Shown: positions 1 to 64,000 of the stretch, one piece after another
Position numbering within the stretch: the first letter of the stretch is position 1
Layout of the letters: the number at the start of each line of letters is the position of its first letter
NCBI RefSeq assembly: GCF_963921235.1
Contig: NC_086108.1
Coordinates: forward strand, 19,468,001-19,532,000
Reading direction: 5' to 3'
Length of the DNA: 64,000 nucleotides
From: Mobula hypostoma
Taxonomy: Eukaryota
Notes under the pieces: model-generated
Seen by the model: the letters and a program-made list of their open reading frames with translations, nothing else
Told to the model about the DNA's origin: nothing
The model's database searches: none
Translations under genes and position numbers: made by a program

Positions 1-20
1 CAACTTCCAATCCGAAGCAG

Positions 21-277
21 AGTGGCATGGTAGCGTAGTGGTTGCACAGCGCTTTACAGAGCAGGCGATTCACACCACTGCCAATAAGGAGCTTGTACAT
101 TCTACCTGTGACTGCCTGGGTTTCTTCCAAGTGCTCCAGTTTTCTCCCACATTGCAAAGACCTACCGCTTGATCAGTTAATTGGTCTTTGTAAATTGTCC
201 TGTGATTAGGCTAGGGTTAAATCAGAGGAACTGCTGGGCAGTGCAGCTCCAAGGACATACTCCATGCTGCATCTCAA
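21..277 (+). mobile_element. V-SINE-type SINE (HE1-like), degraded
   Basis: tRNA-like head followed by a V-domain-like core (gtacattctacctgtgactgcctgggtttcttccaagtgctccagttttctcccaca). Similar copies at about 32855-33088 and 40555-40822. Confidence 0.7.
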
Positions 278-356
278 ATTTAAAAAAAGATTAAACAATA
301 TCACCAAATGATTTGCTTTATAAAGCACTAATACATTTATATATTAAATTATCTGT

Positions 357-664
357 GGGCACATGGCCAAGTGGTTAAGGCATTGGACTAGCAACCTGAA
401 GGTCGTGAGTTCGAGCCTCAGCCGAGGCAACGTGTGTTGTGTCCTTGAGCAAGGCACTTAATCACACATTGCTCTGCGATGACACTGGTGCCAAGCTGTA
501 TGGGTCCTAAAGCCCTTCCCTTGGACAACACTGGTGTCGTGGAGAGGGGAGACTTGCAGCATGGGCAACTGCTGGTCTTACATACGACCTTGCCCAGGCC
601 TGCGCCCTGGAGAGTGAAGACTTTCCAGGCGCAGATCCATGGTCTCGCAAGACTAACGGATGCC
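357..664 (+). mobile_element. tRNA-derived SINE with CORE-like domain, full length, 14-bp TSD
   Basis: A box tggccaagtgg, B box gttcgagcc, CORE-like gtgtccttgagcaaggcacttaa. Perfect direct repeat attaaattatctgt at 343-356 and 665-678. Confidence 0.85.
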
Positions 665-2330
665 ATTAAATTATCTGTTACTTTTTGGAAGTCTTTCCTA
701 AAGTTTATTTAAACTAAAACATTACAGCCTCATCAAAAAGTGATTTGATTGGACAGTGAAACTCTGACAACGCAGGGCAAGAACCTGCTGTGTACCTCAT
801 AACCAGAATTCAGTACCAAGGCACTGTACCTTGTGTAATTTTCCTTCAATGCTGTCGTATTGTTTTACATTCTCTTCAATCTTAGCAAATGGGTGAACAA
901 ATGATTACAAAAAGTGTACATATTTAAAAGAAGGCTGCATACAATTTCAAGTATCAACTTACTGACTAGAGCTTTTGCTCTCTCTACCTGATGATTAGAA
1001 AAGCATGAAGTAGAATCGGGACAAGAGTAGGTAAAGTAGGGAAAGTGAGCAGGGAGACAGAGCACACACATTGAGGGAGAATAAGAGGAGGAGGAAGAAA
1101 GGAAGCACCAGAGACGTACATGGCCAAGTTAAACCTGGTTAAGAGGAAGCTCGGAATCAGGAGATCTCAAATGGAGAGAATACAAGCACACAGTCAATGC
1201 TACAAATTAAGAAATTTATCATGGTGATTTGTTTAAAAATTAAAAACAAACTTGGAAAATTCAGAATGAAAACTGAATAAAAAGTTTGTTTTTCCTAGTT
1301 TACCAATTATTATCTTCCAAACACATTTCCCTTGGAGAACTATAGCATATTATCAAAGAAAATGTTTTACACAGTATAGAGCTATTTGGTTCATCATGAA
1401 TATGGTGGTCAAAATAATCTTTAAATCTGTTTCTGTGAGCAATATTAACAGCGCTAAGCGCTACAAGACACTGATGACATTTAAATTAGTGAAGGACAAA
1501 GGGGCAGAATGGTAAATAAACAAGCCCGATGAGAGAAACCAGAAGCAGTGATAAACCACAGTAAGAGCAGGAAACAGAACACAAAGCATCAACAATAGTG
1601 ACAGTTCAACATCAATCAGGCTGCATCACTATTCACATCTACAGGAATCAGACTTCTGCTGTCTGATTTACTTAGACTACTGACAGGAAAAAAAAGATGC
1701 AATCTAATCAGAAACAATTGCTAAATTGCCACATGCACTTTCATCAAATACTAATATAGCAGCCAAAAATCCAACAAGGTACTTCCAGTGAATAGTCCAC
1801 AGCTTTTGCTAAGTCAGTTTAAACTGAAAGCTACTACCAAAAGAAGAGCACTGATTATTTTTCAAATCAAATGAAAATAACCAAACTGATACTATTGCCA
1901 TTCAATAGAACAGGCAACTATACTATTAAATTGTGCTACAAAATTATAAATTATCTGCAGCAGCCCTGCTCCCAATTTTGCCAAGTGGCAATTTTTAATT
2001 GACCCTCTATCGTGATAACCTTTCCCAAATGTTTCTGGACCAAGTTATTTCAGGAATGTGTTTATGGCGGCATGCTTCAGTTGTGCAATACGTAATAAAT
2101 AACGTTGTTATGTGATCCCTAAGTGAAGACAGACAACACCAGGACATTATATAAAGCAACTGAACTGACAGCAGGGTTAGAAGGAAAAAAAGAGACTGTG
2201 TGATTTCTCTGTCATGCAAATTTCTTTCCATTCAACGATTAACATGTATGATTTGTCCAATATTACCGGAAGCAAGGCATTCTGAAACATTTCTACTCCA
2301 CCCTGGAGTCTGTCATTTCTTAATTCATAC

Positions 2331-2405
2331 CTGCAGAATGATGATGCTGAAACTTTCTCACAGAGGTGTAGACCCTGCTTTGTGGGGATCAAGCCTAATG
2401 AATAT
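2331..2405 (-). CDS. IMP3: Next internal coding exon of IMP3 (75 bp, phase 2/2)
   Basis: Translates as (L)YSLGLIPTKQGLHLCEKVSASSFC(R), matching IMP3 [25 protein letters not shown]. Acceptor tttttttctcccctcag, donor gtatga. CT from the upstream exon plus A here rebuilds the Leu codon in frame. Confidence 0.93.
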
Positions 2406-3049
2406 CTGAGGGGAGAAAAAAAACAAAGTTCAGTTAAAATAGTTCGAAAAAAAGTATGAAGAAGTTCCCACAACCTTTCGACATATAACAGTTTTCAACA
2501 CTTGAACGTATCATTACCACTCAACTTTATTGACGCAAAACAATCACATTACATATTATTGTTCAGTGTGAACACATTGTCCTGCCCTCAAAATAAGCAG
2601 GGATGTTTATTCCAGTTTGCATTTGTTTATCAAAAAAATTATCAACAATAGCACTGGTACCAGGACAAGAAAAAGAACGAATGCTCACACAGATCTCACT
2701 TCGTAGAATGTGCATCATTAGGGCTTCTTTCAAAATGCAAATCTCCAAAGGTGTCACACTGTGTGATGTGAAAAGACTGTGGGTGGTGTGGTGACCTTTA
2801 ACTCTGGCATGCAGGTCTCACATTCCAGCCAAGACCTCAAGAATTCAAGTTTCTCCAAGAAATACAAGCATGATATACCAAGGGCACAAAACCACTCCCA
2901 AATATTTCCAAATTTTATGCAAAAGAGGAACTGGTAAAATGGCTCAACTAAATGCAATCTGCTGAAGAAGAATCAGGGATTTGGGGAAGGACAGTACAAG
3001 AGGGACAGTAGATGAAGTTTAGTTTATCATGAGGACATTCTTTACAAAT

Positions 3050-5670
3050 GGGGCATTTACTTTTGGTTAGAATATGGTGGTGGACCTACTCAAACCACTG
3101 CAGTCAGCATGGATTAATGTCCATTTGGATGCTACAAAGAAAGAATGAGGTCTGAGATTCTGCTCAAGTTGATATTGTAGTCCTGGAATATCTGGCTGTC
3201 GTGTTGTCCCTTGTAAGTGTTGAGGGAGTTCACTGTCGTCATCCTGCTTGCAGTGTACACTCCACCAGAGCAAACTTCAGGCTGGCACTGGAGGAGCTGA
3301 GTACCATGACCAGCAGTCATGAGGCAGTGCATCCTGATGTCTTCCAAATCATCGCAGGGGTCTTCAACCAAGCTAGCTTGAAGCCTCTCACAAACTACCA
3401 CCAACATGTTTCCTGGGGCCAACACACTTGATCACTGTTACACTACCATCAGGAATGTTTTACCAGGCCATTCCATACCCACACTTTGACAAGTCTAATC
3501 ACTTGACTGTACTTCTATTCCCCGCACAGAGGCAGAGACCGAGAACCACAGCACCAGTGATAAGGACCACAACCGTCAAGGGAGGCAGAGGAGCACAGGC
3601 AGGGCTATATTGAATTGTTGGACTGGACCATATTCCGGATTCGTCTTCTGATCTGAATATGCCAAAGCCATCACCAACTTCATCAGGATCTGGATGGATG
3701 AGTGCGTGCCTTTGAAAAGATACAGAGTACTCAAACCAGCTTATATGAACCAGGAGATGTGCAGTCGGCTGAGGGCAAGGCCTGTGGTTTGCACACCATT
3801 ACTTTCTACAAGGCAAAACCTGACAGCCTAATTGGTAGTGATGCTTCACTCGCTGATCCACACTTTTATGCACACTTTGAAAGAGGGAATAACATTACAC
3901 CTGTGCCAAACCCCACTGCTTCCGGTGACCCTGTGATCAGTATCAGAGAACAACCTCAGAACTTCCTTCAAATGGGTGAACCCTCGCAAGGTATCAGCAC
4001 CTGGCAGTGACTGAGAGTCTGTGTTGCCCAACTGGCCGGAGTTCATCAACATTGCACTTCTGCAGTCTGAGGTTCCACCTGCTTCAAATTATACCACTGC
4101 CTCAGAGGGGCAGAGTAAGCCGCCTCAAAAACTCTTGCCCTGTAGCACTCACTCCACAGTGAGGAAGTTGGTCATGGATAGAATTAACTCCTGCCTCAGT
4201 GAGGAAGAAAATTAAAAAGAAAATTAAATTTTGAATTAAATTTTGTTGTCAAGCTTAACTAGCTAAATATTGCTCAAGACTTGGGTCATGAGGGCAACAG
4301 GATAAGATGCAGACACTGCCTTGATCATGCAAGCTAATAGCAAGAAATAGATCATACCACTGATAAGGTATTGCCAACCTTTGTCTGAGATCACCCAGCT
4401 GATAGACGAACTGACTGTAGACGTGCAATTCTAATTTTGTATATCGCGTGGCAACCATTAGTAGACTTCTTGAAATCGCTGACCAAGTATGTTTAGCTGT
4501 TGGCTATTGCCCAAAATTTACTGTATAAATTTAAGATGTAACCTGACATTGGCAGAGTTGGAAGACAATGGTTCCCCGTGATCACGTATTAAAAGGTTAA
4601 CTTTATATCGAGGTCTGTGTCTTTATTTCTGTTCCCTAACAGAGCAAAGTCTCTCACAGTAAATTGGCAACAAAATTCTTTTGCAGTAAAGTAGGATAAA
4701 TCAGAGTAAATTCTTCAACTGAGCAAGGACCTGGATCTTACTCTTCTACCACAAATAGTCAAAGTTCCAAATTCTAAGTAAAATTATTATTAAAGTACAT
4801 ACGTCACCATGTACAACCCTGGGATTCATTTCTTGTGGGCATTCACAGTCATTACAAAAGAAACAATAGAATTAAAGACCACACACAAGATGGACAAACA
4901 ACCAAAGTACAAAAGACAAACTGCAAATTTTAAGAAATATAAATAATGATAAAGAATTGAGCAATAAATATCAAGAACCTGGGATAAAGAGTCGGTGAAA
5001 ATGAATCCAAAAGTTGTGAGAACAGTTCAGTGAGTAACGTTGTCCCCTCTGGTCAAGAGCCTGATGGTTGAGGGGAAAATAACTGATCTTGAACATGGTA
5101 GTGTGGGTCCTGAGGTTCCTGCACTTCCTTCTTGATGGCAGCAGTGAGAAGAGAGCACGGTTTAGATGCAGTCTACAACAGATGCAATCTCACTGGCTCT
5201 CCACTCAGCTTTGGAGCACCTCGACAGCAAAACAAACATCAGGCTGCTGTTTATTTTTATTTTATTTAGAGGTACAGCGTGGTTACAAGCCCTTCTGGCC
5301 CAACAGGCCTGCACAGCTCAATTAGACTCAGATGACCAATCAACCGACGAACCCATACATCTTTGAAATGTGGAAGAAAACCACAGAACCTGGATATAAT
5401 CAATTACAGCTCGGTATTCACCATCACCTCCTCACTACTAAACAACAAGATTCAAAACCTGGTCCCTTTTTTTTTTAAACTCCCTTTGCAGTTGGATCCT
5501 CAACTTCTGTCAGTAATAACATGTCCTTGCTGACAATCAAGACAGGCACATCTCAATGATGTGTGTTCAGTCCACTGCTCCAATCTCTACACTCATGACC
5601 ATGTGACTAGGCACAACTCAAATGCCATCTACAAGTTCACCAATGGCCCAACTGTTGGTGGCAGAGTCTC
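3050..5670 (+). mobile_element. Degraded Rex1/Babar-like non-LTR retrotransposon broken by later insertions
   Basis: Endonuclease- and RT-like remnants in order (ctgcagtctgaggttccacctgcttcaa; STTDAISLALHSALEHLD; catctacaagttc), interrupted at about 4200-4720, 4760-5160 and 5270-5395. Confidence 0.6.
4244..4672 (+). mobile_element. Probable solo LTR
   Basis: Termini tgttgtcaa...ttggcaaca (TG..CA, 8/9 inverted match). Flanks aaattt/aaattc. Internal tataaa, then attaaa followed by a GT/T-rich tract. Confidence 0.5.
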
Positions 5671-5884
5671 AGATTAAAACGAGATTGCACACAGAATGCA
5701 GAATAAAGAACTACAGTTATATAGAAAGTGCAGGGCAGGTACACAGTAATGTACAGGGCCATAATAAGACCAGCTTTATTTGTCAAATATACATTAAAAC
5801 TGTGAAATGTGTTATTTTGTGTCAAAACAAATCAGCAAGGATTGTGCTAGTGTCATCACATTTCTGGCACTCATATAGCATGCC

Positions 5885-6066
5885 TACAACTCACTAACCC
5901 TAAGCATACGTCCCTGGAGTGAGCGAGGAAAGTAGAGATCCCAGAGGAAACCCATGCGGTAATGGGAGAATGCATAAACTTCATAAAGACAGCAGCAGGT
6001 ATTGAACCCTGATCTTACAGCTGACACTGTTAAGCATCATGTTAGCCACTATGGTACCGTGCTGCC
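5885..6066 (-). mobile_element. V-SINE-type SINE fragment
   Basis: Reverse complement of the V-domain core (gaggaaacccatgcggtaatgggagaatgcataaact) plus a B-box-like attgaaccc. Confidence 0.6.
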
Positions 6067-6149
6067 TCAGTTGAGGTAGATTGTGAGGTCAAAAGTCCAT
6101 TTTAGCATATAACTCAGTCGTCTTTTATACTGCTGTTATAAGCTTCCCT

Positions 6150-6610
6150 TGAACCTAGCGCACACTCTTTTGCATCTTCTGCCCAATGGAGATGAAGAGA
6201 GAACATCCAATATGGGAGGTGTCTTTGACTTTGCTGTCTGCTCTTACCCAGGCAGTGAGAAGTGTTGACAGAGTCCATGGAGGGGAGGCTGGTTTCCACA
6301 GTGTGATAAGCTGTGTCTCACTCTTTGTGTCTCGAGATGAGAAGTTGTCACACCAAGCTGTGATGCATCCTGACAGGATACCTTCTCGGGACATCAGTAA
6401 AAACCGGTGAGGGTCAAATTTCTGTCGCCTCCTGTCCTGAGGAAACAGAAGTGCTGGGGAACTTTCTACATAGTTGGACCAGGACAGGCGATTGGTGATG
6501 TTCACTCCTCGGAACTTGAAACTCTCAAGTTGCTCAGCCTCAAGCACAACTGATGTGAATGGGCATGTATGCACTGCCTCCCTCCTTTGTGTTTACCGAC
6601 ACTGAGGCAA
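6150..6610 (-). mobile_element. Rex1/Babar-like LINE 3' fragment
   Basis: ORF remnant ESFKFRGVNITNRLSWS...EGILSGCITAWCDN, typical of the region downstream of RT. Confidence 0.65.
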
Positions 6611-7039
6611 CAGTTGCCATGACATCATGTCACACAGCGCACTGTGACATCGTAGTCACTTGCTATGAGGTCCTCATGATTATCCTGTTTCAAAGCTGTT
6701 AATCATGTTCATTATATGCAGGCTTCACATCTGCCTGGGGGGTGGGACGTGGACTGCTGCCAGGATAGATATTCCATGGCAGGTAAACAGGAAAACAGCT
6801 GGATCGTCACTTCCAAGTGCTATGAGGAGTTGATTTGGAAGCAGACCCCTCCGACTTCTGCACTACCTGATGGCACATTACAGTCCATCCGGTGAACTGA
6901 GAAGCCCTCAGGCTGGAAAGTACTGTCAGGTGAAGCAGGTTCAAGGCACATTTCAGTGCGATAGAGCAGACACCACTCCCTTGGTTCACTTTCACAGCTC
7001 GATCTCACTTCCAGCGAGCAAATGGGATTATGTCATCAT

Positions 7040-8240
7040 TACAGTGGACCTTCCCTGGACCCAGCAAACAAATGCAATTTAGAAAAAAAGCACAGCACCA
7101 CTTTTACTTCCTTTGAAATCTGCAAAGGTTCAACATGACATCTGAATATAGATGTGTGGTGGAGACTATATTGTCTAGCTGCATCAGAGCCTGATATGGA
7201 AACACCAATGCCCTTGAACAGAAAATCTGATGAAAGGTAGCAGATCTGAGCAAGTCCATCACTGCCAAAGCCCTCCCCACCACTGGGCACATCTACACAG
7301 AGTGTTGTTGCAGAAAAACAGCACTCCATCAAGGATACCCCACTAACCATCGTCTCTTCTTGCTGCTGCCTTCAGGAAGGTACAGGAACCTCAGGACTTG
7401 CACCACCAGGTTCAGCAACGTTTATTACCCCCGTCCTCTGGTGGGTGTGGCTTAATCCTTTCGAAAGCTGCTTCCGTCATGCTGATTGGTTTATTTAAAG
7501 TTTGTGATGCTCGTTTCCGATTGGTAGGGTAAAGGATGCAATGGAGCCCACTTCCAGTTCTGGGCACCTTGGCTTTTTCTTTCCAGTCATCCACAGGGCC
7601 CGACCTCACGAATGGTCCTGAAGGACCACTGGAAAAGTATGTTGTAAACACAGACAGGCCCCCCGCAGTTTCTTTAGTTAAATATCTTTTCGTAGCATGC
7701 TTACTTCTTCGATTTTATAAATCGGGGAGGTTTAGCAGAGTATCCATTCATTTAAAGGGTAACTGAATGTACGGTGTAGTGCTTTTGGGTACTTAGATGA
7801 ACACTCACCTAGCTGGACACCCAACTTAGTGTTTCACTGTTCGTTTCTTAAAAAAATACCAAACATATCCATTTTAAAATTTGCGTGTCCTGTTTCATTC
7901 ACTGGATCCTTGAACATGCTCTTCCATTTTACAACCCCTCAACTATCAGGCTCTTGAACCAGATGGGATAACTTCATTCAACTTTCACTTGCACCATCAC
8001 TGAAATATTCCCACGACCTATGGACTCACTTTCAAGGACTCTTCATCTCATGTTCTCGATATTTACTGTATTCATTTATTATTATTATTTCTTCTGTCTT
8101 TTTGTATTTGCGCAGATTGTTGTCTTTTGCACACTGGTTGTTACCCCGATGGTGTGGTCTTTCATTGATTCTATTATGCCCACAAGAAAATGAATCTCAG
8201 TGTCGATTACATACTTTGACAGTAAATTTACTTTGAACTT
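7040..8240 (+). mobile_element. Rex1/Babar-like LINE 3' end, split by a solo LTR
   Basis: Ends in aaatttactttgaacttt. The sequence gtttattacccc|tcaactatcaggctcttgaacc is continuous once 7432-7938 is removed. Confidence 0.65.
7432..7933 (+). mobile_element. Solo LTR (about 502 bp) with 5-bp TSD ACCCC
   Basis: acccc at 7427-7431 and 7934-7938. Termini cgt...ttttaca (TG..CA with one substitution). Interrupts a recognisable LINE tail. Confidence 0.7.
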
Positions 8241-11200
8241 TAACGCTGATGGGTACAAGGGTCAGCACAGACGTGGGAGGCAAAAGGGCCCATTTCCAGG
8301 ACATATGCTAGGACTCAATGATGTCCACCATTCCATTACCTTTCAAATTGCACGTAATGTGACTGATATAGTTCAATCCGTTCCACAATCCAAAACCCAA
8401 AGCACTCCTCTTTAATCAATACCACCCTCTGTTTATGATGCAGCCACCTCTACCCTGGCAAAACAACTCAGCTCAAGTGATTGATCACTTTCCTCAACTC
8501 AAGGGACTGAATCTGAGTGTCTCAAACCTAACCACTTCAATTCTCCTTTTATGGATCCTCCTGTCTTCTGCCTAAACACTAGTCAACAAAATCATCTTGC
8601 TGTTCAGTTAGAATTCAATATGGAGTCAATTATTGGACCATTACAACTTCTCCCTTTAACTCTGCCCTATACAGTTTCTCTGAAACTACTCTCTTTCTAC
8701 TTGCTTTCACTACTCTCTTTACGCACCTCATCATTATTTTCTTATTTAATAAGTCCTGCCTAAACACTCTGATATATACCTGGTTTGTTCTTTCCTCTCT
8801 CTGTTGTTGTTTTTTGCACAATTTTTAAACTATTTGATATAGTACACTGTAATTGATTTATTATTTTCTTCTACAATATGTATTATTGAACTGCTGCTGC
8901 TAAGTGAACAAATTTCACGACACATGCTGGTGATGATAAACCTGTGATAATAAGCCTTTGGAAATCGCTATTCCTCCACTCACTGCCAAATCCATAACCA
9001 ACTTACAGCAACAAATGAAACATCAAAATTCACATATTTGAGATGGAAGGAAACTGGGAAATGGAATGAAATTCTTAGAGGAAGCAAGGTCGCAAAAGTT
9101 ACAATGAGATCACAAGACCAAATATTACTTCCACCAGAAAAGCAAAAGGCAATCTTTCAGATATCTTCTTCTATCCATTCAATACTCATATTGCAGCAAG
9201 CAGAATACCAAACAAATGCACACTTAATTCCAGGTTTCTCTCCACACATCCTCCTGGGAGGTTAGTTCCATATATTTAACACTTACCGGATAATCTGACA
9301 TCAAACTATTTCCTTATTTGAGGGGAGACTACTAAGCAATAAGGAATGAAATTTGCGGTCATGCAATCTGAAGTAAAAGATCTGTCATGTATACAGCTGC
9401 AAATCATATCAATACAAGTGGAAGCATAACTATTTAGGGATCAAAAAATGTTGCCAAGACAGAACAACAATCTGAAAACATTACTCAAGGAATTACAAGG
9501 GCATGTGAGTGAAAGAAAAACTGCTGGAGAGAGTACAGCCCAAACTGTTGAATCTTCGATTCCACAGATGCTCCCAAACTCAAGTGCTTATAGCTCATCT
9601 TATCTTGTTTTCCAGCAACAATGTTTATGCTTTTCTAGATCAAGACTTTGCCCTCACTCTATTGAGTCTTTCATCAGGCTTTGTACCAAATGTTGTTTTG
9701 ATGCAGCCACAGTTCTGAGATAATAGGCTTTCCTGTGGAAATGCTGCCATCCAGTTCAACAGAGCAGTTGGCAAGCTACAAACATTGGCTCAACTATAAA
9801 GCCAGTTCTGCCTGGCACATCGTCACAAGTGAGAGGATACTGACAGACTTCATGCAAATACTGGAAGACTGTTCCAAGCACCCTGTAACTCCTGCTTTTT
9901 GACAGAATCATGATATTGGATCAATTGCTTTTCACGTGGAAGTCCATTAGTCCTTTTTTTTTAAAAGAAAGGTAGCAGACCTGTCTAGCTCCGTCACGAT
10001 TTAACTGCCGAGTACCTCTCCATTTCTCTTTCGAAAGACGATGCAGAATTTCTGTGGAAGAATATTTATGGAATTTTTATTAAAGAAATTATGATGCATT
10101 CTCCTTGGGGGAAGTGGAAACTGTCAATATTTGACAGAAGCATTATGCAGGAATATGACAACTTTGAAGTAATATAAACTGCAAACTCAAAAATCCTTTG
10201 AAGATGCAGAATACTTCAGTTTAATTTAACTGCTTAGGTCAGTGGATCAAAATTTCAAGTTCAAACCTCATCCAGTCTATTGGAAAGACATTCACCTCCA
10301 AGTCCATTGCATTTGAGTCAAGTTTGTTCAGAACAAACAGCTCCCAGAGGACAATTAATAACTGACAATACTTCACCCTACAATACATGATCAAAGTTCC
10401 ATACAACAGATCCCAAGAGATGTTCCTGATGTGGTGCAAAAGCCTGGCAAGAAATCTCGAGGAGGATGCAGCTAGCACTGACACATTAGCAACCAACATT
10501 AAAAATATGAAGCAGCTGAGTTTAATATCTACCCAGACATCAATTTTATTTGAATTAGTAGGTACGTTTCCTTTTTTTAGTTTAATAATTGAGGATAGAA
10601 ACATAAGACCAGGACATTTTGTGTGAGAAGCGCTTCCAAGGTGGGAAGAAAATTAATAAAAGATTTGCAATCTGCCGAATTATGTAGAATAATAATTATA
10701 TAAAATTCTAAAATGTGCTGTACAAAGAAACATTAAATATCCAGATGGATTTACCAAATGAAGACCATTAAAAAGCAATAAAATTAAATAAAGAAAACAT
10801 TGTGCTCTTAAGCGCACTGCAAAAAGATTTTTGTATTTACTAATGTATCAACTATTTTTTAAAATCTAATTTCTTACCTTTGAAATATGTGACAGACCTC
10901 AAAAATTACTAGTTTCCATTTGTTGTAAAAACCTCTATTTAACATGGATCATCCCAAGTCTTCCCTCCTCCCACAAAAAGATTATCTGAAAAAGAAAACT
11001 TTATGCTACGTTAACCAAATATAGAAGCTTGGCCAGACTTTTTTTTGAAAAAGGAAAGAGGGACAGAGAAATTTTGTTTTGGAAAATTTCACAACTTTAC
11101 ACAATGGTGGAGTAATTGAGGATGCTTGGAATTAAGTGTTTCAATCGTGGTGAACGAAGTAAGGACAAAGTGAGTCTGGCTTGTAGAAGTAGATGAAGAT

Positions 11201-11470
11201 GATGTTGAAGAGGTTTTGGCATCCCATGACCAAGAATTGATAGATGAAGAGCAGATGCAATTGGAAGAAGAAAGGATAACAATCGAAATCAAATGCAGTA
11301 GCGAACTCGTCGAAAGTGAAGTCGTCCAGGAACTGAACGTGAAGCAACCACATGAAATTTTCGCTGCAATGATTGCAGAAAAGTACAACTTGAATTTTGA
11401 AAGGGGAGCAACACACATAAAAGTTGCTGGCGAACGCAGCAGGCCAGGCAGCATCTATAGGAAGAGGTGC

Positions 11471-11506
11471 AGTCGATGTTTCAGGCCGAGACCCTTCATC
11501 AGGACT
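11471..11506 (-). ncRNA. Minimal type I hammerhead ribozyme motif in PLE 3' end (CA instead of CG in helix III)
   Basis: RNA AGUC-CUGAUGA-AGG(GUCUCGG)CCU-GAAA-CA-UC-GACU. Confidence 0.65.
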
Positions 11507-13138
11507 AACTGAAGGAAGAGTGAGCAAGGGATTTGAAAGTTGGAGGGGGAGGGGAGATCCAAAATGATAGGAGAAGACAGGAGGGGGAGGGATGGAGCCA
11601 AGAGCTGGACAGGTGATAGGCAAAAGGGATACGAGAGGATCATGGGACAGGAGGTCCGGGAAGAAAGACAAGGTGGGGGGGGGTGGGCAAGGGGTTTATT
11701 CAGAGGGACAGAGGGAGAAAAAGGAGATTGAGAGAAAGAATGTGTGTATAAAAATAAGTAACAGATGGGGTACGAGGGGGAGGTGGGGCATTAGCTGAAG
11801 TTAGAGAAGTCGATGTTCATGCCATCAGGTTGAAGGCTACCCAGACAGAATATAAGGTGATGTTCCTGCAACCTGAGTGTGGCTTCATCTTTACAGTAGA
11901 GGAGGCCGTGGATAGACATGTCAGAATGGGAATGGGATGTGGAATTAAAATGTGTGGCCACTGGGAGATCCTGCTTTCTCTGGCGGACAGAACGTAGGTG
12001 TTCAGCAAAGCGGTCTCCCAGTCTGCGTCAGGTCTCGCCAATATATAAAAGGCCACATCGGGAGCACCGGATGCAGTATATCACCCCAGCCGACTCACAG
12101 GTGAAGTGTTGCCTCACCTGGAAGGACTGTTTGGGGCCCTGAACGGTGGTAAGGGAGGAAGTGTAAGGGCATGTGTAGCACTTGTTCCGCTTACACGGAT
12201 AAGTGCCAGGAGGGAGATCAGTGGGGAGGGATGGGGGGGACGAATGGACAAGGGAGTTGCGTAGGGAGAGATCCCTGCAGAATGCAGAGAGAGGGGGGGA
12301 GGGAAAGATGTGCTTAGTGGTGAGATTCCATTGGAAGTGGCGGAAGTTACGGAGAATAATATGTTGGACCCGGAGGCTGGTGGAGTGGTAGGTGAGGACC
12401 AGGGGAACCCTATTCCTAGTGGGGTGGCGGGAGGATGGAGTGAGAATAGATGTATGTGAAATGGGGGAGATGTGTTTAAGAGCAGAGTTGATAGTGGAGG
12501 AAGGGAAGCCCCTTTCTTTAAGAAAGGAAGACATCTCCCTCGTCCTAGAATGAAAAGCCTCATCCTGAGAGCAGATGCGGCGGAGACGGAGGAATTGCGA
12601 GAAGGGGATGGCGTTTTTGCAAGAGACAGGGTGAGAAGAGGAATAGTCCAGTTAGCTGTGAGAGTCAGTAGGGTTATAGTAGACATCAGTGGATAAGCTG
12701 TCTCCAGAGACAGAGACAGAGAAAGATCTAGAAAGGGGAGGGAGGTGTCGGAAATGGACCAGGTAAACTTGAGGGCAGGGTGAAAGTTGGAGGCAAAGTT
12801 AATAAAGTCAACGAGCTCTGCATGCGTGCAGGAAGCAGCACCAATGCAGTCGCCGATGTAGTGAAGGAAAAGTGGGGGACAGATACCAGAATAGACACGG
12901 AACATAGATTGTTCCACAAAGCCAACAAAAAGGCAGCATAGCTAGGACCCATACGGGTGCCCATAGCTGCACCTTTAGTTTGGAGGAAGTGGGAGGAGCC
13001 AAAGGAGAAATTATTAAGAGTAAGGACTAATTCCGCTAGACGGAGCAGAGTGGTGGTAGAGGGGAACTGATTAGATCTAGAATCCAAAAAGAAGCGTAGA
13101 GCTTTGAGACCTTCCTGATGGGGGATGGAAGTATATAG

Positions 13139-14024
13139 TGTGACGAGAATACACATAAATTAAGATGTTTGCTGGCCTGGGCTTGCACCAGTGGCATCAG
13201 CAGTGGTCTGCCACCTGTCCTCAGGGGAAGGAGAGATAAGGAACAATGAAGCAGCATCTGGAGATGTGTAATGAAGGGACGGGAGAGAGAGCTGTCTGGA
13301 GCGGCTCCCCCTTTGAACCCTGAACTATTTGAAGTGATGGACAGGCGATACCCCAGCAGGGGGATAAAAAGGGACAGGTTCACTAAGGCAGGACACACAC
13401 ACGACACCCGAGGTGACGAGACCCTGGAAGCGGTGCGCCTCTCACGAGTCGGTGGGAAGTACCGGACCTTAAACGCACAGGGTGGAAAGGTACGATCAGC
13501 GGGAACCCGGTGTGTGTCCACCCTCACTTGGGTGCCGGGTTCACTGCAGAAAATCGACCGCATCTGGAGGAGGGGTCACAGTCAGTGACCTCAGGTGACA
13601 TCACCAAGGACCCACCCGAAAGCTGCTTGTGAGCAATATCGCCGGTCTGTGAGTGGAAGCCGTTTCTGAATGCTCAGTCGTTCTCGTTCTCTCTCTCCCC
13701 CCCCCCACGTTGTCCATCGCCATGGCAACGATTACTGCGAACTGAACTATTAAATCGAACTGGACTTTTGTGTCACTTTGAAATTGGTCATTTACATACA
13801 TAAAGACATAAATTGGTCATAGACAACGATAGAGCTTGACTGATGCTGTTATCTTAATTCTGTGCACATGTGTGGTTATCATTGCTGAACTGTTGCATTT
13901 ATTATCCTTTCGATTACCGTGTTGCTTGTTTCTTTAATAAAACTTTCTTAGTTCTGGTAATCCAGACTCCAACTGAGTGATCCATTTCTGCTGGTTTGGC
14001 AACCCAGTTACGGGGTACGTAACA
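13139..14024 (+). repeat. 5' LTR (886 bp)
   Basis: tgtgacgagaatac...ggtacgtaaca, with an aataaa signal near 13936. Near-identical to 17315-18291. Confidence 0.93.
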
Positions 14025-14028
14025 TAAG

Positions 14029-14047
14029 TGGGGTTCTCGTCCGCAAT
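14029..14047 (+). promoter_or_regulatory. Primer-binding site, degenerate tRNA-Pro type
   Basis: tggggttctcgtccgcaat just after the 5' LTR, compared with canonical TGGGGGCTCGTCCGGGAT. Confidence 0.65.
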
Positions 14048-14123
14048 TTTGAACGCTAAATTTGGGATGGAGTAAATTGATTGGGTTAAAATTCCCGAAA
14101 GAAAGAAAAGACAAACAGTAGAA

Positions 14124-17100
14124 ATGGAGGCTGAGGAATTTATAAAGGCGCCGACCTTGGAGGCATCAGAGGATGCCAGGAAATCGGAATTGGTAGCTGT
14201 GGCCAAACGGTTGAATCTTGCTAAGGTGAAGTCGACAATGAGGAGAGAGGAGATACACAGAGCTATTGTAGAGCACTATGTATCTAAAGGTGTGTTTCCC
14301 CAAGGCGAGCTGGGGGTGGTGTCTATTGAAAAACCTGCTGGAGACGCAGTACAGGTGCAGTTTGAAAAACTGAGACTCGAGCACGAGTTCCGGGTACGGC
14401 AGTTGGAGCGAGAAGAGAAGGAGAGGGACAGACAGTTACAGCAAGAAGAGCAGGAGAGAGAGTTAGAAAGGCAAGAGAGAGAGAGAGAGAGAGAGAGACA
14501 GTTGGAGAGAGAAGAGAAAGAGAGAAAGAGACAGCTGGAGAGAGAAGAGAAAGAGAGAGAGAGAGAGACAGTTGGAGAGAGAAGAGAGAGAGAGAGAGAG
14601 ACAGTTGGAGAGAGAGGAGAAACAGAGGGAAAGGGAATTCGAATTGGAGAAGTTAAGGTTAAGGGCAGAGCAGGGACTCGTGCCGACCCAAGGTGGAGGG
14701 TTCCAGGCGACCCAGGAGGTTAGGCTGGTTCCCCATTTGACGATACCGACATGGATCGGTACTTCCTCCATTTCTAAAAAGTGGCCATAAGTCAGGACTG
14801 GCTGAGGGATAAGTGGGCTGTGTTACTTCAGAGTGTACTGAAAGGGAAAGCCCAAGAAGCTTACTCCGCTTTGTCCGCGGAAGATGCCCAGAGGTATGAG
14901 GTGGTGAAAGAGGCCATCCTCAGGATCTATGAGTTGGTCCCGGAGGCATACCGGCAGAGGTTCTGGAATGCGAGGAAGCAGTGGGACCGCACGTATTTAG
15001 AGTTTGCTCGTGAGATGCAGACATATTGTGAGCGTTGGTGCGCCTCGAAGGGGGTAGATGGGGATTATGACAGACTGCTACAGCTGATCCTGATTGAGCA
15101 GTTTAAAGGTTGTGTCCCTGAGGGTATGAGACCCTACCTCGATGAGAAAGAGGCAGCCACATTAGCCGCAACTGCTAAGTTAGCGGATGAGTATGCGTTG
15201 ACGCATAAAATGAAGTTTGCCCCGAGTAAATGCTACCAGAAGGGTAGTCAGGACGGCGGGGAGAGTCCGCCGGAAAAGTCAGAAAGTAAGCCGGGGACTA
15301 GTGAAAAGGATAAGGTAGACCGGGAGCAGTCTGGTAGGAAGTCTCCTGGGATCGTCTGTTATAATTGCGGGAAAGTCGGACACTTTGTGTCCAGGTGCTT
15401 TGTCCCAAGGAAGGAGACGGGGAAAGGAAAAACGGGGGTTCTGAATGGCTGTATCGAGCTGTTAAGCGAACCGCTAGGGAAGGACAGGTCTGCCAAAGTT
15501 CAGGAAGGGCGCGAGAGGTTTATCTCGGCCGGATTGGTGTCAGTGAAGGAGGGGTTTAAACCAGTTCCAGTGCGGATCTGGAGAGACACGGGAGCGTGTC
15601 AGTCACTAATACTGAAGAGTGTATTAGTGTTTAGCTCAGAGACCCAGACTGGGGAGGTAGAGGTCAAACGTGTTGGGGAAGGGACAGAGTCAGTCCCTTT
15701 GCACCAGATACACTTAAAGCAACCTGGTCTCTGGACTAGTCACGATCGGGCTGAGGTCCGAATTACCGATGAAAGGCGTGGAAGTCTTGCTCGGTAATGA
15801 CCTCGCCGGGGGAATCGTGTTCCCAATGGTGAGACTGACAGGTCAGCCTGCCAGCAGTGAGGCCCCGTCCACGGACTCACAGGTTCATCATGGGGCTGCG
15901 GTAGTGAATTTAGCTGTGGTGGTAAATTTAGCTGAAACGTTTCTGCCAGTCTTGTACGAGAAGGGGGTAGAAAGTGAAAAGAAGGAGTGTAGTGAAACAA
16001 GAGGTAGTGAGGGAGCTGGGACGGACGTAGCAGTAGCCAGGAGAGAATTTGTGCAGGCGCAGGAGCGAGACGAGGGGCTGATGGTTTTGGCAGAGACAGC
16101 TCTCTCTGACACAGCCTTGACAAGGGAACTAGTAGGCTATTGTGTGGAGGAGGAAGTGCTAAGGAAAAAAGGGAAATCAAGTACTGTGCCCGCAGATGAG
16201 GAATGGGGGGTGGTGCAAAAGAGTTATGGGGATGAGGTTTTTAACATGGCCCACAAGGTACCCCCCGGTGGACATTTTGCGGTGCTGGAGGAAACAGTTG
16301 GTGGAATCATGAAAGAAGTTTACCGGCTGCCCAGGGGGAAGAATGTTGTTGATCATGACCGACGCGAACTGAGACGGTCACCGGCTTTTGATATGCTAAC
16401 AAACCTAGTCGGTGTTAGCGTGGAAATCAATGAAGCTAGGGGTCCCCTGGTAAGAGAAAAAAACCATTTTGAAAAGATTAGTATGGGATCGATCAGATGC
16501 GAGAAGGCTATTGTTTTGGCCAGGTCTACTGATAAGGTCTCTCCCTTAATCCCCGAACAAAGCGGCTCTTTAGAAGTAATTAAACAACTCGCACCCGCGT
16601 GTTTGATTGTCCCGAGGCGATGCAAAGAACTGGGACGTTGGGTGATGTCTGTTACAATAGGTCAGCCTAGCAAACAACATCCATATATAATGAGTAATTC
16701 AGTGACTATAGGGCTGATGAACACAGAGGTGTGTATTCGCAATTTAATACGGCTGTCTGAAGCCAGCTTGATAGTGAACCTTGAAAAAAATGAATTCGAG
16801 GGTCACTTACCTGGGAATCGTGGTGACACAGGGGCAGCTGGCAGCGATGCAAGCTACAGTGCAGGCTATCGCTGAACTCCCAACCCCGACAGACAAGAGG
16901 GCCCTCAGAAGGCTCTTGGAGATGGTGGGGTACTGTAGGAAGTTTTGCAATAACTCTGCGGTCACTACCCCTCCCCCTCCTACTACGCCCTTGCGAGAGA
17001 AAACTGAGTCGGAATGGGACGACCCTTGTTATTGTGGTCCGGGACGAAACCAAATGAAAGGTTACATTGATCGCAATTCATCAGTGTTTTTGGCCACTAT

Positions 17101-17192
17101 GAAGTTTGCTGAGTTGGAGCCTGGTCTAAGGGATTATTAATAACACCTATAAAAGGAACAGAAAATGTGATGACTGTCTGTCAAGGTGTTGA
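14124..17192 (+). pseudogene. Disrupted gag-pol: coiled coil, SCAN-like capsid, CCHC knuckle, protease, integrase-zinc remnant, RT C-terminus, RNase H end
   Basis: WAVLLQSVLKGKAQEAY...YELVPEAYRQRF; CYNCGKVGHFVSRC; RDTGA...LLGNDL; MAHKVPPGGHF; VTYLGIVV...LRRLLEMVGYCRKF; IKGTENV..DCLSRC. Several frameshifts, including within a (GA)n-rich tract at about 14460-14630. Confidence 0.85.
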
Positions 17193-17301
17193 CAACTTCA
17201 AACTCACTGTGTTAGCCAAATAGCTGATAAAGATGTATATTTGTGTGTGTATCAACTAATGTATTCATGTTTGTAATTTTTACCTTCCGGTAAAAATCCT
17301 T

Positions 17302-17314
17302 AAAGGGGGGGAAG
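17302..17314 (+). promoter_or_regulatory. Polypurine tract
   Basis: aaagggggggaag immediately before the 3' LTR. Confidence 0.85.
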
Positions 17315-18291
17315 TGTGACGAGAATACACATAAATTAAGATGTTTGCTGGCCTGGGCTTGCACCAGTGGCATCAGCAGTGGTCTGCCACCTGTCCTCAG
17401 GGGAAGGAGAGATAAGGAACAATGAAGCAGCATCTGGAGATGTGTAATGAAGGGATGGGAGAGAGAGCTGTCTGGAGCAGCTCCCCCTTTGAACCCTGAA
17501 CTGTTTGAAATGATGGACAGGCGATCTGGAGATGTGTAATGAAGGGACGGGAGAGAGAGCTGTCTGGAGCGGCTCCCCCTTTGAACCCTGAACTGTTTGA
17601 AGTGATGGACAGGTGACACCCCAGCAGGGGGATAAAAAGGGACAGGTTCGCTAAGGCAGGACACACACACGACACCCGAGGTAACGAGACCCTGGAAGCG
17701 GTGCGCCTCTCACGAGTCGGTGGGAAGTACTGGACCTTAAACGCACAGGGTGGAAAGGTACGATCAGCAGGAACCCGGTGTGTATCCACCCTCGCCTGGG
17801 TGCCGGGTTCACTGCAGAGGATCGACCGCATCTGGAGGAGGGGTCACAGTCGGTGACCTCAGGTGACATCACAAAGGACCCACCCGAAAGCTGCTTGTGA
17901 GCAATATCGCAGGTCTGTGAGTGGAAGCCGTTCCAAATGATCAGTCGTTCTCGTTCTCTCTCTCCCTCCCCCCACGTTGTCCATCGCCATGGCAACGATT
18001 ACTGCGAACTGAACTATTAAATCGAACTGGACTTTTGTGTCACTTTGAAATTGGTCATTTACATACATAAAGACATAAATTGGTCATAGACAACGATAGA
18101 GCTTGATTGATGCTGTTATCTTAATTCTGTGCACATGTGTGTTTATCATTGCTGAACTGTTGCATTTATTATCCTTTCGATTACCGTGTTGCTTGTTTCT
18201 TTAATAAAACTTTCTTAGTTCTAGTAATCCAGACTCCAACTGAGTGATCCATTTCTGCTGGTTTGGCAACCCAGTTACGGGGTACGTAACA
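17315..18291 (+). repeat. 3' LTR (977 bp, includes a 92-bp tandem duplication)
   Basis: Same termini as the 5' LTR. Units at 17432-17523 and 17524-17615. Confidence 0.93.
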
Positions 18292-19662
18292 ATAGGGACT
18301 GGACATCCATGGTGAAAATAAAGCGGTGGGGGCCAGGGAACTTAAAATCATCGAAAAGTTTAAGAGCATGAGAAGTGTCACGAACATAGGTAGGAAGGGA
18401 TTGAACAAGGGGGGATAAAACCGTGTCGAGGTATGCAGAAACAAGTTCGGTGGGGCAGGAGCAAGCTGAGACAATAGGTCGGCCAGGACAGGCAGGTTTG
18501 TGGATCTTGGGTAGGAGGTAGAAACGGGAAGTGCGAGGTATGGGAACTATAAGGTTAGTAGCAGTGGATGGGAGATCCCCTGAGCGGATAAAGTCGGTGA
18601 TGGTGTGGGAGACAATGGCCTGGTGCTCCTTAGTGGGGTCACGATCGAGGGGTAAATAAGAGGAGGTATCCGCGAGTTGTCGCTGTGCCTCGGCAAGGTA
18701 GAGGTCAGTACGCTAGACTACAACAGTACCCCCCTTATCGGCGGGTTTAATAATAAGGTTAGGATTAGTGCGGAGGGAGTGGAGAGCAGAGCGTTCCGAA
18801 GGAGTGAGGTTGGAATGGGAACAAGGTGCGGTAAAGTCGAGACGGTTGATGTCCCGTCGGCAGTTAGCAATAAAGAGATCCAGAGCAGGCAGAAGACCAG
18901 AGCGGGGTGTCCATGAAGAAGAGGAGGGTTGAAGACGGGAGAAGGGGTCATCGGTGGGGGTGGAAGAGTCCTTGCCGAAGAAGTAGGCTTGGAGACGGAG
19001 ACGGCGGAAGAAAAGTTCCGCATCGTGGCGAACACGGAACTCGCTGAGGTGTGGGCGAAGGAGGACAAAGGTGAGGCCCTTACTGAGAACAGAGCGTTCT
19101 GCCTCCGACAGTTGAAGGTCGGAGGGGATGGTAAAGACCCGGCACGGATGAGAGCTGGGATCAGAGGGGGGAGGGGGGAGGCTGGGTGTGTCAATGGAGA
19201 GGGGAGGGTTGGGGTGAGAGGAAGATGGAGCCTCTGAGGGCCCAGGAGCTGACGGTGGGATCTGAGGGAGACGGGATTGCAGAGTATTGGTGGGGGAAGG
19301 GGAGACGGGAGTCACAACAGCAGCACATAAAGACCCGGCCTGGAGTTCAAGGCTGGAGTCGCAGTTGGTGGTTGCGCAATTCAAGGCTGGAGTCGCAGTT
19401 GCGTTGTTATTGCGTTTTGAAAGGGTACGTAGGTTTAGGGCATATTTGCAGGATGGTTTGAGTGCTTACAAAGAACTGTATGATAGAAAAATGCACGAGG
19501 CTAAGCAGTCTAGCATACTGTTGTTTTTCAAGGCTTCCACATCAGCCAAAGCAGACGACCGATCTCGACCTTCAACATCGAGGCAGGCAGATATAGAAGA
19601 AGATGACCTACCTGCCCTAATGGAAACAGACGACGATGAGATGACACCCCAGTGTCCCACCA

Positions 19663-19990
19663 CCCCAACCCCCGAGCTGCAGACCAATACATTGCCGCAG
19701 AGAATGCAGCGGTAGCTGGGACGCACCCAACACATCTTTAAGAAAAAAGCCGAAATAAACATGCTAATTAATTAGGTGCCGCCCGGCACGTAAATATCAG
19801 CCCAGATCAGAAGTGATTGCCGATTGCGTCACCTCTGATCTGGGCCAACATTTACATGCCAGGCAGCACCTAATTAGTTAGCTTGTTTATTTTGGATTTT
19901 TTTCTTAAAGATGTGCTGGGTGCATCCCGGCTACCACCGCATTCTCCGCGAATCGGTATCGGTGCGCTGCCTGGAGGTTGGGGACCACTG
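19663..19990. mobile_element. hAT-type foldback MITE (about 330-bp imperfect palindrome) inside Tigger copy 1
   Basis: Right end ggttggggaccactg is the reverse complement of CAGTGGTCCCCAACC. Arms are complementary around a loop at about 19816-19828. Confidence 0.75.
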
Positions 19991-21090
19991 CTCCACCCCA
20001 ACCTCCGACAACTCAGCCTAACACACCATCATCAGTGTGCTCAGCGCTGACTTCTTGATGCCAGTAAGTGATACTACACTGTACATACATTATTTCTACT
20101 TTATATAGGCTGTGTATTTATCATATCATTCCTGCTTTTACTATATGTTACTGTTATTTTAGGTTTTATGTGTTATATGGCATGATTTGGTAAGTTATTT
20201 TTTGGGTCTGCGAACGCTCACAAATTTTTCCCATATAAATAAATGGTAATTGCTTCTTCACTTTACAACATTCCGGCTTATGAACCATTTCATAGGAACG
20301 CTCTACCTTCGGATGGCGGGGGAAACAGAACAATTGAGAGGGGAGACAGTAAAATGACGCAGGAGGTAAAACTGGAAGTCACCAGCAAACATGAGCACTT
20401 CTCAGATGTGAATTGGGACAGCATGCAGAACAAAACCAGGAAGAGTCTTGGGCAGATTCTCAGGAGACATTGGGGTCAGCATGCATGAGCTGAAAGAGAA
20501 TTGATCCTTTGCTACAACAGTCAATAAAGAGAGTTAGACAAGTGCAGCTAGAGAAGGCAGAAGAATGGAATGGTAAATTGTGTAAAGTGGTGGTACAGGC
20601 AAGTTGAGAAACATAAAATGATCTTTCTCACTATCATATATTCAATCAGAGTCATTTTAGTACCATAGCAGAGTGAAACATCTGAGTAGAGTAAGAAAAC
20701 GAAAATGTAACTAATTGGTATGAATTGCAGAGGTGACACCTGATGAAAGGAAAGGAGAAGCTATAATTTACAAGGTCATAATACTCAAGGAATAACTTTG
20801 GAGGATAGGAATAACAATAGCAAATTTGAAGAAAAACAGGAGTGTCCTATAAGGCAGGACCTTTAACAATATCAGATAACTGGGGGGACACCGGAAGCTG
20901 GCTGGCCACTGATGTTAAGAGCACGGGAGACAAGGTGATGATTTCAGAAAGGCCATTGGGAGATGAGAGAAGGAAGCAGAAGCAAGAAAAATGCAAGCTT
21001 CATGACTGGGCAAGCCAACAAAGATTAACCCAGCAGAGATTATTGACAAGGGTGGAAAAATTTAGGAAGAAAGGCATTATTAGCTATTAA

Positions 21091-21753
21091 GATAGATAGA
21101 TAGATAGATAGATAGATATACTTTATTAATCCCGAGGAAAATTTGGTTTCGTTACAGCCGCACCAACCAAGAATAGAGCGTAAGTATAGCAATACAAAAA
21201 ACCCCAACAGTCAAACAACAAAATGCAAAACTATGCCAGATGGAAAATAAGTCCAGGACCAGTCTATTGGCTCAGGGTGTCTGACCCTCCACGGGAGGAG
21301 CTGCACGTTCGATGGCCACAGGCAGGAACGACCTCCCGTGCCGCCAAGTGTTGTATCACGGTGGAATGCGGCCGAAGTCCAACAGTAAAAAGGTCAATAT
21401 CCAGTTTGCAAACACGTTCCTCGATCGTAATATACCCCGGATTGCACCATCCGTTGTTAGCCAGATCAGTAAGCACCCCAATCCTTCACGCTCTCGGTGC
21501 ACTTCCGGTCAGCCAGAACGGTATTACCCACCGAACTCCTCTTCTCCAAAAGTCTCTGTTGTCTCGACCCGGTCCTCTTTCCTCGGCTTTGTGATCCCCC
21601 TCTACATCCTCTGTGTGTTTTCCTCCTGATTTCAGCAGGGGTGTCTGCCGCTCTGTTCGTTAAGCCGGCCTGAATTTGCTGGTCCGTGGAATACACAATG
21701 CGACCTTGCTTCTGTCCCGCGTGTCGGGATGTAACCATCTCCAGCGCTAAAGA
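21091..21753 (-). mobile_element. Short, multiply internally deleted Rex1/Babar derivative with (TATC)n tail
   Basis: ORF N-terminus (IVYSTDQ...EIRRKTHRGCRGG), an endonuclease piece (TVLADRKCTES...NNGWCNPGYITIEERVC..DIDLFTVGLRP) and the C-terminus/3' UTR (GGSDTLS, shared with 53100-53350) are joined within about 660 bp. Confidence 0.75.
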
Positions 21754-22589
21754 AAACCCAAACCCATAAGCAGGTTTATGGATGCAAGTGCGCTGGAAGC
21801 ACTTGTGATGACACTGGAAAATGTCATTCAGCTCAATTCAAGCCCATTCTAGCTCCAAGCAAAAGTGTCTCATTGTCTCTCTCCCCTTGTGTTGCTATAG
21901 TCCTACCATTTATTCTGCACTGCCTATTGCCTATTCCGTCATTCTTTTGTCACAAGCCCACTTGAGTGGCAATTCAAAGCAGCTAATTAACCCATCTGCA
22001 CCTCTTGGAGGAAGCTGGATTCAGAGGATACCGCAGTAACAGGGCAGAAAATCCAAATGTCACACAGAGTGCAGCCAAGATTGACACTGAAACCAGGTCA
22101 CTGGGGCTGAGGCAGCAACACTTTAACTGGTGCACTACCATACCAAAAGAGAGTGGTAGTAGCTGACAAAACAAGTCCACAGGATGAGGTGAAGTGGACA
22201 GGAAGGAAACATCATCTGCCGGTCCCTAACTTCATTTCCTCCCTTCATGTCACACTAACTTGCAGCAACTTCCCACAAGCATTATCTATTCACCCCAACA
22301 CGAAGTAATTTTAAAAATTATTCCACCAATTAAATTTCATCAAGGATTAAAATTCTGAATCACAAAGGAGGTGGCATGTTTCTCACAGAAAACACAAAAA
22401 AAAACAGGTCAGACACCAACGCAGTTTTGCTGTTGCTGACTGACTCGTGCAACTTGCCGATCAACTTCACCTGCTTTAATAATCTTTTTGTCATGAAAAT
22501 CAAAGCAAAACTAAAATGGAAAAAAATCCAAAGAATTAAATAATCACTCATTAAGTGGCACATCAGGATTTTCAGAAGGTCTTCAATGA

Positions 22590-23730
22590 AGTCGCAAATA
22601 AAAGCTGATTGCTTGAAATTAAATCACATGCTATTGGGGTTAATCTGGCAAAGAGAATCAAAATGGGTCAACAGACAGGAAGCAAGGAGTAGGAATAATT
22701 CCAACTTCTCTGGGGTGACTGCCAGTAACTGATGGGATAATGATCAGTGCTAGAGCAGCAGTTTACAGTCCATGTTAATGAGTTCAATGAGAAAACCGAA
22801 CTTAATATTTTTACATTTGACGATGATCCAGCTTCAATGCAACTCAGGCAAATTGATGGGGAAATGTAGGACAGATACAATACAATGTGGATAAACGTGA
22901 AGGAATCCATTTTGGTCAGAAAAATGAAAAGGCAGAACAATATTCACGTGGGAACAAATTTAGGAATATTGATGTTGATAGAATATGGGTTTCCTGATAC
23001 ACCAGTCACTGGTGTACAAGGAACCATCCAAATAGTTAACAAGGCACATGACATGCTGGCCTTCACTGTGTGAAGTTCTGAACACAGGAACGAGGACAAC
23101 TGAAGTCAGTTGTACACAGCCATGGTGAGAGCACAGCTGGGGTACCGTGTGCAGATGTGGTCTCTTTCCCGAGGAAAGGATACAATTGAACATGTGTAGT
23201 AGCAGTAATCATGTCATCATTGTTCTTTCTCTTCAACCTCAACATCAAAAATGGTTTGTTTCCACTTGTGCTCTATGTTTAGGCAGTTTATGTGAACAAC
23301 AGGAGCTACCCAATTGGGCTGAAGGAGTGTCAATAGAACTTTATTGCTCAGGATGTCAGTCTGGCAGAAGACACCAGTTCAAAAGCAAGTACAACACTAC
23401 ACCGATTCCTGTTTAGCCATGTGAGACAACATTGGGCAAATCAGGCCTGTATTTATTTAAGTTTGGAAGACAGATTAGATTGGATTGAAAAATACAAATT
23501 ACTGACAAAGCTCAGTAGGCTGAAGATCAAGGAAATATTTTCCTTGGCTTGGTCTTGAACCAGGAATCATGGTATCAGGAAATGGAGCAAGACAAGTAAA
23601 ACTGCCTGAAGGAGAATGTTTTGTCCCTTGCAAAGGGTAATAAATTGAAAATTGATACCACAGAAAGCTAAGTCACTGAATAAATTTAAGATGGAAATAC
23701 ATTTCTGGACATAGAAGGCATCAGGTAATG
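22590..23730 (+). mobile_element. Highly degraded CR1-like RT and 3' fragments
   Basis: Remnants such as acatttgacgatgat (FADD-like) and gttgtacacagccatggtgagagcacagctggggtac resemble the intact CR1 at 47988-49495. Confidence 0.5.
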
Positions 23731-23819
23731 GGGAGGGGGAGACTGGATTATGATTTAGAGGAGATTAACATCAATTACAGTAAAAAAAATAAGTAGAATG
23801 TAAAATGTCAGAAGAAAAG

Positions 23820-24410
23820 CTGGTCTTTGACTTCGGGGAGGGGGCACATGTGCATATCTACATCAGCATTGTGGAGGTAAGGAGGGATAAGACCTTCAAG
23901 TCCCTGGGAATGAACTTCATTAACAGCCTGACCTAGTCCCATGGTCAAGAATGTTCACCAATACCTATTACTTCTTCAGGAGGCCAAAGAAATTTGGAAT
24001 GTCCCCGTCAACCTTTACCAGTTTTCAGTCTATGCATCAGAGAAAGCATTTTACCTGCATGCATAATGACTTGGTACAGCAAGTATTCTGCATGCAACAC
24101 GGCAAGAAACAGCAGAGAGTTGAGGACACAGCTCAGCACAGCACCGAAACCAGCCTCCACTCTATGGACTCTGTCTGTACTTCTCACTGCCTCAGTAAAT
24201 GATCAAGGACCACACGCATCCTGGACATAGTCTTCTCTCCTCTTCCATCGGGCAAAACATAGAAAAGCCAGAGAGCCAGCAGGTTCAAGCACAGCTTCTA
24301 TCCAGCTGATCTCTATTAAATAGTTCCCTTCTACAATAAGATGAACTCTTAACCTCACAGTCTGTCTTACACTATTTTTTACCTGAATTTTTCTGTACCT
24401 GATAACACTA
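23820..24410 (+). mobile_element. Rex1/Babar-like 3' fragment (tail resumes at about 28172-28295)
   Basis: YYFFRRPKKFGMSP...CIRESILPACIMTWY remnants. Confidence 0.65.
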
Positions 24411-25572
24411 TACAGGTTTCCCCCGCTATCCAAAGGTAGAGCGTTCCTATGAAACGGTTCGTAAGCCGGAATGTCGTAAAATGAATAAGCAATTACCATT
24501 TATTAATATGGAAAAAATATTTGAGTGTTCTCAGACCCAAAAAAACCTACAAAATCATGCCAAATAACACATAAGACCTAAAATAACAGTAACATATAGT
24601 AAAAGCAGGAATGATATGATAAATACACAGTCTAAATAAAGTAGAAAACTTTTCTGCAGCACTATCTAGTGCAGCAAAAATCTTGCAGAAGCGCTCTCAG
24701 CAGAACCACTCTCTCCAGTAACCTTTAAGCTATGAAGCTGCCAAATCGTACCAGATAACACATAAAAATACACAGCCTATATAAAGTAGAAATAATGTGT
24801 GTACAGTGTAGTTTCACTTACCGGAATCTGGAAGACGCCAATAAATTGCAGTTTCGTCACAGTTAAACACTTGCTTATATGAATACGCACCTGACGCAAT
24901 CGACAATCGTCTCTGATCTGGGCCGACATTTACGTGCCAGGCGGCACCTAATTAATTAGCTTGTTTATTTCGGCTTTTTTCTTAAAAATGTGCTATGTGC
25001 CTTCCGACCACAGCTGCACCACTGCATTCTGCACGGCAATGTATTGGTCCGTGGCCGGGAGGTTGAGGACCACTACTTAAACTACGAAGCTGCCCTCGCC
25101 TCAGAAACCGATCAAACCATCCATGACTACCTTTAAATTCCACTTTCGCAACACTTTCATCACCATCATCCAGTGCTTTCTGTTTCAGCTTATTAAAAAG
25201 ATTGCCTGATTTCTCCTTAAGTATAAAAAAACTTAACGGAACACCATGCTTTATACACCTACCAATCCACTCAAGCAGTAGACTTTCCATTTTATCCGTT
25301 ATTGGATGCCGACTAAGACCACTTTGCTACGAGCAGAACCAAAAGTAACATTGGCAGCTTTCAAAATTCTTTCTCTCTGCGTATAAATAGTGCGAATGGT
25401 GGACGCAAGCAAGTTCAAAGCGCGGACGATGTCCTTACTTTGTTCACCAAGATCGAAACGCTTAACTATGTCTAGCTTTACGCTAAGTGTAACACCCTTA
25501 CGAGCTCTTTTAGGCTTTTCCGATACCTTAGAACTCATCTTGCTAATGGATGCACAAAATAAATCGAGATAA

Positions 25573-27997
25573 AGCAACATACATCAAAGTTGCTGGTGAA
25601 CGCAGCAGGCCAGGCAGCATCTATAGGAAGAGGCGCAGTCGACGTTTCAGGCCGAGACCCTTCGTCAGGACTAACTGAAGGAAGAGTGAGTAAGGGATTT
25701 GAAAGCTGGAGGGGGAGGGGGAGATGCAAAATGATAGGAGAAGACAGGAGGGGGAGGGATGGAGCCGAGAGCTGGACAGGTGATAGGCAGAAGGGGATAC
25801 GAGAGGATCATGGGACAGGAGGTCCGGGAAGAAAGACGGGGGGGGGGTGACCGAGAGGATGGGCAAGAGGTATATTCAGAGGGACATAGGGAGAAAAAGG
25901 AGAGTGAGAGAAAGAATGTGTGCATAAAAATGAGTAACAGCTGGGGTACGAGGGGGAGGTGGGGCCTAGCGGAAGTTAGAGAAGTCAATGTTCATGCCAT
26001 GCTACCCAGACGGAATATAAGGTGTTGTTCCTCCAACCTGAGTGTGGCTTCATCTTTACAGTAGAGGAGGCCGTGGATAGACATGTCAGAATGGGAATGG
26101 GATGTGGAATTAAAATGTGTGGCCACTGGGAGATCCTGCTTTCTCTGGCGGACAGAGCGTAGATGTTCAGCAAAGCGGTCTCCCAGTCTGCGTCGGGTCT
26201 CACCAATATATAAAAGGCCACATCGGGAGCACCGGACGCAGTATATCACCCCAGTCGACTCACAGGTGAAGTGATGCCTCACCTGGAAGGACTGTTTGGG
26301 GCCCTGAATGGTGGTAAGGGAGGAAGTGTAAGGGCATGTGTAGCACTTGTTCCGCTTACACGGATAAGTGCCAGCAGGGAGATCAGTGGGGAGGGATGGG
26401 GGGGACAAATGGACAAGGGAGTTGTGTAGGGAGCGATCCCTGCGGAATGCAGAGAGAGGGGGGGAGGGACAGATATGCTTAGTGGTGGGATCCCGTTGGA
26501 GGTGGCGGAAGTTACGGAGAATAATATGTTGGACCCGGAGGCTGGTGGGGTGGTAGGTGAGGACCAGGGGAACCCTATTCCTAGTGGGGTGGTGGGAGGA
26601 TGGAGTGAGAGCAGATGTACGTGAAATGGGGGAGATGCGTTTAAGAGCAGAGTTGATAGTGGAGGAAGGGAAGCCCCTTTCTTTAAAAAATGAAGACATC
26701 TCCCTCGTCCTAGAATGAAAAGCCTCATCCTGAGAGCAGATGCGGCGGAGACGGAGGAATTGCGAGAAGGGGATGGCGTTTTTGCAAGAGACAGGGTGAG
26801 AAGAGGAATAGTCCAGATAGTTGTGAGAGTCAGTAGGCTTATAGTAGACATCAGTGGATAAGCTGTCTCCAGAGACAGAAAGATCTAGAAAGGGGAGGGA
26901 GGTGTCAGAAATGGACCAGGTAAACTTGAGGGCAGGGTGAAAGTTGGAGGCAAAGTTAATAAAGTCAACGAGTTCTGCATGCGTGCAGGAAGCAGCGCCA
27001 ATGCAGTCGTCGATGTAGCGAAGGAAAAGTGGGGGACAGATACCAGAATAGGCACGGAACATAGATTGTTCCACAAACCCAACAAAAAGGCAGGCATAGC
27101 TAGGACCCATACGGGTGCCCATAGCTACACCTTTAGTTTGGAGGAAATGGGAGGAGCAAAAGGAGAAATTATTAAGAGTAAGGACTAATTCTGCTAGACG
27201 GAGCAGAGTGGTGGTAGAGGGGAACTGATTAGGTCTGGAATCCAAAAAGAAGCGTAGAGCTTTGAGACCTTCCTGATGGGGGATGGAAGTATATAGGGAC
27301 TGGACATCCAAGGTGAAAATAAAGTGGTGGGGGCCAGGGAACTTAAAATCATCGAAAAGTTTAAGAGCGTGAGAAGTGTCACGAACATAGGTCGGAAGGG
27401 ATTGAACAAAGGGGTGATAAAACAGTGTCGAGGTATGCAGAAACGAGTTCGGTGGGGCAGGAGCAAGCTGAGACAATAGGTCAGCCAGGACAGGCAGGTT
27501 TGTGGATCTTGGGTAGGAGGTAGAAATGGGAAGTGCGGGGTGTGGGAACTATAAGGTTGGTAGCAGTGGATGGGAGATCCCCTGAGCGGATAAAGTCGTT
27601 GATAGTGTGGGAGACAATGGCCTGGTGCTCCTTAGTGGGGTCACGATCGAGGGGTAAATAAGAGGAGGTATCCGCAAGTTGTCGCTGTGCCTCGGCAAGG
27701 TAGAGGTCAGTACGCCAGACTACAACAGCACCCCCCTTATCAGCGGGTTTAATAATAATGTTAGGATTAGTGCGGAGGGAGTGGAGAGCAGAGCGTTCCG
27801 AAGGAGTGAGGTTGGAATGGGGACAAGGTGCGGTGAAGTCGAGACGGTTGATGTCCCGTCGGCAGTTGGCAATAAAGAGATCCAGAGCAGGCAGAAGACC
27901 AGAGCGGGGTGTCCATGAAGAAGAGGAGGGATGAAGACGGGAGAAGGGGTCATCGGTGGGGGTGGAAGAGTCCTTGCCGAAGAAGTAGGCTCGGAGA
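25573..27997 (-). mobile_element. Penelope-like element (Neptune-type), 5'-truncated, RT plus GIY-YIG nearly intact
   Basis: 494-aa ORF at 25992-27476 with LDVQSLYTSIP, GVAMG, FLRYIDD and VIYCVRC..CGLLYIGET..RFAEH. Upstream ORF with KPADKG and LPKIHK. One premature TGA, one frameshift and a 10-bp deletion near 26000. Confidence 0.94.
25637..25672 (-). ncRNA. Minimal type I hammerhead ribozyme motif, full consensus
   Basis: RNA AGUC-CUGACGA-AGG(GUCUCGG)CCU-GAAA-CG-UC-GACU. Stem I AGUC/GACU, palindromic ACGU helix III, GUC cleavage triplet. Confidence 0.8.
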
Positions 27998-29609
27998 AAG
28001 CAATGGCAGCTAGAGTGCAGTTCCGAGGGAGGAGCCTGGCTGTTCGGGTGTGCGCTGCCTTTTTTCGTAACAGTGAAAACACCTTCTGTTAGCAAAAACA
28101 GGTAACTAATGTAGGTCTTTCGTAACAGTGAGGTGTTGTAAGGCGAACGTTCGGAAAACAGGGGCCACCTATTCTAAAATATTGTTTGGCCTGGTTCTAC
28201 CTCAAAGCACTGTACGAACAGTATAGTATTTCATCTGTACGAACAGTATACAAGCAAGCTTTTCATGGTATCTTGGCGCATTTGACAACAATAAATTCCA
28301 AGAGGTTCAAAAGGCTGAATGGCTTACAATTTCTGCATTTTTCGATTTTCTTCTAAATTGAAAACATGTTAATTTTGCCTTGTTCATCAGAAGCACCTTT
28401 GGGAACTTTTAATTCAAGCCTTTCCAACACTGAAAGAAAAATTAGAATTTTGCTCCCAATTTCACATCTGCCTTCCACCTTGGTAAATGTGTATAAATTC
28501 ATTTAGATCACATGAGGGCAGTCTCAAACCTCGAGTAAAGTGTCCAGAAGAAAGAATTTGACAAACAAGGCATGACCACAAGGTTCTCGAGCAGCTGGAA
28601 GCCATAAACAATATGCTGCTGAGAATCAATACTTTGAGGATTTAATGGCAGGTTGGGAGCAAGATTTGATGAACAGATTTTACAACAACAATGGATAAAA
28701 TAGGCTCTAAGCTCTGACTTACTTGATTTCAAGTGATTTTTCACTTGTCTGTTGTCGGAAAACACATGGAAAGAACCATAAAATCCTAAGTTTAATTTCC
28801 ATTCCCACTCTACCCTCTCTCCAGAGTTAACCAAACTGATCCTGGGAAGCAGTAAAGCTATCCAATAAACTTGGGTGTCTAATGAGAGAGCTTGGGAAAA
28901 AGAGGGAATAACTCAAAGATTTGAGCTCCTGATAACTGTACAATGACTCATCATGGAAGTACAGTACACACAAATGAACTGATAAACAACCCATCCAAAA
29001 ATCACCTCCCCAAAACCACCCTTTGGCAAATCACTGAATGCCAGCTAACACCAAGAAATCAAGACCAGGTTGAAACAGCACCTCTGGGAATGGACAAAGC
29101 TTAAAAATGAGTGCGCAAGAGAACCTCAGCATTTGTATGTGATTCAAGCTTCAATTTAATTTACGCAACATACTATGTACTCCAGGAGTTCCACTCCCAC
29201 TCCAAAATATTTCCAAGTACAGGACTTTGTACAAAATAAAAACTTCCATCTTAATGAGAAATAGTAAAGTAGACAAGTAAATATGACAACTGATTTTCAC
29301 ATTATATTAAAACAATATTTTGCAATTATTGGTAATATACTGAGGTGAAGATCTAAATGTGCAGATGTCAGGAACTTAAAGAAAGAGTAGGAAACACTGG
29401 AAAACTCAGGTCAGGCTGCATCTGCAGGAACAAAAACACAACATTACATTTTGGATCAAAGATCTTTTTGCAGAACTGGAAAGATGAAGATTACATTTGG
29501 AGTACTGAGAGCAGTGTTGAGCCCTGTATCTATAAGTTTGCTGGCACTGGAGAGGGTCCAGAGGTAGTTTACAAGAATGAACATGAGAATGAAAGCATTT
29601 GGTGACTCT

Positions 29610-29990
29610 GGGCCTGGTCTCGATAGAGTTTAGAAGAATGAGCTAAGATCCTACTGAATACTGCAAGGCCCAGATTGAGTGGAAATGCAGAAGATTTTTG
29701 CTATAGCAAGTGAGTCGAGGACCAGAGAGGGCAAAGCCTCAGAATAGAATGATGTCCCTTCAGAACAAAGATCAGGAAGAATTCCTGTAACGAGAGAATG
29801 GAATTTATGGTCACAGATGGCTGTGGAGGCCAAGTCATTGGGTATATTTAGAGTGGAGGCTGCTCGGTTCTTGATTAGTAATGATATCAAAGGTTTCAGA
29901 GTGAAGGCGGTGAGACAGATAATAAATTAGCCAAGATCGAATGGCAAAATTGTTGGGTGAATCACCTAATTCGGACCCTATTTATGATTT
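29610..29990 (+). mobile_element. CR1-like 3' fragment
   Basis: gagtttagaagaatgag...gtggaggccaagtcattgggtatattta matches the CR1 3' region. Confidence 0.65.
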
Positions 29991-30669
29991 CTTATCAGGC
30001 AAGTTTGCAGCTGCCATGGGGTTAAGCTCTAAATAAGTTTAGCTTGTCTGTGAATGGGAGCAGAAAGAGTGACAACATAGATACAGGAAAATAGGAGCTG
30101 CAAAGTGCAGATCAGGATGATAATACCTTGCAGACTGGGGAAGAAAACAACAAATAAACTGAGCCAATATCACACACAGGCAACTAATACCATCACATAT
30201 CAGGTTAACTGAAGTTAAAGTATTCAGTATTAAATCCTGAAGGCTGCAACTTAACCAGATGAATAAGTTGTTCTACCCCCTCAGGTTTACATTGGACCTC
30301 ATTGCAACAGTACAGGAAGCAAGGACCAATAGATCAGAATGGGAGTGGATGGGGAATTTAAGTGATAAGCAAAGGGAAGCTCAAGTTTACCCCAGCAGAC
30401 TGAATGGAGTTGTTCTGCAAAGCAATCACCCATTCTGCATTTGGCTTCGAACACAGAACAGTTCAGCACTGGACAAGTCAATCAGCCCACAATGTTGTAG
30501 CAATATTGATGCCAATATATATTGAATGTCCTCCTCTTATGGATAATATTTCCATGTACCTCTCATATCAGTCTCTGGATAAACACCTCAAACTCCACCA
30601 GACTGCCTCCTTCCCCTACTACCCCATTAACCCATTCCAGGGACCCGTGGAAGAAAACTGCCTCCAACA

Positions 30670-31505
30670 TAAACAAGAGAAAATCTGCAGATGCTGGAAA
30701 TCCAAGCACACATACAAATGCTGGAGGAACTCAGCAAACCAGGCAGCATCTATGGAAAAAGAGGACAGTCACCATTTCGGGCTTAAACTATTCGGCAGGA
30801 CTGGAGAAAAAAAGCTGAGGAGTAGATTTAAAAGGGCGGGTGTGGGGGGTGGGGGAAGAGGAGAGAGAAGCACTGGGTGATAGGTGAAACCTGAAGGGGG
30901 AGGGATAAAGAGCTGGGAGGTTTGATTGGTGAAAGAGATACAGGGCGAGAGAAAGGAGAGTCTGATAGGAGAGGACAGAAGGCCATGGAAGAAAGAAAAG
31001 GGGAGAGGAGGAGCACCAGAGGGAGGTGATGGGCCAGCAAGAAGATAGAGCGAGAGAGGGAAAGGAGTATAGGGAATGGTGTATAGGGAATGGTGAGGGA
31101 CGGGGGAGGGGAGCATTCCTGGAAGTTCAAGAACTCAATGTTCATGCCATCAAGTTGGAAGCTACCCAGACAGAAAATAAGGTGTTGTTCCTCCAACCCA
31201 AGTGTGGCCTCATCACGACAGTGGAGGAGGCCATGGATGGACATAACAGAATGGGAATGGGAAGTGGAATTAAAATGGGTTGCCACTGGGAGATCCTGCT
31301 TTTTCTGGCAGACGGAGCACAGGTGCTTGGTGAAGTGGTCTCATAATCTACATCGAATCTCACTGATATACAGGAGGCACTGAACATTGTATATGACCCC
31401 AAAAGACTCACAGGTGAAGTGTCGCCTCACCTGGAAGGACTGTTTCTGGTCTTGAATGGTAGTGAGGGAGGTGGTGTACGGACAGGTGTAGCACTTGTTC
31501 CGCTT
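30670..31505 (-). mobile_element. Older PLE 3' fragment (GIY-YIG region and 3' UTR)
   Basis: KRNKCYTC...FTCES...ATHFNSTSHSHS...LEEQHLIF. Degenerate hammerhead at about 30767-30802. Confidence 0.8.
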
Positions 31506-31514
31506 ATCGTGATC

Positions 31515-31965
31515 AGGCCACACTCAGGTTGGAGGAACAACACCTTGTATTCTCTCTGAGTAGCCTCCAACCTGATGGCGCGAACATCGATTTCTCAAAC
31601 TTCTGATAATGTCCCCCCTTCACCATTCTCCATCCCCTTTTCCCTCTCATACCTTGTATTTACCTGCCCATCACCTCCCTCTCCCCTTTTCTTTCTTCCA
31701 TGTCCTTCTGTCCTCTCCTATCAGACCATCCCTTCTCCAGCCCTGTATCTCTTTCACCAATCAACTTCCCAGCTCTTTACTTCATCCTTCCCCCTCCCAG
31801 TTTCATCTATCACCTGGTGTTTCCCTCTCCCCTCCCCAACCTTTTAAATCTACTCCTCAGTTTTTTTTTCCATCCCTGTCAAATGGTCTTGGCCCGAAAC
31901 ATCAACAGTACTCATTTCCATGGATGCTGCCTGACCTGCTGAGTTCCTCCAGTATTTTGTGCAAC
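31515..31965 (+). mobile_element. Older PLE 3' fragment, inverted relative to the adjacent copy
   Basis: ggccacactcaggttggaggaacaacacctt...gatgctgcctgacctgctgagttcctccag. Confidence 0.8.
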
Positions 31966-32098
31966 TTGCCTCTAATGTGGTCTTTAAACTTCCCCTCTCT
32001 AACCTTAACAGTGTGTCCTCTGGTGTTAGACATTTTTATACTGGAGAAAAGATTCTGACCACCTATTTTCTTTGCTTCTCATACTGTAAACAACTGTA

Positions 32099-32633
32099 CC
32101 CATTCTGACACGTCTATCCACGGCCTCCTCTACTGTAAAGATGAAGCCACACTCAGGTTGGAGGAACAACACCTTATATTCCGTCTGGGTAGCCTCCAAC
32201 CTGATGGCATGAACATCGACTTCTCTAACTTCCGCTAAGGCCCCACCTCCCCCTCGTACCCCATCTGTTACTTATTTTTATACACTCATTCTTTCTCTCA
32301 CTCTCCTTTTTCTCCCTCTGTCCCTCTGAATATACCCCTTTTCCATCCTCTGGGTCCACCCCCCCCCTTGTCTTTCTTTCCGGACCTCCTGTCCCATGAT
32401 CCTCTCATATCCCTTTTGCCTATCATCTGTCCAGCTCTTGGCTCCATTCCTCCCCCTCCTGTCTTCTCCTATCATTTTGGATCTCCCCCTCCCCCTCCAA
32501 CTTTCAAATCCTTTACTCACTCTTTCTTCAGTTAGTCCTGACGAAGGGTCTCGGCCTGAAACGTCGACTGCACCTCTTCCTAGAGATGCTGCCTGGCCTG
32601 CTGCGTTCACCAGCAACTTTTATGTGTGTTGCT
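32099..32633 (+). mobile_element. Young PLE 3' fragment
   Basis: Near-identical to the reverse complement of about 11407-11930 and 25573-26095. Confidence 0.9.
32534..32569 (+). ncRNA. Minimal type I hammerhead ribozyme motif, full consensus (antisense to IMP3)
   Basis: agtc-ctgacga-agggtctcggcct-gaaa-cg-tc-gact. Confidence 0.8.
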
Positions 32634-32854
32634 CATGATATGCACCAGCTGCTCATATGACCATCCACCACCTGCTCCCATGGCTTCACATGACTGCGGC
32701 CGGGGGCTAAACTGATGCTACACCTTGCCCAAGGTTGATCTACAGGCTAGTGGAGGGAAAGAGCATCTTACAACTCCTTCAGTAAAGATGTACATCCACC
32801 CCATCACCCAAGATAACAGTTCCGAGCTGTTTAAATTTTAAATAGAATAGTAGT

Positions 32855-33088
32855 CAGTCCAACACTTCACAGTACCAGCGACCCAGGTTCATTTCCCATC
32901 GCTGCCTGTAAGGAGTCTGTACGTTCTTCCCATGACCATGTGGGTTTCCTCCAGTTGCTCTGGCTTCCTCCCACAGTCCAAAGACGTACCAACTGGTAGC
33001 TTAATTAGTCATTGTAAATTGTCCTGTAATTTGGCTAAGGTTAAACCAGCGTTGCTAAGCGGTGTGCCTATTCTACACTGTATCTCAA
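32855..33088 (+). mobile_element. V-SINE-type SINE
   Basis: gtacgttcttcccatgaccatgtgggtttcctccagttgctctggcttcctcccacagtccaaagacgt core. Confidence 0.7.
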
Positions 33089-34690
33089 TAATTTGTTTTT
33101 AAATCTTCATTTCTGGGGTCTGGACATTGCCAACTTGATCAGTGTTTATTGCCCAACCCCAAATGCCCTTGAATAATCATCTTAAACAGCCCTGCTATAC
33201 TTGCCACCAGAGTATAATTGCCAAAGTTGTTCTGCAATTTAAACCCAGCAGCAATGACAGACTGGGAATTCAAATGCCACACTGACCATGCACAAAGCTT
33301 GATTGAGCTTTTAAATTAGTAACACAACTTCACAGTATCATACAGACTGTAATTGTTTCAATAAGTTTAAATAAAGAATGTGGTCAGTGAGCACTGGGGA
33401 CGAACAGAAGCAGCATCTTCCTCAGACTGGGGAATTCTGTCCAATGTCATGGTCAAAAACCAATGAAATGAAGTTTGAGTGGCTGGAGATGTTGGTATGC
33501 AAATTGTCAGTATGGTCCCTTTCCCAGCATCAAGGAATCAACTGCACATCCCTTCTGATGAGCTCCATGCACTCTCTGCGCATTTTGAGTAGAAGTGAGT
33601 GGAAGGTCACCACCTGCTCCAGCAGGTTCCAATGCAGCTGAACACAGTGTTACAGGAAACAGATCAAACTCCCAGAGAGCGAGCCCACAGAAACCATCCA
33701 GCTTGGATGCTGCATGTCCTCAGATCCTGTGCAGATTAAGTGGTAAGGGTATTTGCAGACATTTATAAACTCTCCCTACTTCCATCTGAGATTCTCACCT
33801 GCTTTAAGACAACCACTATAATGATGGTACTCAAGACAAGCCTTCATGACTGCCACCGAGGGGCTCAAAAATCCATCAGAAAATGCTTTGAGAGGCTCGT
33901 CATGGCATGCATCAACTCCAGCCTCCCAGAAAATGCTTGAACCACTACAATTTACATAATGCCAAACAAGGCACACAAAAGACTCCACTTAGCTCACCCT
34001 ACACTCATCTCTCGAGCATCTGGACAGTAAAGACACCCAATTTATGTGATTGCTTATTGACTACAGCTATGCCTTCAACACTACAATTTCAAGCAAATTC
34101 ATCCCCAAATATGAAGAACCAAGTCTCAACACACTCATTGGAACTGCATCCTTGACTTCCTGACCAACAGACTACTAACAGTAAGGACAGGCAGCAATGC
34201 TCCCATTGTGAATAACCTCAACAGTAGCACCCCACAAGGCTGTATCCTCAGCCCCCACTACTCTACTCCCTCTACACTCATGAAGGTTTGGCCAGATTCT
34301 GATCTGACTTCATTTGCAAATGATAATGGAAAGAATCTCAAACAACGATGAGTCAGAGTGCAGGAAAGAAACAGTCTAGGGACATGGCTTCACGACAATA
34401 ACCTTTGCCTCAACATCAGCAACTCAAGAGATAGTTATTAACTTCCTGTGGGGAGGGGGGTGGGGGGGGGAGGGTGTTGAGGGCATAAAGTTTGAGAGCT
34501 TCAAGTTCCTGGAAATGAACTTCACCAATAACCAGCACTGATCCAATCACATGGATACCGGGGTCAAGAGAGCTCAGCAGTGCCTCTACTTCCTCAGGAG
34601 GCTGAAGAAATTTAGCATATCCCATTTTACCTTCACCAACTGACTTGGTATGGCATCGGTTTTGTCCAAAACTAGAAGAAATCGCAAAGA

Positions 34691-35475
34691 CGAGGAAATC
34701 TGCAGATGCTGAAATTTCAAGCAACACACATAAAAGTTGCTGGTGAACACAGCAGGCTAGGCAGCATCTATTGGAAGAGGTACAGTTGACGTTTCAGGCC
34801 GAGCCCCTTCGTCAGGACTAACTGAAAGAAGAGCTGGTAAGAGATTTGTAAGTGGGAGGGGGAGGGGGGAGATCCAAAATGATAGGAGAAGACAGGAGGG
34901 GGAGGGATGGAGCTAAGAGCTGGACAGGTGATTGGCAAAGGGAATATGAGAGGATCATGGGACAGGATGCCTAGGGAGAAAGGAGGAGGGGGGGAAGCCC
35001 AGAGGATGGGCAAGGGGTATAGTGAGAGGGACAGAGGGAGCAAAAAAAGAGAGAGAAAAAGAATGTGTGTATATAAATAAATAACGGATGGGGTACGAGG
35101 GGGAGGTGGGGCATTAGTGGAAGTTAGAGAAGTCATGTTCATGCCATCAGGTTGGAGGCTACCCAGACGGAATACAAGGTGTTGTTCCTGCAACCTGAGT
35201 GTGGCTTCATCTTTACAGTAGAGGAGGCCGTGGATAGACATATCAGAATGGGAATGGTACGTGGAATTAAAATGTGCGGCCACCGGGAGATCCTGCTTTC
35301 TCTGGCGGACCGAGTGTAGGTGTTCAGCAAAACGATCTCCCAGTCTGCGTCGGGTCTCGCCAATATATAGAAGGCCGCATCAGGAGCACCAGACGCAGTA
35401 TATCACCCCAGTCGACTCACAGGTGAAGTGTCGCCTCACCTGGAAGGATTGTCTGGGGCCCTGAATGGTGGTGAG
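34691..35475 (-). mobile_element. Young PLE 3' fragment with 13-bp TSD (one mismatch)
   Basis: GIY-YIG coding remnant plus 3' UTR. gaaatcgcaaaga at 34678-34690 and gaaaccgcaaaga at 35476-35488. Confidence 0.88.
34784..34819 (-). ncRNA. Minimal hammerhead ribozyme motif (core intact, one stem I mismatch)
   Basis: RNA AGUC-CUGACGA-AGG(GGCUCGG)CCU-GAAA-CG-UC-AACU. Confidence 0.65.
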
Positions 35476-35821
35476 GAAACCGCAAAGAGTTGTGGGCACA
35501 GCTCAGCACATCATGCAAATCAGCCTCCCTTCCATGGACACAGCTCAATGCCTCAATAAAAGCAAGCAGCATAATCAAAGACCCTACCCACCCTGGCCAT
35601 TGGGCAGAAGACTGAAAACAAGGACCAAGCTGAAGGACATCGTCATCTGATATCAGCCTATTGAGCAGTCCCCCTAGTATGACAAGATGAAATATGGAAT
35701 CGTAACCTCACAATTTCATCAAATATGACCTTGCACCTTATTGTTTGCCTGCACTAAAGTTTCATTGTAACATTTAATTCTGCATTGTAATAATTTTCCC
35801 TTTCCCTATTGCTATGGATTA

Positions 35822-37179
35822 CAGGTGGTCCCCGTTTTCCGAACGTTCGCTTTACGACACGTCGCTGTTATGAAAGACCTACATTAGTTACCTGTTTTCA
35901 CTAACAGAAGGTGTTTTCACTGTTACGAAGAAAGGCAGCGCGCACCCAAACAGCCAAGCTCCTCCCCCGGAACTGCATTCTAGCCGCCATTGCTTAAACC
36001 CGTGCTTTATCTCGATTTATTTTGTGCATCCATTAGCAAGATGAGTTCTAAGGTATCGGAAAAGCCTAAAACAGCTCGTAAGGGTGTTACACTTAGCATA
36101 AAACTAGACATAATTAAGTGTTTTGATCGTGGTGAACGAAGTAAGGACATTGCCCGCGCGTTGAACCTGCCTGCATCCACCATTCGCACTATTTATACAC
36201 AGACAGAAAGAATTTTGAAAGTTGCTGATGTTACTGTTGGTTCTGCTCGTAGCAAAGTGGTCTCTCTCAGTCGGCATCCAATAATGGATAAAAATGGAAA
36301 GTCTATTGCTTGAGTGGATTGATGGATGTACAAAGCGTGATGTTCCATTAAGTTTTTTTATACTTAAGGAGAAATCAGTCTTTTTAATAAGCTGAAACAG
36401 AAAGCACTGGACGATGGTGATGAAAGTGTTGCGAAAGTGGAATTTAAAGGTAGTCATGGGTGGTTTGATCGGTTTCTGAGGCGAGGGCAGCTTCATTGTT
36501 TAAGCAGTGGTCCCCAACCTCCTGGCCGTGGACCGATACATTGCTGCGAAGAATGCAGTGGTGCAGCGGTAGTCAGAAACGGCTTAAAGCACATCATTAA
36601 GAAAAAAAGCCGAAATAAACAAGCCAATTAATTAGGTGCCACCCGGCACGTAAATGTCGGCCTAGATCAGAGGCTATTGCCGATTGCGTCATGTGGTTAT
36701 TCGTATAAGCAAGTGTTTAACTGTGACGAAACTGCAATTTATTGCAGTCTTCCCGATTCCGGTAAGTGAAACTACACTGTACATACATTATTTCTACTTT
36801 ATATAGGCTGTGTATTTTTATGTATTATTTGGTATGATTTGGCAGCTTCATAGATTAAAGGTTACTGGAGAGAGTGTTTCTGCCGAGAGTGCTTGCATGA
36901 GATTTTCACTACAGAGAACAGAGTGAATGGTTGTAGAAAAGTATTTCTGCTTTATATAGGCTGCGTATTTATCATATCATTCCTGCTTTTACTATATGTT
37001 ACTATTATTTTAGGTTTTGTGTGTTATTTGGCATGATTTTGTAGGTTGTTTTTTGGGTCTGGGAACGCTCAAAAATGATTCCCATATCAATAAATAGTAA
37101 TTGCTTATTCACTTTATGACATTCCGGCTTATGAACCGTTTCATAGGTACGCTCTACCTTTGGATAGCGGGGGAAACCT
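35822..37179 (+). mobile_element. Tigger/pogo-like non-autonomous transposon, copy 3 (not interrupted by a PLE)
   Basis: TA|caggtggtccccgttttccgaa...ttggatagcgggggaaacct|TA with imperfect TIRs. HTH remnants at 36041-36500. DDE first-motif remnant GYSYKQVFNCDETAIY at about 36695-36745. Confidence 0.9.
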
Positions 37180-39384
37180 TAATTGTACTGAAATGATCTG
37201 TACTGATGGCATGCCAAACAGTTTTTCACTGCTCCTCAGTAATAAACTAATTTATCCAGAGACCTCAGTTGGACACGGGTACCAAGCAGAACCAAGTTGA
37301 AATAAACTATACAAGCTCCTGCTGCCTCATCCCTCCATCACGAATCAGCAGAAACCAACATATCAACATTACTTGACCCTATAGCATACATTCTTTTTTC
37401 TACCTATTACATCCCTACACTTTCTTGCTACCAAGACCAACCTTGTTGTCTCTTTCTCAGTTCTGGAACATTAACAGTTTCTCTTTCTACAGATACAGCC
37501 TATCTACAGTATTCCTCACACATTTCTTTCTTTATTAATTTCAGATTTTCAGCATCTACAGTTTTTTTTATTCTCTAAATTTTACAAATGTTGCTTCAGA
37601 ATCACTTATTTTAAATAGCTGTAACTTCTGCATTTAATCAATCCAGAATCAATATTACTAATGAAAAATTCAGTGGTCCAGTCAAAGGTTCATTTCTTGT
37701 ACTAAATTATATACTAGCATTTTGGGCATGTTTACTGTAATTAGAATACTTTTCCAAAACTCTACCAGAAAAATTAAGATATCTACAGAAGAGCACGTTG
37801 TTGGAACGCAGCTCAGTCATAAAGCCAAATTCCCTCATGCTGTTCTTTGACATTGTGTTGAACTCATTTTTACATTTATGTATTTTAACAGCTGATTACC
37901 ATAAACAGCATTTGTATTTCATAAACCAAGTATGCCCCACTTCCCATCAGTACCAGTCAAACAAAGAAGCACTTATTAGATTCATGTTTCACAATGACTA
38001 TTCACAAAGGATGAATCCAAAATTATGTCAAATCATTTACTAGAGAATAGCCAGTTGTGATTACCTTAGAGATTGTTTTATTGCCTTGCATCAGGACAGC
38101 TCTGCAAGCTCAGTCATTGATGTTTTCCTCAGGGAACTATGAATCCATAATTTCTTGCTCAAAGAACAAAGCAAACAAAAAATAAAATACTTGGTTTTAT
38201 TTAATATGGTTAGTATTGCCTATTAAGGAAAGGAAATACAGACCCAGAAACCCAGTGTATGAAAATCAGTGCTAAAATGTGGACAATTGTGAAATACAAG
38301 GGAATTGGATTGTTATAAATTGAATTAAGATTTGCCTCCACGATCACCCAACCACAAAGTCAGCATTTTCAGCATTCTCCTCCAAGTCCTTCCCACACAC
38401 AATACAATCAATGCCATTCTGGTCTAGGGGTCCGGGCCATCAATGAGATCTAGCTTGCTATTCTTGTCCACCATGTATGATTATCACTCCAGTGACCATG
38501 CTTTACTGCAGAATCCCACCCGTCCAAGTGTACATACTGAAACATCTCTCCTCATGCTTGCAGTCACTGGCTTAGCTATCCCATGCAAGTGTCATGGGCA
38601 AATCTAGGTCAACAAGATTGAGATTTACATCAGATGTGTTAACCGTGTGACAGAACACAGTCGTGTGCCTCATTTACAATTTCTCCGTCAATCTAATTCA
38701 GTCTCTCACACCTGCTGCATTTTTCAATTCAAACCTTTAGCCTGAGCACTGTTTTCCTACATTGAGTCCACACCCATCGATTCTCTTCACATCCAAACAT
38801 TCCCCCGCCCAGCATCTCTGTTCAGCAACTTGGGTGGAGAATTCCAAAATCAGCAATCCACTGGTTGAAGAGATCTCAAGTGAATTCAAACATGGAGTTA
38901 AAGTTAAACTGAGCCAAGACACTGAGTTGGGTTCAGAGACTTTAATCCATGCTTCTAGACACTCTAGCTGGAGGAAACCCCTTCCCTGCATCTACTGTCA
39001 CATCTCACACTCTCAATGTGATCACCTCTCGTTTTTCTACACAATACAGTCAGTTTAGTCTCTCCTCAAACAGCAATCACCTCTTCCCAGGAATCAGTGG
39101 TGAACTCGTATTGTACTCCCTTCGACTGCAAGTATATACTTTCTTCGAAAAACTGGACCAAAGCACAATATTCCAGGTGCGATCTCTCGAGGTCTTACGT
39201 AATTGGTACAACACCTCGCTACCTGAGCTCAAAGCCTCTTGCAATAAGAGCCACTGTATTTTTGATTTTGCTTGCTGCATTCACAGACACCAAAATCCCT
39301 TTCAATTTACTGCCACCTCAAGATATTTTGCCTTCTTTCCACTGAAAACAATAATCTCACATTCCACATATACTACAACAACCA

Positions 39385-39935
39385 GGTCTTGTTGCAGCTA
39401 TATAGGACCCTGGTCAGACCCCACTTGGAGTACTGTGCTCAATTCTGGTCGCCTCACTACAGGAAGGACGTAGAAACCATAGAAAGCGTTTACAAGGATG
39501 TTGCCTGGATTGGGGAGCATGCCTTATGAGAATAGGTTCAGTGAACTTGTACTTTTCTCCTTGGAGCATCGGTGGATGAGAGGCGACCTGATAGAGGTGT
39601 ACAAGATAATAAGAGGCATTGATCCTGTGGATAGTCAGAGGCTTTTTCCCAGGGCTGAAATGACTAGCACAAGAGGACATAGTTTTAAGGTGCTTGGAAG
39701 TAGGTACAGAGGAGATGTCAGGGGTAAGGTTTTTCTTGTTTTTTTTTTAAAAACACAGTGAGTGCTGAGTGCATGGAATGGGCTGCCGGCGGCGGTGGTG
39801 GAGGCAGAAACGATAGGGTCTTTTAAGAGGCTCCTGGATAGGTACATGGAGCTTAGAAAAATAGAGGGCTAGGGATAAGCCTAGTTAATTCTAAGGTAAG
39901 GACATGTTCGGCACAGCTTTGTGGGGTGAAGGGCC
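39385..39935 (+). mobile_element. CR1 LINE 3' fragment (preceded by an oppositely oriented CR1 remnant at about 39040-39340)
   Basis: VLLQLYRTLVRPHLEYCAQFWSPHYRKD...RGDLIEVYKI...TRGHSFK. Confidence 0.85.
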
Positions 39936-40554
39936 TTTATGTCTTCTTCCCACCCCATCATCAAGCCTATCAAAATCATCTGAAATGAAACTTCTCAAAA
40001 TCCTGTTCACAATGAACACTGCCCACAAATTTTGCATTACCAGCCAACTTAGATACACAACATTTGGTTATCCATAAAGATCATTATCAGTCAGAGCCTC
40101 ACCATTAATCCTTTTGCTGGTTTCCTACCACAGCCTTCTAAACTGAAAGTGGTTTGTTTTTTGCTCTTTAAACAATCCAAAAAGCAATTTTTGCCCCACT
40201 ATCCATGTGATCTAAAATTTGCTCATTAATATCTTCTGCAGTACTTTGTTGAAGGAATTCTGGAAGACCAAATGTGCTACATCTACTGGTTACCTCTCAG
40301 ATATTCAGCTTGTTACAACATCCAAAAAAAAAACTGTCAAACAATTAATTGATATTGACTCCACTTTTATGAAAACAACAGTTGAAAATGCTGGAAATAC
40401 TAAGCAGATCAGGCAGCATCCATAGAGATAGAAACAAAGCTAACATGGCAGATTAATCACGTTTCTTCAGAACTAGCAGATCCTGCCCAACCATCTTCCC
40501 AGTGTAGTTACCACTTGGTTTATAATAGATTCTGGTATTTTATTTATTTGTTGA

Positions 40555-40822
40555 GACACAAAGCAGAACTGGCCCTTCCGGCCCTTTGAGCTATGCTGCC
40601 CAGCAATCCCCCAATTTAACCCCAGCTTAATCACTGGACAATTTACAATGACTGATTAACCTACTAACCGTTACATCTTTAGACTGTGAGAAGAAACCAG
40701 AGCACTCAGAGAAAACTCATGCAGTCACGGGAAGAACGTACAGACCCCTTACAGGCTGCAACGAGAATTGAACCCAGGTCACCTGTAAAGCACTGTGCTA
40801 ACCACTACGCTACGGTGCCACC
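40555..40822 (-). mobile_element. V-SINE-type SINE
   Basis: Reverse-complement V core and tRNA head (gaattgaaccc...ctaaccactacgctacggtgccacc). Confidence 0.72.
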
Positions 40823-41799
40823 CTGATGCCGTCATCCCCATTTTTCCCCTCTTTTCTTCAATAACAGAATTCTATTTCTGGCCTTGCATTCCATGGGAAC
40901 TCCTCTGGAATTCATGGAATCTTGGAATCTCGCAATCAGAATATCTTCAGTCTTCATCATCACTGCTGTTAAAACATTGAAATGCAGGTCATCAAGTTCT
41001 GGAGATTTATCCACTTTATTTTTTCTATTTTTAGACTTCTGCAAAGCACCTCTGAATTAATGGTTGCAACAAGAACTCAATACCTGCAGAATTGCAGCAG
41101 CTTTATTCTGGACTCGCTATCTGAGAAAGGCCTCAAAAACAACCAGAAACTAAATGTATCCACCTCAATCCCATACAACATCCTTCTTGGACTCCGATGG
41201 AAAATGCATAGCAACAAGAATTAATTTATCTTTTACTCTCAATTTCGTCTGAACAATTCACTTTACTGGAATTCAGTACATCACAAATGTACTTCACGTG
41301 CCCCATGAAACAGAGCTTTAAGGTTCCTATCCATAGTTTTAAATGCCTCCAAAGCACCAAACGCTTACCAGTCATCGAAATTTTGCCACAACTGTGTGCA
41401 ATGGTCTCCATTCAACACACCAATCCAGTAACTATCCATGCCTCTGCTTATTTAGCATACTTGCTGGCATTGTATCTTTTATTTAGGGATCTAACAACAA
41501 AGACATGGTGTTACAAATAAGCAATCATATTTGTATATCCTGACTGGAAAACTTGGCCCTTCTCCTCCTGACTTCACATTACTATTCTTTTACAATATCA
41601 TCAGAAGCTGGTCCTTCTGTCTCTGAAAGTTACTCCCTGCTCCAGAATAATGAATTCCTTATGGAACACCATCAGTGCCACTAATTTTGTCATTTTCTGC
41701 ATCTGTCAATCCTGCAGATCATCTCAGATGCATGTACAATATGGTATTTATTCCCCTTTAATATTGTGTTGGTTGCCGATTTTTGATGAACTTTCATAG

Positions 41800-42155
41800 A
41801 TTATCATCATCATGTCCCATGTCCAGTTTGAGCTTTGACTGCCATGGCCCACTGTTTTGAGTCAAGTGGATCAATTCATTGGTAATAATTTCGAGTTCTC
41901 TGGCTGCTGTCTCCATCATTTGCCTTTGCCTTCCTCTTGCTTTCTTCCCTTCAATCTTTCCCATAATTACTGTGCATTCTAACTCCTCTTTCCTAATCAC
42001 ATGTCCAATGAAGTCACATTGCCCTTTCATGATCTCAGACATTATTTCTCTTTTTGTGCTTGCTCTGCTCATGATATCCTCGTTAGATATTCGTTTCGTC
42101 CATGATATTCTTTGGCATAGTTTATACTTTGGAAATATTCTAAAATCTCTCTCCA
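41800..42155 (-). mobile_element. RTE-clade LINE 3' end
   Basis: QRISWTKRISNEDIM...FIGHVIRKEELEC..IMGKIEGKKARGRQR, with a (GAT)n-like tail. Confidence 0.8.
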
Positions 42156-42249
42156 AATGCTTAAAAAATGTAGATGCATTATCAAAGTATACCCTGTACC
42201 ACTGCTAGCTTTAGTGTTGGCTCAATTCTTCACCGTTTATTGCACAGGA

Positions 42250-42610
42250 CAGCATAGTAAGATACAGGCCCATCAGTCCATGTACTGAAGTAATTACATA
42301 ATTAAATGCTTATGCTTTACTAAACCAAACCCGCTGCCAACACATGATCCCTATCCTTCCATTCTCTGCACATCTAAGTGCCCAGCGAAGAACATCGTCG
42401 ACACCTTTATCACATTTGCCTCCACGAACACACCTGAAGTGCATTCTCTGCACCCCATTTCCAACATCAATATCTCCACCACACTTACAGTTCTCACCTT
42501 AAATGCATGCTGTTTAGGATGAGAACACTTCAACCCTGGGGGAAAGAAGATACTAACTAACTGCTGAATCTATGCCTCTCAATCTTATAAACATCTGGCA
42601 GGTCTTATTC
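42250..42610 (-). mobile_element. CR1-like 3' fragment, degraded
   Basis: ctcaccttaaatgcatg...tctatgcctctcaatcttataaac resembles the reverse complement of a CR1 3' end. Confidence 0.55.
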
Positions 42611-44675
42611 ATAATAATGACTCCCTTGATGATCTGTTAAAATCCTGGTATTTCTACTGAAATAATACTCTCAATATCACCGCACTGATCAAGCTCTAAT
42701 TTGACCAAACTGCAAGATTGCATTCATCTGCATAAGGTGGAAGAGAAACATACACAATTGTACAAGGAGGTGGCTGTACATCAGGAACTGAACAAAATGT
42801 TTTTAAGCATCTATGACTTTCTGGTAGGATAAAAAGAGCAAAGTATTAAGAGTACAAATACAAGAAATCTCCTCATATACAATAGCCTTATGGAAATTAC
42901 AACAAAAAGTTTTATAAACTTCAATACACTCAGAGGACCAGAGTACATCATATTGTGAGACCCAAAGGATACAGATAAAACTGTCAAAAGACGCAAAATC
43001 AATTGATGATGCTCTGAAGTTAATTCTTTCGGAAATATCTTAGTGAAGCTCAAATTTCTCAGTTGTCCAAATTTAAAAGGATTATGTACGCCACACTAAA
43101 GTTCCTTTCTCTTCAAAAGAGAAATCAATAAACGCGTGTATTTTCTGTACAATTTAAACTAAAACTCATTAGAACCACACACCCCGACACAAATACACGC
43201 ACACCTCTTCCAGTACCCCCAAAGGAAAATGAAGGCTTTGAACAATTTGCTCAGAGCTATGCACCCAAAGAGCCAGAGGAAACAAAGGGTCCTTGAGGCT
43301 GCAAAGTTTGCCAATTTGAAGATACTGCATGGAATAAGGAATCACTTCCTATTCAAAATGAAGTAATTGAGGAAAATTTAACCAAACTTTTACGAGAAAA
43401 AAATACTACATGCAACAAGTAGCTCACATGTAAACAGACATGACATAATCCTCTCATCACATGTATAATGAGTTACAAGTGATTTATTGCATTACTTTTG
43501 TGAAACACTAACGTTATTGTACTCATTTGGAGAATGAACTGTTAATTACAGAATGCGGCAAGCATTACTTCAGGCAACAAGCAGAACTGTAGTAGCCTTT
43601 GTAAGAAGTCTACTCAAAACCCTGCAGCAGGGTTCGTCCCTTTTGATCACCACCGCACAGAGCACTGGTCCTCCCTTTGCTCCCTAATTAGTGTTAACTG
43701 AAGCCAGTTAGGTAAGTAAAGCACTCCTGTCCAAAAAAAGGGAGCAATGACCTCAAAAACAAAGGTTCTCTTATTCCTGCTGTTAATTACTGGCCACCAT
43801 TCGACTGACACAATATTTCCCTCCTGACTTCACTGTACACCACTCTCAAATCCAGAAAGATGAACATGCCACCACTTTGCAATTGTGGGTCACCAGCATA
43901 CTCGAAAAGTTAGTTCTCCTGAAAAGACAGGAATTTGTGCCAAACTGTCATTAGTGTGTTAAATTTGTACCCCCCCAAAAAAAATTCTGTTTCCTACAAC
44001 TTTATTTAAACCAGAAATACATTCAAGAGTCCCTAAAAATTGTCAGTCTATTTATTTTCATATAACACAGCTTACTCACGTCTTTTCCTCGACTTTGAAA
44101 AAACAACCCAGCCAAATTTGAAATGAGACTCTACTGCACGCAGATACAGTTGGTTGTGAATGCTAGGAACGCAAACCTGGAACTTCATATCCATGTCACA
44201 CTCACGTTTGTAAATGGAGCCCACTACAGGTCTCCTGCAGAGCCATTGGGCATGGGTGTAACTGAGGACTTATGTAAACAGATATGATGCATTTTCTTCT
44301 TCAGCAGTTGCTTGGAATCTTCATTCTATTCTTCTAGGCTCCAAGACACAGAATGAGACCAGTTAACCATGGTCTCTTCAGATAGATGGGGGCAAGTAGT
44401 GCCTGGCACAGTGATAATTTGCTGGGACATGATATGGACAGCTTCCAATGCTCTAATGCATCATTCTCAATACCCCTGCAGATGCACGGTCTCCATTTTG
44501 AGCAATATTGGATGAGAACCCAGGGAAGGTCAGAGTCCCAGTAGAATGTCACATTTTTCCCCCCATTCCAGCCAGCCAAGTATAATTAGGACATCAGTGC
44601 AAGGGCTGCTAGCATGGAAAAGGACATGGATATCTATTCAAGTAAATAGGAAGGAAGAGAGTACTCATAACATAT

Positions 44676-44843
44676 TGCCAGTGCCTCGAGGTGCCAGCTG
44701 CAAAGATGGTGCCAGTGCCTCGAGGTGCCAGTGCCTCGAGGTGCCAGCTGCAAAGATGGTGCCAGTGCCTCGAGGTGCCAGTGCCTCGAGGTGCCAGCTG
44801 CAAAGATGGTGCCAGTGCCTCGAGGTGCCAGCTGCAAAGATGG
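44676..44843. repeat. Perfect two-unit minisatellite, pattern A-B-A-A-B-A-A-B-A-B
   Basis: A = tgccagtgcctcgagg (16 bp x6), B = tgccagctgcaaagatgg (18 bp x4), no mismatches. Confidence 0.95.
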
Positions 44844-45109
44844 TCCCAGCAGCTTTTTGCTCCACCAAGAATTTTGAGCCAAGTCAGCAGACCACACATT
44901 GAAGACAAAGGTAAATCATAGAACAGGTGACTGCATTCACAAAAAAATGGCTCCCAAAAATGGGTAGTGGTTCACACTTCACTGAACCTCGCAGGTTGGC
45001 TGAACACCTTAACCTTGAAAGGCCTTGCAGTCAACATCACATGATTGTAAAGGCCCTCTGCCAGCCCGCCCCATGTAACAAGGTGTAATAAAAGTTTGCT
45101 TTATAGTCT

Positions 45110-45605
45110 GGCACAGTGAGGCCACTCTCAAGTTGGAGGAACAACATCTCATAATCCGTCGAGGTAGCCTCCAATCAGGTGTGAACATAGATTTCTCTTT
45201 GCAGTAATTTTTGCCCATCCCCCCTTCTAGTCCTCACTCTGGCCTCTTACCTCTTCTCTTCACCTGCCTACCACCTCCTCCTAGTGCCCCTCCTCCTCCC
45301 CTTTATCTCATAGTCCAATCTCCTCTCTTTATCAGATCCTTTCTTCTCCAGCCCTTTACCTTTTCCAAGCATCACCTACCAGCTTGTAACTTCACCTCCC
45401 CTCCCGTACCCACATGGCTTTACCCCTCACCAATCAGCTTGTAACTTTCTCTCCGCACTCCCCGCCCCCACACCTTCTTATTCTGGCATCTTCCTCCTTC
45501 CTGTCCAGGCCTATTGAAGGGTCTCGGCCCAAAACAACAACTATTGATTAATTCCGTAGATGCCGCTGACCTGCTTAGTTCGCCCAGCATTTTGTGTGTG
45601 TTGAT
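45110..45605 (+). mobile_element. Older PLE 3' fragment
   Basis: gaggccactctcaagttggaggaacaacatctc, pyrimidine-rich UTR and degenerate hammerhead gaagggtctcggcccaaaac. Confidence 0.75.
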
Positions 45606-46759
45606 CTGGGAATGGAAGTTTTAATACAAAATGTACTTGGAAATATTCTTGGTGCCATCTTTACATTAATTTGAAAACCTCAGAAATACTCAATTCAGGC
45701 TGCTTAGCCTTTTTTTAAAAAATTGGCAATAAAGGTCAAACTAGCAGCTGCTGAGACTTGTGAAGAAAAATTATTTTTGGCCGGAGCAAAAATAATCATT
45801 GTACACCAAATATTGAAGGCATTTTGAATTGGGGTTGTACATCACCTCTTCAAACAACTTTACTCTGCCAAATTAAGGGCATGGATCCAATTAACAACAC
45901 AGGAAATTGTTTTTACAGGCTTGATTACTGTGTGAATTTAAGCATTTGATCTAAACAAAATTAAGAATTAAAGTGGACCTCAGGAAATGACTAAAGGTAT
46001 TCGCTTGAATTTAATCAGCATATTTCATAAAATGATCCAAGCAACCATTGCTCAATTTTTTTTAAATTTATAATTGATCATCTTCATTGCTTGTTCCTCC
46101 TTGTCCATAAATTCTAATTTAAAATTGGGATTTAATACATTTTCTTTTTAAGCTGAAATTTAAGCCCGGGTGTTTTAAGAACTTTGTTTAGTTGTACAAA
46201 GAGGCCATTCTGGGTATGTGGAGTAGGGGTGAAAAGTGAGAGAAAAGTCCAACAAACTTTTCCTTCTGTAAATTTAATTTTGCACAAATGACTCATAGCC
46301 CTGCATTGATGAATGTGTAAACATATCTAAATATAATGTTAATTCCAGTCTATATATTGTATTTCATCAGGAGAAAATAATTACGCTTTACTAGTTTTAT
46401 GATAAGCAACTTATATCGACACAACTCACATTAGAAGCGTAAGTGGGTAATCTTAAAGAGCCTTCAACTTGCCTTCAACACCCACCTGTAAGGTGGAACA
46501 CAGATAGCTGCAAATCACAGCTGAGTTTTGATTCTAAATCTGATGAACAATACAGGAGTTAGAAACTATAACCAGCAGTTCCTAATGTTTATGAATGGCC
46601 TAACTGATTCACACTCCATGATATTTCACAACCCCACCCCCACCCCCGCTCCACAATGTCATCTTTATTCCGCTGATTCTGCTGGGCAGCCACAACCCCA
46701 GCTAATTCATAAGCCCTTTTCAAGGGCTTCTCATGTCAGACACATACTTCAAATAAGTC

Positions 46760-49700
46760 TTCGGTGGTAAGTCACCCTCGTCAGTCCCAAGGCAAAGGTC
46801 AATGGGCAATCTTGCCTCGCGCCCAAACATCAGATAATATGGCAAATACCCAGTAGCTTCATTTCATGTACAATAATAACTGTGAACCAGATGCCCAATA
46901 ATGCTGACTCCACCTGCTCTTCTTGCTGATCTTCAGGGTCCCGAGCATGTCCAGCAAGGTCCGATTAAACCTCTCTGGCTGGGGATTACCCTGCGGGTGA
47001 TAGGACGTGGTCCTCGACTTCTTGACTCCAAGCATGCCCAGTAACTCATGGATGAGTCTGCTCTCGAAATACCATCCCTGATCACTATGTATTCTCCTGG
47101 GAAGGCCATAATAAATTAAATACTTCTCCCAAAACACTTTTGCTACCATAAACACCCTCTGGCCCTTCGTAGGAAAAGCCTGAGCATATCTGGTATCATG
47201 GTCCGTGATGACTAAGACAGCTGCCACGTTGTTGGCATCGGGTTCTATTGACGGGAAATCCATACACACCAGGTCCAGAGGCTCCACGCTCTGCAAGTGG
47301 GACAAGGGAGCTGCCCGCGCAGGCGGTGTCTTCTGCCGTATGCATCAAATGCATGACTTGCAGTAGTCTTCGACCCGACTTCATTCAGGGCCAGAAAAAA
47401 AACAGTCTCTGAGCAATCCATAAACCCCCGAATGTCCAGAATCATCATGAAGTGATATCAATGCCATCCTCCAATACTTCTCGGGCAGAACCAGCTGGCA
47501 GCTCCGGGGTCTGGGGGTGATGTGACTCAATATAAGATCTGGTTCTTCAACTCCAACCAAGGCCATTCTCGTAGTAATGGAGGAACCAACACATGTTTCG
47601 TCCTCTCCACCTGAGCCATGTCTCCCTTTTCGACCGCCGCCCAAATGGTACCAATGCCCACTTCATACAGCAACAGCAACTTCCCTAGAACTCAATTCCG
47701 GCAGCTCATTTGTCTTCAGAGCAGTCACGTTAAAATAAACTTGGGGGATGGTGTCATCAGAAGGCCCCAATTGATCCACCGCTTGCTTCTGCCGCTCCTT
47801 TTCCCTCTGCCTTCACGGTGATGGCAAACTGACACAGGGCATTCACCCCTGTGGCAGGAACACCCTCCTACTCCTCATCCCTGACCAGTCCTTCATACGG
47901 CCCTCAGGACAAAGCATCAGCATCAATGTTCCTGCTTCCCAGCCAGCAGTTCAGGCTGAAATCATAGGCAGACAATGCTGCCAACCATGCATTAGTGATA
48001 ATTTTTCAAAACTCGTTAGATTCTGGACTAGTTCCTGAGGATTGGAGGGTGGCTAATGTAACCCCACTTTTTAAAAAAGGAGGGAGAGAGAAACCGGGGA
48101 ATTATAGACCGGTTAGCCTAACGTCGATGGTGGAGAAACTGCTGGAGTCAGTTATCAAAGATGTGATAACAGCACATTTGGAAAGCGGTGAAATCATCAG
48201 ACAAAGTCAGCATGGATTTGTGAAAGGAAAATCATGTCTGACGAATCTCATAGAATTTTTTGAGGATGTAACTAGTAGAGTGGATAGGGGAGAACCAGTG
48301 GATGTGGTATATTTGGATTTTCAAAAGGCTTTTGACAAGGTCCCACACAGGAGATTAGTGTGCAAACTTAAAGCACACGGTATTGGGGGTAAGGTATTGA
48401 TGTGGATAGAGAATTGGTTAGCAGACAGGAAGCAAAGAGTGGGAATAAACGGGACCTTTTCAGAATGGCAGGCAGTGACTAGTGGGGTACCGCAAGGCTC
48501 AGTGCTGGGACCCCAGTTGTTTACAATATATATTAATAACTTGGATAAGGGAATTAAACGCAGCATCTCCAAGTTTGCGGATGACACGAAGCTGGGCGGC
48601 AGTGTTAGCTGTGAGGAGGATGCAGGGTGACTTGGATAGGTTGGGTGAGTGGGCAAATTCATGGCAGATGCAATTTAATGTGGATAAATGTGAAGTTATC
48701 CACTTTGGTGGCAAAAATAGGAAAACAGATTATTATCTGAATGGTGGCCGATTAGGAAAACGGGAGGTGCAACAAGACCTGGGTGTCATTATACACCAGT
48801 CATTGAAAGTGGGCATGCAGGTACAGTAGGCGGTGAAAAAGGCGAATGGTATGCTGGTATTCATAGCAAGAGGATTCAAGTACAGGAGCAGGGAGGTACT
48901 ACTGCAGTTGTACAAGGCCTTGGTGAGACCACACCTGGAGTTTTGTGTGCAGTTTTGGTCCCCTAATCTGAGGAAAGACATCCTTGCCATAGAGGGAGTA
49001 CAAAGAAGGTTCACCAGATTGATTCCTGGGATGCCAGGACTTTCATATGAAGAAAGACTGGATGAACTGGGCTTGTACTCGTTGGAATTTAGAAGATTGA
49101 GGGGGGATCTGATTGAAACGTATAAAATCCTAAAGGGATTGGACAGACTAGGTGCAGGAAGATTGTCCCCGATGTTGGGGAAGTCCAGAACGAGGGGTCA
49201 CAGTTTGAGGATAAAGGGGAAGCCTTTTAAGACCAAGATTAGGAAAAACTTCTTCACACAGGGAGTGGTGAATCTGTGGAATTCTCTGCCACAGGAAACA
49301 GTTGAGGCCAGTTCATTGGCTATATTTAAGAGGGAGTTAGATATGGCCCTTGTGGCTACGGGGATCAGGGGGTATGGAGGGAAGGCTGGTGCAGGGTTCT
49401 GAGTTGGATGATCAGCCATGATCATAATAAATGGCGGTGCAGGCTCGAAGGGCCGAATGGCCTACTCCTGCACCTATTTTCTGTGTTTCTATGTTAACCA
49501 CCGATGGCCTGTGGCATCCAGTTTCACTGAGGTCAGGATATAAGTTAGGGGGTTGTTCTCCGTCCTCACCTCAAACTTGGCCCCATAGAGGTTGTCACTC
49601 AGCTTGTCCACCACCGCCCATTTCAACACCAGAAATTCCACCTTGTGCGTGGGATAGTTTTTCCTCAGAGGGCAACAGACTCCAGCTGACAAATGCAACG

Positions 49701-50318
49701 GGCCTCAACACGGAGCCCTGATCCCGATACAGGACGCCCCCTAAATCCTCTCAGCTTGCATCCGTGTGCAGTACATACGGCAATCGGGGGTCCACAAAAG
49801 CCAGCACCGGCACCAGCAGCTCCTTCAGCGACTGAAAGGCCTCCTCACATTTTGCATCCCACCTCAGTCCAAAGGGCTCCGACAGGCTAAGATACTCTCC
49901 ACCTCCTGTCCTTTTTCCCCCCGTACCTTTCTTCCCCAAGGGAGGGCAATCGCACAGAAGCTGAGTCAATGGGTGACTCACTTTCGCGTTGCCTTTCACA
50001 AACCTCCAATAGTAACCACAGAACCTGAGGAACGAGCGCAGAGCACTCACAGTCTGGGGTCCTGGCCAAGTAGTAACTACCTCGATATCAGCTGGGTCTA
50101 TAGCTACACCATCCCATGAGACAATGTGCCCAATATAGCTAACAGACGTTTGGCAGAACTAGCACTTGTCCAGGGAAAGTTTTAACCCTTCAGCTTTCAG
50201 GCGGCCCAGCACCTTCAGCAGCCTCGCTTCATGTTCTTCCAAGGTGGATCCAAATACTATGAGGTCATCCAGATATACCAATACTCCAAACAAGGCCATA
50301 TCCCCCACTGTCTTCTCA
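46760..50318 (-). mobile_element. Gypsy pol fragment (RT-RNase H-integrase order), no LTRs seen, interrupted by CR1
   Basis: VYLDDLIVFG at about 50250-50280; LRSFLRFCGYYWRF...LHTDAS; LKWAVVDKLSDNLYG; IHSDQG...YHPQGNPQPERFNRTL. Confidence 0.9.
47988..49495 (+). mobile_element. CR1 LINE, 5'-truncated, 5-bp TSD AACCA
   Basis: [11 protein letters not shown]...[13 protein letters not shown]...[11 protein letters not shown]...SKFADDTKL; tail ttttctgtgtttctatgtt; aacca at 47983-47987 and 49496-49500. One frameshift and one stop. Confidence 0.93.
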
Positions 50319-53093
50319 ATTTATTTTCAATAAATATTTATTTTCAATATTTTTAATGTTTATAAGCAAAAAAAATCAAAAATATTGAAGGCAGAATAAT
50401 ACTGGAAAATAATTTATTACAACTAAACTTTCAAAGGAAATTGGATGAACACTTAAAATATATATAATTTTTTGAAGTTTAGGAAAGTGGTGGTGCTGTT
50501 GCCAAAAGTCCTTTCAATAGTTGCACAAATGCAGCCTCCTTTTATGCTGCACGGTCTTCTCAATAGTTCAAAGTAAATTTATTATCAAAGTACTTTTACG
50601 TTACCTTATAATGTTACCTTGAGATTCATTTTTCTTGCAGGTATTTATAGGAATAAATATAGAATAGGATTTACTAAAAACGAACCATGAACGAAGATTG
50701 AATGTGCAAAAGAAGTTTTGTAAATAAGAACTAAATGATACATGAACACAAGTTGTGGAGTCCTTGAAAATGAGTCTGTAGAATTGGACAGAAAGCAACA
50801 ACCAAAGGCAAATCACCAGAGCAGTGTTAAAGCACAACGCAAATCTCCAACAAGAATGCTGCCAGGTTTGTGCTTCCACAGCGAAGCACAGAGATTAATT
50901 TTGGGGCATGTATCCCATTCAGATATGTGCTGATATCAGTGAGGTATTTTACAATTACCAAAGAGCTCAGTTATTTCTGAGCTTCTCTGCACTGCAAATA
51001 TTAAAAGGATATAAATATATTAAAGGGATAGACAGAACTCAAATCAATTACATTAGAACCAAATTGCATATGGCTCTTTGCAGTGACCCAGGTTTCATGA
51101 AGCTCACAGTTAACATCTCACTTCATCTCCATTTTCCTCAACTTCAAATTCCTTAAGAGAAAAATAAGGAAAGAAACAAAAAAAGGGAGAAAAATTCTTT
51201 GAATTTTTTTTTCAGCTATCTGGCATTTTGGTTTTCATCGATGTATCAAAATAAACAAGGCCGCGTCGCTCTCGAAACTATGCCTTCAAATGAGAAGAGA
51301 TTCTTGCTCAGAAAACAAGTTTTGTTCCAAATGCAGTCTCTGTGAAGAAGTGATTCCAGGTGAAAGCACCTCTGCACTGAAGGATATTTCTTACGAAGCC
51401 TGCGGACTGTTCGGCCAGCAGGAGTACTCATGCCCCATTTGGTGTGTATAAACCATCGCTGCTGTACGAGTGAAACCAGCCTTGTGAGGAGGTTGTTTAT
51501 AACAGCAGAGCAGCTGGGCCAGGGCTGTCTTTTCTCCAAGTATGAAATGACTACACTCCACCAGTTTCCTATTAATTCACAGTTTATATTTCCGCATTAC
51601 AGAACCACATCCAGTTTTCAAATCATAACAAATTAAAATTTTCTTAAGTGCACTAAAATAAATACCCCTGCATTTAAACATTCTGCATTTGTTTTATGTT
51701 TACATTAAGACATGCTTCTGAGAAATTACCGCAACAACATACATTTTATAGCACACAAGATAAACATGCAATAAAACTCGCAGTAACTATCGTTTCAGTG
51801 ACACATTAGTGTAAGATTGGACAAAAGATCCATCTGCACTATTAGTATACATATTTTTAATACAAGGGCATCCAAGACCAGAGTCCAGTATTGGGTATGT
51901 CAGGGAAAAAAAAAGCTGTGGCTGCATTGGGAAACATAAGCAGGTGATTAACTGCTAAGGATTTTTTTTGCTTGAAGTACAACTGAGGAACTATCAAGTA
52001 CTTGGTTAAATTTATAGCTCGAGCAATAGAACTCAAAATATAACTGAGTTAAACTAAGTTTAAAAATTAAATAAGACCAATTAAAAGTGGGGCTGGATGG
52101 GTTAAGTGCCTGACTGCAGTTTTGCGTGGGCTTCTAAACAATCTTAACAAATAAACATTTCAGGGCATGTCATCTGCAGCTTGAATCAGTCTAGCCCAGA
52201 ATCACTGAGAAAAGTGAAGGCAATCTGAAACAAGAGCTGGAGGAGGAACTTCTGCATGTTTTATCCAGAATATAATCACACTCCACAGGAAAACGCAGGT
52301 TTGGGGGGAGTGGGGGCAGATAGCTATGAATTTTGGGGATCATGCTGTGGGGACTTGCAACATACTGAGAAACACCTACAGAAGCTGACCAACAGATACA
52401 ACGTGCCCAATACCAGCAAGGACAAGGAAGACAGATGTTCGACTCTGTTGCACCAATTAGAGCGAGGAGGGAGATTGGAACATCGAGGCGATAGCGAAAG
52501 GTGTGCACTGGCTGCCTGCCTTTTTAGATCACTGGAGGATCGCTCTGTTGCCAGAGAGGGAAAGGCCTGCTGCCGTGCCCAGAGAATGTTACCCAGGTTT
52601 GGATATGGACTTGTACTGCACACCTTTCTTTTCCAGTCACGGTTTTCTATATTCATCCGATCTTTCTCAGTTTTTTGTGTGCAGGGGAGGGGGATTTGTG
52701 GGTTGATGATTATGCTGCCATTCTTTCTTGGTTACGTGGCTATCTGGAGAAGAAGAATTTCAGAGTTGCATACTTAGATGATAAATGAACCTTTGGGGGG
52801 AAAAAAAAACACTGGATCACATTCAGATTTGAATAGCTGTGATCCATGGAATGCTGCAGTGATTGACTTCACAATCCGTCGCTCACAACCTATACTAATG
52901 ACTTGGACACGAGCATATGTCCAAGCCTCCAAACGTTAAGCTGAGTGGGAAGAAGAGTGGATAGGGATCATTTGGTATTTTAAAATATCATTGAGGGCCG
53001 GATGGAAAATAGCAGTGAACGCCAAGGAAAACTACAGAAAACTATACAAGAACATTAATAGAGCAGAACTAGAAAATAACAGATGGCTAGCTC

Positions 53094-54037
53094 ATAGATA
53101 ATAGTCATAGTCAAACTTCACTGATCCCAGGGGAAATTGGTTTTCGTTACAGTTGCACCATAAATAATAAATAGTAATAGAACCATAAATAGTTAAATAG
53201 TAATATGTAAAATATGCCAGTAAATTATTAAATAAGTCCAGGACCAACCTATCGGCTCAGGGTGTCTGACCCTCCAAGGGAGGAGTTGTAAAGTTTGATG
53301 GCCACAGGCAGGAATGACTTCCTATGACGCTCTGTCTTGCATCTCGGAGGAATGAGTCTCTGGCTGAATGTACTCCTGTGCCCAACCAGTACATTATGTA
53401 GTGGATGCGAGACATTGACCAAGATGGCATGCAACTTAGACAGCATCCTCTTTTCAGACACCACCATGAGAGAGTCCAGTTCCATCCCTACAACATCACT
53501 GGCCTTACGAATGAGTTTGTTGATTCTGTTGGTGTCTGCTACCCTCAGCCTGCTGCTCCAGCACACAACAGCAAACATGATAGCACTGGCCACCACAGAC
53601 TCGTAGAACATCCTCAGCATCGTCCGGGAGATGTTAAAGGATCTCAGTCTCCTCAGGAAATAGAAACGGCTCTGACTCTTCTTGTAGACAGCCTCAGGGT
53701 TCTTTGACCAATCCAGTTTATTGTCAATTCGTATCCCCAGGTATTTGTAATCCTCCACCACGTCCACACTGACCCCCTGGATGGAAACAGGGGTCACCGG
53801 TACCTTAGCTCTCCTCAGGTCTACCACCAGCTCCTTAGTGTTTTTCACATTAAGCTGCAGATAATTCTGCTCACACCATGTGACAAAGTTTCCTACCATA
53901 GCCCTGTACTCAATCTCATCTCCCTTGCTGATGCATCCAACTATGGCAGAGTCATCCGAAAACTTCTGAAGATGACAAGACTCTGTGCAGTAGTTGAAGT
54001 CCGAGGTGTAAATGGTGAAGAGAAAGGGAGACAAGAC
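53094..54037 (-). mobile_element. Rex1/Babar LINE, 5'-truncated, open RT C-terminal ORF
   Basis: VLSPFLFTIYTSDF...LQKFSDDSAIVG...YKYLG..IDNKLDW...SFLPVAIKLYN; short (GACTAT)n-like tail. Confidence 0.9.
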
Positions 54038-55151
54038 AGGATAAATACCAAATAATAGGGTTGTTTGGAAGAGGGAAATCACTTATTACTTATAAAATAC
54101 ATGTTCCTGCCTCCAGAGGCACTGTTCATTCAGTACAAACATCACTTCCTGTACATGAACTTTTTTTTAAATCATCTCCTGCACGGGCTAATTCAGATTT
54201 AGCTTGAAGCACAGATGATAGAAAGGCACTGTCCACTCTTCAATTGTCCTTGAAACAGCAAAATCTGAGAGTCTTAAGCTTTCTTGGTCTTGATAAATAT
54301 TATGTAACTATAATTTGAAGGAAGTATAATATTTACCATTCACCGCTGTCATTGTGCCAGGAGTCCACTCCAGTCCACGGCATAGCTACAGGATGTTGCA
54401 TGTGTGCATTATCTCGCTTAATGCTGATAGTGAGAATAAATCAGTAATATTAGTATATTCAGGTGCACAATGATCCTGGAAAATATGTAGTTCGGGTGGT
54501 TGATGATTGGGTTGAGTTATTCTCTGATCTTAGCAGTCCATTTGCAAATCTTGTCACCATATGAGATGTCATCAGTGCTCTGCTCACTGTGTTTTACAGA
54601 ATCCTCTTCCAGTAAGATAGCTCTGTGTTGGATTGTAGCAGCTTCTATGGGGTCAAAGGTGCTACTGTCCTATTTAAACACATTTTTAATGATGGCAAGA
54701 TTCTGCAATAGATGAAGAACTGAAAGTACTGCAGGTCTACCCCATCAGCGAGCTGCACATCATGCCGCAGCATGAGTCAAAGGAGGCATAGACCAATGAC
54801 CGTCTTGGTCGCTTTTCTTATGATCACAAGACTCTTTTGGACATTATCAATGTGGCACACTGCATGTCTGATTCACTGATTTAATGGTGGGCGAGCAGCA
54901 CAGACTCGGACATCGCGAGGATCAGGCCTCAAGCCACAGTGTTGCCTGCTTTGGGTCTGGGTGATTTCTGAGAAGGTGTTGAACTCCCTGCCTTGCTTGG
55001 TATTCAACGCACCATGAGGGCACTGGAATGTGAATTGAGGCACGAATGAGATCACGAAGTACAAATACACCAATCAAGTTGTACCAAGTGCCAGTGAAAC
55101 ATTAAAATCACAAACATTGGGGAGCTGATCAGAACGTAGATCTCAAGTTAC

Positions 55152-55698
55152 TGTGACATGCTGTAAGGTTCCACTGCTAAAATAATGGTTTCTCTGTAGC
55201 AGCGATGTTTGGGTTATGACGAGAGATGACGGGGTTTGGAATGCTGGGGCTATCCAATGAGAGAAATGTTCTTTCTTGTGAGTCTGGAAAAGAGATTTTC
55301 GCGGTCTTTTGCCGGGGAGAGATGAGGAGAGAAGACGCGAATGGAGAGAGTTGGCAGACCACCGGACAGAGTGGACTTGGAGCAAGGATGCGAAGGTCAG
55401 CGACAATTGGGGGTCGGTAGTGGACGACTGGTTTATCAGTGAGCTCCAACATTGCGCAATAGAATGTTTCGTGAGAATGGGCCCTTTTTTTGTTTTCTTT
55501 ACTAACGATATAGTCGAAGTAAGAATTATAAACCTTAATCGTTTAATCGCCTACTGTGTACTGTTTGTTATTTCGGGGTACTGATTTGTAACAGGGGACA
55601 CATCACGCAGCATCCACCCAAACAAGATCTCTTAAGTTTGGCCAGGCCGGGGAACTATCACCCCCTATATTAAGCCACTAGCCAAAGCAAGAGTTATA
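55152..55698 (+). mobile_element. Possible solo LTR
   Basis: CpG-retaining island of about 540 bp, tgt...gttata ends and LTR-like composition. No TSD found. Confidence 0.4.
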
Positions 55699-55884
55699 TT
55701 TTGAAGGACACAAATACATGAATGCAAACATAAGAAGTGGACTGAGTAGAAAGGAAGTTTTGAACCAGTAGCCAAAACGTAGTCTAATATTCATTTTCGT
55801 ATCTTCATTTCCCTCCAAAGAGGGTAGCCACTTTTATCCCCAAAAACACACCCATTCTGCACTTTCAGAAACGTGCAAAATTCC

Positions 55885-56745
55885 AAATTTACATCAAAGA
55901 TTCAAAGTACATTTATTACCAAAGTATGCATGCAGTATACAACCCTGACATTTGTCTTCCCCACAGACAGCCAGAAAATGAAAACCATGGAACCAGTTCA
56001 AAAAAAAATCAAATCCACTCCCAAGCACCATATAAAACACAAATCGTGCAAATAGCAAAGAAAATCACACACAGAATATTAAACCCAGAATCGAAAAAGT
56101 GCAGGCATATTCAGTTCTGCTCAGTGTTCGTTATCTGCAGGACACACTAATCAAAAATCGCCCAAAATAGTAACAATAAAAATAAAGGAGCAACCATAAC
56201 CACATCATAACGAGTCCGATCCACAAAACACGTCAATTAAACCTCGCCCGGAACTCCGGCACCATCCTCCGGCAGCAGAGAGGGAGATCATTCGAACGTA
56301 GGGACCTTCCTCCGACAGCATAAAGAGGGATCATTCGAACACTAGAACCCTCCTCCAACAGCAGTAAGAAAGAGAGAGACAAGTAGTCGGTGCTGAACAC
56401 ATGCTCACCTTCTGCACTCACCTTGATGATTTCAATCCTCCTCTGAGCTTTCATCAGGGAGATTGGCGAGGAACAGTTTATCATGGGCTCACAACCCATC
56501 TCGAGGATTCTTGGCACGAGGATGCATGCTTCACCCAAAACCTCATTGAACCCTTTCAGAGACAGCAAAGCACCACATCGCTCAATCGGCCCAGAAAAAC
56601 ACATCACTGAAACGCAGATCACAGACTCCAATAGCAGCAGAGCCGCATTTTAAAAGAAAAAGATGGAACAGAAGTGAAAGATGTAGTTTTGTGAACCATC
56701 TGGAGGACGTCACCCTCAGTCACATTGTTCACTGATGCCATCTTC
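55885..56745 (-). mobile_element. Non-coding, LINE-tailed interspersed repeat (putative non-autonomous element)
   Basis: The 3' end ataaatgtactttgaa resembles the tails at about 4775, 8230 and 50570. The 5' end is aagatggc. Internal approximately 45-bp imperfect duplication at 56278-56362. Confidence 0.4.
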
Positions 56746-57539
56746 TTCCTGATTCGGTCGCACAAGATTAGGCCAAGTCAGAATTTCAAAGAGTTAGGCA
56801 AGCACAATATTTGCAAGATCTGAAGAATTCACTTCAATCAATATTATCTTGTACATCAACAGGAAATGATGACAGTTGATCCATGGGGGTACATTAAAAG
56901 TTATGTCACCTACTGCTATAGAGATTTCTTTTCTTAACTGTAAAAGGATCATGTCATTGTTAGGTATTCCAATCAGGTTCTTTTCTACCAAAGTCAAAGT
57001 GTTTCTTAGGAGGAAGAAAATGCATATTGGGAACTCTTGCAAACTGTCACAGCCTTTATAGCAACCACAAAGTGATAAAACCTCGAAATTTTCAATACAT
57101 ACTCTCAAGCTGGTTAAAGGTTTAACATTTCTCAAGCCACAGTCTAACTGGCAACGGAAATGAGCTACATCCTTTTGGCAATTATTAATGCAGCAATTTT
57201 GAACTAATTAGATTTATGGCAGAGAAAACTCAGCTTTAACACTTTGAGTACTGACATTCATTCCAGTCCTAATAACAACAATACTGCTAAACATGAAATA
57301 CAACTTAGATTGCTGCAGTTAAGATATATCTTGCTTCCCCATTTCCAAAGCTTGTTTCCAGCTCTCTGTCGCTGTGAAGAATAAATAGCCCTGAGAAGAA
57401 GGCAAGCCCTGGTGTACCATGCGCATGGTCAGCTTTGGAAGTCATGCAACAAAGGAAATGCATGCAAACCTGTACCACTTTACCCAAAGCTGATTGTTCT
57501 GAAAATTTCTCATTAAGGCTTGGATTTCAACTTACGTGA

Positions 57540-58550
57540 GCAGTTTAACAAGATAAGAGCCCATGGTTTTGCAGGAAAGATACTAGCCTGAACACAAGAT
57601 GGGCTGAATGGCAAAAGGCAAAGAGTGGGAATAAAGAAGGCCTTTTCCTGTTGGCTGCCAGTGACTAGTGGTGTTCCACAAGGATCGGTGTTAGGACTGC
57701 TTCTTTTCATATTATATGTCTATCATTGCAGACAATGCAAAGACAGGCAGAGGGCAAGTAGTGTTTAGGAAGCAGGGAGCCTGCAGAAGGCCAGATAGAT
57801 GGGAGAATGGGCAACAAAGTGGCAGATGGAATTATAGTATAGGCAAGTGTATGGTAATGCACTTCGGTAGAAAGAATGAAGGTGTATACTTTTTTGTAAG
57901 CAGGGAGAAAATTCAAAAATCAGAGGTGCAAGGAGACTTGGGAGTCCCACAGCAGGATTCCCTAAAGGTTAACTTGCAGGATGAGTCAGTTGTGAGGAGA
58001 TTAATGCAAAATTCACATTCACTTCGAGAGGACTAGAATATAAATGCAGGGATGTTCTGCTGAGACTTTATCAGACTAAACTTGCAGTACTGAGAGCAGT
58101 TTTGGGCCCCTTATCCAAGAGATGATGTATTTGCATTGGAGAGGGTCCAGAGGAGGTTCACAAGAAGGATTCTGGGAATGAATGGGTTAGCGCCTGAGGA
58201 GAGATTGCTGGCTCTGGACCTGTACTCGCAGGAGTTTAGAAGAATGAGGGGAAATCTCATTGAAACTTATTGAACACAGGAAGGCCTAATTAGAGTGGAT
58301 GTGGAGAGGATGGCACCTATAATGGAGGAGTCCAGGACCAGGGTAGTGAATCTGTAGAATTCATTGCCACGGATGGCTATTGAGACCAAGGCATTTGGTA
58401 TACTTAAGGTTCTTGATTAATCAGGGCATCAAAGGTTACGGGGAGAAGACAGGATAATGGGATTGTGACGGATCTTAAATCAGCCATGACAGAATGGCAG
58501 ACCTGATGGGCCAAAAGGCCTAATCCTGCTCCTGTGGTCTATGGTCCTAC
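57540..58550 (+). mobile_element. Degraded CR1 LINE (RT and 3' end)
   Basis: gtgactagtggtgttccacaaggatcggtgttagg ([10 protein letters not shown]); tail gtggtctatggtct. Confidence 0.8.
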
Positions 58551-60614
58551 ACTAGTTTACTAAAAGTTATTTCAAGATTACTAAGATAGGGTTCTTATAA
58601 AATAATGATTTTAACTTACAAACCTTGTCTCCAGTGGAAACTGTTCAATGGTACAACAATGTAGTTTGATAGGAGAATAACTGGACTGATTTGCCTCATT
58701 CAGGTAAAAAATGGAAATCTAAGTTACAGGAGGCATCTGCCATTTGGCCCATTGCCTGAGAGAGATGGAAGGTAAAGGGTGATGAAAAATAAAGTCCAGC
58801 AGACACTCGCAAGATAACAAACTTCATCCATTTTAGTCAAAAACAAATAGATTTTTGTCCCCAAGTCAGAAAATTTAAAAAAATCACTCAACATGGAACA
58901 CATACCTCCACAATACTGTAATAAGTAACATCAAAAGCATCACTAATCCGAACAATTAGCTGAAGTCAGAGAGAGGCAGCTAGTTCCATCAATCACAGGA
59001 AAAAATGTTTGCACACACATCAGACTGTAATATCTAATACTAGGAACTGGTTACATAACGTGTCTTTAAGACATGCTGTAATCTTCCTTTCACGCTTTTG
59101 CTTTGAATAAATAAGTATTTTTGAGTTAGATGTGATTACCTTTACCTACTTAAGGTATGTTTGAGTCTATGTACGTGCAGGGCTGGGTTTCAGAAGTGAT
59201 GCATTTAGTATGCGTCCTTGCCCCTTTTCCAGACCTAGAACAAACAAATCCCATGCACATAGGACTTGCCAATTCTGATGAATTTACCCCAGTTCATTTT
59301 GGAAAATTAAAAAAAAACTGCAGGGGGAAGAAATCCAAAATAAAAGCAGAAAATACAGGAAATACTCAGCACATCAAGCTGCATCTGTGGGAAGAGAAAG
59401 AGTCATGCAGACCTCTTAAAGGTCTTTGGCCTGAGATATTAACTGTCTTTTAGTTCACCTTTGATCCAGACATGCCCTCTGTTCCAGTGACATCTTCAAC
59501 AGTAACAGACATCCCATTCCAATGAGAGGAATCACAATTTCAAGTGACAGAATTCATTCATGACCTGGTTACAGAATTCATTCATGTTGTTGGTACAACA
59601 GAGCTCATGGTTAAATGTCAAATTAAGAACTACAACCAACTTAACAGCATTTCTACTTGAGTGCATTTTAGAATGCAATTGTCACATTCCTTCAACACAA
59701 CATTGCCATATGCTGCTCATTATCAAAAGATAAGAAAGTTAAAAAAAATTTTGCCTGCATTTCAGAGGACATGTAAGGAAACTACTTCAGCAACAGCTTG
59801 ACTAATGACTACCTGATACACTGGTTATTGAATGGTTTTTCTGTTACACAAACAGCAGAGGTTTATCTCAAATGCAAAATGGAACAGTGATACATTCCCA
59901 CCAGAGCCAGATATTTCCTGTCAAAAAGCCAGAAATCTGTCAACTCTACAGAAGTTTGCACCTTTCCTGGCGGCTGTGGTTCAGCAGCATGAGCTCATAC
60001 GGCACAATTAGATTTTAAAACAAACTCTTGAGAAACGGACAAATGAGATCCAGGTTTAGCATTTCATTCGAAGTACGATCAAGGAGCATCTATCATGCAA
60101 CGGAATGGCATCCACTCTTCCGTACAAAGCTCCAGAGTGAAATCGACTTCCAATAGCAAACGAACTTCAACTTATTTCATACGTGTTGAAGGACTTGAAA
60201 TTCTCAATTCCAAATCCCAAGTCATTAGTGAAGAAACGTCAGGATTGGCACCTGGGTAACAGAGAAATAAGCTCAAGGCAACTTGAAAGTTGAAACACAC
60301 AATTTGTAGTTGTGCCTTATTTGAACTGACTCAGTGATTCATTGGCAAATGTGCTACACAACTCCAGAAACAGCAGACCCTTCAAGAAAACGCCTGAGTT
60401 GATCCCAACTGCTGATCCCAGCAGTTCCAGACTTCAATTGGGAATCAATAACAAAGAAAGAAATTGGCGTTAATTGTTACAATGTAAAATGAAACACTAA
60501 AATTCACTTTCTATCTACAAGCATATTTGGGCCCTTAAAACTGCATCTTCCTATACAATACAAACTCATCTCTTACTTTCAGTTCTTTATTTAAGTTAAG
60601 ATGGAAGCACTCAC

Positions 60615-60722
60615 AGCTTTTCCAGCAACTGTCCAGTGCTTTTGGCTCGGAAGGCGTCTTTCGCATCCAGGTCTCGGATCTTGCGTGCCAATTCACGAAC
60701 TTCTCTGCTCAGTTTATTGTAC
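60615..60722 (-). CDS. IMP3: Internal coding exon of U3 small nucleolar ribonucleoprotein IMP3 (108 bp, phase 2/2)
   Basis: Translates as (x)YNKLSREVRELARKIRDLDAKDAFRAKSTGQLLEK(L), matching vertebrate IMP3 as I recall it (YNQLSRAVRELARRLRDL...FR...LLDKL). Acceptor tttttaacag, donor gtgagt. Confidence 0.93.
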
Positions 60723-61559
60723 CTGTTAAAAATAGAAGGATCACAGCCTTCATTTTTTACCAAAGTAATTACTCCTTCATTTCTACTAGAATATAAAATC
60801 AAAAGTAATCACTGAGCTTGTTGAACATGACAGTGAAATGATGCTCAAAAGGCAAGCCACATTTTTAGAAAACTCTTCAACCCATATTGATGAGCCCTCA
60901 AAAGGTCCATCATGGAGAACCTGCAGCCTAACATAACCAGGCTCCCACCTTCAAACCTCTCATGTTGGAACCTCAAATGGAAATTTAACAAGATTTTCCA
61001 CACAGTTACTCAGTTATTCAACTGCAAATCATTTTACTTACAAGAAAGTAAAGATATCATGAGAAGAAAAATTGTTGTGCTAGTTGGTCAAACTGGTAAC
61101 TGTCATGTCAGATGACATGAAACTTCCTGTGGAAATGCTCATTTATCAGAATTAGGATGAATCTGACAGTGTATAAGAAAACATTTTCCCTCATGTTTGA
61201 GGACTGCAGGACGAGATTAAGTATTCAGCAACAGCTCACTGGTCAATTCTTAGCAAGCACAAAACAAAAAAAAAAATTAGTTTCAAGTGTAAATTTTACA
61301 ATTTCCTCCCCCCACCACCCCCAACCCATTGTTTGGCAGAGCCATCATTGCACAGTCATGATTATACCACAAGGTAACAAAGGGAGAGCACTGTTTTTAA
61401 ATAGAGTTGCAAATTGTGCGAACACAGTGGACAAGATTAGCGCCTGGTACGGAAATACTGTTATGGCCTTGCATTACACAATTTTTTGTTAGAAATGATA
61501 AGTATGCACCAAGTACATAACACAAATTTATCCTTAAACTAGGTTTTACAAATAATGTC

Positions 61560-62450
61560 TCCTCAATAATAAATATACCGCTCGGATACTGCTGGAGAGG
61601 TGGTGACAGGGCAACCTACCGGGGAAGCCACAGTGACCCGATCTCTAGCACTGAGTCAGGCTCTGTGGCTCAGAAGGGAAAGGGGGAAGAAGGCTGCAGT
61701 AGTGATAGGGGATTCCATAATTAGAGGAGTAGAAAGCAGATTCTGTGTACATGAAAGAGACACCCAGGTGTTATGTTTCCTCCCAGGTACGTGGGTCAGG
61801 GATGTCTCGGATCAGGTCCACAGCATTCCTAAAGGAAGAGGGCGAACAGCTGAAAATCTGGTACATATTGGTACCAACTACATAGGTAGGAAAAGGGAGC
61901 AGGTCCTGAAGAGGGAATATATGGTGTTTGGCAGAAAGCTGAAAGGCTGGACCTGCAGGGTAGTAATCTCTGGATTGCTACCATTGCCACATGCTAGTAA
62001 GGGCAAGAATAGGATGATTTGGCAGATGTATGCCAATCGGTGTTGGAGGCAGGTTTTCCGATTAATGGATCATTGGGATCTCCTCTGGGAAAGGTATGAC
62101 CTGTACAAAAAGGATGCGTTACACCTGAACCTGAGAGGACCAATATGCTTGCAACCTATCAGTGGACGTGGAGAGGATGTCTGCTATAACACGGGAGTCT
62201 AGGACCAGACAGCACAGCCTCAGAATGGAGGGTCATCTACTTAGAATGAAAATTAGGAAAAATTTGTTCAGCCAGAAGGTGGCAAGTCTGTTGAATTCAT
62301 TGCCAGACAGCCGTGCATGCCAAGTCATTGGGTACATTTAAGGCAGAAGCTGACAGGCTCTTGACTTATCAGGGAGGAGCCAGGAGAATTGGGTTGAGGG
62401 GGATAACAAATCAACCATGATGGAATGGCCTAATTTGCTTCCATGTCTTA
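61560..62450 (+). mobile_element. CR1 derivative: ORF1 SGNH-esterase region joined directly to the CR1 3' end
   Basis: VIGDSIIRG...LPG...VHIGTN...VVISGLLP...DALHLN, then from about 62160 the ORF2 terminus and 3' UTR (gtggacgtggagaggatgt...gccaagtcattgggtacatttaaggcag). Confidence 0.78.
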
Positions 62451-62453
62451 TGG

Positions 62454-62633
62454 CAGGAGTCCCCAACCTTTTGCGCACCGAGGACCGGTTTAATATTGAC
62501 AATATTCTCGCGGGCCTCGCGTGCATTCAAGTTGAACAGTGGGTGTGACAGGGAATGAGGAAAGGTGCAGCTGACTCATATCGTTTCATATCGCCAAATC
62601 ATATCGTTTCCTCGCGGCCCAGTAGCACATGCT
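62454..62633 (+). mobile_element. Truncated hAT-type MITE
   Basis: Starts caggagtccccaaccttt and has an internal gcggcccagtagcacatgct. The second TIR is absent. Confidence 0.65.
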
Positions 62634-63534
62634 CAAGGGAGAAGCCAGGAGAATTGGGTTGAGGGGGATAACAAATCAACCATGATGGAATGGCCTAATT
62701 TGCTCCCATGTCTTACAGTGCAAATTAAAACTGCCTTTGAATGGCTCATTGAAAACAGTCACCAGTCCTGCTGCCTCGATATTCAGTGAAACTCAGCACT
62801 GGACCAAACACTAACTAATCTTACCTGCCAACATGATGGCACTGCAAGCACGATCCCTCAAAAACACTGGGCAATAAAAGCCCAGGACATAGGAGGGAGA
62901 GGGGAAAACACCTGCAGAATCACAATCAGGTTTAATAATACTGGCACACGTTGTGAAATGGGTTGCACCGCAACAGCAGTACAATGCAATACATAACACA
63001 TTTTGCAGAACTTAAAACAAATTTACTTCGTCTTCTATGTGATATTCTGCAACACTTCATACTTAAATAACTAATTGTCAATTGTGGTGTTGGATTTCTA
63101 TTTTGATTAGGGTTGGTATCTAGGTTCATGAGTCAGGAAAAGTATCATCTGGAAACCTACCCTTTCACCACCAACTCCATCTTCTCAACAACTCCTCCCA
63201 TAATCTGACACCCACTTACACATTAGAAACAATTTACAATAACTAATTAACCGACCAACCCACACATCAAGACACTGATGGAACCTCTTGCAGAAACAGG
63301 GTGAATATGTAAACTTCAGGTGGTCAGGATTGAACCTGGATATCCAATGCTGAAAGGCAGTAGGTCTATCTGATGTGCCACTGTACCACGTCCTCATAAG
63401 GCTCAAGATGGTGGGACTAAAATAGTTAAGTGGAACTCTTGGTTTCTGCTGAAAAGCTGAAGGACTTGCTAAGCGTTTGCCTTTCTGTCCTCCCTCCTGC
63501 TATACATAACAGTCCCATTGTCCTGATTCATAAG

Positions 63535-63690
63535 GACTGAAATAGAGGGGTCTCGGCCCGAAACATTTACTGTTTACTCATTTCGTAGATGCTGCCTGGC
63601 CAGAGCTCTTCCAGCGGGGTGGGGGGACGGGGGGGAGGGTGTTGCGTGTTGCTCTGGATTTCCAGCACCTGCAGACTTTGTGTTCATGAT
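63535..63690 (+). mobile_element. PLE extreme 3' remnant
   Basis: ggggtctcggcccgaaacatttactg...gatgctgcctggcc...ttccagcacctgcagact. Confidence 0.65.
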
Positions 63691-64000
63691 TCAAGCATTT
63701 TAATTAAAGTTAAATTCTGTGCCCAAGATAGAAATATTCAGAGCCAGCCTCAAATTTCTCACACTTCAATCTAATGTGTCAAGAAATATTCAAGGCATTC
63801 ACAAACTAGTTATATTGGACCAGGCTACTTTAAAAACTTAATATACAACAACCAGACCCGCACCCCTTTAAATACTGGCATTTGATTGCTCAGATTACCC
63901 ATTCCCAGCAGCACTGGAAAGGAATTGAAACACTCAAAGCAAACACACAAACTTTTATGAAAAGAAATGTCAAATCAAATTCCAGTCAGCAGAAATCTCA

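Follow-up and report, generated by a model that had tools for sequence, protein, structure and literature searches.

Minimal hammerhead motifs at the ends of PLE insertions in one IMP3 intron of Mobula hypostoma, probably silent passengers

Intronic hammerhead ribozymes of amniotes are conserved, single-locus and active as monomers. The hammerheads of PLEs reportedly cleave as dimers, to go by the title of one paper. Minimal hammerheads have been described in the pseudo-LTRs of metazoan PLEs, including fish Xena, Poseidon and Neptune, and the sections of that study used here report no cleavage of monomers and low cleavage of dimers (Cervera and De la Pena 2014, PMC4209133). These ribozymes share with the motifs analyzed in this work type I architecture, a short helix I, an extra base between positions 9 and 10.1, absence of loop 3, palindromic 15.x-16.x positions, occurrence in inverted pairs, and thousands of mostly single truncated copies; the Mobula motif differs in having a helix II of only 4 bp. 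The Neptune-clade PLEs described by Craig et al. (2021, PMC8557442) have in common with the Mobula elements an RT, a CX2-5CxxC linker, a C-terminal GIY-YIG domain, a pLTR with hammerhead, an optional 30-40-bp tail and inverted 5'-truncated arms. For the Anolis Poseidon element PAc, the account drawn on here gives no cleavage without protein and RNA-seq reads without ends at the cleavage site (Frangieh et al. 2024, PMC11167929); PAc resembles the Mobula family in having two 3' end points, separated by about 36 nt and located 3' of the hammerhead, and in a template that is apparently uncleaved, but it belongs to a different clade and its ORF begins within the hammerhead, whereas the first ATG in Mobula lies about 140 nt past the cut.

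Introns that are cut by a hammerhead, or cut slowly, still splice (PMC2995048, PMC10919898), with tethering of the exons and a transcription rate of 3.8 kb/min described in the former report. Cpeb3 is modulated by an intronic ribozyme with a half-life of 2-3 min (PMC10919898); as in IMP3, a ribozyme motif is read in sense within a long intron of a protein-coding gene, but the Cpeb3 ribozyme is conserved, single-locus and monomer-active. The IMP3 motifs, in contrast, are the ends of young repeats, require a partner and have decayed in two of the three sense copies. Non-LTR retrozymes (bioRxiv 10.64898/2026.07.22.740005) are likewise PLE-derived type I hammerheads of vertebrate genomes; according to the portion of that preprint considered here they are tandem units under-represented in Xenopus introns, whereas the Mobula motifs are dispersed ends without intronic depletion in our sample.

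The window analyzed is a stretch of 64,000 nucleotides, to which all coordinates refer, and the following two features delimit the host intron.

60615..60722, minus strand: IMP3 (U3 snoRNP protein) coding exon 5' of the intron, by phmmer to human IMP3
2331..2405, minus strand: IMP3 coding exon 3' of the intron, by match to human IMP3

The first corresponds to residues 47-82 of human IMP3 (E 2e-07, phmmer) with a donor GTGAGT at 60614, the second to residues 84-107 (E 1.6e-04) with an acceptor CAG at 2408-2406. Both were located by scanning for splice sites and with a second set of motifs, IMP3 having been missed by a Pfam PF00163 profile search of the genome and by the initial set of short motifs. 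A contig of sequencing run X5, identical to the window exon, joins 60615 directly to the 2405 exon and supplied the boundaries 60615/60722; no contig on the IMP3 exon was found in three of four runs. Six sequencing runs were taken as RNA by guess and were available as contigs only, so that they are silent on RNA ends, strand and level. The exons enclose a single intron on the minus strand (2406..60614; 58,209 nt), and all hammerhead copies lie inside it.

11471..11506, minus strand: minimal hammerhead motif, sense, damaged, by sequence and structural test
25637..25672, minus strand: minimal hammerhead motif, sense, intact, with the predicted cut between 25641 and 25640
32534..32569, plus strand: minimal hammerhead motif, antisense to IMP3, intact as DNA and present as its complement in the pre-mRNA
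34784..34819, minus strand: minimal hammerhead motif, sense, damaged, by sequence, structural test and folding
45506..45542, plus strand: fifth motif, antisense, old and degenerate, with 10 mismatches

The original prediction, of four PLE minimal type I hammerheads with palindromic helix III in one IMP3 intron, is borne out in position and strand by the sequence, the exon matches and the X5 junction, and the cut position it gave agrees with the sequence. CUGAnGA and GAAA boxes with a UH triplet are present in all four 36-nt copies, as is a U at 11.1, by which a G.U wobble replaces the conserved G10.1-C11.1. The further claim of a GAAA-CG-UC closed by AGUC:GACU in every copy stood for 25637 and 32534 but failed for the other two, and only these two passed the structural test, leaving one intact copy among the three in sense. 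Copy 11471 reads GAAA-CA-UC, with the palindrome of helix III broken to ACAU and N7 = U, two changes that look like CpG decay; the palindromic 15.2-16.2, without loop 3, is ACGU in the remaining three. Copy 34784 ends in AACU, placing an A at 1.1 opposite C at 2.1 (a C.A mismatch adjoining the cut), and its helix II contains a G.G mismatch; helix I is 4-5 bp in three copies, and its first pair is broken in 34784. Among 146 sampled genomic copies the core positions are 85-99% conserved, the extra nucleotide between 9 and 10.1 is A in 141, and 64 have the C11.1 variant. The covariance-model search that had been suggested as a check gave no hammerhead match to the motifs with the Rfam models (4227 families, E up to 10).

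Each motif is followed by a 60- or 100-nt element tail and closes a truncated PLE.

11407..19380, minus strand: PLE copy 1, 5'-truncated, in two pieces (11407-13138 and 18292-19380), short tail, by self-BLAST
13139..18291, plus strand: Gypsy-like LTR retrotransposon inside PLE copy 1, by self-BLAST, with SCAN and zinc-knuckle domains
25573..27997, minus strand: PLE copy 2, 5'-truncated, short tail, by Pfam domains and linker
32099..32634, plus strand: PLE copy 3, a 536-nt 3' end in opposite orientation to the other three copies and 89-93% identical to them
34719..35476, minus strand: PLE copy 4, a 758-nt 3' end with long tail, 88-89% identical to copies 1-3

Identity among the four copies is 88-94%, and they are nested with other transposons. 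Each is an insertion of its own, the spacing being 2-14 kb and the flanks unrelated; no tandem hammerhead units are present. Copy 1, whose 5' end was set by genome matches beginning at query base 86, has flanks resembling a Tigger-type transposon, and the Gypsy-like element within it has LTRs about 97% alike, TG..CA ends and a 4-bp CTAT duplication. Copy 2 sits in a Tigger/pogo transposon (CENP-B_N and HTH_Tnp_Tc5 in the flank) and retains RT, a CX4CX2C linker and GIY-YIG in a broken frame; a single frame of 518 aa gives RVT_1 (E 4.9e-05) and GIY-YIG (E 4e-04), neither reaching its curated Pfam cut-off. The RT-EN linker, CKRNKCYTC, fits the Neptune-clade CX2-5CxxC and suggests a Neptune-type endonuclease-positive PLE, the clade being assigned from the linker only. 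Young repeat ends and the decay of two of the three sense copies argue against a host-domesticated ribozyme of the Cpeb3 type. The four motifs are thus, with high probability, minimal type I hammerheads ending four independent truncated PLE insertions, carried silently in the IMP3 pre-mRNA and removed with the intron on splicing; the motif is real and of a known kind, and an effect on IMP3 is unlikely.

The 37-mer motif has 30,142 exact copies in the 3.476-Gb genome and its reversed pattern has none, therefore it is not random sequence. This exceeds the 4,000-9,000 copies given for coelacanth and Xenopus (PMC4209133), and the majority form carries G10.1.U11.1, where that survey gives a highly conserved G10.1-C11.1 pair as typical but leaves it out of its descriptor; the C11.1 variant has 4,524 exact copies in Mobula. 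By itself, a loose CUGAnGA/GAAA pattern occurs in the window about as often as chance predicts (14 occurrences against 13.1 expected). Counted by Hamming distance, which misses copies with indels or spanning unjoined stretch ends, the 58 kb hold five motif-like copies of up to 10 mismatches (4.8 expected), four young copies of up to 2 mismatches (1.2 expected; Poisson P 0.03), three of them in sense (P about 0.02), and two exact copies (0.5 expected; P 0.09). Clustering in the IMP3 intron is therefore close to that of a dispersed repeat, with the young copies in the upper tail; their density was matched in one of 21 equal-sized tiles of other genes. The four young copies in 58 kb form a counterweight to the reading as silent passengers.

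Three of 25 loci across the genome show the full-length arrangement, in which the motif lies 5' of the ORF and precedes the first ATG of the long frame by about 140 nt; in the window copies it is 3' of the ORF. Long open frames occur in loci L165 and L170, the latter with a partial tandem, and inverted truncated arms are also present in the family. By-eye counting of tails at 30 loci gave 14 short, 14 long and two shorter ones. Mutation was 0.7% in the core and 5.8% in the flanks of 27 motif-selected copies, a comparison confounded by motif selection and subfamily differences, and its repeat on tail-selected copies is confounded by truncation. The possibility that an intron ends at the acceptor-like CAG immediately 5' of the motif was rejected, since the truncated copies share no upstream exon and the contigs show no GT..AG joint.

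The motif would serve the RNA of the element itself, at or near its 5' end, and is probably aided by an element protein. There is a small chance that intronic sense copies are occasionally cut in trans, through such a protein or another transcribed copy, and that the host is unaffected because the cut intron splices. The Anolis PLE hammerhead is protein-assisted, which speaks for such cutting, and its reads lack ends at the site, which speaks against it, in the sections of that report used here (PMC11167929). Contigs of four runs guessed to be RNA are rich in motif sequence, therefore trans partners would be plentiful (contigs matching 25350-26150 are family-wide and uninformative on copy 25637), and exon tethering (PMC2995048) would suit such a cut. 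Against it, only three of 69 sampled copies start within 2 nt of the predicted cut, and the folding of read-through RNA predicts three locks on the core, one of them the antisense duplex described below. In another, G5-A6-C7-G8 would pair with the substrate strand (monomer self-lock P 0.96-0.98; ViennaRNA); the third would involve the following stretch.

25677..25688, minus strand: pyrimidine-rich stretch 5' of the motif, predicted by ViennaRNA to pair with the CUGAnGA core and the 5' strand of helix II in read-through RNA

This upstream lock barely exceeds what composition gives (5.5% of 200 shuffles). With at least 20 nt of upstream context helix I has P 0.02 or less and the monomer has no helix III, so an active monomer fold in the pre-mRNA, as in Cpeb3, is not predicted.

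The original prediction held that the antisense copy could sequester the sense copies, and folding agrees: the antisense copy is predicted to pair over about 530 bp, at roughly -950 to -1030 kcal/mol, first with copy 34784, 2.1 kb upstream of it. A locus effect through this inverted-repeat duplex, by A-to-I editing or altered splicing and not by catalysis, has a very slim chance. PLE copies 3 and 4 do lie inverted to each other at a distance of 2.1 kb, with 89% identity over 536 nt and a predicted duplex energy of about -950 kcal/mol, but inverted pairs are common in the PLE family and this one lies more than 25 kb from either exon.

Cleavage of the nascent intron by a cis dimer, with 34784 as the enzyme half and 25637 as the substrate half, lowering or timing IMP3 output, is barely credible. 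The dimer stands in one respect: the heterodimer is predicted to have one well-formed, fully paired site, 25641/25640, and at 3.8 kb/min (PMC2995048) some 6 min of transcription would remain before the 3' splice site is reached; the young copies are also somewhat dense in this intron, and Cpeb3 offers a precedent of a modulating intronic ribozyme (PMC10919898). It fails in others: helix II of 34784 is weakened; the antisense copy, transcribed about 0.6 min after 34784, is predicted to capture it; a rough ideal-chain estimate puts the effective concentration at only 0.1-0.4 uM across 9.1 kb; and the copies are young, unrelated insertions, two of the three in sense decayed. The active dimer is predicted to lie 16.0 kcal/mol above the monomers (12.2 for a perfect pair); these energies overstate inactivity because ViennaRNA leaves the hammerhead core unscored, and the comparison has no known active dimer as control. 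The proposed locus-level effect on IMP3 is accordingly opposed by the damage to 34784, the unfavourable predicted fold and the situation in other genes described below, and published PLE hammerheads are slow or protein-dependent in the sections used here (PMC4209133, PMC11167929). That intact sense PLE hammerheads are genome-wide latent intron scissors switched on by element protein, with IMP3 cut at 25641/25640 by 34784 and ribosome biogenesis throttled when the element is active, is scarcely to be expected; if such cleavage were true, a transposon ribozyme would act on host pre-mRNAs at thousands of loci, a situation for which the literature searches listed no case by title or abstract start.

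Returning to the silent passengers, any rare, slow cleavage would be tolerated through co-transcriptional splicing. As found, this is one more intron carrying the leftovers of a known retroelement, and matters little. The sample of other genes comprised 20 intervals (1.747 Mb) from 19 putative spectrin-repeat and myosin genes, picked by domain, with gene bodies inferred from exon matches and only 37 intact motif copies. Exact copies numbered 16, against 15.1 expected from the genome mean. Sense to antisense counts were 86:57 for all copies, 22:15 for intact, 19:17 for young and 10:6 for exact ones, the sense share of intact copies having a 95% CI of 0.42-0.75; without the two least certain intervals (SP_C18a and SP_C22b) they were 75:51 for all and 19:14 for intact copies. 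Depletion of sense copies was thus not found in these 1.747 Mb of gene bodies, in a test in which exon tethering would mask cleavage. Intact sense PLE hammerheads occur at about 13 per Mb of sampled gene body, with at least one in nine and at least two in three of 21 tiles of 58 kb, the IMP3 intron having one. Four fully intact sense pairs in other genes are 4.3-6.8 kb apart, closer than the IMP3 pair. The sample has a useful by-product: it shows that introns tolerate intact PLE hammerheads in sense orientation, in agreement with the view that these are off in read-through RNA. The mild sense excess among all gene-body copies (P 0.02) comes largely from one gene (15:3).

The four 36-nt hammerhead motifs lie where the original prediction placed them, at 11471, 25637 and 34784 (sense to IMP3, minus strand) and at 32534 (antisense, plus strand); they are real, of a known kind and in an ordinary setting. 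In hammerhead numbering, AGUC forms the first strand of helix I; the CUGAnGA core, one extra A and a helix II of 4 bp capped by a CUCG loop come next, followed by GAAA, CG, UC and the helix I strand GACU. The uniform motif claimed for every copy is found in 25637 and 32534, the only two of the four that pass the structural test, and not in the sense copies 11471, where CA in place of CG breaks the ACGU palindrome, and 34784, where A at 1.1 faces C at 2.1 and helix II contains a G.G. An Rfam scan of the window (E up to 10) gave no hammerhead match. Each motif is the end of its own 5'-truncated Penelope-like element (PLE) insertion, and the four insertions are 88-94% alike. IMP3 is a U3 snoRNP protein.

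PLE insertions and IMP3 exons in the window
60722-60615, minus strand: IMP3 exon upstream of the intron, matching a stretch of human IMP3
34719-35476: PLE copy 4, holding motif 34784
32099-32634: PLE copy 3, inverted, holding motif 32534
25573-27997: PLE copy 2, holding motif 25637, within a Tigger/pogo transposon
11407-19380: PLE copy 1, holding motif 11471, split by a Gypsy-like element
13139-18291: Gypsy-like element inside PLE copy 1, with a 4-bp duplication
2405-2331, minus strand: IMP3 exon downstream of the intron, matching the human stretch consecutive with that of 60722-60615

The two exons are directly joined in one contig of the putative-RNA run X5, and the intron is therefore a single 58,209-nt piece; exon matches and junction together bear out that three motifs lie on the transcribed strand of one IMP3 intron. 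We infer that they are inactive there, and very probably silent passengers.

The PLE ORF encodes RT and GIY-YIG together with a CX4CX2C linker; this make-up points to the Neptune clade in the sense of PMC8557442. The full arrangement, with the motif ~140 nt upstream of the long frame's first ATG, is present in 3 of 25 loci. Counted by eye, 3' ends lie ~60 nt past the motif in 14 of 30 genomic loci and ~100 nt past it in 14, much like the two-ended tail of the Anolis element, attributed to internal RT starts by Frangieh et al. (PMC11167929). Tigger/pogo transposons are the apparent landing sites of both long copies (11407/19380, 25573/27997). The Gypsy-like LTR element (SCAN and zinc-knuckle gag, ~90-nt internal duplication in one LTR) is nested in PLE copy 1, itself apparently in a Tigger-type transposon; several Tigger copies lie in the intron, at 19663-20326, 24414-25576 and 35823-37179. 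Older, diverged PLE remnants (30671-31946, head-to-head, 66-78% to the young copies) have no intact motif, and the tRNA-like head of a probable SINE lies at 364-422 (Rfam tRNA, score below the gathering threshold).

The exact 37-mer motif pattern occurs 30,142 times in the 3.476-Gb genome and its C11.1 variant 4,524 times. Among exact copies genome-wide, the G10.1.U11.1 variant stands to the canonical G-C variant at ~7 to 1; the most successful PLE subfamily may carry a weaker ribozyme. A comparison sample of 1.747 Mb, drawn as 20 intervals from 19 genes (putative spectrin-repeat and myosin genes, with orientation taken from exon hits), contained 143 motif-like copies, of which 86 were sense and 57 antisense; the corresponding counts were 22 and 15 for intact, 19 and 17 for young, and 10 and 6 for exact copies, whose density equals the genome mean (16 observed, 15.1 expected). 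At least three sense motifs were present in 12 of 21 tiles sized like the IMP3 intron, an intact sense copy in nine, two or more in three, and four young copies in only one; the Poisson chance of IMP3's four young copies is ~0.03. The IMP3 intron is somewhat rich in young copies, as ~3% of such stretches would be, but ordinary for intact ones. Four intact sense pairs, spaced 4.3-6.8 kb, occurred in the sample. One beta-spectrin-like gene (G000:C40:8555001-8695000, L075-L088) has 15 sense versus 3 antisense copies, which may be chance, and a spectrin-like gene (G000:C82:9712001-9822000, L055-L065) has three exact sense-strand motifs in 9 kb and is a better cis-dimer test locus than IMP3.

According to PMC2995048 and PMC10919898, introns cut by a hammerhead or other slow ribozymes still splice, and fast ribozymes block splicing. 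Because splicing tolerates intron cleavage, the orientation test is weaker as proof of no cleavage, and the counts show absence of harm rather than absence of cutting. Harmless trans cleavage of the sense copies is improbable. PLE hammerheads, dimers included, are described as very slow in a review (PMC6765202); Cervera and De la Pena (PMC4209133) give low-level cleavage for dimers and none for the monomer, and Frangieh et al. (PMC11167929) report cleavage only with the element's protein present, cleavage dispensable for insertion and RNA-seq ends absent at the site.

A duplex effect from the inverted copies is similarly unlikely. The antisense copy 32534 is predicted to pair with any sense copy over ~530 nt, in keeping with its proposed role as a potential sequestering partner. 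By our estimate it is transcribed ~0.6 min after 34784, ahead of 25637's synthesis, and would by inference take away the 34784 enzyme half needed for a dimer. A cis dimer acting on IMP3 is likewise very doubtful. Since a type I dimer matches the enzyme half of each copy to its partner's substrate half, 34784 with 25637 would retain one well-paired site, 25641/25640. The active fold of this dimer is predicted to lie 16.0 kcal/mol above the two monomers (12.2 for the perfect-pair dimer; ViennaRNA), values whose direction is more trustworthy than their size because core contacts are ignored and an active control is absent.

On its own, the motif is predicted to form a hairpin, its substrate strand paired by G5-A6-C7-G8 (P 0.96-0.98, ViennaRNA); with at least 20 nt of upstream flank the core is predicted to pair instead with a pyrimidine stretch (the lock), leaving helix I at P 0.02 or below, an effect matched by 5.5% of shuffled flanks. 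The predicted lock by this stretch (25677-25688, minus strand, and equivalents) is confined to read-through RNA; the stretch also resembles a splice acceptor (polypyrimidine plus CAG).

Among 69 tail-selected copies, many of them arms of fold-back pairs and therefore not independent, 5' ends fell 22-44 nt upstream of the cut in 32, within 2 nt of it in three and between 74 and 44 nt upstream in none. Genome counts by 5' reach were 39,517 (-28), 30,142 (-33), 27,475 (-36) and 26,076 (-39), a loss per base of 5.3%, 3.0% and 1.7%, the first step possibly inflated by other subfamilies. An initiator-like TCAGTT lies near -36, adjoining the pile-up of short-copy 5' ends (sample loci L031-L150 and L176-L235). 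This suggests that element RNA begins near -36, on the edge of the motif, and is copied without having been cut. In the pLTR of Penelope, PMC2377424 describes an internal promoter that includes an initiator. Element RNA starting there would be without the upstream lock of read-through RNA.
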